Part shown: positions 1-64,000 of the stretch, one piece after another
Layout: every line of letters starts with the position of its first letter
Position numbering within the stretch: the first letter of the stretch is position 1
Assembly (NCBI GenBank): GCA_965214705.1
Contig: CBDCCI010000002.1
Coordinates: 2,848,001-2,912,000 of the forward strand
Direction: 5' to 3'
Length of the DNA: 64,000 nt
Origin: Alphaproteobacteria bacterium
Lineage (GTDB): Bacteria > Pseudomonadota > Alphaproteobacteria > UBA828
Translations under genes and position numbers: made by a program
Notes under the pieces: generated by a model
Database searches by the model: none
What the model was told of the DNA's origin: nothing
Seen by the model: only the letters and a program-made list of their open reading frames with translations

Positions 1-646
1 GCGCGAGCTTGAGCAGGATGGGCGGCGCGCGGCCGAGGCGGGCATGGGCATCCGCCAGCGCGGAGAGCAGGCGGTGGAGCGCATCGCCCGCCTGCCACGC
101 CCGCAGCCCCGGCGTGTTGGGCGAGGAGACGTTGACCGCCACGTAATCGGCGAGCGCGGCCACGCGTATGAGGCCGGCGGCGTAGTCGCGCGCGGGATCG
201 GCGCTCTCCTTGTTCACGCCGATGTTGATCCCGAGCGGGCACGGGGGCGCACCATGTGCCCGGCGCCACCGTTCCAGCCGTGCGGCGACGACCTCCAGAC
301 CGTCGCTGTTGAAGCCCATTCGGTTGATCAGCGCGCGCTCCCGCCGCAGGCGGAAGAGCCTGGGCCGGGGATTGCCCGGCTGCGGCCGAGGCGTCACCGT
401 GCCCGCCTCGCCGAAGCCGAGGCCGAGCCGAGCCGCCGCGTCTGGGCATCTCGCATCCTTGTCGAAGCCGGCGGCGAGCCCCACGGGTGTCGGGAAGCGC
501 AGGCCCCAGAGCGTCACCGCAAGCACCGGGTCATGAGGCAGTGGCGCCGGTAGCCGCCCCAGCCCGAGCAGAGCGAGCGCCGCGTTGTGCGCCGTCTCCG
601 GCGGCAGGCAGCGGAGGCCGGCGGTGGCGATGTCGGCGTAGGACAT
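1..646 (-). CDS. pyrD: Quinone-dependent dihydroorotate dehydrogenase (3' end runs off window)
   Basis: Manual translation from ATG at 646: MSYADIATAGLRCLPPETAH...GLAAGFDKDA...GTVTPRPQPGNPRPRLFRL...INRMGFNS...NVSSPNTPGLR; follows pyrB-pyrC. Confidence 0.93.
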   Translation of the reverse strand, partial: MSYADIATAGLRCLPPETAHNAALALLGLGRLPAPLPHDPVLAVTLWGLRFPTPVGLAAGFDKDARCPDAAARLGLGFGEAGTVTPRPQPGNPRPRLFRLRRERALINRMGFNSDGLEVVAARLERWRRAHGAPPCPLGINIGVNKESADPARDYAAGLIRVAALADYVAVNVSSPNTPGLRAWQAGDALHRLLSALADAHARLGRAPPILLKLA

Positions 647-663
647 GCCGGGCCGGGCCGATG

Positions 664-1965
<1,302 letters not shown>

Positions 1966-1980
1966 GTGCCGTGCTCCCGT

Positions 1981-2943
1981 TCAGAAAACCGGCGCCGGGC
2001 CGAGATTGCGGCTCAGCGCGTCGAGGCAGCCCTGGCGCACGGCGACGCCGAGCTCGACCTGGTCGAGGATGGCGCTCCGTGTGATGTCGTCCGCGACTTC
2101 GCTGTCGATCTCGACGCCCCGGTTCATGGGTCCCGGATGGAGGATCAGCGCGTTCTCCCGCGCTTGCGCGAGCTTGGCCCGGTCGAGGCCGTAGAAGCGG
2201 AAGTACTCGCGGACGGACGGCACGAAGGTGCCCTGCATGCGCTCCTGTTGCAGTCGCAGCATCATGATGACATCGCAGCCCGCGAGCCCTGCCCGCATGT
2301 CGTGGAAAGTCTCGACTCCCATGCGCTCGATCGCGGACGGCACCAGCGTCGGCGGCGCGATGATGCGCACGCCGGCGCCCATGGTGTTGAGCAGCAGGAT
2401 GTTGGAGCGGGCGACCCGGCTGTGCAGCACGTCGCCGCAGATGGCGACCCGGAGCCCCTCGACCCGGCCGAAGCGGTGGCGGATGGTGAGCGCATCCAGC
2501 AGCGCCTGGGTGGGGTGCTCGTGGCTGCCGTCGCCGGCGTTGATCACCGCGCATTCGACGTGGTTGGCGAGCAGGCGGGCGGCACCGGCATCCGGGTGCC
2601 GGACGATCAGCATGTCCGGGTGCATGGCGTTGAGCGTCATCGCCGTGTCGATGAGCGTCTCGCCCTTCTTGATCGCCGAGCTCGCCACCGCGATGTTGAT
2701 GACGTCGGCGCCGAGCCGCTTGCCCGCAAGCTCGAACGAGGTGCGGGTGCGGGTCGAGGTCTCGAAGAAGAGCAGGACGACAGTGCGCCCGCCGAGCAGG
2801 CTCTTGCGCTTCTGCACCTCGCGGTTGAGCGCGACGTAGCCTTCGGAGAGATCGAGCAGGTGGGTGATGGCGCCTGCGGAAAGCCCCTCGATCCCCAGCA
2901 GATGCCGGTCGCTGAAGATCGAAGGCAAGAGCGCGGGCTGCAT
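1981..2943 (-). CDS. pyrB: Aspartate carbamoyltransferase catalytic subunit
   Basis: [37 protein letters not shown] motifs. Confidence 0.96.
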
Positions 2944-3090
2944 CACTACACCTTGTAGGCGCACGCAGGCCGATATGCAAGGGTTAGCGGTCTCGGGGTG
3001 CGTCGGCAGGCCGCCGGTGCGCTATGGCGGCCGCCCGCCTCGCGCGTCAGGGGCGAACGAGCGGAGTGAAAACTGTCGTGAAAAAGGTTT

Positions 3091-3185
3091 TAAGGCGGCC
3101 TATTCCGGCCTATTCCGGTCCAAGGTGGCTCAAGGTGGTCCAAGGTGGCCCAACAGGCGGACCGGAAGGCGGCTCAAGGTGGCCC
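3091..3185. repeat. 10-bp periodic tandem repeats (TATTCCGGYC x2, CAAGGTGGYY x3 plus one more copy)
   Basis: Read directly at 3101-3150 and 3175-3184. Confidence 0.85.
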
Positions 3186-3274
3186 AGGCGGCGCCCGCCC
3201 TCAAAACGGCAAGAGGGCCGTAGAGACCTGCGCACCCAGCTCGCCGTTGCCGGCTGATTCATGCGCTCGCACAC

Positions 3275-3329
3275 CATGGCGCGATCCTCACACCGACGCC
3301 GCACCCCGAGCACCGCACCATGGTCCGGG
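3275..3329 (-). promoter_or_regulatory. Conserved box CCCGGACCATGGTGCGGTGC, N20, GAGGAT, N6, ATG (copy C)
   Basis: 20-mer at 3310-3329 is identical to copies at 41455-41474 and 49516-49535, with the same spacing to a -10-like hexamer and ATG. Confidence 0.7.
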
Positions 3330-3369
3330 GTTTCTTCCCGGCAACGAACGAGGAATTGATCATGAGGGG

Positions 3370-3501
3370 CCGGACCGCGAAAGCGGCCCGGCCCGCGCGA
3401 CTGCGCGCCGCGCCGAATGGCGCGTAAGCCAAGCGAACGGAGTTCGCGCCCGGCGATTGAGGGAAATGAACAAGTCAGCCCGGACGGCGCGACAGCGCCG
3501 C
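3370..3501 (+). repeat. Dispersed GC-rich repeat family 2 (ending GCGCCCGGCGAYTGAGGGAAATGAA)
   Basis: Aligns by eye to reverse complement of 7993-8158; sub-motif GCCCGGACGGCGCGACWGCGC also at 17135 and 55107. Confidence 0.7.
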
Positions 3502-3530
3502 TTCTTTTCTCGTCATGCCCGGACTTGTTC

Positions 3531-4789
3531 CACTGCTGTCCGGTTTAGCTTGGGTAGACAAGGTGCATGGCTTGGATTCAACTTGGTTTTTGCAAGACCT
3601 GTTGAATCGAAGCTCGCAATGGAGCCCAAGCCATGCCCTACCAGGATACGGTTTTCGGCGAACTGATGAAGGCGTTTCCGCGCTGGCGCTTCGACAAGCT
3701 GGCAGAGCGCCACGGAGCGGACTACCGGGTCCGGCGCCTTTCGTCGTGGAGCCAGTTCCAGGCGATGGTGTTCGCCCAGCTGTCGGGCTCGCGCTCCTTG
3801 CGCGAGGCGGTCGGTGCGCTGGAACGCTTTCCGGGCGTCCACGCCCATCTGGGTCTGGCGCCGGTGCGGCGGTCTACGCTCGCGGATGCCAACCGGGTAC
3901 GTCCGGCGGCCCTGTTCGAGGACGTGCTGGAAGCCCTGGTCGCCCGGCTGGGCGCATCTGCGGGCCAGCGCGGGCGGGAGATGCTGCGCCTCGTCGATGC
4001 GACCCGGGTCCTGGTTGGCAAGCGGATCGAGAGCTGGGAGGCCGACGGTGCCGTCAAGCTGCACGTGGTCTACGACCCGGACGCAGATGCGCCTGTCTGC
4101 TTTGCCGTGACCTCGGCCAGGGTCAACGACATCACGCCGGCCAAGCGCCTCCCCATCGAGCCCGGCGCGACTTACGTCTTCGACAGAGGCTATTACGACT
4201 TCACCTTCTGGGCAGACATCGACGCCAAGGGGAGCCGCTTCGTCACCCGCCTGAAGAAGAACTCGCCCACAAGCCTGATCGAGACCCGCCCGGTCAAGCC
4301 GGACGGCCCGGTCGTGGCCGACCGCGTCGCCTTGCTGTCGAAGCGCCTGGCGGCGAGCCGCAAGAACCCCTTCGACAAGCCGGTGCGTCTGGTCGACGTG
4401 CGCATCGACAGCGGCAGGGAGATCACGCTGGTCAGCAACGACCTCAATGCCCCGGCCGAAGAGATCGCGGCGCTCTACAAGCAGCGCTGGCAGGTCGAGC
4501 TGTTCTTCAAGTGGATCAAGCAGAACCTCAAGATCAGACACTTCCTCGGCACCAGCGAAAATGCCGTGCGCATCCAGATCGTCACCGCGCTGATCGCCTA
4601 CCTGCTGCTGCGGCTGGCGCAGATCGGAACCGGAACCGGGCTCGGCCTCCAGGCCATCGCCCGCCTCGTCGCCAAGACGACCTTCCAACGCCGGGCCCTC
4701 ACCGACCTCTTCGAACCACCGCCTGACACACCGCAAGCCCATGACCAGCTCCAAATCCCCTTCGCCAAAATCTAAACCGGACAGCAATG
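3531..4789 (+). mobile_element. IS4-family insertion sequence inserted in a REP hairpin
   Basis: 18-bp IRs CACTGCTGTCCGGTTTAG / CTAAACCGGACAGCAATG (17/18); 9-bp TSD GACTTGTTC at 3522-3530 and 4790-4798. Confidence 0.92.
3633..4775 (+). CDS. IS4-family DDE transposase
   Basis: VDAT, FDRGYYD, YKQRWQVELFFKWIKQNL (YREK) motifs. Confidence 0.95.
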   Translation: MPYQDTVFGELMKAFPRWRFDKLAERHGADYRVRRLSSWSQFQAMVFAQLSGSRSLREAVGALERFPGVHAHLGLAPVRRSTLADANRVRPAALFEDVLEALVARLGASAGQRGREMLRLVDATRVLVGKRIESWEADGAVKLHVVYDPDADAPVCFAVTSARVNDITPAKRLPIEPGATYVFDRGYYDFTFWADIDAKGSRFVTRLKKNSPTSLIETRPVKPDGPVVADRVALLSKRLAASRKNPFDKPVRLVDVRIDSGREITLVSNDLNAPAEEIAALYKQRWQVELFFKWIKQNLKIRHFLGTSENAVRIQIVTALIAYLLLRLAQIGTGTGLGLQAIARLVAKTTFQRRALTDLFEPPPDTPQAHDQLQIPFAKI

Positions 4790-4840
4790 GACTTGTTCCG
4801 GGCATCTCTCTCCACAACACACTGTAAAAAAACCGAAAAA

Positions 4841-4872
4841 CGTGGATGGCCGGGACAAGCCCGGCCATGACG
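4841..4872 (-). repeat. CGTC-tagged REP-like palindrome; inverted partner of the IS-split copy at 3511-3530/4799-4806
   Basis: CGTGGATGGCCGGGACAAGCCCGGCCATGACG. Confidence 0.8.
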
Positions 4873-4943
4873 GGTGTGGGGGCGCTGCGCGCTTGAGTGG
4901 CAACGTCTCGAACGAGACTCGCGCCCGCACCGCGCCCTGTTTT

Positions 4944-4983
4944 CGTCATTCCCGGACTCGTTCCGGGTATCCGGGCATCCATG
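4944..4983 (+). repeat. CGTC-tagged REP-like palindrome downstream of GIY-YIG gene
   Basis: CGTCATTCCCGGACTCGTTCCGGGTATCCGGGCATCCATG. Confidence 0.75.
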
Positions 4984-4994
4984 TTCCCGCAGGC

Positions 4995-5288
4995 TTACGG
5001 CAGGGTTTCGTAGAGGTCGTCCCAACCGGGGTTCTGGGCGACGATGAGATTGACCTTCCAGGCGCGCGGCCAGTGCTTCATGGTCCGTTCCCGCTGGATG
5101 GCCGAGGCAATGTCCTCGTGGCGCTCCGCGTAGACGAGCCGCGTCAGTCCGTAACGCTTGGTGAACCCCTCGACCAGGCCCTCACGGTGTTCCCACGCCC
5201 TGCGCACAATGTCGCTGGTGACGCCGAGATAGAGCGTGCCGTTGGGTCGGTTGGTCATGATGTAGACCCAGCCTCCGCGCTCTCTCAT
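4995..5288 (-). CDS. Small GIY-YIG nuclease family protein
   Basis: GWVYIMTNRPNGTLYLGVTSDIVRRAWEH...FTKRYG...AIQRE...KHWPRAWK. Confidence 0.9.
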   Translation of the reverse strand: MRERGGWVYIMTNRPNGTLYLGVTSDIVRRAWEHREGLVEGFTKRYGLTRLVYAERHEDIASAIQRERTMKHWPRAWKVNLIVAQNPGWDDLYETLP

Positions 5289-5306
5289 GTCCCCATGCTG
5301 CAATCT

Positions 5307-5355
5307 GTGGATGCCCGGAACACCCCCGGACTTGATCCAGGGGCCAGGCATGACG
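5307..5355 (-). repeat. CGTC-tagged REP-like palindrome with nested hairpin, upstream of GIY-YIG gene
   Basis: GTGGATGCCCGGAACA-CCCCCGGACTTGATCCAGGGG-CCAGGCATGACG. Confidence 0.75.
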
Positions 5356-5381
5356 ACTTGGGGGAATGGCCCGGTCTCGGC

Positions 5382-5655
5382 TCAGGACTCCACGCCACGC
5401 CCGGCCGTCGGCTCGTGATCGAACTGCGCGGCATCGGCCGGCGGTTCGGCAAATCCGATCGTCCCAATCTCCACTTCGAAATGGTCCTCCACGGCAATCG
5501 CTTGACCACCCAGACGCTTGCGACGCTCGTACTCATCGACCCGGAGGATCACAAGCTTGCCCCTGCGCTGTTGCAGACTTGCCAGCGGGATTTCACTGCT
5601 CCCTCCTGATCCTATCCTCGATCTCGCCGAATGCCCGTGGACAAATTCGCTGCAT
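5382..5655 (-). pseudogene. Degenerate Phd/YefM-like antitoxin
   Basis: MQRICPRAFGEIEDRIRREQ* continues in another frame as KLVILRVDEYERRKRLGGQAIAVED...AEPPADAAQFDHE. Confidence 0.45.
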
Positions 5656-5778
5656 TGCTCTTGTTTCGGGCTGTATGGTCCCCATCATGCATATTGTCAA
5701 ACGCGCAGCCCGCCATAGTTTGTGAACAGCTCCAAGGCGTGCCCCCTCCTCTATCCATACTAAGTAAAGGTTGCTCTT

Positions 5779-6656
5779 ATGACAGAACGACTGTTGAACA
5801 TATTCATATACGGAAATAACACTCACGTGCACTCAATGGGATATTGCGCATATGAGAAAACAGGGAGTTACGATGAACTGACAGAATATCTTCGATCTAG
5901 AGTCACTGTCGACCACAAACACGTGGCACGAATCAAGTTTAAGGAACCGATAGAGCGTCAAGAATTTTACGCGATGGAACGCTTGGGCGCAGTTACCAAT
6001 ACATTAGGGAGCCAGGGAGTAATATCAGAAGATACTATCTATTGCATTACCCAGATTGTAGATGGAAAAGTTAACGTGGACGAAATTGTCGACACCCTCT
6101 CTTCAGCCGGAGTACCAGACTATTTGTTGATGTATACGACCGAAAACAAGTTTGATTTCCCCGTCTGCTTGAAGATGACTACTTTTCAGCCATTAAGCTA
6201 CTATGGAATGCAGAAAAGTACATTGCGAGCTTGAAACTACTATTCTCCGCCATAGATACGATAGGGTTTATTGAATATGGCCCAAGGAATAATTGTTTTG
6301 TGTTGTGGCTCGAGCAATATTGTGACTTAAGTTCTCTTGACGTCTCTTCTCAAGAGATATGGGAATTACGAAACTCACTACTGCACATGACTAATCTAGA
6401 GTCTCACAAGGTTAGGAAAGGTAGTTCATATAGGCTAGTTCCGTCAATTGTTTCTCCTGACATTGATGTCCCTCCACGGCGTGAAAACGAAAAGTATCTC
6501 CACGTTGCTCGGTTCCTAATGAGAGTGCTTCCCACCGGAGTGCAGAAATGGTTAGAGACATATGACAACGAACGGGAGAAAATCTATACATTTGTTGAAA
6601 GGTACGACACCATTGTCTCGGATGTTAGACTGGTGCGCGGTGCGTTACATCAATGA
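5779..6656 (+). pseudogene. AT-rich hypothetical gene with HEPN-like RxxxxH motif, split by a -1 frameshift near 6156-6162
   Basis: ORFs 5779-6234 and 6231-6656 join as KFDFP/RLLEDDYFSAIKLLWNAEKYIASLKLLF; motif ELRNSLLH. Confidence 0.6.
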
Positions 6657-6820
6657 GTATGCGGAGGCGAATCTATCTGATCGTACAGAGGTGGTGTTTG
6701 TACAGATTGGGTAACTGCCAGACACTGTCCCCCTTCCCACCGCTCCCCCATGCTATGGTCACCGCCAGCCACCGTGGGAGCGTAGAGAACGTTAGGAAAG
6801 CGAAAGGGGTTAGCGACGAA

Positions 6821-7992
<1,172 letters not shown>

Positions 7993-7993
<1 letters not shown>

Positions 7994-8158
7994 GCTTTTT
8001 CATTTCCCTCAGTCGGCGAGCGCCGGTCTAAGCATTTCCCTCAGTCGCCGGGCGCTCGCTCCGCTCGATCGTGCGCTCCGCGCGCGTGGACGCGCGACGC
8101 TACGAGCCTTACAGCGCGGCGCGCGGTCGCGCGCTCCGGCCCGCTTCGCGGCCCGGTC
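7993..8158 (-). repeat. Dispersed repeat family 2 copy between convergent genes
   Basis: Internal duplication CATTTCCCTCAGTCG x2; homologous to 3370-3474; segment shared with 58065-58097. Confidence 0.7.
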
Positions 8159-9821
8159 CGCTATTGTCCAGCACCTCGGGCGCGTCGGAGCGTTCGACGA
8201 AGGCGAAGCCCGCGTATCCCTTCGCCACGACCTCGTCGCACTTGCGCACGTAGTCCGGGAAGCCGATGTAGGGCATGAAGACGGGCGCCTTGCCCGGAAT
8301 GTTCGAGCCGATGTACCAGGACTTGGTTTTGGTATAGAGCGTGGCGTCGGCCACCTCGTTGACGTGAGCGACCCACGCGTCCTCAGCCTCCACCGTCGCC
8401 TCGACGCAGGCGTAACCGTGCTCGCGCATGTAGCCGATGCAGTCGGCGATCCATTCGACGTTCTGCTCGATGGACTGGACCATGTTGCTCAGCACCGACG
8501 GGCTGCCCGGCCCGGCGATGATGTGGAGGTTGGGGAAGCCCGCCGTCGCGACGCCGAGCAGGCTTCTCGGACCCTCCTTCCACTTCTCGGCCAGCGAGCG
8601 GCCGCCGATGCCGCGAATGTCGATGCGGGTCAGCGGGCCGGTCATGGCGTCGAACCCGGTGGCGAAGATCAGCGCGTCGAACTCGTAAGCGCGGTCGCCC
8701 ACCCTGAGGCCGGCGCGGGTGATCTCCCCGATGGGCGTCTCGCTGACGTCGACGAGGGTGACGTTGTCCCGGTTGTAGGTCGCGTAGTAGTCGGTGTCGA
8801 CGCAGGTCCGCTTGCAGCCGATGTGGTAGTGGGGCGAGAGCAGCTCCGCTACCGCCGGGTCGCGCACCGTCTCGCGAATCTTGGCGCGGACGAACTCGGC
8901 CGCCGTGTCGTTGGCCTCCGCGGTCGCGAAGAGATCGGAGAACGCGCCCAGGAAGCCGATGCCGCAGGTCCGCCAGCGCTCTTCGTAGACGGCGTCGCGC
9001 TCCTCAGGCCCGACCTCGAACACGCCGCTCTCGCCGACCGTGAAATCGATGCCCGAGCGGTTCTGCCGCGCCCGCGCCCGCAGGCCCGCGTAGTCCGCCT
9101 TGACCGCCTTCTGCGCCTCGGGGTCAAGCGGCGCGTTGAAGGCGGGAACGCTGTAGTTCGGCGTGCGCTGGAAGACGTAGAGACGCTCCGCCTGCTCGGC
9201 GATGAGCGGAATGCACTGGATGGCCGAGGAGCCGGTGCCGATGATGCCCACCCGCCGGCCCGAAAAGTCGACCTCTTCCTCGGGCCAGTCTCCGGTGTGG
9301 TAGGTCGCGCCGGCGAATGAGTCGATGCCCTCGAAGTCCGGGATGTTGCGCGCGGACAGACAACCGCTCGCCATGATGCAGTGGGTCGCCGTCACGCGCG
9401 CGCCGTCGTCGGTCCCGACCGCCCAATGCCCGGCCGCCTTGTCGAAGGTCGCGGCGGTGACGCGGGTGTCGAAGCGGATGTCGCGGCGGAGGTCGAACCG
9501 GTCCGCGACGTGGTTGAGGTAGCGCAGAATTTCCGGCTGGGTGGCGTAGCGCTCGGTCCACTCCCACTCCTGCTGCAGCGCGTCGTCGAACTGGTAGGAA
9601 TACTCCATGCTCTCGACGTCGCAGCGCGCACCGGGATAGCGGTTCCAGAACCAGGTGCCGCCGACGCCGCTCCCGATCTCGAAGACCCGCGCGCTCAGCC
9701 CCATGCTGCGCAGCCGGTGGAGCGAGTAGAGTCCGGCGAAACCGGCGCCGACGATCACGGCATCGAAATCGCAGGCCGGCGCATCGATCCCGCCCGGCCG
9801 TTCCGCTTGCGGGTCAGGCAC
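8109..9821 (-). CDS. Baeyer-Villiger monooxygenase (cyclohexanone monooxygenase-like)
   Basis: GAGFAG, GGTWFWNRYPGARCD, FAGATYHTGDW fingerprint, GTGSSA. Confidence 0.93.
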   Translation of the reverse strand: MPDPQAERPGGIDAPACDFDAVIVGAGFAGLYSLHRLRSMGLSARVFEIGSGVGGTWFWNRYPGARCDVESMEYSYQFDDALQQEWEWTERYATQPEILRYLNHVADRFDLRRDIRFDTRVTAATFDKAAGHWAVGTDDGARVTATHCIMASGCLSARNIPDFEGIDSFAGATYHTGDWPEEEVDFSGRRVGIIGTGSSAIQCIPLIAEQAERLYVFQRTPNYSVPAFNAPLDPEAQKAVKADYAGLRARARQNRSGIDFTVGESGVFEVGPEERDAVYEERWRTCGIGFLGAFSDLFATAEANDTAAEFVRAKIRETVRDPAVAELLSPHYHIGCKRTCVDTDYYATYNRDNVTLVDVSETPIGEITRAGLRVGDRAYEFDALIFATGFDAMTGPLTRIDIRGIGGRSLAEKWKEGPRSLLGVATAGFPNLHIIAGPGSPSVLSNMVQSIEQNVEWIADCIGYMREHGYACVEATVEAEDAWVAHVNEVADATLYTKTKSWYIGSNIPGKAPVFMPYIGFPDYVRKCDEVVAKGYAGFAFVERSDAPEVLDNSGPGREAGRSARPRAAL

Positions 9822-9901
9822 GGAGGCCCCCGTCCGCTATGGCGCCGGGCGAAGGGTCCGACGCCGCATTCGCCGATGTCAAGCGGTCGCGCACCGGGCC
9901 A

Positions 9902-10999
9902 CTAGCCGCCGTTTCGTCGCCATTGCTTCCAATACCGGGCCAGCACCTCGTCCAGCTCCAGGCCGCCCATCAGCCCGTCCGAGCGCAGGCACATCACCAG
10001 CACGATGATGACGCCCAGCATGAGGCTGCCGAGCCCGAACAGGTCGGGCAGCTGCGCGCCCAGGATGACCGGCCCGCTCTCCAGGTGGCGAATCAGCTCC
10101 ATGGCGACCGAAATCAGCACCACGCCCACCACCGCGCCGGTCACCGAGCGCATGCCGCCGAGGATGTGCATGGCGAGCGTGAGGAACGCGGCGTGAAAGT
10201 AGAAGGCGCGCGCGTTCACCGTGCCCAGGTAGTAGGCGTAAAGCGCGCCGGCGATGCCGCACACCACGCCTCCCAGCACCCAGGCGATCAGCCGGAGCGC
10301 CCGGATATTCACGCCCATCGATTCGGCCGCGAGCATGTTGGTGGCGCTGGCGCGGAGCTGCACGCCGATCCGCGAGTCCTTGAACAGTCGCGCGACCAGG
10401 ATGACAAGGGCGGTCGCGACCATCATGGTCTCGATCCCCGCCACCTTCGGTATGCCGTAAAACGCCTGGGTCCCCCGGAACAGGTCGACCCAGTGCACGA
10501 AGACGCCGTGGATGATGACCAGGATGGCGAGCGTCAGGATCGTCGCCGCGATCCCCGAGAGCCGGACCAGAAAGAGCCCGGTCAGAGCCGCGATGATCCC
10601 GGTGATCGACACCGCGGCGACGAACGAAGAGACGATGCCGAGTTGAACCTCTCCGAGACCGAACGGCGCATTGGGAATCAGCGTCTTCTTGATCACCAGC
10701 GGCACCGCGAAGATCGACGTGAGATAGGCGCCGAGTCCCATGAAGCCCGGGTGGGCCAGGTTGGCCACGTTGGCGTTGCCCATGAAGATCTGCAGGCCGA
10801 GCACCAGGATCAGGTTGATGTAGGCGGCCACGGCGAGGCGCACCTGGTAGGGCTCGCCGAACAACATGATGAGAAGGCCGATGCCGACTGCGAAGGCGGC
10901 GATGATCGTGGCACCCCGCACCGATCTGAGCGTCCGCGCACCTTCCACGTGCCAGAGGCGCCGGCGCGGGCGGCTGCTATCCATGGTCGGCGCGCTCAA
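9902..10999 (-). CDS. Branched-chain amino acid-type ABC permease (LivM-like)
   Basis: Hydrophobic; AAESMGVN, LGGMRSVTGAVVG. Confidence 0.88.
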   Translation of the reverse strand: MSAPTMDSSRPRRRLWHVEGARTLRSVRGATIIAAFAVGIGLLIMLFGEPYQVRLAVAAYINLILVLGLQIFMGNANVANLAHPGFMGLGAYLTSIFAVPLVIKKTLIPNAPFGLGEVQLGIVSSFVAAVSITGIIAALTGLFLVRLSGIAATILTLAILVIIHGVFVHWVDLFRGTQAFYGIPKVAGIETMMVATALVILVARLFKDSRIGVQLRASATNMLAAESMGVNIRALRLIAWVLGGVVCGIAGALYAYYLGTVNARAFYFHAAFLTLAMHILGGMRSVTGAVVGVVLISVAMELIRHLESGPVILGAQLPDLFGLGSLMLGVIIVLVMCLRSDGLMGGLELDEVLARYWKQWRRNGG

Positions 11000-11895
11000 G
11001 CGGTCTTGTCTCCCAGCTCGGCCTTCTTGCCGAGGATGCCCTGCGGCCGCCCGACCAGGATGGCGCCGATGATGAAGAACACCGCGGCGTCGCGAAGCCC
11101 CGCGAGGAAGTCGGGCAGCAGGATGATCAGGACCACCTCGAGAATGCCCAGCACGAGCCCGCCGACAACCGCGCCCGGCAGGCTGCCGAAGCCGCCCAGC
11201 ACGCAGGCGACGAAGGCCTTGAGCACCGGCAGCAGGCCCATGAAGGGGTCGATCGCGCCGCGCCGCGCGATGAAGAAGATGGCGGCGAGGCCCGCGAGGA
11301 AGCCCGAGATCGCAAACGCCGTCGCGATCACGCGGTTGGCCCGCACGCCCATCAGCCGCACCGTGGTGAAGTCGTGGGCCGCGGCGCGCATGGCGAGGCC
11401 CAGCTTGGTCCGCCGCATGAAGATGACCAGCAACACGATCGCGATGGCGGTCACACCCGCCTCGAGAAACTGAAGGATGGTGAAGGTGAAGCTGCCGATA
11501 TCCACCGTCGTGTTGAGCACCGCGATGGCGGGCACGGCCTTGGGACGAGGCGAGACCCCCATCAGGAATACGTTCTGAAGGATGATCGCGACCCCGAAGG
11601 CGGTAAGCAGCCCCGTTGTCGCCGGCGCTCGTCGAACCGGTCTGAAGGCGACGCGCTCCAGGAGCACGGCGGTGATCACGACCGTGAGCAGGCAGACCGG
11701 CAGGATCATCCAGATGTCGCCGGCGCCGAACAGCGCCATGGCGTACATGATGTAGCCGCCGACGCCGAGGAACTCGCCGTGGGCGAAGTTCACCAGCCCC
11801 ATGACCGAGAACACGATGGCAAGCCCCAACGCGAGCAGCGAGTACTCGGCGCCGATGCTGAGCGCGTTGAGAGCCTGTTCGGCCACGTATTGCAT
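10996..11895 (-). CDS. Branched-chain amino acid-type ABC permease (LivH-like)
   Basis: GLVNFAHGE, LGLAMRA, LGGFGSLPGAVVGG. Confidence 0.9.
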   Translation of the reverse strand: MQYVAEQALNALSIGAEYSLLALGLAIVFSVMGLVNFAHGEFLGVGGYIMYAMALFGAGDIWMILPVCLLTVVITAVLLERVAFRPVRRAPATTGLLTAFGVAIILQNVFLMGVSPRPKAVPAIAVLNTTVDIGSFTFTILQFLEAGVTAIAIVLLVIFMRRTKLGLAMRAAAHDFTTVRLMGVRANRVIATAFAISGFLAGLAAIFFIARRGAIDPFMGLLPVLKAFVACVLGGFGSLPGAVVGGLVLGILEVVLIILLPDFLAGLRDAAVFFIIGAILVGRPQGILGKKAELGDKTA

Positions 11896-11912
11896 GATCT
11901 GTCCCGCCCCCC

Positions 11913-12626
11913 TTACGAGACGCCTTCGCCGATATAGGCCTTCATCAGGTCCGCCGAGGTCCGCAGTTCCTCCGCGGTGCCGGCAAACTCCAAGTTCCCG
12001 CTACTCAGGATGTAGGCCCGATCGGCGAACTTGAGGGCTTCCTGCGCGTTCTGCTCGACCACGAGCAAGGTGAGTCCGTGGTCCCGCAGCCCCGAGATCA
12101 GCTTGAAGATCTGGTCGACGATCTGCGGCGCCAGGCCCAGGGAAGGCTCATCCAGCATCAGCAGCTTCGGCCCCGACATCAGCGCCCGGACCACCGCCAG
12201 CATCTGCTGCTCGCCGCCGGAGAGCGAGCCGCCGCTCTGCTTGAAGCGCTCGCGCAGGATGGGAAACATATCGAGGTAGGTCTCCAGGTCCCGGGCGACG
12301 CCGTCCGCATCCCGCCGGATCGCTGCGCCCAGGATCAGATTTTCCTCGACCGTCAGGTTGGCGAAGACGTGCCGCCCTTCGGGCGTGACGGTAATGCCGC
12401 GGGCGACGCGGCTTTCCGTGTCCAGCCGGTTGATGTCCTGGCCCTCGAACGACACCGTGCCCTCCGCGACGGGCACGAGCCCGATGATCGCGGACAGCAT
12501 GCTCGTCTTGCCCGCCCCGTTCGGCCCCAGCAGCGTCACGATCTCGCCCTCGTTGACGGAGAGCGAGACCGAATGCACGGCGCGCACCGCGCCGTAGTTC
12601 ACCGAGACGTTGTCGACTTCGAGCAT
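11913..12626 (-). CDS. ABC ATP-binding protein (LivF-like)
   Basis: [27 protein letters not shown]. Confidence 0.92.
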   Translation of the reverse strand: MLEVDNVSVNYGAVRAVHSVSLSVNEGEIVTLLGPNGAGKTSMLSAIIGLVPVAEGTVSFEGQDINRLDTESRVARGITVTPEGRHVFANLTVEENLILGAAIRRDADGVARDLETYLDMFPILRERFKQSGGSLSGGEQQMLAVVRALMSGPKLLMLDEPSLGLAPQIVDQIFKLISGLRDHGLTLLVVEQNAQEALKFADRAYILSSGNLEFAGTAEELRTSADLMKAYIGEGVS

Positions 12627-12674
12627 TGGCTCTTGCCGTCTTCTACCCTCGGCACGCGGCCGTCCCCGCCGGAC

Positions 12675-12720
12675 CCGTCAGGGAAGGCAGCGCTCGCAGC
12701 GCGCGCCCCTTCCCTGACGG
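12675..12720. terminator. Intergenic stem-loop after substrate-binding protein gene (terminator or mRNA stabiliser)
   Basis: 13-bp perfect stem CCGTCAGGGAAGG / CCTTCCCTGACGG. Confidence 0.6.
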
Positions 12721-12776
12721 TGTCCGGTTCATTCGGCCGGTTGGTGTCGGCGGCCGTACCGGGTCGACTGCTCGCC

Positions 12777-13961
12777 CTACTCCTCGTAATGGGGCGAGTG
12801 TGTGGGCACGAGGGCCTGGTGCAGGTACGGCTGGCCGTCCTTGAACCCGAGCACCGAGACTTCCTTGCTCGGGTAATGCCACTTGTTGGTGAAGTCGATG
12901 GAGGGTGCGGACGTCGCCGCGATCGGCCCCGCAGTGGTCAGAGCGTCGAGAACGGCGCGGGACTCGGTCGAGCCCGCGAGTTCTACACCCTTGGCGAGGA
13001 TTTGGGCGACATCGCCGCCCAGCCCGAAGAACGAGCCGTTAATCTCGTAGCCCCGGCTGATGCACTCGTTCTGGAACATCTCGAGCGCGTTGCCGCCCGT
13101 GGCGAAACCGTGGGTGGCGAAAAACACGGTCCCGTCAACGCTCGGCGCGCCGCCTGCCACTTCCGGCAGCGTCGGATCGTCAAACCCGTCCGAGCCGAAC
13201 ACGTAGATATCGAGCCCCGCCGCACGAATCTGACGGATCAGCACGCCCACGTCGGGGTTGATCGACGAGATGTGGATCGAGTCCGGCATCGGGTCCATCG
13301 CCTTCAGGTCGGTGATGAAGGGCGACCAGTCGGTGATCCCGAAGCCCGGATATTCCATCCGGCCGACGACCTCGCCGCCGAACCGCCCGAACACGTCGCC
13401 GAACCATTCCGGCAGATTCCGCGTCCAGGTCCCGTACACGTCCGAGAGGAACAGCACGACCCGGCGCGCACCCAGCTCATAGGCGACTTCGGCGGTTGCC
13501 GAAGCGTTGAACGGGTCGGGCACGGCCATGGTGATGTAGTTGTCCAGCCCGACCTCGAACATCTCGATCTGGGTGTTGACGGCCGAGAAGGTGATCGTGT
13601 CGTACTCGGCCGCGAGTTGGGAGACGGGGATCAGCGAATCCGAGGCGATCGCGGCCTCGCCCACGGCGGTCACGCCATCGTCCAGCATCTCCTGGGCCTG
13701 GGCGATGGCGATGGCCGGATCGCTCTTGTTGTCCTGCACGGCGAGCTCGATGGGCACGCCGTTCACGCCGCCCTGCTCGTTCATGAGCTCCGTCATGCAG
13801 CGCAGGCCGTGGGCCCCGGTGTAGGGCGCCCATTCGCCGGAGATCGAGGCCGAGATACCGATCTTGAGTGGATCCCCGGCGGATGCCGGGGCGTTCGCGA
13901 TGGCGAGCGCCAGCGCACCCGCCGCAATTGCGGTTGTGGCCAGAAGTTTCTTCGTAAGCAT
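12777..13961 (-). CDS. ABC substrate-binding protein (LivJ/K-like)
   Basis: Signal peptide; LKIG, NEQGGVNG, DNKSDP. Confidence 0.88.
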   Translation of the reverse strand: MLTKKLLATTAIAAGALALAIANAPASAGDPLKIGISASISGEWAPYTGAHGLRCMTELMNEQGGVNGVPIELAVQDNKSDPAIAIAQAQEMLDDGVTAVGEAAIASDSLIPVSQLAAEYDTITFSAVNTQIEMFEVGLDNYITMAVPDPFNASATAEVAYELGARRVVLFLSDVYGTWTRNLPEWFGDVFGRFGGEVVGRMEYPGFGITDWSPFITDLKAMDPMPDSIHISSINPDVGVLIRQIRAAGLDIYVFGSDGFDDPTLPEVAGGAPSVDGTVFFATHGFATGGNALEMFQNECISRGYEINGSFFGLGGDVAQILAKGVELAGSTESRAVLDALTTAGPIAATSAPSIDFTNKWHYPSKEVSVLGFKDGQPYLHQALVPTHSPHYEE

Positions 13962-14411
13962 TGGTTTAGCCTCCCTTGATTGTTCGACACACCCCCTAGG
14001 TGGGTCTTTCCATCGTGGCTTCTCCGTCCGATGGCGACGGTCGGGGCGCCGGCGTTGCGGCCTCCCCGTTGTTATCCTGAGCGCCGATGTAGACCTCGAT
14101 GACCCGCGGGTCGTTGCGCACCTCCTCGGGCGTGCCCAGCGCGATGAGCTCGCCCATGTGCAAGACGGCGATGCGCTCGCACACGTTCATGATGAACCGC
14201 AGGTCGTGGTCGATGACGATGATGCCGCAGCCGTATTCGTCGCGGATGAACCGGACCGAATCGATCAGCGCCGTGGACTCGAGGCGGTTCATGCCTGCGG
14301 CGGGTTCGTCGAGCAGCAGGTAGTCGGGGGCGAGCGCCAGCGCGCGGGCAATCTCCAGGCGCCGTTGGTAACCGTAGGGCAGGGTCGGCGCGGGCCGCTC
14401 GGCCATCTCCA

Positions 14412-16507
14412 CCCATCTTTGCCATTTTGGCGCGCGCCTGCGACCTAAGTAGTTGCGATGATGGGCTGATTTTCTGGCCCATCTGGGATTATGGCACTAC
14501 GTTTGTGCGCTCATCGCGACACTCCCGGGAGCACCGCCCGGCGCCTGTGGGGATCCACCGTGAGGCCCGCCGCCTGCGCGATGACGCGCGCCTCGGCGTC
14601 GGGTTGAGCATCCTGGCGGATGACGATGCGGTTTCCGTCCACCTCCCGGATGGTGGAGGTGAGACGCACCCAGCCCGCGAGCTTGTCGCGGATCGTACTC
14701 CAGCGGTCATGCAAGCCGTGCGCCGCCAGACGGGTTCGCAGCAGATGAACCGCGTGGTAGGCGAGGACGGCGATGAACAGGTGGGCGGCGATGCGCGAGG
14801 TCTTGGAGTGCCAGACCGGGCGCAGGCCGATTTCGGATTTCAGGCTGCGGAAGGTGGCCTCGAGCTCTGTGAGCTTCCAGTAGGTTCGGACCACGGTTTC
14901 AAGATCCCACTCGACGTGGCTGGTGCGCAGCACATAGATGCCCGCTTGGCGGTCGCGCTCGGCATGGAGAGCGTTGCGCCTCCAGCGGACCGCACTGGCC
15001 CGCCCCTTCTCTCCGGGCTCGACCTCGATGTCGTACTGACGGTGGACGCGCCTGTACCTTTCCTTCAGCCGGCCCAGCTTCTCCATCACCTTGGTGAACT
15101 GCTTGATGTGGTTCTTCTTCGACAGCCCGCCATGCAGGGCGCGCAGGGCGTCCTCGAAGTTGTGACGCTGACGGGCGAGCACGGCCTCGTCCTTCTGCTG
15201 GCGCTCATGGCTCCAGACGCACAGGTGCGCTTCGTCGTCCCCTGCCGCGAGACGCCAGGCGCGGGCATCGTGGCCGGCCCGGGTTTCGAAGGCGGCATCG
15301 GCTTCGCGCCCGGGCGGCGCCGAGACGCCGCGGCGAACGGTGATCCAGTGATAGCCGCCCGCCCGCAGCCAGGCGAGGTTGGCCTCGGTGGAGATGCCGG
15401 CGTCCATGATGACCGTGGGCCTGGGGGCGTTGCTGCCGCGCGCTTGGCATTCCAGCCGCCCGATGGCGTCGGCGAGAGTGGCCGGCTCGGAGATGTTGCC
15501 GGGCAGGATCTCGCTGTGCTGCGGAAAGCCGGCCTGGTTCAGCGACAGGGCCAGGGTCACGATCGGACAATCGTCACGCCTCTGCTTCGAGCGCCCGAAG
15601 CGGGCCAGCGCGGAGCTGGGCCGTCCGGTCATATGGGTGTTGGTCAGGTCGAAGAAGACGATGGTGTCGGGGATGCCGAAGAGATCGCGCTCCCGGGCGC
15701 ACAGCGCCTCTTCAAGCGCCGCGCGGTGACGCCACAAGAGGTCGCCGATGCGGTAGAGCTTGCTGAGCGTGAGCGACTTGCCGCTGTCGACATCGAGCAA
15801 CTCCAGGGTCGCGCTGTTCGCGCTCAGCCAGCGGAAGGCCTCGCGCTCGCTGGAGGGATGGATCATGCGCGCGACCACCAGTGCCGCCGCGATGCGTGCG
15901 TCGCGCTCACTTGCGCCCAGCCTCTCCAGCGTCTCGATGAAGCGAAGGTCGTCAAGCGCGGCGAGAGCCAGGCGCTCGCAGCCCACCGAGCGGACCTGTT
16001 CGTGGGAGAGGCTATCGAGACGGACCGTGGCCAGGTCGCTCTCGTCCCCGGGCCGCGACGCGCCGAGATCGCGGGCGTGAAGCCGCCGTACGACGTCCTC
16101 GGCGACGGGGCGCAAGGCGGCATCCGGCTCCAGCAGCGGCTCGCTGCCGGCGAGAAGGGTTTCGATCAGAAGCGCCAATTCGCGCCATTGCTCCTCGGGC
16201 ACACCGAAGTCGGCGCCGAGATTGAGGAGCGTGACCTGGCGCACCCTTCCGCCGATGCGTTCGCTGCGCACGAGGCGGTAGGTGGCATAGCGCTCGCCAC
16301 CGTCTCCGCGACCGGTGAGGGTTTTGCGAATGAACATGGCGGCAGGGTCACGGACAGTTTGCGGACTGTCAAGGAGCGCCGGCCCACAGACCAAAGATTA
16401 TGGCACTACAATGGACTTCCCAAAACACAATCCAACAAAATCAGTGCCTTAGATCCCAAAGGCTACCCAAAATCAGGCCTTCGGGACCGAAAAGTGGCAA
16501 AGATGGG
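14412..16507 (-). mobile_element. IS1634-family element (copy 1)
   Basis: IRs CCCATCTTTGCCA / TGGCAAAGATGGG; 4-bp TSD TCCA (14408-14411, 16508-16511). Confidence 0.9.
14511..16337 (-). CDS. IS1634-family transposase
   Basis: FFDLTNT, GRSKQRRDD, MDAGI, YWKLTELEATFRSLKSEIGLRPVWH. Confidence 0.92.
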   Translation of the reverse strand: MFIRKTLTGRGDGGERYATYRLVRSERIGGRVRQVTLLNLGADFGVPEEQWRELALLIETLLAGSEPLLEPDAALRPVAEDVVRRLHARDLGASRPGDESDLATVRLDSLSHEQVRSVGCERLALAALDDLRFIETLERLGASERDARIAAALVVARMIHPSSEREAFRWLSANSATLELLDVDSGKSLTLSKLYRIGDLLWRHRAALEEALCARERDLFGIPDTIVFFDLTNTHMTGRPSSALARFGRSKQRRDDCPIVTLALSLNQAGFPQHSEILPGNISEPATLADAIGRLECQARGSNAPRPTVIMDAGISTEANLAWLRAGGYHWITVRRGVSAPPGREADAAFETRAGHDARAWRLAAGDDEAHLCVWSHERQQKDEAVLARQRHNFEDALRALHGGLSKKNHIKQFTKVMEKLGRLKERYRRVHRQYDIEVEPGEKGRASAVRWRRNALHAERDRQAGIYVLRTSHVEWDLETVVRTYWKLTELEATFRSLKSEIGLRPVWHSKTSRIAAHLFIAVLAYHAVHLLRTRLAAHGLHDRWSTIRDKLAGWVRLTSTIREVDGNRIVIRQDAQPDAEARVIAQAAGLTVDPHRRRAVLPGVSR

Positions 16508-17127
16508 TCCAGCAGATCCATCTGATCAAGCAGCCGGTCGATGGTGATCCCGCTCACCTGCCTTGCCCGGTGGAACTCGCTGGACGTGAAGGCAACCTCG
16601 ACGTTCTGACGCACCGTCAGATGTTCGAACAGACGGATGTTCTGGAAGGTCCGCGCGACACCGGCGTAGGCGCGTTTGCGCGGGGAAAGCCCATTAAGCC
16701 TCTTCCCGTCCAGCACGACGGTTCCGCTGTCGGACGGGCTTACCCCGGTGATCAGGTTCATCAGCGTCGTCTTGCCCGCGCCGTTCGGGCCGATCAGGCC
16801 CAGGATCTCGCCGCGCTGGCATTCCAGCGAGACCTCGCGCACGGCGTAGACGCCGCCGAAATTCTTGCTGATGGTGTCGACCGAGAGCGCCAAGGCTCAA
16901 GCCGCAAGGGGATGGCTGCGCGGCCCGGTACTGGCGGACGCGCGTCCGACCGGCGCGGCGATCCCTCGCTCAGGCCGCCGCCCCATGGGTCGGAAACGTT
17001 CGTTCACCGACACTCTCCCTGAGGCGTTCTTATTCTTGTCCAATCAGTTTCGATCATGGACAGCAGGTTGACAACCCTGCCCCGGCAGCGCGTGCCCCGG
17101 CAGAGCGGCAGACTCGCCCGCTCGCGA

Positions 17128-17155
17128 GCCGAAGGCCCGGACGGCGCGACTGCGC
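17128..17155 (+). repeat. Repeat family 2 sub-motif upstream of tRNA
   Basis: GCCGAAGGCCCGGACGGCGCGACTGCGC, 27/28 identical to 55100-55127. Confidence 0.7.
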
Positions 17156-17202
17156 TTGCCGGCGCCTGCCGCGCTTCCTATCGTGTGGTTCAGCGTCCCC
17201 CG

Positions 17203-17290
17203 GCCCGCGTGGCGGAATTTGGTAGACGCAACGGACTTAAAATCCGTTGGCCTTCGGGTCGTCCCGGTTCGAGTCCGGGCGCGGGCACCA
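17203..17290 (+). tRNA. tRNA-Leu (anticodon TAA)
   Basis: GCCCGCG acceptor stem, ACGGA-CTTAAAA-TCCGT anticodon arm, long variable arm, GGTTCGAGTCC, CCA end. Confidence 0.96.
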
Positions 17291-17375
17291 CGGTCCCTTC
17301 CGGGGGCTTCCAATGCCTTCCTCACCATTCCGCATCACGTCTCACACTGTTTCATCTGCTCGAATCTCTATGCAC

Positions 17376-19097
17376 TTAAGTATCGTGTGAGGTGACAAGT
17401 TTGGCCTCCGTCAGATTGTCCTGTGACTTGGAGCGCGTGACATAGCCGGCTTCGAGATCCTGGCTTCGGCGCTGATCGCAACGTTCTGCCGGGTCGCCCC
17501 ATCCACCGCCGCCGGCCGTCTGCTGGCTCACTATATCCCCCATTCTTAGCGGTATCTCGGCACCCTTGGATGCGAAATTGGGCGATGCAAGTTGGAAGCC
17601 ATCGCCGCGGTCGATCAGATAGGCGCCGGGCGCGCCTTCGCCACCGCCATCGAATCCCTTGGCCCCGAACTTACAGCGGTCAGCCACGAAGCTGAGTTCT
17701 GCGACATCGGAGAGGATCTCGTAATCTCGCCTTGTGCCGAGCCCGCCTCTGTATTTCCCGTCACCTCCAGTATCCGCCCGCAGTTCGTACCGCCTTAGCC
17801 TGACCGGAAACTTCAGCTCCAAAGCCTCTGCAGGCATGTTGCGGCAGTTCCCGACGATCGAGAACAGGGCGCTTTCGCCATCCTTCTCCGGCGTCGCCCC
17901 CCAGGCACCTTCGGGATACTGGTAGAGAATTTGCATTCCAGCCTTGCCGTAGCAGGTTAGCAGCATGTTGTTGGACGACCCCTGGTCGCCAGCAATGAGA
18001 TGTGGGCCGTTGGGCATGGTCGAAAGCGCCGCCATCAAGGCGTTGACAATCCGATGCGAGGTCTCGTTACCAGCCGTGCAGGGAGCCGGAAAGGTTGGAT
18101 GCACAACCGTGCCCTCACGACTCACGATTTTGATCGGTCGATAGCAACCATGGTTGGGGGCTATTTCCGGATCGGTGGCGGCCTGCAGGCAAAGGTAGGT
18201 TGCCGATGCAGTCATGTAAGGAACGGAATTGATCGGTCCACTTGCCTGCGGATCGGTCTCGCTATAGTCGATCACCAAAGCGTCGCCGTTGACGACAACC
18301 TTGACTCGGATCGTAATCGGCTCGTCGGTAATGCCGTCGTTGTCCATGATGTCTTCGCCGAAGTACTCCCCATCGGGCCAAGACCTGATTACCGCGCGCA
18401 TTCGAGCTTCAGAATCCGCGCGCGATCGCTCTTCCGCAGATGCAATGGTAGCCCGGCCATACCGCTTGCACAGGGCTTGATATCGCAGAGCGGCACTGCG
18501 GTTCGCGGATACCTGCGCCGCGAGATCTCCCTTCATGTTTTTTGGCACGCGGACATTGTTGAGAATGAACTCGTAAACGTCTCGTTGCCGCTCGCCCGCG
18601 CGGTACAACCAGACAGGGGGAATGCGCAGCCCTTCCATGAAGTTATCTTTCGCCCGAGAGTAAAAGCTGCCCGGAACGGCCCCTCCGACGTCGGCATGAT
18701 GAGCCCGATTTGCAGCGAAGGCGACCAGTTCGCCATCGTAAAAGATTGGGCTGACCATCGTGAGGTCCGGAAGATGAGTCCCGCCGCGATAGGGGTCGTT
18801 TGAAATGATGGCGTCACCGGGTTTGAATTCCCGCAAGGGCGCAAGCTCCTCGATCGCCTGACGCACGGCGTACTGCAAGGCTCCAAGGTGGATTGGCAAA
18901 AACTCGCCCTGCGCTGTCAGCCGCGCCTTCGCATCGAACAGCCCGCAGGAAAAGTCGCTGCCTTCATTGAAGATCTCCGAGTAGGCGGTTTGCCGAAGCG
19001 TAACCCCCATCTCGCGGGAGACCGCGACAAGCGAGCTTCTGATGACACTGAACTGGATCGGATCGAAATTTCTAGTGACGGCGCTCGTATCGGTCAT
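17376..19097 (-). CDS. Hydantoinase B / 5-oxoprolinase family protein
   Basis: DFSCGLFD, NDPYRGGTHLPD, HHADVGG, GGDGKYRGG. Confidence 0.9.
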   Translation of the reverse strand: MTDTSAVTRNFDPIQFSVIRSSLVAVSREMGVTLRQTAYSEIFNEGSDFSCGLFDAKARLTAQGEFLPIHLGALQYAVRQAIEELAPLREFKPGDAIISNDPYRGGTHLPDLTMVSPIFYDGELVAFAANRAHHADVGGAVPGSFYSRAKDNFMEGLRIPPVWLYRAGERQRDVYEFILNNVRVPKNMKGDLAAQVSANRSAALRYQALCKRYGRATIASAEERSRADSEARMRAVIRSWPDGEYFGEDIMDNDGITDEPITIRVKVVVNGDALVIDYSETDPQASGPINSVPYMTASATYLCLQAATDPEIAPNHGCYRPIKIVSREGTVVHPTFPAPCTAGNETSHRIVNALMAALSTMPNGPHLIAGDQGSSNNMLLTCYGKAGMQILYQYPEGAWGATPEKDGESALFSIVGNCRNMPAEALELKFPVRLRRYELRADTGGDGKYRGGLGTRRDYEILSDVAELSFVADRCKFGAKGFDGGGEGAPGAYLIDRGDGFQLASPNFASKGAEIPLRMGDIVSQQTAGGGGWGDPAERCDQRRSQDLEAGYVTRSKSQDNLTEAKLVTSHDT

Positions 19098-21127
19098 TGT
19101 CTAAGCCACTTCAGTTCGAGGAAGCCCGGCTTGACCGCCGAGCAGCTGGCGTCTGGCGGAACGACGATGGTTGCGTCGGACTGTTCGATGATGGCTGGTC
19201 CAAGTGTCGTCTCTGCCGTCTCGACATCTCTACGCGTGAGAATCTGCGTCTCGAGCCAGCCCTGTTCGGGACCCCAGTAGACGTCTCGGCGCTGATCGCC
19301 AACTTCCAGCTCTGCCCAACGAGGATCGCCGAACTCCTTATTCTCGGCGACGCTCACGGCGGCGACACGAATGTTCACAGCTTCGACTGAGCTATCACGA
19401 AGCGAATGCCCGTAACGCGCCTCATGAGAGTCATGAAAGTTCTCCGCCGCCTTGTCGGTATCGATCTGCCCCAACTCGACGGGAATGGTGATCTCGTGCG
19501 TTTGCCCGGCGTACCTGAGGTCCAGTGCGGCGGAAACAACCACATTGCCATTCTTGGCGTCGTCGTGAAGCTCGGCAAGCGTTTCCTCGCTCAACTGTGT
19601 GAACATGTCGTGGAGCGCCATTGCTTCGAGATCCGCCAACGGCGTAAAGATCGTCTTCAGGCGCTCGCGGCGCCCATCGGCAAGTAACATGCCTTGAGCG
19701 GATGCGACGCCTGGGTAGGCGGGAACGACCACCGAAGACATCTCCAGTTCCGCCGCAACCTCCAGGCCGTGAGCGCCCCCACCACCACCGAGTGCAACAA
19801 GGGCATAGTCGCGCGGATCGCGGGAGCGTTCGATGGAGACCGACCGGATCGCGTCCGCCATATTGCTGTTGACGATGCGCAAGATGCCCCACGCCGTCTC
19901 TTCGCGGCTGAGGCCCAGTCGTACTGCTAACGCCTCAATGGATTTCCACGCTCGTTCCCGGTCGAGGCGGAGCCCGCCGCCGATGGCTAGACGGGGATTG
20001 TAGCGGCCGAGGGCAATCGCCGCGTCAGTCACCGTCGGCTCCACACCACCCTTCCCATAGCAGGCAGGGCCGGGAACCGCACCGGCGGAACGAGGGCCAA
20101 CGAGAATGGTCCCGCCTTGATCGACCCACGCAATGCTGCCACCGCCAGCGCCGACACTGACAATGTCGAGGCAAGGAATCTGGATCGGATATCCCACGAG
20201 CTCGATGTAGGTATTGCGATCGGGCTCACCGTTCGTGACCGCCGCCACGTCGGTGCTCGTGCCCCCCATATCGAAACTGATTACATTGCTTCGCCCGAGA
20301 GCCTTGGCGATCTCAAGTGCCAAAATCACCCCGCCAGCGGGACCGGAAAGCAGGGACTTCACCGGCACGCGACGCGCTTGAAGCGGATCTGCAAGGCCGC
20401 CGGAAGACTCCATGATCCGGAATCCTTCTTCCGTCAAGGAATGGGGAAGCGACCTTTCCAAGCCCTCCAGATAGTTGCTCATGATGGGACGGGCAATGGC
20501 ATTGATACAGGTGGTGCTTGTCCGTTCAAACTCGCGATAGTGAGGCAATACCTCGTGGGATAAAGACACGAACACTTTGTCGCCCAGGCGTTCCGCGATC
20601 GATTTGCCCAGCAAGAGCTCGTGTGCTGGATTTCTAAACGAGAACAACAGGCAGACCGCGACGCTGCTCACACCCGAAGCCTCGATCTCATCGACAACGC
20701 GCTTGATCTCATCCGCTTGAAGCGGCTCGATGATACTTCCGTCCGCGGCAATTCGTTCACGCACTTCCAATCGCTGTTTTCGCTTGATCAGCGGTTCCGG
20801 CTTCTTTTGCGTGAGATTGAACAGATCTTTTCGGTCGCCGCGCATGATCTCCAAAACATCTCTGAAACCATCGGTCGTGATCAGGAGGCAATCGGGACGA
20901 TCAGAAGTTAGAAGAGCATTCACGACGACGGTCGTACCGTGCCTTAGCGTCGAAATTTCTGTCGGGTCCTCACAGACGGTGGCCAGCGCGGCCAGGAAGC
21001 CCGCTTCCAGCTTTCCCGGTGTGGTGGCAGACTTCCCCACAAACCAGGAGCCATCGGCCCGACGGGTGATGGCGTCCGTAAATGTTCCGCCCATGTCTAT
21101 TGCAATGTCCATGTGCTCACTCGACAT
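19094..21127 (-). CDS. Hydantoinase A / 5-oxoprolinase family protein
   Basis: DMGGTFTD, HGTT, SGPAGG, DMGGTSTD, GPRSAGAVPGPACY. Confidence 0.9.
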   Translation of the reverse strand: MSSEHMDIAIDMGGTFTDAITRRADGSWFVGKSATTPGKLEAGFLAALATVCEDPTEISTLRHGTTVVVNALLTSDRPDCLLITTDGFRDVLEIMRGDRKDLFNLTQKKPEPLIKRKQRLEVRERIAADGSIIEPLQADEIKRVVDEIEASGVSSVAVCLLFSFRNPAHELLLGKSIAERLGDKVFVSLSHEVLPHYREFERTSTTCINAIARPIMSNYLEGLERSLPHSLTEEGFRIMESSGGLADPLQARRVPVKSLLSGPAGGVILALEIAKALGRSNVISFDMGGTSTDVAAVTNGEPDRNTYIELVGYPIQIPCLDIVSVGAGGGSIAWVDQGGTILVGPRSAGAVPGPACYGKGGVEPTVTDAAIALGRYNPRLAIGGGLRLDRERAWKSIEALAVRLGLSREETAWGILRIVNSNMADAIRSVSIERSRDPRDYALVALGGGGGAHGLEVAAELEMSSVVVPAYPGVASAQGMLLADGRRERLKTIFTPLADLEAMALHDMFTQLSEETLAELHDDAKNGNVVVSAALDLRYAGQTHEITIPVELGQIDTDKAAENFHDSHEARYGHSLRDSSVEAVNIRVAAVSVAENKEFGDPRWAELEVGDQRRDVYWGPEQGWLETQILTRRDVETAETTLGPAIIEQSDATIVVPPDASCSAVKPGFLELKWLRQ

Positions 21128-21339
21128 GACCTGCGCCCCTTGGCTCCCTCGCTCACAAGGAGAGTCCTGGTTCTGCATAGCGCATCGTCGATGGGTTGGC
21201 ACGCGCGCCGGTCGCGGAGCCCTCAACCCGCTCAAGCGCTCGGCGCGCAACCCACGCGCCGAACAACAAGCGTTGGCGTTTGACCCTTTGGCATCCGACG
21301 TTCAGTACATTGCCAAGGTGATCGGTGTTCAATCTGCAC

Positions 21340-21690
21340 GTTGAACAACACCGCGGGCCGCCTGCAGCACGCGGCGGCGGCGGTGGCAACATCGCCGGCC
21401 TCAATCGTGCTCCGGCCGCTGCTTGCGCAACCGTCCAGGCGCGGCGGCGGCGCCGGCGCATCGCGTGACGGCCGACAGGATTGTTGTTCGCCCTGCTGAT
21501 TGAACCCCATCCGCATGGTAACATCTTGAATCTCTTGCACGCCGAGGGGTCGAACGCCGCCTCCGAACGGCACTTGATCGGAGCGGCGGATCACGCCCGC
21601 CGGCGAATCTCGACGCTCGAGCACCTGCGCAAGGGATATACGTGGGACGATCGGGAATTCCTGCGAGGCCCCGAGGAACAAGATACGTGA
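21340..21690 (+). pseudogene. Possible degenerate GntR-family (FCD domain) regulator remnant
   Basis: HGNILNLLHAEGSNAASERHLIGAADHARRRI resembles an FCD C-terminus; its stop overlaps the next start. Confidence 0.25.
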
Positions 21691-23000
21691 CTTCCGGCGA
21701 GCTGATCTTTCTGGTCTGGAGCGACCTCGTCGGGGTCTCGCGCACGCGCGGCGTGCCGGCGGGCGAGTACGAGCGCCGCAAGGCCCACGGGCTCGGCTGG
21801 GCCCTGGCGGGGCAGGCGATGACCCCGTTCGAGGACATTGCCGAGAACCCGTGGGGGCCGATGGACGAGGTGCGGCAAGTCCCCGATGACGCGACGCGGC
21901 GACGGATCGCGCTGCGCCCCGAGCACCCGCCCCTTCATCTGGTCCTCTGCAACAGCCTCAACCCCGACGGCAGCACCTGGGAATGCTGCACGCGGCGCTT
22001 TCTGGCGGCGGCGCTGGCCGATCTGAAGGCCGAGACGGGCCTCGACCTGCACATCGCCTACGAGAACGAGTTCGCGCTCTACGGCGAGGAGCTTCGTTGG
22101 GCGGCGCCGTTCTCGCTGGATGCGGTGCGGCGGATCGCGCCGTTCGCCGACCTCTGCGTGGCGGCCCTGATCGACGCTGAGCTGGGGCTCGAGACCTTCG
22201 AGCCCGAATACGGCGTCGGGCAATTCGAGGTAACCAACGGTCCGGCTGCGGGGCTCGCGGGCGCGGACCGTGTCGTGCTCACCCGTGAAATCGTGCGGGA
22301 AGCCGCGCGCCAGAGCGGGCTGCGCGCAACATTCGCCCCCAAGCCGGCCCCCGATGCGGTGGGCAACGGCTGCCACCTTCACCTGAGCCTGTGGGACGCC
22401 GACGGCAACGCCGCCGCCTACGACGCCGATGCGCCGGGCGAGCTCAGCACGGTTGCCGCGAGCTTCTGCGCGGGCGTGCAGCGGCATCTCGGCGCCCTTT
22501 GCGCCATGACGGCGCCGAGCCCCACTTCCTACCTGCGCCTCGGCCCCCATCACTGGAGCTGCGGCTACGACATCGTCGGCGTCCAGAATCGCGAGGCCGC
22601 GATTCGCATCTGCCCGTCGCCCGCCACCGACCCGGCCGACCGCGGCGAGGCCTTCAACATCGAATTCCGCTTCACCGATGCCACGGCAAGCCCGTATCTG
22701 GCCATCGGCGTGATCGTGCGCGCAGGGCTCCAGGGCATCCGCGACGCGCTGCCGCGCCCGACCCTGGTGGAAGGCGAGCCGGACGATCTGAGCGCAGACG
22801 AGCGCAGCGCGCGCGGCATCAGCCGGCTGCCCACCTCGCTCGAGGAGGCTCTCGACGCGTTCGGCGCGGACGAGACCGTGAAGGGCTGGTTCACGCCCAC
22901 CATGGTGAAGGCCTACACCGCCCTCAAGCGGCACGAGGTTCGGCTCTACGCGGAGTCGAGGCCCCAACACATGTGCGAACGATACATGCAGGTCTATTGA
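21687..23000 (+). CDS. Glutamine synthetase-family (gamma-glutamyl-amine ligase-like) protein
   Basis: ENEF, EYGVGQFE, FAPKP, GNGCHLHLSL, NREAAIR, IEFRFTDATASPYL. Confidence 0.88.
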   Translation: MTSGELIFLVWSDLVGVSRTRGVPAGEYERRKAHGLGWALAGQAMTPFEDIAENPWGPMDEVRQVPDDATRRRIALRPEHPPLHLVLCNSLNPDGSTWECCTRRFLAAALADLKAETGLDLHIAYENEFALYGEELRWAAPFSLDAVRRIAPFADLCVAALIDAELGLETFEPEYGVGQFEVTNGPAAGLAGADRVVLTREIVREAARQSGLRATFAPKPAPDAVGNGCHLHLSLWDADGNAAAYDADAPGELSTVAASFCAGVQRHLGALCAMTAPSPTSYLRLGPHHWSCGYDIVGVQNREAAIRICPSPATDPADRGEAFNIEFRFTDATASPYLAIGVIVRAGLQGIRDALPRPTLVEGEPDDLSADERSARGISRLPTSLEEALDAFGADETVKGWFTPTMVKAYTALKRHEVRLYAESRPQHMCERYMQVY

Positions 23001-23028
23001 CCCGGCCTCAATCGGGGAGACGAGAGCC

Positions 23029-23715
23029 ATGCAACGCAGCGAAATCGATGCCATTCCCCTGGAAGGCGACGTGTCGTTCAGGCAGCGGGCGGTCGAGCCC
23101 GAACGCACCGCCCTGCTCGTCGTCGACCTTCAGAAGGGCTACTACAACGATGAGATACGCGCGCGGGAGCCGGAACACCGATACCTCTACGACCGAATCC
23201 GCGACGTGGTCATCCCGAACGGGCAACGCCTGATCGCCGCTTGCCGCAGCGCCGACATCGAGGTCGTCTACACGGTGGTCGAGTGCCTGACGAAGGACGG
23301 CCGCGACCGCGGTCTGGACTACAAGATTTCCGGCATCTTCGCCGCCAAGGGCTCGTGGGAAGCCGAGGTCATCGACGAGCTGGCCCCCGGAGACGACGAC
23401 ATCATCATCCCCAAAACCTCCTCCAGCCTCTTCAACTCGACCAACTGCGAGTACGTGCTGCGCAACCTCGGCATCGAATACGTGATGGTCATGGGGATGT
23501 TGACCGACCAATGCGTCGAGACCGCCGTGCGCGACGGCTGCGATCGCGGCTTCCTCATGACCCTGGTGGACGACGCGTGCGCCACGCACTCGGACGAGCG
23601 CCACCGCGAGGCCCTGCAGGGCTTCAAGGGCTATTGCCGGATCCGCACCACCGCCGAGCTGCTTGAAGAGCTGGAGCACCTACGCCCCGCGCGTCCCGCG
23701 GCGGTTTCGGCCTGA
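23029..23715 (+). CDS. Isochorismatase-family cysteine hydrolase
   Basis: TALLVVDLQ, K-T-S-S-S-L-F, TDQCVETAVRD. Confidence 0.9.
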   Translation: MQRSEIDAIPLEGDVSFRQRAVEPERTALLVVDLQKGYYNDEIRAREPEHRYLYDRIRDVVIPNGQRLIAACRSADIEVVYTVVECLTKDGRDRGLDYKISGIFAAKGSWEAEVIDELAPGDDDIIIPKTSSSLFNSTNCEYVLRNLGIEYVMVMGMLTDQCVETAVRDGCDRGFLMTLVDDACATHSDERHREALQGFKGYCRIRTTAELLEELEHLRPARPAAVSA

Positions 23716-23718
23716 CGA

Positions 23719-24612
23719 GTGAGCGAACCCTCCGACAGCTACACGCGTCACGCGGCTCACTTCGAAAGGGTCTACGACCTCGACGATCCGAGCCCATACT
23801 TCGCGACGCTGAGGCGGGCCGACTACCGCATGCCGGTGGCGCTGGCCGGCGCGCTGAAGGCAATCCACGGGCCCTTGAGCGCGGCGCGCGATGCTGGAAA
23901 GACCCTGCGGGTGCTCGACTTCGCCTGCGGCTACGGTGCCATTGGCGCGCTGTTGCGTCACGACGTCTCCATCTCGGCGCTCTATGCCCGCTACGCCGCG
24001 CGGCAGTGGCAGCCGGCCGACGGGCGGCGCTATTGGGCCGACGACATCGCCTTCTTCGCCGCCCGCCGCGCGGAGACGGCGCCGTTCGAGATCGGCGGCA
24101 TCGACATCGCCGGGAACGCCCTCGCCTACGCCGCGGCCCTCGGCTTCGTGGACCGGGCGTACCCCGAGAATCTCGTGGAGGATGCACCCAGTGCCGGGTT
24201 AAGGCGCTTCATTCAGAGCGTACATCTGGTGGTCGAGAGCGGCGCCCTGGGCGTGCTGTTGCCGGACGCGTTCGCGCGCGTGCTCGATTGTGCCGGCGGC
24301 GAGAGCCCGCCCTGGTTCCTCTACAGCCCGCGTCCCGACGTGAACTGGTCGGCGCTGGAGAGCCTCTGGGTTGAACGGGGATATCGCACGGAGAGCTTTC
24401 TCGGTGCGCCGGTCCGCTACCGCAAGCCGCTGGAAGCGCAGGAGGGCGCGGACATGCTTCGCCGTTCCCGAGGGTTCGGCAAGCCCGACGAGGCGATCAT
24501 GCGCGACGGTTACTTCCTGGTCGACATGACGCTCGCGCGGCCCGAGGCCTATACCGCCAACCCACCCATTGCGCAGTTGCGGGGCCGCATGGTGGAAGAG
24601 AGTTCGGAGTAG
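23719..24612 (+). CDS. Class I SAM-dependent methyltransferase-like protein
   Basis: VLDFACGYG motif I, GIDI motif. Confidence 0.6.
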   Translation: MSEPSDSYTRHAAHFERVYDLDDPSPYFATLRRADYRMPVALAGALKAIHGPLSAARDAGKTLRVLDFACGYGAIGALLRHDVSISALYARYAARQWQPADGRRYWADDIAFFAARRAETAPFEIGGIDIAGNALAYAAALGFVDRAYPENLVEDAPSAGLRRFIQSVHLVVESGALGVLLPDAFARVLDCAGGESPPWFLYSPRPDVNWSALESLWVERGYRTESFLGAPVRYRKPLEAQEGADMLRRSRGFGKPDEAIMRDGYFLVDMTLARPEAYTANPPIAQLRGRMVEESSE

Positions 24613-24615
24613 CGC

Positions 24616-27600
24616 TCACCGCCCTCCGGCGGCGGCGAGCTGGCGCGTGACCAGCTGGCTGTAGAGGCCTGCGCGGGCGAGCAGGGCCTCGTGCGTGCCG
24701 GTCTCGACGATGCGGCCGTCGTCGAGCACCACGATGGTATCGGCATCGCGCACGGTGGAGAGGCGATGGGCGATCACCACCGTGGTGCGCTCGGCCATCA
24801 GCTCCGTCAGCGCCCGGCGCAGCATCGCCTCGTTCACCGCATCCAGGTGCGAGGTCGCCTCGTCCAGGATCAGGATCGGCGCGTTCTTGAGGACCGCGCG
24901 GGCGACCGCCACGCGCTGGCGCTGCCCGCCCGAGAGCTGCGTGCCCCGCTCGCCGACGCGGGTCTCCAGCCCCTCCGGCAGCGCCGCGACGAAGTCGTCG
25001 AGCGCCGCGCGGCGCACCGCCTCGGCAAGCTCGGCCTCCGAGGCGTCCGGCCGGGCGATCAGGATGTTGGCGCGGAGCGTGTCGTTGAAGAGGTAGGTGT
25101 CCTGCGCCACCAGCGCAATGCGGGCGCGGAGCGCATCGAGCGTCCACTGGCGCACGTCCTCGCCATCCAGCCGCACCGTGCCTTCCGCCGGGTCCCAGAA
25201 GCGCATGAAGAGGTGGGCGATGGTTGTCTTGCCCGCGCCGGAGGGGCCCACCAGCGCCAGGGTCTCGCCGGGGCGGACCGTGAGCGTGACGTCGCTGAGC
25301 GCCGGCCGCCTGGTGCCGACGTAGGTGAAGCTGACGCCTGCCATCTCCAGCGCCGCCGCGCCGGGTGAGGGGCTGGCGCCGGGGCCGTCCGCCACCCTGA
25401 CTGGGGCGCTGTGCACGGCGTGCAGCCGCCGCGTCGCGCCCAGGGTGTCCGCAAGCTGGCGGCCGATGTGGGCGATCTCGGAGACCGGCAGGAAGGTCGC
25501 CATGGCGAGGATCGCGAGCAGCGGCAGCATCGCCGCCTCCAGCCAGCCGGCGGCGATCCAAGCGGTGCCGGCCATCACCACGGCAAGCCCGCCGAGGCCG
25601 GTCGCCGTCTCGATCAGCGCCATCTGGACCGTGAGGTCGCGGTAGTAAGGCATGCGCACGCGGTGATGGTCGCGCACGAAGCCGAGGAAGACCGCGCGCC
25701 GCGCCGCCTGCTGGCCGAAAGCCAAGAGCTCCGTCAGCCCCTGGATGGTGTCCACCGCATGGGCGTTGAGCAGGCCCAGCATCTCGCGCGCCCGCCCGCC
25801 CAGCCGGTCCAGCCGCTTGCGCAGGAAGAAGGGGCTGAGCCCCACCAGCAGGATGAAGGGCGCGAGCGCCGCCGCCGTCGGCCAGCCGTAGACCAGCAGC
25901 GTCGCCATCACCGCCGCCGGCACCAGGATCGCGACCAGCGCCGGCGCGATCGTGTGGGCGAAGAAGTACTCCACCAGCTCCACGTCCTGCGTCGCCATGC
26001 CGACGATGTCGCCGGTGCGCCGGCGCAGCAGGTAGGCGGGCGCGAGCCGGTCCAGCTTGTCGTAGAGCGCGATCCGCATCTCGGTGAGCAGGCGGAAGGC
26101 CATGTCGTGGGCGACCCAGGATTCGAGCCAGTGCAGCAGGCCGGCGAGCGGGGCGATGGCGTAGAGCGCGATCAGCAGCCCGCCCACCGGCGTGCCCAGC
26201 TTGAGGCCGGCGACCACCAGCGCGCTCAGCACGCCGATGCCGATGAAGGCCACCACGCGCGCGACGCCGAGCCCGAAGGCGAGGTTCACGCGGCTGCGGA
26301 AGGGCCGCACCAGGCCGAGCAGGCGCATCCAGGCGCTCCACCAGCCGAGGCCCTCGGCCCGCAGCACCTCGTCGTCGGGCTCGATGGTGGCGGCGGCGAG
26401 GCGGCGGTCCTCGGTGGTGGGCTCGATCGCGGGCTCGGCGCCGGGCGCTGCTGGAGGCGGCGCCTCCAGCCCCTCCCGCACCTGGTCCGCCATCAGGCGG
26501 TGGTACACGCCCTGCTTCGCCATCAGCGCCGCGTGGCTGCCGCTCTCCACCACGCGGCCTTCGTCCAGCACAAGGATGCGGTCGGCGTCGATCACACTGG
26601 AAAGCCGGTGCGCCATGATGAGCACCGTCCGCCCGCCCATGAGGCGCCCGAGCGCGTCCTGGATCACCGCCTCGTTCTCGGCATCGACCGAGGAGAGCGC
26701 CTCGTCCAGCAGCAGGATCGGCGCGTCCCGCAGCAGCGCGCGGGCGATGGCGATGCGCTGGCGCTGCCCGCCCGAGAGGCGGATGCCGCGCTCGCCGATC
26801 ACCGTGTCGTAGCCCTGCGGCAGGCGGGCGATGAAGCCGTGCGCGTTGGCCGCCTGCGCGGCTGCTTCCACCTCGGCGTCGCTCGCGTCCGGCTTGCCGA
26901 AGCGGATGTTCTCCGCCGCGGTGCCGTGGAACAGGTACGTGTCCTGATTCACGACGCCGAAGCGCGCGCGCAAGGCCGCGCGGTCCAGCGTGCGCAGGTC
27001 CTCGCCGCCGAGCAGGATGCGGCCCTCCTGCGGGTCGTCGAAGCGCATGAGCAGGCGCAGGATCGTGGACTTGCCGGCGCCGCTCGCGCCGACGATGCCG
27101 ACCCGCTCGCCCGCGCCCACGGTGAAGGAGAGCCCGGCGTGGGCAGCGCGCCGACCGCCCGGATAGGCGAAGTGCACGTCCTCGAAGGCGAGGGTCGGGG
27201 CGAGCGGGGCGGCGTCTGCGGCGCCATCCGTATCCTCGATGGCAGGCCTGGTATCGAGCAGGCGGAACAGGCTCTCCGCCGCCGACTGCCCATGCATGCC
27301 CGTGTGCAGCAGAGCGCGCAGATCGCGCATGGGACGGAAGACCTCGACCCCCATCATCAGCACGATGAGCAGCACCTCGATGCCGATGGTGCCGTCGGCG
27401 ACACGGGCAGCGCCGACCCCCAGCGCCGCCGCCGCACCGACCGCGATGCCGGCGTCGGTGATCCCGCGCGAGGCCGAGTTACTGGCCAGCACCCACATGG
27501 TGCTGCGAAAGAGGTCGTGGGCCTTCCCGGCGAGGAAGCGCCCACGCGCGCCGCTCTGGCCGAAGGCCTTGAGTGTCGCCAGCCCCTGCACGGAATCGAG

Positions 27601-28194
27601 CAGCTCGGCGCCGTAGGCCGCATAGGCCGACTGCCGCGCCTTCGCCGCCCTCATGTCCCAATGGTGGAAGGCCACGGGTGCCACCAGGGTGAGCAGGGCG
27701 AAGCCGAGGAGGACCCCGGCGAGCGGCAGATCGAGGAAGGCGGCGAAGGCGAAGATGCCGAAGGGCGTGACCGCGGCGACGACGAGCTGCGGCAGGTACT
27801 GGCCGAAATAGGTCTCCAGCTGCTCGACGCCGTCGATCACGCTGAGCAGCACTTCGCCAGAGCGCTGCCCGCCGAACTGGCCGGGGCCGAGCGCCGCGAT
27901 CTGGTCGAAGAGCCGTGCACGAATCTGGTGCTGCACCAGGGCGGCGGTGTGATGTGCGGCCATTGTGCGCCAGTATTCGAGCACGCCGCGCGCCAGCATC
28001 GCCGCCGCCACCGCGACGATGGGCAGGATCAGGTCGCCGAAGCTCTCGCCCTGAAAGACCCGCCCCAGCAGCCAGCCGAGCAGCGCCAGCCGCGCGATCC
28101 CGACCGCCGCAGAGAGCAGGCCGAGCACGACCGCGCCCGCGATGCGCAGCCGCAGGCCCTCGGTGAACTGCCACAACCTGGGGTCGAAATACAT
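24616..28194 (-). CDS. Fused four-domain ABC transporter (TMD-NBD-TMD-NBD; CydDC/IrtAB-like)
   Basis: Two Walker A (GASGAGKS, GPSGAGKT), two LSGGQRQR signatures, two TM regions. Confidence 0.88.
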   Translation of the reverse strand: MYFDPRLWQFTEGLRLRIAGAVVLGLLSAAVGIARLALLGWLLGRVFQGESFGDLILPIVAVAAAMLARGVLEYWRTMAAHHTAALVQHQIRARLFDQIAALGPGQFGGQRSGEVLLSVIDGVEQLETYFGQYLPQLVVAAVTPFGIFAFAAFLDLPLAGVLLGFALLTLVAPVAFHHWDMRAAKARQSAYAAYGAELLDSVQGLATLKAFGQSGARGRFLAGKAHDLFRSTMWVLASNSASRGITDAGIAVGAAAALGVGAARVADGTIGIEVLLIVLMMGVEVFRPMRDLRALLHTGMHGQSAAESLFRLLDTRPAIEDTDGAADAAPLAPTLAFEDVHFAYPGGRRAAHAGLSFTVGAGERVGIVGASGAGKSTILRLLMRFDDPQEGRILLGGEDLRTLDRAALRARFGVVNQDTYLFHGTAAENIRFGKPDASDAEVEAAAQAANAHGFIARLPQGYDTVIGERGIRLSGGQRQRIAIARALLRDAPILLLDEALSSVDAENEAVIQDALGRLMGGRTVLIMAHRLSSVIDADRILVLDEGRVVESGSHAALMAKQGVYHRLMADQVREGLEAPPPAAPGAEPAIEPTTEDRRLAAATIEPDDEVLRAEGLGWWSAWMRLLGLVRPFRSRVNLAFGLGVARVVAFIGIGVLSALVVAGLKLGTPVGGLLIALYAIAPLAGLLHWLESWVAHDMAFRLLTEMRIALYDKLDRLAPAYLLRRRTGDIVGMATQDVELVEYFFAHTIAPALVAILVPAAVMATLLVYGWPTAAALAPFILLVGLSPFFLRKRLDRLGGRAREMLGLLNAHAVDTIQGLTELLAFGQQAARRAVFLGFVRDHHRVRMPYYRDLTVQMALIETATGLGGLAVVMAGTAWIAAGWLEAAMLPLLAILAMATFLPVSEIAHIGRQLADTLGATRRLHAVHSAPVRVADGPGASPSPGAAALEMAGVSFTYVGTRRPALSDVTLTVRPGETLALVGPSGAGKTTIAHLFMRFWDPAEGTVRLDGEDVRQWTLDALRARIALVAQDTYLFNDTLRANILIARPDASEAELAEAVRRAALDDFVAALPEGLETRVGERGTQLSGGQRQRVAVARAVLKNAPILILDEATSHLDAVNEAMLRRALTELMAERTTVVIAHRLSTVRDADTIVVLDDGRIVETGTHEALLARAGLYSQLVTRQLAAAGGR

Positions 28195-28525
28195 GCGCGC
28201 CTACCGTCGAACCCGCCCCCATCGACCACAAAGGCGCGGCGTTGTCCACCACGTCGCGGCTCATGCCGTTACGGCACCCAGTGCGAAGATACAGGGCTCA
28301 GCGCATCATATGTTCACTATCCGCATGGCTAAATTGCCGGACCACCAGTTACGCCAAACGGGGGTTCACTGCTGGCCAACAGTCTTCTCAGACGCCGGCG
28401 ATCGCATCACTCGCGCGCGTTCACCTCTCTGACAGTCACCTTGCGCGAACAATGAGACATAGTGAAAAGATCTTGAGAATAGCCATTGCAAAGAAGATAC
28501 GATTTCAGAATAATGCTAGACTGAG

Positions 28526-29089
28526 ATGTCCGTCGAGTTGAGACTTATGTTTATTTTTGTCGATATCCTTCGCAGGGCAAGGCTGCTCTTGGTAGGAGTT
28601 GCTTTTGCCTTTACTTTTGTTGCTGGTATTGGCACCAATTACGCTTGGGGTTGCTATAGTGACTACATCCAGGCGCCGGCTCCCTTTATGGGAAACGACG
28701 GAGAAGTCTTAAAGCTGGGTGATGGAAGTATCTGGCAAGTAAAATATGCTTATGAATACCTGTATGAATACTATCCTAATGTTGTTATTTGTCCTGGCAT
28801 CAATAAATTGATCATCGGAGATGTGCAGATAGATGTTGTTCCGCTTTCTGGAGGCAACTATGGACCGCACGGAGACGTGATCGAATCCAAGATCGACGGC
28901 ACTTTCGAAGGATGGAGTGGCGAAACAATCGTAATACTCACCAATGGTCAGGTATGGCAGCAAAATGAATACTACTATACATACAAATATGCCTATCGCC
29001 CGGACGTTCTCATCTATCGAACAAACGGAAGATACAAGATGAAAGTCGAAGGTATTGATCGTGCTGTTCGTGTTGTTCGTCTCAAATAA
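28526..29089 (+). CDS. AT-rich, probably secreted hypothetical protein with two internal repeats
   Basis: Hydrophobic N-terminus; GNDGEVLKLGDGSIWQ...YEYLYEYYPNVVI vs GWSGETIVILTNGQVWQ...YTYKYAYRPDVLI. Confidence 0.7.
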   Translation: MSVELRLMFIFVDILRRARLLLVGVAFAFTFVAGIGTNYAWGCYSDYIQAPAPFMGNDGEVLKLGDGSIWQVKYAYEYLYEYYPNVVICPGINKLIIGDVQIDVVPLSGGNYGPHGDVIESKIDGTFEGWSGETIVILTNGQVWQQNEYYYTYKYAYRPDVLIYRTNGRYKMKVEGIDRAVRVVRLK

Positions 29090-29366
29090 CTCGGGCGGGA
29101 GCAATCAAGATAGTGCCGTTTCAGTATTGTGGAACAAACCAATTGTTGTAGTCGACCGGCGCGGATCGTGAGAATTCCGTCTTCTGACAGCAGACGGAGA
29201 AGCACTGGAGCCGACCTGCCCCATATACTGGCCGTAGCCGGGGCGAGGGACCCAGCTGCGTAGCAACCATACCGTGCCTTTCACCCCGCGATCACGCGGA
29301 AGTGGGATGTATGTGATCCGGGCATTGGCATAAGATGCGCGCGGCCCTGCGCTAGGGAGGATTGCC

Positions 29367-30215
29367 ATGGTTGCGCAGCTCGTCGACCGGATGGTGAGCA
29401 TCGGAGACGGCATCGACCTGCACTATGTCGAGGCCGGCGAGGGCAGGCCGCTCATTATCATCCCCTCGTGGTCGCTGACCGGCGCGGCCTACCGGCACCA
29501 GCTCCAGGCGCTCTCGGGGGCGCGGCGCGTGATGGCCTTCGACATGCGCGGCCACGGCGATTCGACCACACCGCCGGGCGGCTACCGCGTGAGTCGGCTC
29601 GCGGCCGACCTGCGTGCCGTGATCGAGCGATTGGAGCTCGACGAAGTCGACCTCATGGGCCACTCCATCGGCTCGTCGATCATCTGGAGCTACATCGACC
29701 TGTTCGGCGAAGACCGCCTGGGCCGCCTCGTCTTCGTGGACCAGGCGCCGTCGGTGACCGCGAAGGCCGACTGGACGGCCGAGGACCGCATCACCTACGG
29801 CTGCCTCTTGCCGGACCTCAACGCGCTGGCGGAGTTTTACCTTCAGGTGCTGGCGGCGGAGACCCCCGAGGCCACCGTGCCGGTGATCGCGCGCTTGTTT
29901 TCACCGTCGCTACATGCGGCGGAGCTGCTCTGGTTTGCCCGCGAGATCTGCAAGCTGCCGCGCCGGCACGCGGCCGACCTGCTCCACGACCACTGCGGGC
30001 TCGACTGGCGCGACGTGATCCAGCGCGTGCGGCGGCCGACGCTGGTGGTGGGCGCCGAGGCCAGCATCTTCTCGGCGGAATCGCAGCGCTGGATCGCGGC
30101 GCAAATCCCCGGCGCCGAGGTCGAAATCTTCAAGGCCGACGAGGGCGGCTCGCACTTCATGTGCTACGAGAACCCGACCAAGTTCAACGCGCTGGTGGAG
30201 GCCTTCCTCGCCTGA
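29367..30215 (+). CDS. Alpha/beta hydrolase
   Basis: DMRGHGDS, GHSIG nucleophile elbow, C-terminal His (GSHF). Confidence 0.9.
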   Translation: MVAQLVDRMVSIGDGIDLHYVEAGEGRPLIIIPSWSLTGAAYRHQLQALSGARRVMAFDMRGHGDSTTPPGGYRVSRLAADLRAVIERLELDEVDLMGHSIGSSIIWSYIDLFGEDRLGRLVFVDQAPSVTAKADWTAEDRITYGCLLPDLNALAEFYLQVLAAETPEATVPVIARLFSPSLHAAELLWFAREICKLPRRHAADLLHDHCGLDWRDVIQRVRRPTLVVGAEASIFSAESQRWIAAQIPGAEVEIFKADEGGSHFMCYENPTKFNALVEAFLA

Positions 30216-30296
30216 TTGCGGGCGGACAGAGCCTGAAAATTCTGGTTTCACACGTTATATCACGCTATTATATGTGAAGGATTGCGAGGTTTGGCC

Positions 30297-30647
30297 ATGC
30301 AGTTCCAGGATTTCGTCGCGGATCAGGTATTCTCGCCGGCTCTGATTGCGGACGAGCTGCGCACCACCAAGGCCGAGATCGCCGGCACCTTGGGCCTCGG
30401 CAAGGACGCGTTCACCCGCACGTCGCGCGTCCGGGCACGCAAGACCCAGGTTCGTCTCCGCCAGATGCTGGAGATTCTCAACCGCGTCGAGGCCGCGACC
30501 GGCTCCCCGATCGCGGCCTATGCCTGGTTCCGCGCCGAGCCGCTGCCGGGCTTCGGCGGCGTCACGCCGGACCAGTTGGTGCGTGACGGCAAGGCCGAAC
30601 ACGTGCACGCGTATCTCGACCGGATCGCGGCAGGCGGTTACGCCTGA
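30297..30647 (+). CDS. Xre/MbcA/ParS-type antitoxin
   Basis: AYAWFRAEPLPGFGGVTP C-terminal motif; precedes RES gene. Confidence 0.85.
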   Translation: MQFQDFVADQVFSPALIADELRTTKAEIAGTLGLGKDAFTRTSRVRARKTQVRLRQMLEILNRVEAATGSPIAAYAWFRAEPLPGFGGVTPDQLVRDGKAEHVHAYLDRIAAGGYA

Positions 30648-30662
30648 GCCCAAACCGTTCCG

Positions 30663-31175
30663 ATGCGGTTCCGAGGGCCGGTCTACCGGGCGCACAATCC
30701 GCAATGGTCGTGGACGCCGCTCTCCGGCGACGGCGCGCGTCGCCACGGCGGGCGCTTCAACCGGCGCAGCGTGCCGGCGCTCTATACATCGCTCGATCCC
30801 CTCACCGCGATACGCGAAGCGCAACCCCTGGGCCGTCCGATGCAGCCGCTCACCCTTTGCGCCTACGAGGTCGATGCCGAGCCCATCTTCGATGCGCTGG
30901 ACGGCGAGCGACGCCGCAACCAGGGCGTGGGCGATGACGATTTGGTCTGCCCAAGCTGGGAAGCGGACATGCTGGCCGGCACCGTCCCCGCATCGCAGGC
31001 CCTCGCGGATCGTCTGATCGCTGCAGGCTATGTCGGTATGCGGGTCCGAAGCTTTGCCATTGGCGCCGGTGCCGACGACATCAATCTCGTGATGTGGCAA
31101 TGGGGCGCCGACCCGCCCGCTCGCGTGGTCCTGATCGACGACGAGGACCGGCTCTCCGGCAGAGAGGAGCGTTGA
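30663..31175 (+). CDS. RES-domain toxin (NAD+ phosphorylase family)
   Basis: VYRAH, GGRFN, ALYTS, E, RS conserved RES residues. Confidence 0.85.
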   Translation: MRFRGPVYRAHNPQWSWTPLSGDGARRHGGRFNRRSVPALYTSLDPLTAIREAQPLGRPMQPLTLCAYEVDAEPIFDALDGERRRNQGVGDDDLVCPSWEADMLAGTVPASQALADRLIAAGYVGMRVRSFAIGAGADDINLVMWQWGADPPARVVLIDDEDRLSGREER

Positions 31176-31330
31176 TCGGGCGTCGGCCCCTCGCGGCGCG
31201 CGGTCCAACCGTGACTTGCCGGGGCGAGCCGGTATATTGCGGCGCGAGCCGCCGCCCATCAGCGGCTAGCGGTCGGCGATGACGTCCTGACCTTCCGCCG
31301 GGGCGGGCAGCACCAGCAAGGGAGACATTG

Positions 31331-32296
31331 ATGCAACTGAGCAGGGACGAACTGCTGAGCGCGTATCGCACGATGGCGACGGCCCGGCACTTCGAGGAAA
31401 GCGTTTTTCAGAACTTCTCGGACGGCAAGATTCCGGGCTTCGTTCACCTCTCCGCCGGACAGGAGGCAACGGCGGCTGGCGTCTACATGGCGCTGGACGA
31501 GCGGGACTGGATCGCGACCACCCATCGCGCGCACGGCCAGTGCATCGCCCGCGGCCTCGATCTGCAGGAGACCATGGACGAAATCTATGGCGCGACCACC
31601 GGCGTCTGCGGCGGCAAGGGCGGCTCGATGCACATTGCGGACCTCGACAAGGGGATGCTGGGCGCGAACGGGATCATCGGCGCGACCGGTCCTCTGGCGG
31701 TGGGCGCCGGCCTCTCGGCCAGAGCGAAGGGCGAGAATGGCGTCGCCGTGGCCTTCTACGGCGACGGCGGTTCCAACCAGGGCTTGATCTTCGAAGCCTA
31801 TAACCTGGCGAACATCTGGAAGCTGCCCGTGATCTTCATTTGCGAAGACAACGGCTATGCCGAGGCGACCCCCTCATCCTATTCGGTCGCGGGCTCGCAG
31901 GTAGCCCGCGCGAACGGCTTCGGCATGCCGGCCGTCGAGGTCGACGGATTCGACTTCTTCGCGGTCTTCGACGCGATGAGAGAGGCGGTCGAACGCGCCC
32001 GCAATGGCGAGGGCCCGAGCCTGATCCACATCAAGACCGCCCGCTTCTACGGCCACTTCGTCGGCGATGCGCAGACCTACCGGGGGGACGGCGAGATCGA
32101 CAAGCTTCGCGCCGAGAAGGACTGCCTGAACATGTTCCGCGAGAAGGTCGTCGAGACAGGTCTGCTGACCGGCGAACAGCTCGATGAGATCTTCGAGGAG
32201 GAGAGAGCGCGGGTGGCAGATGCCGCGTCGGCCGCTCAGGTCGCGCCGCGTGCCACCGAGGCCGATCTCATGACCGACGTTTACGCCTCTTACTGA
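31331..32296 (+). CDS. acoA: TPP-dependent dehydrogenase E1 alpha (acetoin dehydrogenase-like)
   Basis: PGFVHLSAGQEA, GKGGSMH, GDG...N TPP motif. Confidence 0.8.
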   Translation: MQLSRDELLSAYRTMATARHFEESVFQNFSDGKIPGFVHLSAGQEATAAGVYMALDERDWIATTHRAHGQCIARGLDLQETMDEIYGATTGVCGGKGGSMHIADLDKGMLGANGIIGATGPLAVGAGLSARAKGENGVAVAFYGDGGSNQGLIFEAYNLANIWKLPVIFICEDNGYAEATPSSYSVAGSQVARANGFGMPAVEVDGFDFFAVFDAMREAVERARNGEGPSLIHIKTARFYGHFVGDAQTYRGDGEIDKLRAEKDCLNMFREKVVETGLLTGEQLDEIFEEERARVADAASAAQVAPRATEADLMTDVYASY

Positions 32297-32310
32297 GCGG
32301 GGGACCGACA

Positions 32311-33315
32311 ATGCCGATGAAATCATACAGGGCCGCCATCAACGAGGCGATGGCAGGCGAGATGCGGCGCGATTCCTCGGTCATCGTGATGGGCGAAGAC
32401 GTGTCCGGCGGAACCGGCGCTCCCGGCGAGGACGATGCCTGGGGCGGCCCGCTTGGCGTGACCAAGGGGCTTCATACCGAGTTCGGACCGACGCGGGTGC
32501 TGGACACGCCGATCGCGGAAGGCGGCTTCATCGGGGCGGCGGCCGGCGCGGCGGTAACCGGCATGCGCCCCATCGTCGATCTGATGTTCGTCGACTTCCT
32601 CGGGGTCTGCTTCGATGCGATCTACAACCAGGCGGGGAAGTTCCGCTACATGTTCGGCGGCAAGGCCGAGACCCCGCTGGTGGTCAGGACGATGTATGGC
32701 GCAGGCCTCAGGGCTGCGTCACAGCACAGCCAAGTGCTCTATTCGCTCTTCACCCATGTGCCCGGCGTGAAGGTGGTCGTTCCCTCGAACCCCTATGACG
32801 CCAAGGGGCTGATGATCCAGTCCATACGCGACAACGATCCCGTCGTCTTCTTCGAGCACAAGGCGATGTACGACGAAGAGGCCGACGTTCCCGACGAGGC
32901 CTACACGGTCCCCTTCGGCGAAGCGAACGTGGTTCGCGAGGGCGAGGACGTCACCATCGTCGCGATCGGCAAGATGGTGCATCTGGCCAATGAGGCGGCC
33001 GACAATCTGGCGAAGGACGGCATTTCCTGCACGGTGATCGACCCGCGCACGGTTTCGCCGCTGGACGAGGAGACCATCCTCGAAGAGGTCGAGGCGACCG
33101 GCCGTCTGGTCGTCGTGGACGAGAGCCACCCGCGCTGCTCCATGGCGGCCGACATCTCGTCCATCGTGGCGCAGAAGGCGTTCAAGTCGCTGAGGGGGCC
33201 AATCGAGAAGGTGACGGCGCCGCACTGCCCGGTCCCCTTCGCGCCCGAGCTCGAGGACCTCTACATCCCCAAGGTGGAGGACGTGGAGGCGGCCGTTCGC
33301 CGGACCATGGCCTGA
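32311..33315 (+). CDS. acoB: TPP-dependent dehydrogenase E1 beta (acetoin dehydrogenase-like)
   Basis: GEDV, DAWGGPLGVTKGL, DTPIAE, SQHSQ. Confidence 0.8.
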   Translation: MPMKSYRAAINEAMAGEMRRDSSVIVMGEDVSGGTGAPGEDDAWGGPLGVTKGLHTEFGPTRVLDTPIAEGGFIGAAAGAAVTGMRPIVDLMFVDFLGVCFDAIYNQAGKFRYMFGGKAETPLVVRTMYGAGLRAASQHSQVLYSLFTHVPGVKVVVPSNPYDAKGLMIQSIRDNDPVVFFEHKAMYDEEADVPDEAYTVPFGEANVVREGEDVTIVAIGKMVHLANEAADNLAKDGISCTVIDPRTVSPLDEETILEEVEATGRLVVVDESHPRCSMAADISSIVAQKAFKSLRGPIEKVTAPHCPVPFAPELEDLYIPKVEDVEAAVRRTMA

Positions 33316-33445
33316 GCGGGGGTGTGCCCCGGCCCGGCGGCGCGCTTTGTTTGACAGGTTTCGGCCTTTTTCCTAGCGTCGCGCACCGGCACGCGGCTCG
33401 CCGGCGCCGGGGGAGGGCCCTGGGGATAGCCCAAGGGATGGCGAT

Positions 33446-34126
33446 GTGACGATCGGGGCGGTCCTTCCGGTCAAGGACACGGGCGATGCCAAGCAGCGGC
33501 TGGCGGGTTTCCTCAGCGCGGCTGAGCGCCAGCGCCTCGCCCTCGCGATGGCGGAAGACGTGCTGGAGACCCTTGCGCGCGTGCCGGGATTGTCGGACAT
33601 CCTCGTGGTGACGCGGGACGAGCGGGCGGCTGCGCTCGCCGCACGCCACGGGGCGCGGGTGCTCACGGAGCCCTCGAACGACGGCCAGAGCGCGGCGGTG
33701 GAGAGGGCCGCCGCGGCGTTCGGCCGCACTGGGGTCGATAGTCTGCTGCAGGTACCGGGCGACGTGCCCGGCGCGAGCGTGGACGAGATCGAGGCGGTGC
33801 TGGCGGAACACAAGGGCGCGCGCGACAACGGGCCGGCGGTGACCCTGGTGCCGTCGCACGACCGGCGCGGCACCAACTGCGTGCTCTGCTCGCCGCCCGG
33901 CGCACTGCCCTTTGCCTTCGGCCACGACAGCTTCGGGCCGCATTGCGCAGCAGCGTGGGCGCGTGGCATCGCACCGCGGATCCTGCCGCTGCCGGGTCTC
34001 GGCCTCGATATCGACACGCCCGACGATCTCCGCGCCTTCATCGCGCGGCCGGCGCCGGGCCGCACCCTCGACTATCTGCGCGAAAGCGGGGTCGCTGAGC
34101 GCCTTCTTGTGACCGACGCGGCTTGA
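33446..34126 (+). CDS. cofC: 2-phospho-L-lactate/PEP guanylyltransferase
   Basis: PVK...AKQRL, GDVP, GTN, DIDTPDDL; upstream of fbiC. Confidence 0.88.
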   Translation: MTIGAVLPVKDTGDAKQRLAGFLSAAERQRLALAMAEDVLETLARVPGLSDILVVTRDERAAALAARHGARVLTEPSNDGQSAAVERAAAAFGRTGVDSLLQVPGDVPGASVDEIEAVLAEHKGARDNGPAVTLVPSHDRRGTNCVLCSPPGALPFAFGHDSFGPHCAAAWARGIAPRILPLPGLGLDIDTPDDLRAFIARPAPGRTLDYLRESGVAERLLVTDAA

Positions 34127-34131
34127 GGCGG

Positions 34132-36600
34132 ATGCAAGGCGCAACCCGAGATTTGCTCGAAGCGGTGCAGGACGGCCGCCGTCCCGATGCGGTGGAGGCT
34201 CTCGCGCTCGCCGCCGAGGACGACCTGGCGCCGCTGCTGGACTGCGCGGCCGCACTCCGCGATCGGGCGCATCCCGACGTCGTGACCTACTCGCGCAAGG
34301 TCTTCATCCCGCTCACCCATCTCTGCCGCGACGTCTGCCACTACTGCACCTTCGCCCGGCCGCCGCGCCGGGGCGAGACCGCGTTCATGACGCCGGAGGA
34401 AGTGCTGCGGATGGCCGAAGCGGGCGCCGCCGCGGGCTGCAAGGAGGCGCTCTTCACCCTCGGCGACAAGCCGGAGCTGCGCTATCGCGCGGCGCGCGAA
34501 GGGCTGGAAGCGCTGGGCTACGAGAGCACGCTCGCCTACCTCGCGGACATGGCGAAGCTGGTGCTGGAGAAGACACCGCTGCTGCCGCACCTCAATCCCG
34601 GCGTGCTGAATCGCGACGACCTGCGCACGCTGCGCGAGGTCTCCGCCTCACAGGGCATGATGCTGGAGAGCGCGTCGGAGCGGCTTTCGGCCAAGGGCGG
34701 GCCGCACTACGGCTCGCCCGACAAGCAGCCGGCAGCGCACCTCGAGACGCTGCGCCTTGCGGGCGAGGAGGCGGTGCCGTTCACCTCCGGCATCCTCATC
34801 GGCATCGGCGAGACGCGGGAGGAGCGGATCGAGGCTCTGCTCGCGCTCCGCGATGCCCACGACGCCCACGGGCATATTCAGGAAATCATCGTCCAGAACT
34901 TCCGGGCCAAGCCTGGGACGCGCATGGCCGATGCGCCCGAGCCGAGCCTCGACGAGCTGCTCTGGACTATCGCAACGGCCCGCATCCTCTTCGGGCCGGA
35001 GGCGAACATCCAGGCGCCGCCCAACCTCAGCCCCGGCGCGCTGCCGCAACTGGTCGCCGCCGGGATCAACGACTGGGGCGGCGTCTCGCCGGTGACGCAG
35101 GATTACGTCAATCCCGAGGCGCCGTGGCCCCATCTCGACGCGCTCGCGCGCGAGACCGCCGCCGCCGGCAAAACCCTGGCCGAGCGGCTCACGATCTATC
35201 CGTCCTACGTGCGTGCGGGCGAACGCTGGCTCGATCCAGCGCTGCACACGCGCGTGCTGAAGCTGGTCGATTCCGAGGGCTATCCCCGCACCGACGCCTG
35301 GGTCACGGGCGCGGGCGAGCCGCCGCCGGAGCAGCGCACGTCCGCGCCAGCCGTCATCACGCCCGACATCGAGCGCGTTCTGGTCCGCGCGGAGGCGGGC
35401 GAGGGGCTTGGCGAGGACGCGCTAGTGCGGCTCTTTGGCGCGCGGGGCGGCGCGTTCGACGCGGTCTGCGCCGCGGCCGACGGGCTGCGCGCCAGGGTGA
35501 GCGGCCCGCAGGTCAGCTACGTGGTGAACCGCAACATCAACTACACCAACGTCTGCTACTTCCGCTGCCAGTTCTGCGCCTTCTCCAAGGGCAAGCTGAG
35601 CGAGAACCTGCGCGGCCGGCCCTACGACCTGACGCTGGACGAGATCGTGCGCCGGGTGCGGGAGGCGTGGGAGCGCGGCGCGACCGAGGTCTGCCTCCAG
35701 GGCGGCATCCATCCCGACTACACCGGCGAGACCTATCTCGCGATCTGCCGCGCCATCAAGCAGGCGGAGCCCGCGATCCACGTCCACGCCTTCTCGCCGC
35801 TGGAGATCTGGCAGGGCGCAGCGACCTTGGGCCACACGGTGCCCGACTTCCTCGCTGCGCTGCAGGAGGCCGGGTTGGGGTCGCTGCCCGGCACCGCCGC
35901 CGAAATCCTCGACGACGAGGTGAGGGCGGTCATCTGCCCGGACAAAATCGTGACCGACCAGTGGCTTTCGGTGATGGAGGCGGCCCATGCGCTGGGACTG
36001 CGCAGCACCGCCACGATCATGTTCGGCCACGTGGACGGGCCGCGTCACTGGGCGCGCCACCTCGCGCGCGTCCGCGCCTTGCAGGAGCGCACCGGCGGCT
36101 TCACCGAGTTCGTGCCGCTCCCCTTCGTCGCAACGGAGGCGCCGCTCTACCTCAAGGGGCGCGCGAGGCGGGGGCCGACCTGGCGCGAGGCGGTGCTGAT
36201 GCACGCCGTGGCGCGGCTCGCGCTGCACCCGATCATCCCCAACATCCAGACCTCGTGGGTCAAGATGGGGCGGGTGGGTGCCGCAGCCTGCCTTCGCGCC
36301 GGCGCCAACGACATCGGCGGCACGCTGATGAACGAATCGATCACCCGCGCTGCCGGCGCGAGCCACGGCCAGGAATTCCTGGCCGACGAGATCGAGGCGC
36401 TGGTGGAGCGGCTGGGGCGCACGCCGGTGCAGCGGACGACGCTCTACGAGCCCGCACCGCCCGCCCGCCGCGCCGCTGCCCGCGCTGCGGCGCCGCTCGC
36501 CCCGGTGGTGAACGCGCCGGCCCGGCGCTACGAGCGGCGCGCGGCAGCAAGCGACCTGGTCCGCCCCGGACTCGACGCCGGCGCACCGCCGGGAGAGTGA
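34132..36600 (+). CDS. fbiC: FO synthase (CofG-CofH fusion)
   Basis: Two radical-SAM motifs CRDVCHYC and CYFRCQFC; NDWGGVSP; GGTLMNESI. Confidence 0.93.
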   Translation: MQGATRDLLEAVQDGRRPDAVEALALAAEDDLAPLLDCAAALRDRAHPDVVTYSRKVFIPLTHLCRDVCHYCTFARPPRRGETAFMTPEEVLRMAEAGAAAGCKEALFTLGDKPELRYRAAREGLEALGYESTLAYLADMAKLVLEKTPLLPHLNPGVLNRDDLRTLREVSASQGMMLESASERLSAKGGPHYGSPDKQPAAHLETLRLAGEEAVPFTSGILIGIGETREERIEALLALRDAHDAHGHIQEIIVQNFRAKPGTRMADAPEPSLDELLWTIATARILFGPEANIQAPPNLSPGALPQLVAAGINDWGGVSPVTQDYVNPEAPWPHLDALARETAAAGKTLAERLTIYPSYVRAGERWLDPALHTRVLKLVDSEGYPRTDAWVTGAGEPPPEQRTSAPAVITPDIERVLVRAEAGEGLGEDALVRLFGARGGAFDAVCAAADGLRARVSGPQVSYVVNRNINYTNVCYFRCQFCAFSKGKLSENLRGRPYDLTLDEIVRRVREAWERGATEVCLQGGIHPDYTGETYLAICRAIKQAEPAIHVHAFSPLEIWQGAATLGHTVPDFLAALQEAGLGSLPGTAAEILDDEVRAVICPDKIVTDQWLSVMEAAHALGLRSTATIMFGHVDGPRHWARHLARVRALQERTGGFTEFVPLPFVATEAPLYLKGRARRGPTWREAVLMHAVARLALHPIIPNIQTSWVKMGRVGAAACLRAGANDIGGTLMNESITRAAGASHGQEFLADEIEALVERLGRTPVQRTTLYEPAPPARRAAARAAAPLAPVVNAPARRYERRAAASDLVRPGLDAGAPPGE

Positions 36601-36638
36601 GGGGCGGCGTCAATCTCTCCGCTGGCCTCGACGAAAAC

Positions 36639-36914
36639 TCAAGATGTTGAGCTATACGCGCGATGTTTGTTGGCAATCAATGTGGCCAGCCGCGCATCTA
36701 TCTCTGTTCCAGTAACGAACTCACTCTCGCGGCGGCGCGAGAGGAGCGCGCGCAAAGCCGCGTTTTCCGACTCCTTGGCCTCCACTTGCTGGCGCAGCAG
36801 CTCAACGCCTCGCTGCAAGACCGCGTCAATGCTGGAGTAGTGCCCTGCCTCGACCAGCGACTTGGCAAAGGCGTGCTGCTCATCGGTAAGCGATACAGAC
36901 GACTTGACCGTCAC
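36639..36914 (-). CDS. ParD-like (ribbon-helix-helix) antitoxin, apparently orphan
   Basis: SVSLTDEQHAFAKSLVEAGHYSS...LQRGVELLR. Confidence 0.7.
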   Translation of the reverse strand: MTVKSSVSLTDEQHAFAKSLVEAGHYSSIDAVLQRGVELLRQQVEAKESENAALRALLSRRRESEFVTGTEIDARLATLIANKHRAYSSTS

Positions 36915-37061
36915 AGGAGTCTCCTTGGCGCAAAAGTGATACTCAGCAGCACCTTAGTCAACAAACTCGCGCATCCGTTCGTCTACGCTCGGGAGAGAGG
37001 CCGATCCGTGTGATAGGCTCGACGCGCGCGCAGGCGCGGCCACAGGGGAGGAGCAGCGACG

Positions 37062-37517
37062 ATGGCAGGGTTCACGATCACGGCGACCAATCACACGAGC
37101 TTCACGGTCTCCAGCCTGGACCGCGCGATCGGCCTGTTCCAGGGCGCGCTCGGCTTCACGCTGCTCAACCGCTCGCCGCGCGATCCCAAGTTCATCGAGC
37201 AGGTGGTGGGCGTCGACGGCGCGGACATCGAGGTCGCCTACCTGCAGGCGCCCGGCCATCGCCTGGAGTTGATCGAGTATCGCGGCCCCGCCGACCGCGG
37301 CCGGGTCGACTCGCGCCCCTGCGACGCGGGCTTCGCCCATATCGCCTTCGACGTGGACGACATCCACGAAGCGATCGCGGCGGTGCGGGACGCGGGCTCC
37401 GAGCCTCTAGGCGATCCCATCACGGTCAACGCCGGGCCCAACAAGGGCGGCCTCGTGGTCTACACGCGCGATCCCGACGGCATCACGGTCGAGTTCATCC
37501 AGCGGCCGAAGGCCTAG
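37062..37517 (+). CDS. VOC/glyoxalase family protein
   Basis: NHTSFTV, LELIEY, HIAFDVDD, DPDGITVEF. Confidence 0.88.
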   Translation: MAGFTITATNHTSFTVSSLDRAIGLFQGALGFTLLNRSPRDPKFIEQVVGVDGADIEVAYLQAPGHRLELIEYRGPADRGRVDSRPCDAGFAHIAFDVDDIHEAIAAVRDAGSEPLGDPITVNAGPNKGGLVVYTRDPDGITVEFIQRPKA

Positions 37518-37524
37518 GCGCCAG

Positions 37525-38145
37525 ATGTTCTACGAGACCGCGCGCAACGATCACGGCCTGCCGCACGACCCCTTCAAGTCCTGCGTGGTGCCGCGCCCGA
37601 TCGGCTGGATCACCACGATCGATATGGCCGGCGGGCTCAACCTCGCGCCCTTCAGCTACTTCAACGCCTGCGGCGACCACCCGCCGCAGGTGATGTACGC
37701 GCCGAGCGGGCCGCACGCGGCCGAAGGCGGCGCCAAGGACAGCCTGCACAACGTGCAGGAGACCGGCGAGTTCGTCGCCAACTTAGCCACCTGGGAGCAG
37801 CGCGAGGCGATGCGCTTCTCGTCGAGCGGGGTGCCGAGCAGCGTCGACGAGTTCGCGCTGACCGGGCTCCAGACCGAGCCCGCGCGGCTGGTGCGCCCGC
37901 CCAGGGTCAAGGGCGCGCCGATCCACCTCGAATGCCGGCTCCACAAGGTGATCGAGCTGCTGGCCGACAACCCTGCGCGCTTCCGCAACTGGCTCGTGCT
38001 GGGCGAGGTGGTCGGCGTTCACATCGATGACGCGATCATCACCGACGGGCGCGTGGACCAGTCGAAGTTCCGGCCCATCGCGCGGCTCGGCTACGCCGAC
38101 TACACTACGGTGGACAGCCACTTCGAGATGCCCTTCCCGGACTAA
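37525..38145 (+). CDS. Flavin reductase family protein
   Basis: VVPRPIGWITT, NLAPFSYFN, KDS, ETGEFV. Confidence 0.88.
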   Translation: MFYETARNDHGLPHDPFKSCVVPRPIGWITTIDMAGGLNLAPFSYFNACGDHPPQVMYAPSGPHAAEGGAKDSLHNVQETGEFVANLATWEQREAMRFSSSGVPSSVDEFALTGLQTEPARLVRPPRVKGAPIHLECRLHKVIELLADNPARFRNWLVLGEVVGVHIDDAIITDGRVDQSKFRPIARLGYADYTTVDSHFEMPFPD

Positions 38146-38184
38146 GGCGAGACGCCGGGTTTCGGGTTGGGGCTGAGTGAGCGG

Positions 38185-38348
38185 CTATAGAGCGAGCGTC
38201 GCGGTCTCGGCTCGCACGCCGCTTTTGACCACAGACCGGATCATGTCGGCGGTCTCGCCGAGCCCGAAATTCAGGCCGGGCATTCGGTTGGAGGTCATTG
38301 TACTGGCGGCTCCTATCGCTACTCCATTGCTTTATGGTGAACATAGCA
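38185..38348 (-). pseudogene. Duplicated 5' fragment of ivd with its promoter
   Basis: [21 protein letters not shown] (20/21 aa identical to 6821 gene), stop after 37 codons; shared TGCTATGKTCACC upstream. Confidence 0.85.
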
Positions 38349-38445
38349 CAACTCTAGGGCAGAGGTGCCGGTGACTATGATCAAGAAGCATACTTCTCGC
38401 TCAACAGTTCAAGACGGCCCAGCTACTATCCTTTCTCCACTCCAC

Positions 38446-41139
38446 CTAAATCGTTTGCTCAACGCCGCGGCCGTCTAAAACATTATCAAAGTCATTTAGA
38501 GCCTCTTGAAGATCCCAATGGGCTCTTAACTGGTGCTGTTTAGCGATTACCACATTTGAGATAAGCCGATGTTGTTCGTCGGGATTCAGTGGAAAAGCAA
38601 TCTCCAATTCTTCAAAATCCTGAACTTGAGTACGTCTTCGATTACTGTGTCCCGTTGTGATTGCTCGAAATGCACGTTGATAATATCTACTCCTCAAAAG
38701 CACTTGCAGAAAGGCTGGCTCTAGTCGACTATCAATTACTGAATAGATTGGAAATTCCTTGGAAACCAAGGCGCCGTCAAACTCACTAGGAACCAAAGCA
38801 ATGCAGCCCTTCCAAAGATCAATTGAAGAGAATACCACGTCCCCCTCATGGGCCACATACCACGTGCCGGGGCTCTCCCGGAAATATTCCGCGCGCCATT
38901 CTGGTGGATTTCGACCTTTTCCAGCCTCCCGTGGGCGAATATCCCCTGTTTGACCAATTGTCATAACCGTATATAATTCATCCGCCTCATTTGAGAAAAC
39001 TGCGCGTTCCTCTTGTCTTTGCAAAACATCTCCGAGTCTTCTTATTATCCACCCCTCTGGAACAATAGGACTGCCGTAATATTTGAAGAGGTGATATTTG
39101 GGATCCAAGCGATGGCTCCCATGGCTCTCCCAAACCTCTTCAAATGGTAGCGCTGCACAGTCGGGCTCCACGTGCCCCCTGTAAGTATCGGGTGCGCTTG
39201 CAAATCGTCTCCATTCACCGAGTATTGAGCCCTCTTGATCATTCCCCAATACATGGGCGCCGTCACTTTGGTACAAGTCGTTTCTGGAACTCGGCGCTCC
39301 CGCTGGCGTGTAACCAACCTCAGCTGCCTCACCCAGGAAGGTCCTATAGCAGAGTCTGGCCTCGCGAATTGCCGCTCCAATGACTCCTAAATGGTCCTCT
39401 CCAGCCTGCACCAGGCGATTAATAGCACGATCAAAAACTCGCTTTTCGGCGAGGGTAAATTTTTGGAAGAAAAGGATTGAAGTCTTGTTTTGTGCGCCGG
39501 ATTTGCGAAACGCGTGGTCTGGAAGGGAAATAATGGCCGTAACCCTGCCCCGAGACGCAATAAAGGACCGTGTACGCGGACAATTTGACCGATCCCCCTG
39601 ATTGTTAAGCAGACCATCCGGTACGATCAGTTCGAGACGTCCTCCCGGCTCCAAAAATTCAATACATCTTTCCAACACAACTTGCTCTGAGTCAATCTTT
39701 CGGATTCCTGCAGCAACTGCAAAATTCTCAAGAGTATTTTGCCCGAGTTGTTCGTCATCTCCCTCCGAGATATCAGTGCCAAAAGGCGGATTTCCAACAA
39801 TGACCGTAAACTTTTCTCTAGGAGGGTTTAGCCGAGCGTTAGCGAACACCGCGTCCAGGACTGAGCGATTGGCCTCAATGTTGGAATGCCCGTCATGGTG
39901 AAGAAGAAGAAGATTTATTTTACAAATCCGCGCCAGAATTTCATGAATTTCAATGCCATAGACCTGGGTCATTGCAAAATCATACTTTATGCGATGAACC
40001 TGGTCTGATGGCTGGCCAAGAAAGGCACGATCAATACGATGCCAAACTTGAAGTAAGCATTCCAAAAGAAAGCCCCCGCTACCGGCCGTTGGGTCTAACA
40101 CGAAATCGCTATGGTTAATATCCAACATAGAAATCACGAAACGTGCAAGTTGTCGCATTGTGAAGTATTGGCCAAGGCCCCCTCGGAAAATCGAGCCGAA
40201 GAACTGTTCGAAGGCTTTTCCTACACTGTCGACGTCGGTTCGCGTAAAGGCTACACCCTCAAGGGTGCTAACTATCGATGAAATTTTTGCATCGGGAAGA
40301 CTAATGCGAGAATCCACCGGGAATATGGTGGGATCAGTTTCACAGGCTTGTGAAAACAGTGAGTGCACTCGTGTAGCAACAGTCGCGGTCGTTTCTTTGG
40401 TTCCGACCTGAAAGCGGCGGGGTTCGTTGGAGCTGGTGGTTCTCTCATCAATGACCTTGGCAAAGAGAAGTTTGCTCCATTCGTCAAATGCAGTAAGTGG
40501 ATCACGTCTGCCTCCGGCCCAAATGAGGGAATGTGTCTGGCGAATTTTGGCCTCCAATTGAGAAGCTTCAAGGGGGGCGATGTCGTTGGGCTGGCCAGCA
40601 AGGAAGGTGTAGACGGGAATGTTGCCGTATTCGCGCGGCAGTCTGTCTCGGTCGCCAAGTCGGTTTGTAACGCGTTCTGTAGATGGGTAGTTCGCTACAT
40701 CAAAAAAGGCGCTGCAGGTTCCCTCGTCATAAAGAGTAAAGTCGGCTCGCAAAGAGTTGGCGTTTCCAAATGCTTGTTCTATGCCCTGCTCGCGATCAGC
40801 ATCGCTTTGTTCAGCTGCTTTGTTTTCAACAACAATGTATGGTTCGCGACAATGATCGTCATTGTATACTACAATATCGGCAAAGTCGGATGGAGTCCGG
40901 CGCGGCACGGACACTTCAAGTTTAATTCTATTTGCCGGATACCCTTTGTCCACTATTAGCCATGAAACTGTCGTGGACCTCACCCACTCTTCGGGGTCGT
41001 TCCAGTTGTAGGATTGCTCCTTTGCCAATACATATTTTACACGCTGGTTATCAATGAGAAGGATTCCACGACGGATCGCTTCATGAACCGCCGGTTGGGT
41101 CAGGGCATCTTCCGGACTATCAAGTCTGGATATAGGCAT
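38446..41139 (-). CDS. Single-chain restriction-modification enzyme (HsdR-N-like nuclease, N6-adenine MTase, TRD)
   Basis: PEEWVR, ADIVVY...VENK; GQYFT, DPTAGSGGFL, NPPF; C-terminal HsdS-like region; AT-rich. Confidence 0.85.
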   Translation of the reverse strand: MPISRLDSPEDALTQPAVHEAIRRGILLIDNQRVKYVLAKEQSYNWNDPEEWVRSTTVSWLIVDKGYPANRIKLEVSVPRRTPSDFADIVVYNDDHCREPYIVVENKAAEQSDADREQGIEQAFGNANSLRADFTLYDEGTCSAFFDVANYPSTERVTNRLGDRDRLPREYGNIPVYTFLAGQPNDIAPLEASQLEAKIRQTHSLIWAGGRRDPLTAFDEWSKLLFAKVIDERTTSSNEPRRFQVGTKETTATVATRVHSLFSQACETDPTIFPVDSRISLPDAKISSIVSTLEGVAFTRTDVDSVGKAFEQFFGSIFRGGLGQYFTMRQLARFVISMLDINHSDFVLDPTAGSGGFLLECLLQVWHRIDRAFLGQPSDQVHRIKYDFAMTQVYGIEIHEILARICKINLLLLHHDGHSNIEANRSVLDAVFANARLNPPREKFTVIVGNPPFGTDISEGDDEQLGQNTLENFAVAAGIRKIDSEQVVLERCIEFLEPGGRLELIVPDGLLNNQGDRSNCPRTRSFIASRGRVTAIISLPDHAFRKSGAQNKTSILFFQKFTLAEKRVFDRAINRLVQAGEDHLGVIGAAIREARLCYRTFLGEAAEVGYTPAGAPSSRNDLYQSDGAHVLGNDQEGSILGEWRRFASAPDTYRGHVEPDCAALPFEEVWESHGSHRLDPKYHLFKYYGSPIVPEGWIIRRLGDVLQRQEERAVFSNEADELYTVMTIGQTGDIRPREAGKGRNPPEWRAEYFRESPGTWYVAHEGDVVFSSIDLWKGCIALVPSEFDGALVSKEFPIYSVIDSRLEPAFLQVLLRSRYYQRAFRAITTGHSNRRRTQVQDFEELEIAFPLNPDEQHRLISNVVIAKQHQLRAHWDLQEALNDFDNVLDGRGVEQTI

Positions 41140-41142
41140 CTG

Positions 41143-41385
41143 CTAACTCCAGGAAGCAACCGCAGCGTTGCGAGGATTGACCTTGATCGAGATAAACCGC
41201 GAGCCAGCAATCTTATCGACCAATATTACTTCCAGCTTGACGGTAGAGCCCACCACGCTCGGGAGGTGCGCGGGCGGCGTGTGAAGTGACTGCTTCCCGG
41301 CCGCGCCGCCCGACGCACGTACCATACGGAGCTCACGGAAATACGTCTCGACCGCCGCGCGCAGTTTCTTGTTTGTTCCGCTCAT
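41143..41385 (-). pseudogene. Degenerate N-terminal fragment of a type IIG-like RM gene
   Basis: MSGTNKKLRAAVETYFRELRMVRASGGAAG resembles N-termini of large RM fusion proteins, then decays. Confidence 0.45.
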
Positions 41386-41454
41386 TGCGCCCTTATCGCC
41401 GACGACGGTCTATCGTTCAAGGCCTGCGGCCCAGTCGCGGATGGTTGAGCGTCG

Positions 41455-41494
41455 CCCGGACCATGGTGCGGTGCACGACGCGCCGGGGCCGTGA
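41455..41494 (+). promoter_or_regulatory. Conserved box plus N20 (copy B); its CAGGAT-N6-ATG lies beyond the IS at 43659-43673
   Basis: Identical 20-mer; removing IS1634 and one TSD copy restores exact spacing. Confidence 0.7.
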
Positions 41495-43654
41495 CCCAAG
41501 TTGGCACTTTTTCCGACCAGCCGAGCCTGTTCGAGCTAGTTTTGCGGCGCTGAACCACTAGATGTTGGGGTTGGAGGACACCTGAGACCCACATTTGCCA
41601 TTCGTGGTCCTGGAAGCCAATTGTGGGGCCAGGACTTTGGAGTTGAGTCGATATCCCTCTTGCCAGATGCCGCGAACGCCGTGTATGCGAAACAGGCATC
41701 GCAGAAACGGCGCCGCCATGTACATCAAGGCAACCAGGACACACACCGACAAGGCCGGCCAGCCGGTCCGAAGCCATCGCCTCGTGCTCGCCCAGCGCGT
41801 CGGCGACAAGGTGCGCCACAGGACGCTGCTCAATCTCGGCACCGACTATCCGGTGCCGCGCGAGAAGTGGAAGGCCGTCACCGAACTCGCCGAGGCGCTG
41901 CTTCACGGCAAGCCGCCGCTGTTCGAGGGCGAGGCGGATGTGCGGGCCGCAGCCGAGGACATCGTCGCCAAGCTCAGGGCCAGGGGGTTCCGCGTCGAGG
42001 CGATGCAGGAAGAGGCGCGCAAGCCCGACATCGCCACCGTCGACCTCGATACCCTGGAGCACGAGAACCCGCGCACGGTCGGCTGCGAGCGCCTGTGCCT
42101 CAAGGCCCTCGACGCCCTCGGCTTCGCCGAAATCCTCCACGGCCTCGACATCAAGGGCCGCGACGGGCGCATCGCCAGCGCGCTGATCGTCGCCAGGATG
42201 GTCCATCCCGCCAGCGAGCGTGATACCAGCCGCTGGCTCCGCCACGACAGCGCGGCCGCCGAGCTCCTGGGCCTGGAGGGCGACCGCAAGGCGCTGCGGC
42301 GCAAGACGCTCTACCGCATCGGCGACCTGCTCTGGCGCCACCGCGCCGCCATCCAGCGGGAGCTGTTCAACCGTGAGCGCGCACTGCTCGACCTGCCCGA
42401 GACGATCGCCTTCTACGATCTCACCAACGTCCACTACCACGGCCACACGGGCGGCGAGCTTCCCAGGTTCGGGCGCTCCAAGCAGAAGCGCGACGACTGT
42501 CCCCTCATCACGCTGGCGCTGGCGCTCGACGGCGCGGGCTTCCCGCGCAGTTGCGAGATCCTGCCGGGCAACGTGAGCGAGCCGGGCACGCTGCACGAGG
42601 CGCTGGCGCGGCTCGAGGCGGTGTGCGGCGGCACGGCGCCGAAGCCCACGGTGGTCATGGACGCGGGCATCGCCACCGAGAAAAACATCGCGTGGCTGGG
42701 CGAGCAGGGCTACGACTGGATCGCGGTCAGCCGCGGTGCCAGGCCTGCGCCGCCCGAGGGCGGACCCGAGGCCCTGCTGATCACCAGCGCGCGCCACGAG
42801 GTGCGGGCCTGGCGGCTTGCCAGCGAGGACGGCGAGGCGCGGCTCTACGTCGTCAGCGAGGGCAAGAAGAAGGCCGAGAACGCGATCATCGGCCTGAGGC
42901 GGAACCGCTTCGAGGCGGCGCTGGAAAGGCTCCACGGCGGCCTCCCGGTCAAGGGCCGCCTCAAGCGCTACGACAAGGTGCTGGAGAGCATAGGCCGCCT
43001 CAAGCAGCGCTTCTCCGCCGTCGCCAGGCACTACGAGATCACGGTCGAGAGGGCGAAAACCGGCCCCAATGCCACCGCCGTGCGCTTCAAGCGCAGGCCG
43101 CGATACGACGAGGCCGATGAGGGCGCCGGTGCCTATGTGCTGCGCACCAGCCACGTCGACTGGGACATCGAGACGGTCCTGCGGACGTACTGGCGGATCA
43201 CGGATATCGAGGCGACATTCCGGAGCCTGAAATCCGAGCTCGGCCTTCGCCCGATCTGGCACCAGCTCGACCGGCGCATCGCGGCCCACCTGCTGATCGC
43301 CGTGCTGGCCTACCACGCCGTGCATCTGATCCGTACCCGGCTGGCCGCGCGCGGCATCCACAAGTGCTGGGCGTCGATCCGCGAGAGCATGCGGACCTGG
43401 GTGCGGATCACCACGCGCCTGCGCCAGACCGACGGCACCTTGATCGTCAACCGCCAGGACACGCGCCCGGCCGCCGAGGTTGCCGCAATCTCCTCGGCGG
43501 CGGGCGTGGACCCCGCCATCCACCGCACGAGGACCCGTCTGATGAGCTGACAGAATCTCACAAAATGTGGGGCCATGTTGGAATCGACCGAGAAAAATAT
43601 CGCGTTGAATCAAACCAATAGGGAACACAGGCAGCGGAAAAGTGCCAACTTGGG
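41495..43654 (+). mobile_element. IS1634-family element (copy 2, diverged from copy 1)
   Basis: 17-bp perfect IRs CCCAAGTTGGCACTTTT; 4-bp TSD GTGA (41491-41494, 43655-43658). Confidence 0.92.
41718..43550 (+). CDS. IS1634-family transposase
   Basis: FYDLTNV, GRSKQKRDD, MDAGI, IEATFRSLKSELGLRPIWH. Confidence 0.92.
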   Translation: MYIKATRTHTDKAGQPVRSHRLVLAQRVGDKVRHRTLLNLGTDYPVPREKWKAVTELAEALLHGKPPLFEGEADVRAAAEDIVAKLRARGFRVEAMQEEARKPDIATVDLDTLEHENPRTVGCERLCLKALDALGFAEILHGLDIKGRDGRIASALIVARMVHPASERDTSRWLRHDSAAAELLGLEGDRKALRRKTLYRIGDLLWRHRAAIQRELFNRERALLDLPETIAFYDLTNVHYHGHTGGELPRFGRSKQKRDDCPLITLALALDGAGFPRSCEILPGNVSEPGTLHEALARLEAVCGGTAPKPTVVMDAGIATEKNIAWLGEQGYDWIAVSRGARPAPPEGGPEALLITSARHEVRAWRLASEDGEARLYVVSEGKKKAENAIIGLRRNRFEAALERLHGGLPVKGRLKRYDKVLESIGRLKQRFSAVARHYEITVERAKTGPNATAVRFKRRPRYDEADEGAGAYVLRTSHVDWDIETVLRTYWRITDIEATFRSLKSELGLRPIWHQLDRRIAAHLLIAVLAYHAVHLIRTRLAARGIHKCWASIRESMRTWVRITTRLRQTDGTLIVNRQDTRPAAEVAAISSAAGVDPAIHRTRTRLMS

Positions 43655-43712
43655 GTGACAGGATCCCGCCATGCGGTGGGCGAGCGAATGGGTCGCAGCC
43701 GGTGGGGTTATA

Positions 43713-43760
43713 TGGATGCGCGGATGCCCGGAACGAGTCCGGGCATGTCCGCGCATGACG
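43713..43760 (-). repeat. CGTC-tagged REP with nested hairpin
   Basis: TGGATGCGCGGA-TGCCCGGAACGAGTCCGGGCA-TGTCCGCGCATGACG. Confidence 0.75.
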
Positions 43761-43886
43761 GGATGGGGCATCGCGTGCGACGGATGTTGCGGGGCACGAC
43801 GCAATGTCCACACGCGTTGGGTGCGCGATGACGAGAACGTCGGGCGGGCACTTGGGCGACTCTCGGGCAGAAAACGTTGCTGTGGA

Positions 43887-43953
43887 ATCCCGCTTATCTC
43901 ACTTAATCCCACTTTATCCCGGAGAATCCCACCCAATCCCGGCGCATCCCGCA
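43887..43953 (+). repeat. Seven ATCYC motifs phased at about 10 bp
   Basis: ATCYC at 43887, 43896, 43906, 43916, 43926, 43936, 43946. Confidence 0.85.
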
Positions 43954-44020
43954 TGAAATTAAGTTGTCGCATCCCGCTTTCGTCACGGGGCGTTCTTTCG
44001 GCCCACCCGTTCTCCCACAT

Positions 44021-44228
44021 CGTCATGCCCGCACTTGTTGCGGGCATCCACGCGTTTTTCTGAGTACGGCGGGTTTTGCTGAGGAAGATGGCTCGATACA
44101 CGGAACGAGTGGGGGCAAGTCCAGGCTTGACGCGAGAACACCGTGCAAGCGTGCGCGACTCCTCTTGTGCGCGCGAGACCTTTCAGGCTCGCGCGACGTG
44201 GATGGCCGGAACAAGTCCGGCCATGACG
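44021..44228. repeat. Inverted pair of CGTC-tagged REPs (44021-44052 and 44197-44228)
   Basis: CGTCATGCCCGCACTTGTTGCGGGCATCCACG ... CGTGGATGGCCGGAACAAGTCCGGCCATGACG. Confidence 0.8.
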
Positions 44229-44268
44229 AAAAAGAGTATTGGTCCCGCCCTAGCCGAGACTGCAGGCC

Positions 44269-46263
44269 CTACAGCAACCCCCGCACCGCCTCCACGATGC
44301 GGTCCTGCGAGGGGATGACCTCGAGCTCTAACCGGTCGTTGTAGGGCATCGGCGTGTGCGGGGCGCCGAGGCGGGCGACCGGCGCGTCGAGATAGTCGAA
44401 GGCCTTGTCCACCACCATCGCCGCAACCTCGGCGCCGAAGCCGCCGCGCACCCAGGCCTCGTGCACGATGAGGAGGCGATTGGTCTTGCGCACGCTGGCC
44501 AGGATGGTCTCCTCGTCCAGCGGCTGCAGCGTGCGGGGGTCGACCACCTCGACGCTGATGCCGTCGCGCTCCAGCACCGTGGCGGCGCTCAGCGCGCGCG
44601 GCACCATGGCGGACGTCGCGACCACGGTCACGTCCGTGCCCGCGCGCTTGATGTCGGCCTTGCCGAGGGGGATGGCGTAGAGCTCCTCCGGCACCGGGCC
44701 GTTGCCGCCGAGGTAGAGCAGCTTCTGCTCCAGGAAGACCACCGGGTTCTCGTCGCGGATCGCGGCGACCAGCAGGCCCTTGGCGTCGTAGGGGGTGGAC
44801 GGCGCCGCCACCACCAGCCCCGGCACGTGGGTGAACCAGGCCTCCAGGCTCTGGCTGTGCTGGGCCGCGAGCCGGATGCCGCCGCCTTGCGGGCCGCGCA
44901 CCACCAGCGGCACGCTGGGCTTGCCCCCCAGCATGAAGCGGAACTTGGCCGCCTGGTTGACCAGCATGTCCATGGTGAGCGCCACGAAGTCGAAGATCTG
45001 GATCTCCACGACAGGACGCATGCCGGCGATGGCGGCGCCGACGCCGCAGCCGACGAAGGTGGCCTCGGAGATCGGCGTGTCGCGCACACGCTCAGGCCCG
45101 TAGCGGTCCATCAGCCCCTTGGAGACGCCGAAGATGCCGCCGGTGGCGCCGACATCCTCGCCCATGAGGAAGACCCGGTCGTCGCGCAGCATCTCCTGGT
45201 CCAGCGCCTCGTTGAGCGCCTCGGGGTAGGAGAGCTCGCGCTCGGTCTCGGGCCCCGGCTCGGTGTGCGCCGCGTGGGGGGCGTAGACCGCATCGAGCAT
45301 CACGTGCACCGGCGGCTCCGGGCTCTCGCGGCCGTAAGAGACGGCGGTCTCGATCTCATCGTCTACGGCCTGCGTGGTCTCGTCGAACTGCTCGTCGGAG
45401 AAGCTGGCTTCGGAGGTGAGGCGCTTTTCCATGCGCGCGATGGGGTCGCGGTCCAGCCAGGATTCGAGCTCGTCCTCGGGCCGCGGATCGCGCAGATTGA
45501 CGCGGAGCGAGTGCTGGCCGTGGCGGTAGGTCATCGCCTCGATCAGGGTCGGCCCCTCGCCGGCGCGGGCGCGGTCCACCGCCTCGCGCAGCACGAGGTA
45601 GACCTCCACGCCGTCGTTGCCGTCCACGGTGATGCCGGGGATCTCGTAGGAGGCCGCGCGGTTCGAGACTTGGGAGACCGCCGTGGTGTTCCGATAGGAG
45701 GTGGAGAGCGCGTACTGGTTGTTCTCGCAGACGAAGATCACCGGCAGCTTCCATACCGCAGCCAGGTTGAGCGATTCGTGGAAGACGCCCTGGTTCGACG
45801 CGCCGTCACCGAAGAAGGCCACCGCGACCCGATCCGTCCCCTGCAGCTTGGCGGCGAGGCCCGCGCCGGTGGCGAGCGGCATGGCGGCGCCGACGATGCC
45901 GTTCGCGCCCATGATGTTGAGCTCCATGTCCGCGATGTGCATGGAGCCGCCGAGGCCCTGGCAGTAGCCGGTCTGGCGGCCCATCAGCTCCGCCATCATG
46001 CGGTCGATGCGCGCGCCCTTGGCGATGCAGTGGCCGTGGCCGCGGTGGTAGGAGGCGATGATGTCGTCATCGCGCAGCGCCGCGCAGACGCCGGCGGCGA
46101 TCGCCTCCTCGCCCTTGTAGCTGTGGGCCGTGCCCTTAACGACGCCTTCCTGGAAGAGGTCGGCGGTCTTGTCCTCGAAGGCGCGGATGCGGCGCATGGT
46201 GACGTAGAGGTCGCGGAGGGTCTCCGCCTCCACGGTAATGTTGCTGGTCGCGCTCTCGTTCAT
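44269..46263 (-). CDS. Fused alpha-beta 2-oxoacid dehydrogenase E1
   Basis: [13 protein letters not shown] in N-terminal half; GEDVG, DTPISE, AQHSQ in C-terminal half. Confidence 0.9.
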
Positions 46264-46484
46264 CGCCCTTCGCCTCCCTGGCGTGCCGCTCTGGCCCCGG
46301 CGCATTGTTCACGACTGTGCTTCGGCGCGCCACCCCAAGTCTTAAGGCCGCACGCTCCTCCCCTCTGCTGCCAGTTCACTGTCGTCCGGACGGAACGAAA
46401 TGATTTGACCGGCGTGCCCGGCATTCGAAGGATCGACGCCCGCGACGCCTTGCCGCGCGCGAGAGGTGCGATGGACCGGATGCC

Positions 46485-47720
46485 GTGATCGCTCAGGCCA
46501 TACTGCGGAGGCCGCCGGCGTTGATCGCCGTGATGTGCCTCGCCGAGGTGCTCGCGATGACCGGCTTCGCGGCCTACTGGTCGCTGCTGCCGGTGCTCCA
46601 GGCCGAGTGGCACATGAGCAACGCCATGGCCGGCTGGCTCTCGGGCGCGTTCTTCGGCGGTTACGTCCTGGTGGTCGCGTTTCTGACCGCGATGACGGAC
46701 CGGGTCGATGCCCGCTACGTCTTCATCCTGGGTGCGGCGCTGTCTGCCGCCGGTCTGGTCGGGCTGGCGCTGCTGGCGACGGGATTCTGGTCGGCTCTGC
46801 CGTGGCGCGTGATCGCGGGCGCAGGCCTCGCTGGCACCTACATGCCGGGCCTCAAGGTGCTCACCGACCGCCTGCCGCAAGAACGACAGGCACGCGCGGT
46901 GGCCTTCTACACGTCCTCCTTCAGCATCGGCACGGCGGTGTCCTATTCCCTCGCGGGCGGCGCGCTGGAGTGGTTCGGCTGGCGCGGCGCCCTGCTGTTC
47001 ACGGCCGCCGGCCCGGTCCTTGCCGGCATCGCGCTTGCGACGATCGTCGCACCGCGGCAGCCGGAAGCGGCCGCCGAGGAACGCGGCCACGTGCTCGACT
47101 TCCGCCCGGTGCTGCGCTCGCGGGAGACCATGGCCTACATCATGGCCTACGCCGGCCACGGGGCCGAGCTCTTCGCCATGCGCTCCTGGATCGTGCCCTT
47201 CCTGGTGTTCTGCCTGGGCAGCGGCAGCGGACGCGAGCTCAACGCCACGCTCTTCGCCACGGCGATCGCCCTCGTCGCGGTGGTGTCGAGCATCGGCGGA
47301 GCGGAGCTTGCGTTGCGCATCGGCCGCGTGCGTCTGCTCACCTGGGTAATGCTGGCGACCTTCGCGATCAGCGTCGCGGTCGGCTTTTCCTCGCCGCTTC
47401 CCTTCGCCGTGGTGGTGGTGCTTTGCCTGATTTATTCTGCCGCGATTCAGGCCGATTCTGCGGCGCTTACCGCCGGTGCCGTCGCTACCTCGCCGGTGGG
47501 TCATCGCGGCGCGACGCTGGCGGTGCATTCGACGCTGGGGTTCGGTGGCTCGCTGTTCGCGCCGGCGCTTGTGGGCGTGGTGCTCGACGTTGCCGCGCCA
47601 CTGGGCGGCACGACCGCATGGGGTCTCGCTTTCCTTTCAATGGGATCGATGGCGCTGCTCGGCTACGTTTTTTTCCTGCTGGTACGCCGACGCCCGGCTC
47701 ACGGGCCGACTTTGGGATAG
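46485..47720 (+). CDS. MFS transporter
   Basis: About 12 hydrophobic segments; TDRVDAR loop motif. Confidence 0.87.
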   Translation: MIAQAILRRPPALIAVMCLAEVLAMTGFAAYWSLLPVLQAEWHMSNAMAGWLSGAFFGGYVLVVAFLTAMTDRVDARYVFILGAALSAAGLVGLALLATGFWSALPWRVIAGAGLAGTYMPGLKVLTDRLPQERQARAVAFYTSSFSIGTAVSYSLAGGALEWFGWRGALLFTAAGPVLAGIALATIVAPRQPEAAAEERGHVLDFRPVLRSRETMAYIMAYAGHGAELFAMRSWIVPFLVFCLGSGSGRELNATLFATAIALVAVVSSIGGAELALRIGRVRLLTWVMLATFAISVAVGFSSPLPFAVVVVLCLIYSAAIQADSAALTAGAVATSPVGHRGATLAVHSTLGFGGSLFAPALVGVVLDVAAPLGGTTAWGLAFLSMGSMALLGYVFFLLVRRRPAHGPTLG

Positions 47721-48035
47721 ACGGCGACCGAACGCGCCGCTCCAATCCGAACCAAGATTTCGCGAGGGTGTGAGGCACTATGTCGATTTGGACATACCAT
47801 TTTATCTGTTCTATATGGCTTATTTACATGATAATGGAGTGTTCTGCCGCCGGTATCCCTGTCCTCGCTGGGCCGGTCGCAGCGTAGTCGCGGCGCCGCG
47901 TCCGATCCCGGGCCGGCGGCGGACAAGGCCCCGGTGCCGCTGGCGGCCACTGTTTGCCTCCTGGGCTCTCGGCGGTCCGGTGGCGCCGGGGCCGGCTTTA
48001 CTTGCCGGAGACATGGACCGCGCCCGCGACTCCGC

Positions 48036-48422
48036 TCAGGCGCCCCCTCCCAGCAGATGTGCGTTGATCTGGTCGAGCTGCTTGTCGAGGCCGGCGATCA
48101 TCTTGTCCATGCCATCGAGGGTCGCGCGGAGCGCCGCGATCTCCCCCTGAACCGCCGTGACCGAGCGTCCGAGAGTTGCGAACTCGCGGGCGTCGGGAAG
48201 GGATTCGAGCGCCGTGGAAAGCTTGACCAGGCCGCGCTCGACGGTCTCCATGCGCGCGCCCAGGGCGCCGACGCCGGTGTCGCGCCTCTCCAGGTCGCTG
48301 ACGCTCTTGGTGGTAACGGCACCGGCGGATTCGAGCCGGCGCACGCGCACGAAGAGACCGACGCAGGCGCCGACGATGGCGCCGACCACGCCGCGCGCGA
48401 CCCACGTCTCGAGATCGCTCAT
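48036..48422 (-). CDS. Mu-like phage membrane-anchored coiled-coil protein (DUF2730-like)
   Basis: N-terminal TM, LESLPD motif, coiled coil; last gene of lysis-like cassette. Confidence 0.55.
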   Translation of the reverse strand: MSDLETWVARGVVGAIVGACVGLFVRVRRLESAGAVTTKSVSDLERRDTGVGALGARMETVERGLVKLSTALESLPDAREFATLGRSVTAVQGEIAALRATLDGMDKMIAGLDKQLDQINAHLLGGGA

Positions 48423-48949
48423 CGACCGGCCGCCCCGCCCTCGCGCGAACGCCGCTTCTCGATCTGACGGGCGCCGAACCACCAGAGCATCGCGGCGGTG
48501 AAGAGATAGAGCACGGTCTCGACGATGCGGGGCCGGAGGCTTACGGCTGCGAGATCGGAAGCGCCGAGCAGGAAGTAGATCGCGCCCACGAGAGCGAAGA
48601 GGCTCCAGGTGAGCGCCGGCCGCGTGAGGCCCCGCACCACGTCGACGAGCTGCATGGCCCAGCCCTCGCCGGGCTTGGACCAGCGCCGGGCGGCCTCCCG
48701 GTAGGAAGCCTCCATGGCCTCCCACTCGGCCCGCTCGCGGGTGGCCTGAGCCTCGATGGCGGCATGCGCCGCAGCGCCCTCCGCCTCGGCCTTGGCGAGC
48801 TCGATGTCGAGACGGCGCAGATCCAGCTCCTGGGCGTGCCGCTGGCGCGACTGGAAGAAGTCGACCACGGCCGACAGCGCCGTGCCGAGCAGCCCGGTCG
48901 CGCCGCCGGTGAGTACCGAGACGCCGAAGTTGAAAAGCGTTTCAAGCAT
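48419..48949 (-). CDS. Holin-like membrane protein (3-TM type)
   Basis: GGATGLLG N-terminus; VRGLTRPALTW and WWFGAR motifs. Confidence 0.6.
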   Translation of the reverse strand: MLETLFNFGVSVLTGGATGLLGTALSAVVDFFQSRQRHAQELDLRRLDIELAKAEAEGAAAHAAIEAQATRERAEWEAMEASYREAARRWSKPGEGWAMQLVDVVRGLTRPALTWSLFALVGAIYFLLGASDLAAVSLRPRIVETVLYLFTAAMLWWFGARQIEKRRSREGGAAGR

Positions 48950-48994
48950 GGGACTCTCCTATGCGCCCTACCGCTTCAATACTTGAGGGCGCGT

Positions 48995-49483
48995 TCATTC
49001 CGTTCGCCCTATTGCTGGGCTCGTTTGCCGCGCGCCTACCGGCGCGACGCTTGAGGGCGGGTTGATCTCCAGTTCGAAGGGTTGGTCCGCGGCCCAGTCC
49101 ATGAGGTGACGGAAGGCCGTGCGCGAGGCGAGCACCGCCGCCTGCTGGCGCCCCTTCACGCTCAACCGCCCCCGGCGGAGACCGGGCAGCAGGCAGCCCT
49201 GGGTGTGGGTATGCCAGCCGCGCTCCACGTCGCCGCCGAGGTTGCCGGCATGGAAGAGGATGTGGCTGCGGCCCGGCACCTGAGTCACCAGCAGGCAGCG
49301 CCGGTGGCGCGGCGAAAGGTGCGGCACAACATCGTAGAGCCCAGCCGGGATGCAGGAGCGGTTGCGCCGGTTGCCGCGCCAGGGCGGCTCCATGATCCAG
49401 GTGGGCGAGAGGCCGGGGCCGCTCAGGACCCCGACGGTGCCCTGGTCGCTTTCGTGCCGCCGTGTGAGGATCGCCCGTTGCAT
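48995..49483 (-). CDS. DUF5675-like phage protein (putative endolysin/L,D-peptidase fold)
   Basis: EPPW...SCIPAGLY, VPGRSHILFHAGN, TQGCLLPG. Confidence 0.7.
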   Translation of the reverse strand: MQRAILTRRHESDQGTVGVLSGPGLSPTWIMEPPWRGNRRNRSCIPAGLYDVVPHLSPRHRRCLLVTQVPGRSHILFHAGNLGGDVERGWHTHTQGCLLPGLRRGRLSVKGRQQAAVLASRTAFRHLMDWAADQPFELEINPPSSVAPVGARQTSPAIGRTE

Positions 49484-49535
49484 GGGGCGATCATGGCGGG
49501 GCGGGCCCCGCCCGTGCACCGCACCATGGTCCGGG
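49481..49535 (-). promoter_or_regulatory. Putative activator-dependent late promoter of lysis cassette (copy A): box, N20, CATGAT, N6, ATG
   Basis: Imperfect dyad CCGGACCATGGTGCGG upstream of a -10-like hexamer, no obvious -35, no RBS. Confidence 0.7.
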
Positions 49536-49566
49536 TTCTACCGACTGCGCGCGCGTCTGGTCGGGG

Positions 49567-50118
49567 TCAGTCCACCAGCCACTTGATGCGCCAGAATGCG
49601 ATCGCGTCGAGCGCCATATTTGGGCCGACGAGGTCGGGCGTGGCGCCGAGCGCGGCGCGGCGCGTGGGGCGTGTCGTGGCGTCTTCAGCGCCCTCCCAAG
49701 GCAGCGGACCCTGCCAGATGATCTTGTCCTTGATCGCGTAGAGGGCGCAGGCGGGCCGGTCTGCGGGGTGAGCCTCCGCAACCGCCTCGCGGCAGCGTTC
49801 GAGCGCCCGGTACGTGTAGTGGACGTCTTTGACCGACCGGGCGAACGGATTGTCCAGAACGTGGCAGCCGCCTGTCGCGCAATAGACGTACCAGCCTCCC
49901 CGCCCGTTTCGGTCGAGCGCGAGCACGGCGTAGCGGCCCTGTGCATGGCGCAGGTAGTCGCCCCACCACGCCACGAACCAGGCAGGCGCCCCTTCGTGCA
50001 GCGCGTCGACCGACGCTGCGGTGGCGCGAATCTTGTGGCCCTCGACGTGCGTGATCGGCGAACAAGCGGCGAGCGCAGCGGCCGCCAGAACGCCGATCAG
50101 CGCTGCGCGACGCATCAT
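49567..50118 (-). CDS. Hypothetical lipoprotein
   Basis: MMRRAALIGVLAAAALAAC lipobox; start overlaps repressor stop. Confidence 0.65.
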   Translation of the reverse strand: MMRRAALIGVLAAAALAACSPITHVEGHKIRATAASVDALHEGAPAWFVAWWGDYLRHAQGRYAVLALDRNGRGGWYVYCATGGCHVLDNPFARSVKDVHYTYRALERCREAVAEAHPADRPACALYAIKDKIIWQGPLPWEGAEDATTRPTRRAALGATPDLVGPNMALDAIAFWRIKWLVD

Positions 50119-51017
50119 TCGAAGGTGCGGGAGGCCCAGCGCACCTCGCCGATCACCTCCGCCTCCCGCGGCCACGGCACCGGCTGCCAGGACGGGTGAT
50201 CGCTGGCGAGGAACCATTGCCGGCCGCGCCGCTCCAGCCGCTTCACGACCAGGCCCTCGCCGGTGGTGACCACAAAGATGCGCCCGGAACGGCGGCGGGT
50301 GCGGTCGCGGTCCACCAGGATCTTGGAGCCGGCCGGCAGCGTGGGCTCCATCGACTCGCCCCGCACCGAAATCACCACGCAGCGCGTCGGGTCGATGCCT
50401 TGGCCATCGAGCCAGTCACGGCGGAACCAGACCGGACCCTTGACCGGTGCATCGTCGAGATTGACCGTGCCGCCGCCCGCCGCCGCTGCGACCTCGCGCG
50501 TCCCCACCGAGCGCGCGCCGGGCGGCACGCCGTTCTCGTTCGCTGCAGCGACCGGCCGGGCGTCGGAGTCGGCGAAGCCCGCCACAGGGGGCGCGCCCAG
50601 CTCCTCCGGGATCGGGTCGCCGCCGGCGTCTGCGACGAGCCCCACCAGCGCCCGGACCGGCCCCTCCAGGCTGAATATCGGCACCGCCGGCGGGGCTGCC
50701 GGCAATGCACCGCCCCACTCCGTACCCGTCAATTCCGACAGTGCTCCCGCTCCCCCCAGGCCGACCTCGTCGTCCTCACCATCGGCGCGCGGATCGGCAG
50801 GCGGGCCGATCGAAAGTGTGAGCCCGAGCGCGGCGCAGATTTCGGCCGCGCGGTCCACCGACGGCGCCTGTTGGCGGGTCGGGTCCAGAATTCCCCGCAG
50901 CGTCCAGGGCCGGAGCCCGCGGGCCGCCTCGAAGCGCCGCGCGCCCACGCCGGCGGCCGCCAGCGCCTCGCGCACGGCACGGCGGATCTGCTCGCTCGGT
51001 CGAGTCGATTCGTTCAT
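50115..51017 (-). CDS. Phage CI-like repressor with S24 peptidase domain
   Basis: N-terminal HTH, AAAGGG cleavage site, VRGESMEP, VVKRL. Confidence 0.88.
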   Translation of the reverse strand: MNESTRPSEQIRRAVREALAAAGVGARRFEAARGLRPWTLRGILDPTRQQAPSVDRAAEICAALGLTLSIGPPADPRADGEDDEVGLGGAGALSELTGTEWGGALPAAPPAVPIFSLEGPVRALVGLVADAGGDPIPEELGAPPVAGFADSDARPVAAANENGVPPGARSVGTREVAAAAGGGTVNLDDAPVKGPVWFRRDWLDGQGIDPTRCVVISVRGESMEPTLPAGSKILVDRDRTRRRSGRIFVVTTGEGLVVKRLERRGRQWFLASDHPSWQPVPWPREAEVIGEVRWASRTFE

Positions 51018-51091
51018 GTGCACAATATAGCACAAACGATCGTGCATAAAAGTGCTTGATATCGTCATGTGTGATCGTGCATATATGCCTT
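51018..51091. promoter_or_regulatory. Divergent cI/cro control region
   Basis: AT-rich; direct repeat GATCGTGCATA (51038, 51073), multiple GCAC/GTGC half-sites, TTGATA at 51056. Confidence 0.6.
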
Positions 51092-51343
51092 ATGGTGCAC
51101 AACGACCAACTGCTCGTTACCCTCATCCACGCCTTTGCGGACGCTCGCAGCCTCTCCGTCTCCTACGCGTCGCGCCTGTTGACCGGCAGCGGCGACACGG
51201 TCGACCGCGTCACCGCTGGCGCGAGCATCACCGCGCGCCGGGCCGAGACCATCGTCCGCCGCGCCTCGCAGAACTGGCCCGCCGACCGCGCCTGGCCGAC
51301 GGACATCCCCCGCCCCGCGCCCGCGCCGAAAACCGATAAGTAA
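51092..51343 (+). CDS. Cro/Ner-like small DNA-binding protein
   Basis: Divergent from repressor; WPADRAWPTDIPRP tail typical of alphaproteobacterial phage Cro-like proteins. Confidence 0.6.
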   Translation: MVHNDQLLVTLIHAFADARSLSVSYASRLLTGSGDTVDRVTAGASITARRAETIVRRASQNWPADRAWPTDIPRPAPAPKTDK

Positions 51344-51365
51344 TCGATTTGAAAGGGAGAACCCG

Positions 51366-51911
51366 ATGGCCGGAACCCATGCGCCACCAGTGACCTCTAT
51401 GGAGGACATCGTCGCCCTTGCCCGGAGCTTCGCCGCCGCGCGGGCGACGACCGAGGCGCTGGCCGAAGACATCAAGGCGATGCAATGCAAGGCCCTGGCC
51501 GGCCGGCTTCGTGCGCTGCGTAGCCGCATTGCCGAGCAGTCGGCATCCGAAGACGCGCTGCGCGCCGCAATCCTGGCCCGGCCGGACCTTTTCGACAGCC
51601 CGCGCACCATCGCGGTGGACGGCATCAGGTTCGGGCTCCGCAAGCAGCCGGGCGCCATTGCGCTGGACGACGAGGCGCTGACCATCGAGCGGCTGCGCGC
51701 GCGCTTCCCCGACCGGGCCGAGACGCTGATCCGGGTCAAGGAGACGCTGGACCGCGCGGCACTGCGCAAGCTCCCGGCAGGCGAGCTCGCGCAGCTCGGC
51801 ATCACCATAGAGAAGGCGACGGACGACGTGGTTATCGCGGCGGCATCGAGCGATCTCGACCGCGTCGTCGCCGCCTTGCTGGACGACCACGCACCGGCGG
51901 AGGCGGCATGA
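51366..51911 (+). CDS. gam: Mu Gam-like host-nuclease inhibitor
   Basis: Helical N-terminus; RT...GIRFGLRKQPG, LIRVKETLDRAAL, LAQLGITI. Confidence 0.7.
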   Translation: MAGTHAPPVTSMEDIVALARSFAAARATTEALAEDIKAMQCKALAGRLRALRSRIAEQSASEDALRAAILARPDLFDSPRTIAVDGIRFGLRKQPGAIALDDEALTIERLRARFPDRAETLIRVKETLDRAALRKLPAGELAQLGITIEKATDDVVIAAASSDLDRVVAALLDDHAPAEAA

Positions 51912-52705
51912 GGAGCGGACGCCTGCGCAGCATGCGGCGGGAGGAGGCGCGGCCGGCGGCAGTGCCGGGCGCCCGCGCCCGCGCCGAGCGCCTGTGGAAC
52001 GAGACTGTCGCGAGTCCTCGCGAGCCTACGGCGGACGATGCAAACGGATCGACCGTTCCCCTCCTCACCCCGGCCCTCTCCTCCCCGAGGGGAGGAGAGG
52101 GAGAGTCAGTCGGCGCTACCCACGTCCCCTCTCCGCCCCTGGGGGCGGAGAGGGACAGGGAGAGGTGGGGGAGGGTTGCGTCAAGAGACCCTCAACGTCC
52201 GCTAAAGGGAATGACTACCGGTACTCCCCTTTCCGGCGGGCCGGCGACGCGCAAGCTGCGGGCGCTCTGGCACAGCGCCTATCATCTGGGCCTGATCCAC
52301 GACCGCTCGGACGACGCGCTTGGCGCCTGGCTCCGTCGCCTCGCGTACCTCGATGGGAACGCCTGCGCTGAACCGGCCAGCCTCGACCGGCCCATCCAGG
52401 CACTCAAAGCCTGGCTCGCGCGCGCCGCCGGCGTGGACTGGCGGCCGCATGTCTCCCTCGGGCAGGACGGGCGGGTGCGGGAGACGCGCCGCCCGCGGGC
52501 GCGCGTTCTGGAAGCGCAGTGGCGCCTGCTCCACCGCCGGGGCCGGGTGCGGATCGGAAGCGACGCGGCTCTCGGCGCCTACGCCGCCCGCCTTGTCGGC
52601 CTGGGCCGCGCTGATTCACATCTCGCTCTCAGCAACGCTCAGACCGATGCCCTGATCCGCCACTTCGGCAAGTGCATCCGCGCGGCGAGCGAACGCCATG
52701 ACTGA
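51908..52705 (+). CDS. gemA: Mu GemA-like regulatory protein (contains in-frame palindromic repeat)
   Basis: KLRALWHSAYHLGLIHDRSDDAL, IQALKAWLAR, LEAQW; between gam and mor. Confidence 0.7.
   Translation: MRSGRLRSMRREEARPAAVPGARARAERLWNETVASPREPTADDANGSTVPLLTPALSSPRGGEGESVGATHVPSPPLGAERDRERWGRVASRDPQRPLKGMTTGTPLSGGPATRKLRALWHSAYHLGLIHDRSDDALGAWLRRLAYLDGNACAEPASLDRPIQALKAWLARAAGVDWRPHVSLGQDGRVRETRRPRARVLEAQWRLLHRRGRVRIGSDAALGAYAARLVGLGRADSHLALSNAQTDALIRHFGKCIRAASERHD
52058..52175. repeat. Palindromic repeat family 3 (CCCCTCCTCACCCC...CCCTCTCC...GGAGAGGG) inside gemA
   Basis: Two hairpins; homologous to 53840-53873 joined to 55043-55095. Confidence 0.8.
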
Positions 52706-53045
52706 TGCCGCGCCTCTCCCCGGCGTGCTGGAGGAGATTGCGGATATCGCGGGCAGGCCGACGGCGATCGCCATGGCGCTTGCCTGGGGCGGGCGGGAGG
52801 TTCACATCCCCAAACCGCACTATCTGGCGCGCCACCCCGACCACCCCCTCGCCCGCCTGCTGGAGGCCGAGGGGACCGCGTTCCAGGTCGCCGACTATCT
52901 CGGCGGTTCCGGCGTCTACCTGCCGCGAGCGCGCCGTGCCTGCGCCGTCCACCTCGCCGCCGCCGGCGCAACCGCCGTCGAGATCGCAGCGCGCCTCTCC
53001 CTCTCCCCCAGCGCGGCCCGGCGCTACATCAGGGGCGTGCCGTAG
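52698..53045 (+). CDS. Mor/C-family transcription activator
   Basis: LPGVLEEIADIAG...WGGREVHIP, GGSGVYLP, C-terminal HTH EIAARLSLS. Confidence 0.7.
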   Translation: MTDAAPLPGVLEEIADIAGRPTAIAMALAWGGREVHIPKPHYLARHPDHPLARLLEAEGTAFQVADYLGGSGVYLPRARRACAVHLAAAGATAVEIAARLSLSPSAARRYIRGVP

Positions 53046-53268
53046 GCGGCCCCCGGAGGGCGCCCCGCGCATGAGTGCTATGCTTGAGAGTCAGCCCGTC
53101 CGGCGTTGCACATTAGTCGCGTCATAACCACATCACCTGTGGCGGCGCAGCGCCCGAATTCCCGCGTGGGAGCAGGCTGTGCCGCCCCAGAGTCAACAAG
53201 GGCCACGCACCAGCGAGAGGTCCATCGAGCGGCAGCCACCGCAGCCCGGTCAGAAAAGGAACGTCGTC

Positions 53269-53763
53269 ATGTCCCAGACATTGCACCCCACGAAGATCGA
53301 CATTGCCGACAACACGCGCGCCGCGATGGTCGCGCTGCTCAACGCCCGCCTCGCCGACGCGGTGGACCTGGCCACCCAGATGAAGCAGGCCCATTGGAAC
53401 GTGAAGGGCCCCTCCTTCATTGCGCTGCACGAGCTCTTCGACGCCATCCACGTGGCGGTTCAGGGCCATGTCGACAACCTGGCGGAGCGCATCACGGTGC
53501 TCGGTGGCACCGCGCGGGGAACCGCGGCCGTGGCCGCGGCGGACTCAGGGCTTCCCGCCTATCCGCTGGAGATCACGGCGGGCACCGACCACGTGGAGGC
53601 TGTGAGCGTGGCGCTCGCCACCTTCGGCAAGGGCATCCGCGCCGCCATCGCCGAAGCGGGCGATGCCGGTGATGCCGACACCGAGGACCTCTTCGTCGAG
53701 GTCTCGCGCGATATCGACAAGAACCTCTGGCTGGTGGAGGCCCACGCCCAGGCGCAACGTTAG
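53269..53763 (+). CDS. dps: DNA starvation/stationary phase protection protein
   Basis: KQAHWNVKGPSFIALHELFD, DNLAERI, DKNLWLVEAH. Confidence 0.95.
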   Translation: MSQTLHPTKIDIADNTRAAMVALLNARLADAVDLATQMKQAHWNVKGPSFIALHELFDAIHVAVQGHVDNLAERITVLGGTARGTAAVAAADSGLPAYPLEITAGTDHVEAVSVALATFGKGIRAAIAEAGDAGDADTEDLFVEVSRDIDKNLWLVEAHAQAQR

Positions 53764-53873
53764 AGCAAATCCCGACTGGACGTGATCATACCCGGTTGCT
53801 GCGCCGCCCTCGTTACCCATGCAGTGCCGGCCCGAGAATCCCCCTCCTCACCCCGCCCCTCTCCTCCCCGTTG

Positions 53874-55042
53874 GGATTCCTCTGCGAAAGTGGGTTTGCG
53901 GATTGGTTGGCATGTGATTCGTTGCTGCAGCGATGGGGAGGTCGAGTCGATGAGCGGCACGGGTCAGCTGGGATTTGCAGAAGCATTCATGTCTCCGGGG
54001 CTGGGGTCGAACCGGAAGCTGGAGCGTCTGGACGCCTTGATCGACTGGGCTCCTCTCGAGCGTCTGGCCGCGCGCGTGCGCGAGGGGCGGCGGGGTCGTC
54101 CGCCGTATGCGCCTTTGGCGATGCTGAAGGCGCTCTATCTTCAGGCGCTTTACGACCTTTCGGACCCCGGCCTGGAGGAGACGCTGCTGGATCGTCTGTC
54201 GTTCCGGCGTTTCTGCGGCTTTGCGCTGGATGGGGGCACGCCGGACGAGACCACGATCTGCCGCTTTCGCGCGGACGCGGGCGCGGTTCTGGAGGCGGCG
54301 TTCGAGGAGATCAACCGCCAGCTGGACGCCGCCGGCCTGATCCTGCGTAAGGGCACGCTGATGGACGCGACGCTGGTGGCCTCGGCCTCGCGGCCTCCGC
54401 CCTACAAGGCGGGCGCAGGTGCTGGGCACCCACGGGAGCCGGGCGCGGGCTGGACGCGGAAGAAGGGCCGCGGCTTCTTCGGCTACAAGGCGCATCTGGG
54501 GGTCGACCAAGGCTCCGGGCTGATCCGGCGCGTGGCGCTGAGCTCGGCCAAGACTTACGAGAGCGAGGTGGCCGATCGGCTGATCTGCGGCGACGAGGGG
54601 GCGGTCTATGGCGATCGCGCCTACGAAAGCAAGCCGAGACGGGCGAGGCTCAGGGCTGCCGGCATCAAGGACCGCATCATGCACCGGCGCAACAAACACA
54701 TGGCCTCGCTGCCGCCCTGGCAGCAGCGCCGCAACGATCTCATTGCGAGGCGCCGGGCGCCGGTGGAAGCGGTCTTTTCGGCGCTGAAGCGCCTCTACGG
54801 GCTGAGGCGAGCCAGGAGTTGCGTGTTCGAGAGGAACACCGCCCGCCTCTACGCCGCTGCCACCGCCTACAACCTGCGCCGCGCCAGCCTGATTGCGGGC
54901 TGCTGACCGACCAGTGCGCCCGCAAACCGCCGTTTCAGACACAAGATCGTCCAACGACGGCGGCACACGCGCCTCCATCAACACCGCCCAATGCCAAAAC
55001 CTTCCCAAAACATCCCGCTGAGCCGATTTCGCAGAGGAATCC
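53874..55042 (+). mobile_element. IS5-family element inserted in a repeat hairpin loop
   Basis: 16-bp IRs GGATTCCTCTGCGAAA; 4-bp TSD GTTG (53870-53873, 55043-55046). Confidence 0.92.
53950..54906 (+). CDS. IS5-family transposase
   Basis: GRPPY, PDETTICRFR, DATLV, FGYKAH, GDRAY, RAPVE. Confidence 0.93.
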   Translation: MSGTGQLGFAEAFMSPGLGSNRKLERLDALIDWAPLERLAARVREGRRGRPPYAPLAMLKALYLQALYDLSDPGLEETLLDRLSFRRFCGFALDGGTPDETTICRFRADAGAVLEAAFEEINRQLDAAGLILRKGTLMDATLVASASRPPPYKAGAGAGHPREPGAGWTRKKGRGFFGYKAHLGVDQGSGLIRRVALSSAKTYESEVADRLICGDEGAVYGDRAYESKPRRARLRAAGIKDRIMHRRNKHMASLPPWQQRRNDLIARRRAPVEAVFSALKRLYGLRRARSCVFERNTARLYAAATAYNLRRASLIAGC

Positions 55043-55335
55043 GTTGGGGAGGAGAGGGAGAACGGGCGGCGCAGCCACGTCCCCCCTCCGCCCCACTGGG
55101 CCGTAGGCCCGGACGGCGCGACTGCGCCGCGCGCGAAGCGCGTAGACTTACGAGTAAATGTATCGTTAAGCATATATAAGAGGACATAGAACGACATTAT
55201 ATGAATATTTGCAATAGGTTGTTGGAATTCTGCGAAGCGTTCTCCCTTTGCGAGGCGACATGAGATGACTTTCAATCCCTTTCATGTGTTGGGCAGTGTG
55301 TTGACAGTTCGACAGCCCCATGGTCCAGTGTCTCC

Positions 55336-56622
55336 ATGAAGACGAAGCCCGGAAAACGCGTCGCCAAGACCAAGATTACCATCAACAAGCGTGCCGTCGA
55401 TGCCCTCAAGCCCGGCGACAAGCCCTGGATCGCGTGGGATGACAGGCTCACAGGCTTCGGCGTCAGGGTGCACCCCACCGGCGCCAAGTCCTTCATCGTC
55501 AACTACCGTGCGGGTGACGGCGGCAGGAAGGCGCCAAACAAGCAGGTCGTGCTCGGTCGATATGGCAAGATCGCGCCCGGTCAGGCCAGGCGCCTGGCCC
55601 AGACCACCCTCGGCAAAGTGGCCAGCGGCGAGGACCCGGCTGAGGAACGTTCGCAGGCGCGAGGGATGCCGACCCTGGCGGATGCGCTCAAGGACTACCT
55701 GGCTGCCAATCCCAACCGCTCCGAGAACACCAACAAGCTCTACCGCTACGAGGCCGAGCGCTATCTCGGTGACTGGCTCAGCCGCCCACTCGATTCCATC
55801 ACGCGGCGCGAGGTGGAGGCGTGCTTCAACCGCATTACCGTGGACCACGGCTGGTCACCGGCTAACCACGCGATGTCTCTGCTGCGTTCTGTTTACCGCC
55901 GTCCCTGCGTCGATCTCGAAGGTCTGCGCAACCCGGTCGACCTCTGGCTTGCCGCAGGCGGGAAGTTCCATCGCAAGACGCGACGCAAGATCTCCACGCC
56001 CGCCGAGGTGCTGCCCTGTTGGCGAACCGGCATCGAGGCCGAGGTCAAGATGCCGGCCATGAGTGACGCGCTGTGGTTCGGGCTTTACACCGGCATGCGG
56101 CTGAGAGAAGTCCTGACACTGCGCTGGGAGCGAGTAGACATGGTGTCGCTCACCTTCCGCGTCGAGCAGACCAAGACCCGAGTCCCTCTTGAGCTTCCGA
56201 TCACCCGACAACTGGAACTTATCCTTGAGAGGCGTCGGGCGGCGAGGGCGGCGATGCCGGTCACCGTGCGGGACTGGGTGTTCCCTTCTCCGGCCAGCAA
56301 GTCCGGGCATGTCGAGGACCCGCACTATCTTTACCCGCGCATCACGAAGACGGGCGGTGCGAAGTTCTGGTTCCATGCGTTCCGCAACTGCTTCATCACG
56401 GTGGCCGAGCGTGACTTGATGCTTCCCTCGCCGTTGACCAAGCGCCTTGTGAACCACGCCAGACCCAACGACGTGACGGAGGGCTACGCTGCGGACTGGA
56501 CGATCGCCCAACTGCGCGAACCAGCTCAGAGGGTTGCCAATCGGATAGACGCACTGATGAGCCATGCGCCGGAGAGCACCGCCGAACAGGATGGGATTCC
56601 AGTCGACGCCGGCACTGGTTGA
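55336..56622 (+). CDS. Tyrosine recombinase/integrase with arm-binding domain
   Basis: WDDRLTGFGVRV arm domain; TGMR, HAFR, VNH, TEGY catalytic residues. Confidence 0.9.
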   Translation: MKTKPGKRVAKTKITINKRAVDALKPGDKPWIAWDDRLTGFGVRVHPTGAKSFIVNYRAGDGGRKAPNKQVVLGRYGKIAPGQARRLAQTTLGKVASGEDPAEERSQARGMPTLADALKDYLAANPNRSENTNKLYRYEAERYLGDWLSRPLDSITRREVEACFNRITVDHGWSPANHAMSLLRSVYRRPCVDLEGLRNPVDLWLAAGGKFHRKTRRKISTPAEVLPCWRTGIEAEVKMPAMSDALWFGLYTGMRLREVLTLRWERVDMVSLTFRVEQTKTRVPLELPITRQLELILERRRAARAAMPVTVRDWVFPSPASKSGHVEDPHYLYPRITKTGGAKFWFHAFRNCFITVAERDLMLPSPLTKRLVNHARPNDVTEGYAADWTIAQLREPAQRVANRIDALMSHAPESTAEQDGIPVDAGTG

Positions 56623-57227
56623 GACGCGGCCGGCAAGGAACGCATTCTCGATCATCGCTCCCTCGCGGCTCAGTCCCGTGTCGTCGTAGTCCGGGCGTGC
56701 TGGCGCCGGCGACCAACTCGCGACCGCGGGTCTCCAACAAGGCGCTGTGTCGGGGCCGAGCGCATGTGAGCGCGCGAAGCCTCGCACATATCACCTTTGA
56801 AGAGAGGCGGCGGTGATCCGTCCCACGCGTCGAGCAGTTCTCCGGATGCGGGATGGGAAAGGAACGAATGGAATGAGGATCACCGCCGATCGCTGACAGG
56901 CTGTGGCTCATTCGCACTCGCTGAGCACGTCGTCTGGGAAGCCGACCACGAACGGCTCAGTGCAGTCGATGCCCAAGAAGACGCGCGTCGGAGGCGGCGC
57001 CTCGACGATCGGCGGGTCGCCCCTACACGTTGGGGTGTCGGCCGTGACCACTTCTGAACTGTTTCGCAATCGCTGCTTCAGCCAGGAGATTGGCTCGCAA
57101 TCGGTACTCGGCCGGCCAGCTGGGCTGGCCGGCCAGTGCTCGACTCCACTTTCCCGGCCCCAATGATGCCTGTCTCCTTGGTGCGTACGCCAGACGGAAA
57201 ACTGGGAGAGGTAGCCGCCAAGGCGCC

Positions 57228-57638
57228 TCAGACCGCCTCAGGAGCCTCGCCATGCCGCGTATCCTCGCCCGCGGTGACGAAGAGCATGGCACTCCTCTCG
57301 TGCGGCCGCGCGGTATGCCAGGTGCCTTGAGGAACGATCACATAGGAGCCGGGCTCGCCAAGGCGAACCGCACGCTCGGTGCCGGCGAACCACAACACGA
57401 AGTCGACATCGCCGAACAGCAGATAGACAATTTCGTCGCCCTTCGGATGCATCTCCCAGGTGCCCCACGGTTCGGTGAATTCATGTGTCGAGATCAGCAA
57501 GTGGCCGGCAAAGCCGCCGAACTCTGCGTCGAGCTCGCTGTAGAAATCGGGCCCGATCCGCTTCGGCGTTGCGCGGCCTCGCGGATCCATGACCAGGCGG
57601 ACGGTCTCCAGATCGAACGGTCCAACATTGCGTGTCAT
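57228..57638 (-). CDS. Cupin domain protein
   Basis: WEMHPKGDE, VPQGTWH. Confidence 0.85.
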   Translation of the reverse strand: MTRNVGPFDLETVRLVMDPRGRATPKRIGPDFYSELDAEFGGFAGHLLISTHEFTEPWGTWEMHPKGDEIVYLLFGDVDFVLWFAGTERAVRLGEPGSYVIVPQGTWHTARPHERSAMLFVTAGEDTRHGEAPEAV

Positions 57639-57671
57639 GGTGAGTCTCTCCTTGGTTCGATCACAATCCTT

Positions 57672-58149
57672 TCACGGGGCGGACCGGGGCATGGACTTAT
57701 TGGCCCACAACCAGATGCAGATTGTGGCGATTTTGATCATTGCGATGTAGTTGGCGGCGAGCTTTTCATTGCGTGTTACGATGCGCCGGGACCGTTTGAA
57801 TTTGTTTGAAGAAGCGCTCGACTTGGTTGCGCAGGCGGTAGAGATCGCGGCTGAAAGCATGGAGCGCCGTGGCGCCTCTGCGGTCAGGCATGATGGGCAC
57901 CGCATCCTGGGCCTTGATCATCGCCCTGGTCCATTCCGCGTCGCAGGCCTTGTCGGCGAGCACGAAGCCGTCGGGCGACAGGTGACCGTCCAGCCAGGGC
58001 CCCGGCGAGCGTGCTGTCGTGGGCTTGCCCTGAGCTCCAGGCGAAGCGGAGCGGCAGGCCGCTGGCGTCGCGCGGCCACGCGCGCGGAGCGCACGATGAC
58101 CACGGTGTCGATCTTCATCGTCATACCGCCTCGGGAACGATCCATGCAA
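57672..58149 (-). pseudogene. Degenerate IS5-family transposase
   Basis: LADKACD, YRLRNQVERFF then frameshift to NKFKRSRRIVTRNEKLAANY. Confidence 0.75.
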
Positions 58150-58266
58150 CGATCCGGCCCCCCCCTTTCTAGCACCACAGCGTGCGTCCTCAAGCGCCCC
58201 ACACGATCTTGGTTGTTAGACTCATGATCAGAAAAGCGGCCCGCCGGAGGGCTGATGATTACCTTG

Positions 58267-58806
58267 CTATGACATTTCTCTCACAAAAACTTCAGTGTCT
58301 TCTGTCGACAGGCGGTCCGATTTCGTAAATCGGACTTTTTCCAGAACTCTTGCCGAGGCCTTGTTGTCGATTCCAACGCCACTCTGAATTCTCGATACGC
58401 TTCCGCAGGATTGCAGATGCTCGATCAATCCTGACAACAGCTCAGTTGCATAACCCTTTCCCCATGCTTCTTCCGCAAGCATGTAGCCAAGGTGCAAGGT
58501 GCTGCTGCCGTCATCTTCTGATACATCTGCGAGAACAAGCAGCCCGAGCAGCGCCGAGTGCTTCAGATCACGTACCGCCAGAACCTCCGCCTCCGCATTG
58601 CGATCCGCTGTCCACCGCGCTATGGCATCACGCTCTTGTTCCACATAAAGCACTTCGGGCAGGTGCTGCATCACGTTGCTCGTCAGGATTGACGTCAGTT
58701 CCTCTATCAGCACCTCTCGCGACGAAGGGTCTGCCAGCAGCGGTCGCCAGTTCTCGACCGTCAGTCGAGCGGTCTTGAAGCATCCTGTGTGTCTGCGGGT
58801 TTTCAT
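58267..58806 (-). CDS. GNAT N-acetyltransferase (RimJ/RimL-like)
   Basis: TARL, LGYMLAEEAWGKGYATE, NKASARVLEK. Confidence 0.85.
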   Translation of the reverse strand: MKTRRHTGCFKTARLTVENWRPLLADPSSREVLIEELTSILTSNVMQHLPEVLYVEQERDAIARWTADRNAEAEVLAVRDLKHSALLGLLVLADVSEDDGSSTLHLGYMLAEEAWGKGYATELLSGLIEHLQSCGSVSRIQSGVGIDNKASARVLEKVRFTKSDRLSTEDTEVFVREMS

Positions 58807-60200
58807 TCGCGCCGCCGGGCTCGTTTGCTTCAAAGTATCGGAACAGCGGCGTCCCTGCATGCCAAGTCCCAACTCTCTCGGTTTCGTCCAGCGGCACTCG
58901 CCTTTCACGGTAGCTGCAGAGCTTCGTGGTCTCCGTGACGTGCCGGCCGAGTGCCGGGTAGCATCGACGTGCGCCTCCGGGTGCGCCGGATAGGTCGCAG
59001 TGCCGTTTGCCCGACAACTGTGGTTGCAGGCGACCGACTGAACTCGCTGTTCCCGTCCGCCGACAGATCGTTTCCCAGGCCTTGTGACGGTTGAACCAAC
59101 GGGCGATGCGCGAGATGTCACGATTGAGCACCCGGAAGAGAGGCCGTCCCGACCGGTGCGTAAATTGGCCGATGCGTCTCATCTCGCGCAGAAGACATGT
59201 CGTGGCCACCCCGACAATCAACACGACAAGCTTCGCGCGGCGGCTCATAGACGCGGCGCCCAGCCGTTCCGACTGTGGCGATGACCGCGCACGGCGAGGA
59301 ACTCGACCACGATCTGTGTTGATCGGGACCAATTTTGAGCGCGCCCAAAGAGCTCCGGGCGTAGGCTGCTTGGCCACTGCTCCTGGCCGCCATTCCGTGC
59401 ATTGCAATCACCTTCATGCGTTGTGCATTACACCCGCCGAAACAACTCGCAGCCCCCTTGAACCGCTTCAAGACAATCGCGAAGCTGCTCCGTCACAGAG
59501 TTTCGTGTCAGATTGTGTCGCTCGAGACAGTCAAAACTCACGGCAATGCGAAAGCTGGGCTTCATTTCCTGTTCGATATCGTTGAACACGAGAAGACTCC
59601 TGTCCTGTTCAATTCTTCTGCCCCTCATTCGTCCCGCGAGTTGCTGATCCGTTGGTCGGCGCGGTGGGTGGTTTTCACCAAAGACAATCGTATCTATCCC
59701 GGCCATTCCGACCACGATCAAGTTCAGGTGTCTGTGTTTGTCAATATTGCAGAGGTCTCGCAGCGTCCGAAATACTTGAGCATAGCAGGGGTGGGGTCGG
59801 CCATTGATCGGCAGTTGAAGCATCGGATTGAAGGGCTGCAAGAAACGAATTGTCTTCTTGCATTCGTCCTCAACGCCTTTCAGTTTATTCTGGGTGCTGC
59901 GCTTCGTCCAATCCGCTTCCTCATCCAAGATCGGGAATTGGTTAGCTTTCGATGGCTTCTGTCCGTTGGCGACGACGAGTTGCCATACAAGATGATCTAG
60001 TGCCGATCGCAGATTGTAAAGAATCTCTCCTGCTCGAATCGACCATTCAATCGGCACCTCGGGTGTCGCGCCGCGATAAGACCACATCTGCTCACCCGCA
60101 TCTCTGTCAATCTCGTGGACAATGTAAGCGGTACGCAGACCCCATATCGGAATCTGGGTTGACTACGGAGAGTTTTGGATGAGCGCTGTGAGCGCGCGAG

Positions 60201-61910
60201 TCACTTTGCCTCGGGCTGGAAGTTCCACGGCAGCAGCTCTTGGATGCCCGACTGCGGGTGGCCCTTGGCGATCTTCTCGAGCGTGCTCCGCATCCAGGCG
60301 TAGGGCTCGACGCCGTTCATCTTGCAGGTCTCGATCAGCGAGGCGATGCGGGCCCAGGCTTGCGCACCCTCGTCGTTGCCGGCGAAGAGCGCATTCTTGG
60401 CTGTGAGCTTCAGCGGCCGGATTCGGTTTTCCACCAGGTTCGAGTCGATCTCGACACGACCGTCGTGCAGGAACTCCAGCAGCCCGTCCCACTGGTTGGC
60501 GATATAGGTCAGCTTCTCGCCGAGACGGGAGCGCGGTGAGACGCGCGAGCGCTGCTCGTCGAGCCAGACCCCGAAGGCGTTCACGATCGGCGCCGACTCC
60601 TCCCAACGGATCGCGCGGCGCTCCGCCGGCGGCTTGCCCCGGATCTTCTTCTCGATCGCATAGAGCTTCGCGATCCGATTCAGACCGGCCAGCGCGATCG
60701 GCGATGCGCTCGAGTCGTATACCTCTTTCAGCTTCCGTCTTACGTGCGCCCAACAGAGGGCCCGCGTCACAGGGCCTTCCGCCCGGTCCGGCCGCGCCAA
60801 GGTGTTGTGGCCCGAGTAGCCGTCGAGCTGCACCGTCCCCGAAAAGCCTTCCATAAGCTCGGCGCCATACTTGCCGCCGCGGCCGGGCGCATAGCGATAG
60901 ACGACGCCCGGCGGGTCCGTGCCGCTCCAGTGGCGCTCGTCACGCACAAGGGTCCACATGTAGCCCGTCTTCGTCCTGCCGAGGCCAGGGGCGAGAACAC
61001 GGATCGTGGTCTCGTCCAGACCCAGGTGGTCCGACTGCTTCAGCTCCGCCGTCAGGCAATCGACCACGGGGCGCAGGTGAAACGACGCCTGGCCCACCCA
61101 CGTCGCCAGCGTCGCGCGGTGAACCTCGATCCCCGAGCGCTCGTAGATCTGCGACTGGCGATAGAGCGGGCAATGATCGCCGTACTTCGAGATCAGCACG
61201 TGCGCCAGAAGAGCCTCGGTGGGAAGGCCGCCCTCCACCAGAGAGGCCGGTGCCGACGCCTGCACCACTCCGCCTCCCTTGCACTTGTTGCAGGCGTAGC
61301 GGGGGCGCACCGTCTCGATGACGGTGAACTTCGCCGGCTCATAGTCCAGCCGCTCGCTGCGATCCTCGCCGATCTTCGTCATCTCGCCGCAGCCGCAAGG
61401 GCACATGATCGTGTCCGGCTCGATCACCTCCTCGCGCCGATCGAGATGAGCTCCGAAGCGCACCCCGCTGCGCGATCCCCGGGAAGACCGCCGCCGGCGC
61501 TTGCCGCCAGCCTCCTCGTCCCGGTCCTCTGCCTCAGGCCGACCGCCGGCTTCTGCGATCGCCGCCCAAAACTCCTCGAACGAAAGCTGGCGCTCGTCCT
61601 CGCCGAGCTTCTCGGACTTCTTGCCGAACAGTGCGTTCCTGAGCTCCTTGTTGAGATGCTCAAGGCGGCCGATCTGCTCCGCGCTCTGCGCGTTCTCGGC
61701 CTCCAACCGCGCAGCCCGCGCTTCCGCCGTCTGGCGCGCTGCCTCCGCTGCGCTGCGTGCCTGCTCCGCGTCATGCAGCGCGGCTTCCGTCGCCCGGCGC
61801 GCCGCGCGCTCGTCGTCAAGCTCCGCCTGCAGGGCCACCAGCGACGCCGAAACCACCGCAGGCGACGGCGAACCGGCGCTGCTGAGGGGTGGGGGCGTGG
61901 CCTGCGGCAT
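60201..61910 (-). CDS. tnpC: IS66 transposase TnpC
   Basis: FGKKSE, CPCGC zinc finger, LDET, DGYSG, CWAHVRR, NLVENRIR. Confidence 0.93.
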   Translation of the reverse strand: MPQATPPPLSSAGSPSPAVVSASLVALQAELDDERAARRATEAALHDAEQARSAAEAARQTAEARAARLEAENAQSAEQIGRLEHLNKELRNALFGKKSEKLGEDERQLSFEEFWAAIAEAGGRPEAEDRDEEAGGKRRRRSSRGSRSGVRFGAHLDRREEVIEPDTIMCPCGCGEMTKIGEDRSERLDYEPAKFTVIETVRPRYACNKCKGGGVVQASAPASLVEGGLPTEALLAHVLISKYGDHCPLYRQSQIYERSGIEVHRATLATWVGQASFHLRPVVDCLTAELKQSDHLGLDETTIRVLAPGLGRTKTGYMWTLVRDERHWSGTDPPGVVYRYAPGRGGKYGAELMEGFSGTVQLDGYSGHNTLARPDRAEGPVTRALCWAHVRRKLKEVYDSSASPIALAGLNRIAKLYAIEKKIRGKPPAERRAIRWEESAPIVNAFGVWLDEQRSRVSPRSRLGEKLTYIANQWDGLLEFLHDGRVEIDSNLVENRIRPLKLTAKNALFAGNDEGAQAWARIASLIETCKMNGVEPYAWMRSTLEKIAKGHPQSGIQELLPWNFQPEAK

Positions 61911-62003
61911 GGACCACCTCCTAATCCGATTCGCCGATGCGTGACCAGACCAAATGGCGGGGCATCGACCAAAATCTGCGAGCACCCCGGCCTGCGTGTC
62001 GCC

Positions 62004-62354
62004 TCACTCCGCTGCCAGCGGGCGGCGAACCGGGCGAGCCTTCACCCGGCGCCAGTCCAGACCTTCGAAGAGGGCCTCGAACTGGCCCTTCGTAAGGCGC
62101 ATCACACCGTCCTCGATCCGGGGCCAGGCGAAGCGACCCTGCTCAAGACGCTTGTAGGTCATCACCAGACCGGTGCCGTCCCAGGTGAGCAGCTTCAATC
62201 TGTCGCCGCGGCGCGAGCGGAAGATGACGATCACCCCGGAATAGATATCGAGGTCAAGCTCCCCCGCCGCCGTCGCCGCAAGCGCGTCGTGGCCGCGACG
62301 AAAATCAACCGGCCGCGTCGCCAACACGATGCGAAGCGAGGGGACGGCGATCAT
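62004..62354 (-). CDS. tnpB: IS66 accessory protein TnpB
   Basis: VDFRRG, LKLLTWDGTG, KRLEQGRF. Confidence 0.93.
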   Translation of the reverse strand: MIAVPSLRIVLATRPVDFRRGHDALAATAAGELDLDIYSGVIVIFRSRRGDRLKLLTWDGTGLVMTYKRLEQGRFAWPRIEDGVMRLTKGQFEALFEGLDWRRVKARPVRRPLAAE

Positions 62355-62806
62355 GACGACGCCCGACCCAGACCCGAGGCCACCGCAACAATCCGATCGA
62401 CCGCGCTCTCCACCGGAAGGCGAACGACGACGCCCAGCGCCTCGATCGCCACCGTCTGCTCGGACGTCACGCTATCAACCACCACGGGAACAAATGGCGG
62501 TGCAGATCCACCAATCTGAGCGCCCGGAAGAGTTCCCTCCCGCGCGCGCCGCCGCCACTTGGTCAGGGTCGTATCGCTGACGCCATGGCGGCGCGCGACC
62601 GCCGCAACCGAAGATCCCGGCTCAAAGCTCTCCGAGACAATCCGCGCCTTCTCATCGTCCGGCCAGCGTCGCATGTGGGCCGGCACAGACAGAGCCGGGG
62701 CGGCTCCCTCAGAAGCTGGGATCTCAACCGAAGCAACAGCGACACCGTCGCCAGGTGCCAAAATCGAATCTGTCATCGCGATCTCTCCTGTGTGGCTCGT
62801 GGTCAA
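62351..62806 (-). CDS. tnpA: IS66 accessory protein TnpA (HTH)
   Basis: RRWPDDEKARIVSES...SVAAVARRHGV...WRR. Confidence 0.88.
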   Translation of the reverse strand: MTTSHTGEIAMTDSILAPGDGVAVASVEIPASEGAAPALSVPAHMRRWPDDEKARIVSESFEPGSSVAAVARRHGVSDTTLTKWRRRAREGTLPGAQIGGSAPPFVPVVVDSVTSEQTVAIEALGVVVRLPVESAVDRIVAVASGLGRASS

Positions 62807-62982
62807 GGCGGAGAGTCAGCCCCGAAATCAGTTCCGCTGGAAGTATGGGGGCCCGATACCGCTTACTGGACAATTGACCGCTTGATGTTCAAACAGAATT
62901 CATCGATATCAGCGTTGAGCGCGCCAACTTGACGGCTTGCCCGATCAATCTTTGCATCGATCCCGCTGAAATCGATCACGCT

Positions 62983-63240
62983 TCAGTATCCGACATTGAG
63001 AGCCAGCGATTCCGGTAGAGCCACATCTTCGGAGATTCCCGCGTCCCGCCCCTGCGCCGTTGCCATGCCGGCAGCAGGCGCTGCGTCGGCACCAGCGAGC
63101 CCTTGTAGGCGGGCTCTGTGGTGGTTGGTCAGTGTGCCCGCCGAGAGCGCCTTCGCCGCCGCATCATCGGGAGGGACCAATCGTTTTGGATCGCCCGGCA
63201 CCCGCTCGCTCACCCAGTCCACCAGAGATCTAGCGGTTCC
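62983..63240 (-). pseudogene. Degenerate C-terminal fragment of an MmeI-like type IIG methyltransferase gene
   Basis: VPGDPKRLVPPDDAAAKALSAGTLTN...A...ISEDVAL..LALN resembles the RTLTNLYN...LDAAVAAAYGW...LLALN tail. Confidence 0.55.
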
Positions 63241-63489
63241 AAGCGGTTCGCATTCGGCCACTCCGCTCAGAATACGCCGTGACGAAACGTCAGTCAAACC
63301 CGTCCCACACAGAGAATTCAGAAAATGTGCGTTCTTTCAGATGGTTATGGTTCCGGCTGTGGTTCTTGAAGGGGTGGTTGGGTTGTCTTCCGAGCTTGCC
63401 ACCACAGCCCAATCAGCGGTCGCTCTGCTTTCCTGAGCTGGGGAGGGTTTGGTTGGTTGGACCTCGCGCAACCTGGAATCGAACGACCA

Positions 63490-63610
63490 GGAATTTTTGT
63501 CCGGACCGGGCGTGTCATTGGAACGGACGAGCGTGTACCTGATGGACGAGCGCGGAGAGACCGTCAGGGACGCGAACACTCCAAATGAAGCTGATTCCCT
63601 TGTGGTCTCT
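63490..63610 (+). pseudogene. IS110-family transposase N-terminal remnant
   Basis: GVSLERTSVYLMDERGETVR resembles GLDVSL..TSVC.VD..G.IVRE. Confidence 0.45.
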
Positions 63611-63659
63611 TCGCCCATACGTGGTGCCAACTACCCGCGGCGGTCCTCGTTTCCCGGTT

Positions 63660-64000
<341 letters not shown>

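Follow-up and report, generated by a model that had tools for sequence, protein, structure and literature searches.

A dispersed 20-bp box, probably a Mor/C-type operator of Mu-like phage origin, heads a genus-wide repeat family in an alphaproteobacterium

The window analysed here is a stretch of 64,000 nt from Alphaproteobacteria bacterium (UBA828; assembly GCA_965214705.1, contig CBDCCI010000002.1, positions 2,848,001-2,912,000 of the forward strand). A preliminary description of this DNA reported three exact occurrences of a 20-bp box, and these were confirmed: the window matches only at 3310-3329 (minus strand), 41455-41474 (plus strand) and 49516-49535 (minus strand), where about 0.04 chance matches are expected and 0 of 100 shuffles reach three. 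The fixed layout of box, N20, hexamer, N6 and ATG that had been described can be read from the sequence at all three copies (A, C and, with an IS removed, B). The copies and the resident remnant of a Mu-like phage comprise the following features.

3090-3274, minus strand: relic of copy A, with a 55-codon non-coding remnant, a class-1 array and an AT-rich end
3275-3329, minus strand: candidate promoter module of copy A (box 3329-3310, N20 3309-3290, GAGGAT 3289-3284, N6 3283-3278, ATG 3277-3275)
41455-41494, plus strand: left part of copy B (box 41455-41474, N20 41475-41494)
41495-43654, plus strand: IS within copy B (2160 bp), with inverted ends, a 4-bp duplication (GTGA) and a DDE_Tnp_1 transposase (41595-43550)
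43659-43673, plus strand: right part of copy B (CAGGAT 43659-43664, N6, ATG 43671-43673)
43887-43975, plus strand: class-2 array of copy B (ATCCCRC-type units, ~10 nt) and AT-rich end
48419-48949, minus strand: membrane protein, phrog_6637, 64% identical to the prophage gene adjoining DUF5675
48995-49483, minus strand: DUF5675 protein, phrog_1501, 75% identical to the gene after the Mor-box in prophage L057
49481-49535, minus strand: candidate promoter module of copy C (box 49535-49516, N20 49515-49496, CATGAT 49495-49490, N6 49489-49484, ATG 49483-49481)
49567-50217, minus strand: conserved ORF, syntenic in relatives, without a family match
50115-51068, minus strand: repressor with a Peptidase_S24 domain (LexA/CI type); translation may in fact begin at the ATG at 51017
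51017-51100, no strand: divergent early control region with four GTGCAY motifs, candidate operators
51056-51343, plus strand: small early ORF, phrog_7669, in the position of Mu ner
51366-51911, plus strand: Mu Gam-like protein
51908-52705, plus strand: Mu GemA-like protein, overlapping mor as in Mu
52698-53045, plus strand: putative Mor-family activator, 115 aa (Pfam, phrog_836, hhalign)

Copies A and B head no gene. Both are relics of gp27 cassettes, each followed by a repeat array. Copy A lies upstream of pyrB (1981-2964); its remnant begins MxCE..., resembling the N-termini of type-3 gp27, and its array consists of ~11-nt repeats at 3096-3186. That copy B shows the same layout once the IS is removed is borne out by the uninterrupted orthologue in G017, which reads box-N20-CAGGAT-N6-ATG. 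The ATG of copy C is the start codon of DUF5675. It is this copy, at 49516, that heads the lysis-like cassette formerly attributed to copy A, and the same mislabelling affects the Mor-like gene placed about 3 kb from copy A: the distance is right, and the neighbour is the copy at 49516.

Sequence comparisons support the assignment of the protein at 52698-53045 to the Mor family. Pfam PF08765 matches residues 11-43 only, with 28 bits against a cut-off of 24.9, and phrog_836 ('late transcriptional activator') matches residues 2-113 at E 6.7e-14. When the protein is aligned to Mu Mor with hhalign, the probability is 89.6% across 57 columns that take in the LGGxxVYxPR strand and the HTH; for Mu C it is 6%. 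Searching the whole genome in six frames with the Pfam Mor profile returned nothing at E<=0.001, and a profile search of solved structures matched Mu Mor only at E 0.41. The structural model of the resident Mor (pLDDT 85.5) is a monomer compared with a swapped dimer; Foldseek places 1rr7 fifth (E 0.84), and VIA-align yields generic HTH matches only, with no Z>=5. The overlap of the resident gemA and mor is found likewise in the Mu genome (gemA 8233-8784, mor 8781-9170). The resident Mor gene is single-copy and belongs to a syntenic Mu remnant under purifying selection: the gene order of the locus is unchanged in all six relatives fetched, and the dN/dS estimates are 0.11-0.24 (Mor), 0.05-0.19 (membrane protein), 0.27-0.40 (DUF5675) and 0.07-0.14 (neighbouring ferritin). 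The membrane protein may tentatively be called a holin, from a weak match only.

The box is far from confined to the window. The three-site regulon proposed earlier gives way to a repeat family of about 50 copies that is found genus-wide, and the promoter module is the head of this family. Across the genome, the box occurs 10 times exactly and 39 times with <=2 mismatches, versus 0 in a backwards control. A profile search finds 50 copies, and a scan for the box (<=6 substitutions) with A-11, T-7 and ATG gives 50 matches, versus 0 in the reversed genome. The copies are spread over three replicons. Among 20 congeners, 17 carry the box (9-69 copies each) and the same 17 carry the gp27 family, while a Mor homologue is present in 15 and a TerL orthologue in 16. 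No Mor match was obtained in two incomplete box-bearing genomes, G001 and G007; G018 has 25 boxes, but its match to the Mor query covers residues 37-115 only. The three remaining congeners lack box, gp27 family, Mor homologue and TerL orthologue alike, and since these genomes may form one clade, this co-occurrence would represent few independent events. One RNA run was found; its contigs had a 0.10 share of words.

Short length, high copy number and presence or absence at orthologous sites are features of MITE/REP-type repeats, and the box family shows all of them. G014 lacks the ~244-nt element at one orthologous site, and at a second site four genomes have a class-1 element, G004 has one of class 2, and the other five compared have none. 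The box may accordingly be read as the conserved end of a mobile non-coding repeat, identical between copies because these are young and without any regulatory role; that the majority of copies head no gene and share descent fits such a reading. Against it, terminal inverted repeats were not seen, nor was an inverted copy of the arrays upstream of the box, and there was no clear target duplication, the one clean empty site being too diverged to reveal one. Moreover, one orthologous locus keeps box, -10 and ATG in seven species though its N20 changes (ahead of DUF5675, six of seven species share an identical 19-mer box at the orthologous position, and the N20 differs in every one).

The geometry of the copies also bears on this question. 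The ATG lies 31-33 nt past the box in 46 of 50 genome copies, and exactly 32 nt in 40 of them. The -10 hexamer reads CAnnAT, with A-11 in 45 and T-7 in 44 of 46 copies and a variable middle, and this restriction of near-invariance to A-11 and T-7 argues against a repeat without function. Because the copies are related by descent, the conserved spacing is partly inheritance and does not amount to 46 independent confirmations. With the -10 hexamer and the inferred +1 (the A of the ATG) as reference points, the ATG spacing and the -10 positions place the box at -52 to -33. Its dyad is imperfect, 16 bp long (CCGGACCA and TGGTGCGG) and centred at -43.5, and the -35 position reads TGCACG, a poor -35. 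According to two papers on the Mu system, Mor and C recognise an imperfect 16-bp dyad whose centre lies at -43.5, and Plys requires -52 to -34 (PMC4390567, PMC2582627). The dispersed copies thus combine the dyad of Mor/C promoters, at the same position, with a recognisable -10 and a poor -35, and the comparison supports the view that the box is placed and built like a Mor/C operator. As far as sequence can tell, the earlier Mor/C interpretation holds for the position and form of the box, for the Mor-family protein and for the use of the ATG, and fails for the number of sites. The right half of the box has its complement in ATCGCGCCATG, the 3' part of the module.

The use of the ATG was examined at 45 box-linked gp27 loci (8 from this genome and 37 from six congeners). 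The ATG is present in 42 of them, is in frame with the Pfam match in 40 of these 42, and gives ORFs of >150 aa in 37. A box-linked ATG also starts DUF5675 and a 458-aa TerL. These data support the ATG as the used start codon, which would leave no room for a leader, and the 40 in-frame loci are again difficult to reconcile with a non-coding repeat.

Most box copies head no gene: about 35-40 of them, copies A and B included, are ~250-nt deletion relics of box-gp27-array cassettes. The others in this genome head the lysis-like pair of DUF5675 and membrane protein, TerL, a short leader before a Mu-type portal, and eight to nine small-terminase-like gp27 genes. Behind each of these gp27 genes lies a direct-repeat array with units of 10-11 nt, which completes a promoter-gp27-array cassette of ~1.1 kb. 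The dispersed gp27 proteins match PF11985 (Phage_Mu_Gp27) at E 1.4e-26, with nine matches in the genome of which eight are above the cut-off, and phrog_426 ('terminase small subunit') at E 4.6e-33. Their genes are not upstream of TerL and stand alone; gp27 directly before TerL is found only in box-less prophage copies. A listing of the genes behind the boxes, suggested beforehand with head, tail and terminase genes in mind, returned terminase (TerL, gp27) and portal genes and no head or tail genes.

Three Mu-like prophages, one of which has a MuA-type transposase, were fetched from congeners. In all three, the dyad xCGGACCATGGTCCGx lies 3-13 nt after mor and is followed by N20 and then by CACAAT, TACCAT or CATGGT. 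In the Mu genome, the middle promoter likewise lies within 77 nt after mor. The gene order downstream in prophage L057 is DUF5675 (the gene 75% identical to that of the window), membrane protein, gp27 and TerL; in the other prophages, gp27 and TerL are preceded by an SLT lysis gene. The prophage dyads are symmetric, whereas the dispersed dyad is asymmetric (GGACC / GCACC). The first gene of the prophages does not begin at +1, so the leaderless form would be specific to the dispersed copies. A related dyad occupies the Pm position in real prophages, a further point against a repeat with no regulatory role. We regard that reading as decidedly improbable. Mobility itself does not exclude a Mor promoter, since a mobile element can carry a working promoter.

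Another explanation for the conserved layout is that the box and the ATG region form the arms of a ~55-nt functional hairpin in RNA or single-stranded DNA, for example an attenuator or a processing or recombination site. The box core CATGGTGCGGT can pair with ATCGCGCCATG, and 87% of cells pair in 28 copies. The fold z-scores of four copies were -3.0, -1.4, -1.9 and -0.3, z was below -2 in 11 of 40 copies, and integrases and an IS were found inserted in or beside the box. However, two-sided changes occurred in 0 of 11 pairs, and shuffled partners paired equally well (86.8% vs 87.0%). Two stem positions were unpaired in 8 and 11 of the 28 copies through changes on the 3' side only, including copies with an intact gp27. 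The inner N20 did not fold more than its shuffled versions (mean z 0.02), the stem is not followed by a U-run, and 15 loci gave no Rfam match at E<=1. If transcription starts at the ATG, the hairpin would not be in the RNA at all. A functional hairpin, for which no covariation was found, is thus highly improbable.

The box could also be a protein-bound promoter element whose regulator is not the resident Mor but the Mor of an infecting Mu-like phage, the S24 repressor or a gp27-like HTH protein. The prophage Mor proteins share 45-50% identity with the resident protein and adjoin near-identical dyads, and the boxes are kept in G018 despite its partial Mor match. An incoming Mor would make the box a sensor for defence or hitch-hiking, for which phage satellites that use the late activator of their helper provide a precedent. 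With regard to the repressor, the box-end GTGCAC resembles the four GTGCAY motifs in its control region, but that region contains no full box. A role of gp27 as the binder is countered by the prophage box, which is far from gp27. The resident Mor is, as noted, single-copy and under purifying selection, and it is absent from the box-less genomes, which speaks against a regulator other than itself. We therefore judge a non-resident or different regulator unlikely; dual control by resident and incoming Mor would in any case be compatible with a Mor promoter.

Taken together, the box is probably the operator of a Mor/C-type activator-dependent promoter that derives from a Mu-like phage, with a poor -35 and a leaderless transcript. 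According to this model, the S24 repressor (50115-51068) would hold the divergent early operon (small ORF, Gam, GemA and Mor) off. Once the repressor is relieved, a Mor dimer would bind the 16-bp dyad centred at -43.5 and bring sigma-70 RNA polymerase to the CAnnAT -10 element. Transcription would start at the A of the ATG, seven bases past the -10, and the mRNA would for that reason have no leader.

A more far-reaching proposal, unlikely in our estimation, is that from an ancient Mu-like prophage the genus kept the regulators, the lysis pair and, of the packaging machinery, only the initiation parts, that a single leaderless Mor promoter came to control them all, and that the cassettes and relics are dispersed, self-spreading pac-like sites. 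The parts kept would be the S24 repressor, Mor, TerL, portal and many TerS-like gp27. DNA damage or an incoming Mu-like Mor would lead to gp27 on the arrays, and the terminase would be drawn to dozens of chromosomal sites. Either host DNA would then hitch-hike in helper capsids, a form of transduction without capsid genes of its own, or the outcome would be sabotage of the phage plus early lysis, that is, defence.

Mor/C-type activation has been described for a few promoters within phage Mu. In the present genome, this design seems to have spread to some fifty chromosomal sites, and the genus has apparently retained it along with a resident Mor gene that is under selection. Confirmation would reveal a route by which a phage late-gene switch becomes a host-wide regulatory and mobile module, offer a clean natural set of leaderless activator-dependent promoters for study, and add a cassette type not described before (promoter, small-terminase-like gene, direct-repeat array). 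For annotation, the box family offers an explanation for dozens of repeats and short 'hypothetical' ORFs of these genomes.

The closest known system is formed by the middle and late promoters of phage Mu (Pm; Plys, PI, PP and Pmom). Both have a 16-bp dyad at -43.5 over a poor -35 with a recognisable -10, and an activator gene that follows and overlaps gemA; a further resemblance is that, in the prophages of the congeners, the predicted promoter just behind mor would serve lysis and packaging genes. The dyad sequence differs, however, and the putative +1 here is the A of the start codon. Mu has five promoters in one phage and a C gene, whereas here there are about 50 copies on three replicons, mostly heading relics, and a separate C gene was not seen.

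The pyocins of P. aeruginosa offer a second parallel. There, the cleavable LexA-like PrtR controls the phage-derived activator PrtN, which binds conserved P boxes at promoters of dispersed phage-derived genes, including lysis genes (PMC4684702). A LexA-type repressor, a phage-derived activator and boxes at dispersed phage-derived genes are shared by the system predicted here. The activator family and the box differ, and pyocin loci are few and encode tail or toxin particles, whereas the boxes here precede TerS-like, TerL, portal and lysis genes as well as dozens of relics, with no particle genes found behind them.

The Correia elements of Neisseria are short, abundant, intergenic, promoter-bearing repeats with terminal inverted repeats and a TA duplication. 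The box family resembles them in being short, abundant and intergenic, in its insertion polymorphism and in its capacity to carry promoter elements. Unlike them, it has no terminal repeats or duplication that could be found, goes back to a protein-coding cassette and has a direct-repeat array at its end. Finally, phage satellites of the SaPI/PICI type carry their own small terminase and pac site. The cassettes are similar in their small-terminase-like gene, helper-type late promoter and adjoining repeated DNA site, and in that no capsid genes lie behind the boxes. They differ in that the unit is only ~1.1 kb, without integrase, replication or excision genes, and is present in many copies per genome.

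The 20-mer CCCGGACCATGGTGCGGTGC (the box) is present exactly at 3310-3329 (-), 41455-41474 (+) and 49516-49535 (-), referred to as copies A, B and C, and no further match was found within the window with up to three mismatches allowed. About 0.04 boxes per window are expected by chance, and three copies were reached in none of 100 shuffles. The fixed arrangement of box, N20, a -10-like hexamer (GAGGAT or CATGAT), N6 and ATG is exact at the 3310 and 49516 copies. Copy B is cut after N20 by an insertion (41495-43654), which encodes a 651-aa DDE_Tnp_1 transposase between inverted ends and shows a 4-bp duplication (GTGA). When the insertion is removed, CAGGAT, N6 and ATG (43671-43673) complete the arrangement, and the intact orthologue in the congener G017 gives the same reading without any insertion. 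The three exact copies, their geometry and this orthologue confirm what had been observed in the preliminary description, where, however, the labels were swapped: the lysis-like genes are headed by the copy at 49516 rather than by copy A, and it is this copy that lies 3 kb from the Mor-like gene.

The box is not confined to three loci, as had been supposed. Across the genome (7.92 Mb in three contigs, window included), 10 exact boxes and 39 with at most two mismatches were counted, against none in a backwards control, and a profile search with the box and 45 further nucleotides returned 50 copies. The box was found in 17 of 20 genomes of the same genus (9 to 69 matches each) and was absent from all 20 genomes of other genera, of which four belong to the same family, five to the same order and 11 to the same class. 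An Rfam scan of 15 box loci (E ≤ 1) gave no family at the box, blastn of the cassette formed by the box, a gp27 gene and a repeat array gave no match in plasmid and phage collections, and no printed description of the box repeat was found in the literature searched. The gp27 family (Phage_Mu_Gp27, small-terminase-like) occurs in the same 17 congeners as the box, a homologue of the Mu-type activator Mor in 15 of 20, and an orthologue of the large terminase TerL (78-97% identical) in 16 of 20. Box, gp27, Mor and TerL are all missing from G011, G015 and G016, each of them 100% complete. Two genomes with boxes gave no Mor match, G001 (92% complete, in 460 contigs) and G007 (67% complete), and G018, with 25 boxes, has a partial Mor match only (residues 37-115). 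Since the genomes are kin and the three box-less ones may form one clade, the joint absence is to be read as a pattern and not as a statistical test.

The geometry recurs across the genome. The ATG lies 31-33 nt past the box in 46 of the 50 copies and exactly 32 nt past it in 40. Within the hexamer (n = 46) the second base is A in 45 and the last base is T in 44, while the middle bases vary; A and T at these positions are the most important bases of sigma-70 -10 elements. Fifty sites combine the box (up to six substitutions) with A-11, T-7 and ATG, and a scan of the reversed genome found no such site. If +1 is set at the A of the ATG, the box spans -52 to -33, and the centre of its 16-bp imperfect dyad, CCGGACCA/TGGTGCGG, falls at -43.5. 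Two papers on phage Mu describe the activator C as binding a 16-bp imperfect dyad centred at -43.5 and overlapping the -35 position (PMC4390567, PMC2582627). The box module thus agrees with the published Mu promoters in the form and the position of the dyad, with the difference that +1 is here assigned to the ATG. Because the -10 element ends six bases ahead of the start codon, there is no space for a ribosome-binding site, and a leaderless mRNA would be the simplest reading of the box modules. The matching RNA data consist of one metatranscriptome run, with a 0.10 share of words and contigs only.

An alternative is that the box acts as one arm of a hairpin, as its core can pair with ATCGCGCCATG, which contains the start codon. 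This complementarity is real, and a third half-site may be its source. The pairing cells, however, reached 87.0% in 28 copies versus 86.8% with shuffled partners, and none of the stem pairs in these copies carries substitutions in both partners. Pairing is lost at two stem positions, in 8 and 11 of the 28 copies (intact gp27 copies among them), and in every case it is the 3' base that has changed. Shuffled sequence folds as well as the N20 between the arms (mean z 0.02), and the mean z for the whole region is -1.0, with z < -2 in 11 of 40 copies. A functional hairpin was rejected for want of covariation and of excess folding in N20.

The resident Mor is encoded close to copy C in the following setting:

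48419-48949 (-), membrane protein
48995-49483 (-), DUF5675 protein, with box C upstream
49567-50217 (-), conserved ORF beyond box C
50115-51068 (-), S24-peptidase repressor
divergent from the repressor, small ORF, Gam, GemA and Mor (Mor at 52698-53045), then a ferritin-like gene

The 115-aa protein matches Pfam Mor in part (28 bits, cut-off 24.9) and phrog_836, 'late transcriptional activator', over residues 2-113 (E 6.7e-14). Its alignment with Mu Mor by hhalign has a probability of 89.6% over the strand-plus-HTH part, a profile search of solved structures gave a weak match to 1rr7 (E 0.41), and the results of two fold searches were likewise weak or ambiguous. A six-frame Pfam Mor search of the whole genome missed the gene, though the protein itself passes the cut-off. 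The gene order is the same in all six relatives fetched. G003, G018 and G002 have the same modules in other orders, and in G003 the early genes come first, then mor, ferritin, box, DUF5675, membrane protein, a gp27 fragment and TerL, an arrangement colinear with that of a phage. In comparisons of this genome with five congeners, dN/dS came to 0.11-0.24 (Mor), 0.17-0.25 (repressor), 0.05-0.19 (membrane protein) and 0.27-0.40 (DUF5675), and to 0.07-0.14 for the adjacent ferritin. At the orthologous DUF5675 promoter, a 19-mer of the box is identical in six of seven species and the N20 differs in all. TerL lies 3.4-20 kb from Mor in 11 genomes and 1.66 Mb away in this one, which indicates that this genome was rearranged; the site of the break that displaced TerL may be marked by the IS and the integrase past the ferritin gene. 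Four GTGCAY motifs, candidate operators, are located at 51017-51100 between the S24 repressor gene and the early operon. As GTGCAC also stands at the end of the box, at the -35 position, the repressor might act on the box promoters directly.

The idea of a Mor operator draws its strongest support from Mu-like prophages in three congeners, whose Mor homologues are 45-50% identical to that of the window; one of the prophages has a MuA-type transposase. Each of the three has, beginning 3-13 nt past the mor stop codon, a dyad of the pattern xCGGACCATGGTCCGx, after which come N20 and then CACAAT, TACCAT or CATGGT. Phage Mu has the same layout, with mor overlapped by gemA and the middle promoter within the next 77 nt. 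In the prophages, lysis genes follow the dyad, with gp27 and TerL after them. The lysis genes of the congener prophage L057 encode a DUF5675 protein and a membrane protein (75% and 64% identical to their window counterparts), and the lysis gene of the other two is of the SLT type. The box would be a variant form of the operator found in this phage lineage at the promoter that Mor controls. Overall, it is reasonably probable, judging from sequence, that the box is a Mor-type operator in a leaderless promoter. The resident Mor would be the likely activator, and the Mor of incoming phages could possibly act on the boxes too. A paper on the SopB-bound sopC centromere of the F plasmid also contains GGACCATGGTCC, the core of the prophage dyads, probably by coincidence. 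Hits to Mu-transpos_C in the genome look like IS21-type transposases rather than a Mu transposase.

The real genes behind the boxes are a small, coherent set: a lysis-like pair, TerL with a portal, and many small-terminase-like genes. The ATG of copy C starts the DUF5675 protein, whose Pfam match (E 1.5e-24) begins at residue 6 and for which solved structures offered no homologue; the membrane protein follows. TerL (458 aa) has a coding-type GC3 of 0.87 and is opened by the ATG of a degenerate box with four mismatches; a further box sits between TerL and a Mu-type portal. This pair stands isolated among housekeeping genes, with a box before each (G000 C3:1236980-1239784; L058:8980-11784). Each of the genome's nine Phage_Mu_Gp27 matches has a box just upstream of it, and six of these copies are part of a unit of ~1 kb that is ~90% identical between copies. 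In six congeners (G004, G009, G013, G008, G012 and G003, full-length matches listed), 37 of 40 gp27 loci have a box 90-155 nt ahead of the Pfam match. The ATG is at the fixed offset in 42 of 45 box-linked gp27 loci (8 own, 37 from relatives), and 40 of these 42 are in frame with the gp27 match, where one third is expected by chance. ORFs of more than 150 aa open from the box ATG at 37 gp27 loci, and many proteins begin right there (MQNET...). Five other long ORFs from box ATGs were judged non-coding, with GC3 of 0.56-0.74 versus ~0.87 in real genes. Among the phage genes considered beforehand as possible targets, terminase genes (TerL and the small-terminase-like gp27) were thus found behind boxes, and head or tail genes were not.

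In most copies a direct-repeat array lies 130-260 nt behind the box, after the gene in gp27 cassettes. Class-1 arrays consist of GGCCACCTTG- and GGCCGGAATAG-type units of ~11 nt and class-2 arrays of ATCCCRC-type units of ~10 nt; an AT-rich stretch terminates both. An upstream box on the same strand accompanies 12 of 12 class-1 arrays in the genome (at least three units) and three of four strict class-2 arrays, the fourth being that of copy B, where the IS lies between. When 51 gp27 sequences were placed on a tree, the 45 linked to a box fell into one clade, all with arrays, and the six box-less ones (three from the prophages and three grouping with them) had none. Class-1 arrays go with one divergent gp27 clade (2/2), which is weak evidence as it represents a single change on the tree. 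The dispersed gp27 genes are under moderate constraint (median dN/dS 0.55 over 325 pairs; 0.30-0.62 among six own copies). The short copies, remnants of ~250 nt, keep the first codons of type-3 gp27 genes (MQCES...) and are for this reason regarded as deletion relics; copies A and B in the window are such relics of gp27 cassettes. Spacing by one helical turn is a usual feature of repeats to which small DNA-binding proteins bind cooperatively, and the annotation of phage Mu names gp27 as the small terminase; from this we infer that the arrays are candidate gp27-binding sites, where binding may serve packaging, defence or neither. The arrays were also considered as Mu ends or pac sites of the real prophages, but none is present in the 20-kb stretches of the three. 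A bolder reading is that the cassettes could be dispersed packaging-initiation sites.

Comparison of orthologous sites showed that the elements were gained or lost independently. At one site, an element of ~244 nt is present in G000 (this genome) and G017 and absent in G014. A second site immediately follows a conserved gene's stop codon. Here G000, G017, G006 and G001 have a class-1 element, G004 has a class-2 element, and G008, G014, G010, G007 and G019 have no box element; G008 has a terminator-like hairpin there, and the other element-free genomes have different sequence or another gene. No terminal inverted repeats or clear target duplication of box elements were found, nor was any element-encoded enzyme apart from the gp27-like protein. 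As to the loci inspected for ends, the single empty site at L006 is too diverged, the flank at L013 is an IS-like duplicate, the element at L014 is present in all relatives, synteny differs at L026, and L017 is crowded with repeats.

The intergenic regions around box elements gather several repeat families. A REP-like repeat, 'U' (~100 nt), invariably has the same orientation as the gp27 cassettes and often flanks them on one side or both; of 45, 19 have it upstream and 14 downstream. It has a GC-rich hairpin (CCGGGC...GCCCGG) and is found at 3340-3480 (-) in the window and at 44 places in G000. Short GGAACAAGTCCGGGCATGACG-like and TCGTCATGCCCGCACTTGTTGCGGGCATCCACG-like repeats lie near boxes at 3510-3530, 43727-43760, 44016-44056 and 44205-44232. 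The box is also an insertion target (in the window at 41495-43654 and in G000 at C2:394783, C1:2073833, C1:2685942 and C1:2728671; L023 and others). Besides copy B, split by the IS, three boxes elsewhere end at about position 19 and run into lower-GC DNA. A P4-type tyrosine integrase gene begins at once at one truncated box. Paralogues of this integrase (87-89% identical) occur at a distance of 3 kb from a second truncated box and of 200 nt from a half-box with the appearance of the opposite junction. A tblastn search with one integrase gave well over a hundred tyrosine-recombinase hits in G000, many as adjacent pairs or triplets. The window also has a low-GC island (38000-42000, 51-56% versus ~67%) encoding an 897-aa protein, apparently a fused restriction-modification enzyme, in which N6_Mtase, HSDR_N_2 and Eco57I-type domains are combined. 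Other mobile DNA at 3633-4775, 53782-54906, 55336-56622 and 60201-62354 comprises two further DDE_Tnp_1 transposases, a P4-type integrase just past the ferritin gene and an IS66 set (TnpB and transposase).

The box promoter is proposed to work like Pm and Plys of phage Mu, and the PrtR/PrtN-P-box circuit of the pyocins (PMC4684702) follows a similar logic. Unlike these systems, the box promoter would be leaderless, has been multiplied about fifty-fold, and heads a family of cassettes with direct-repeat arrays.
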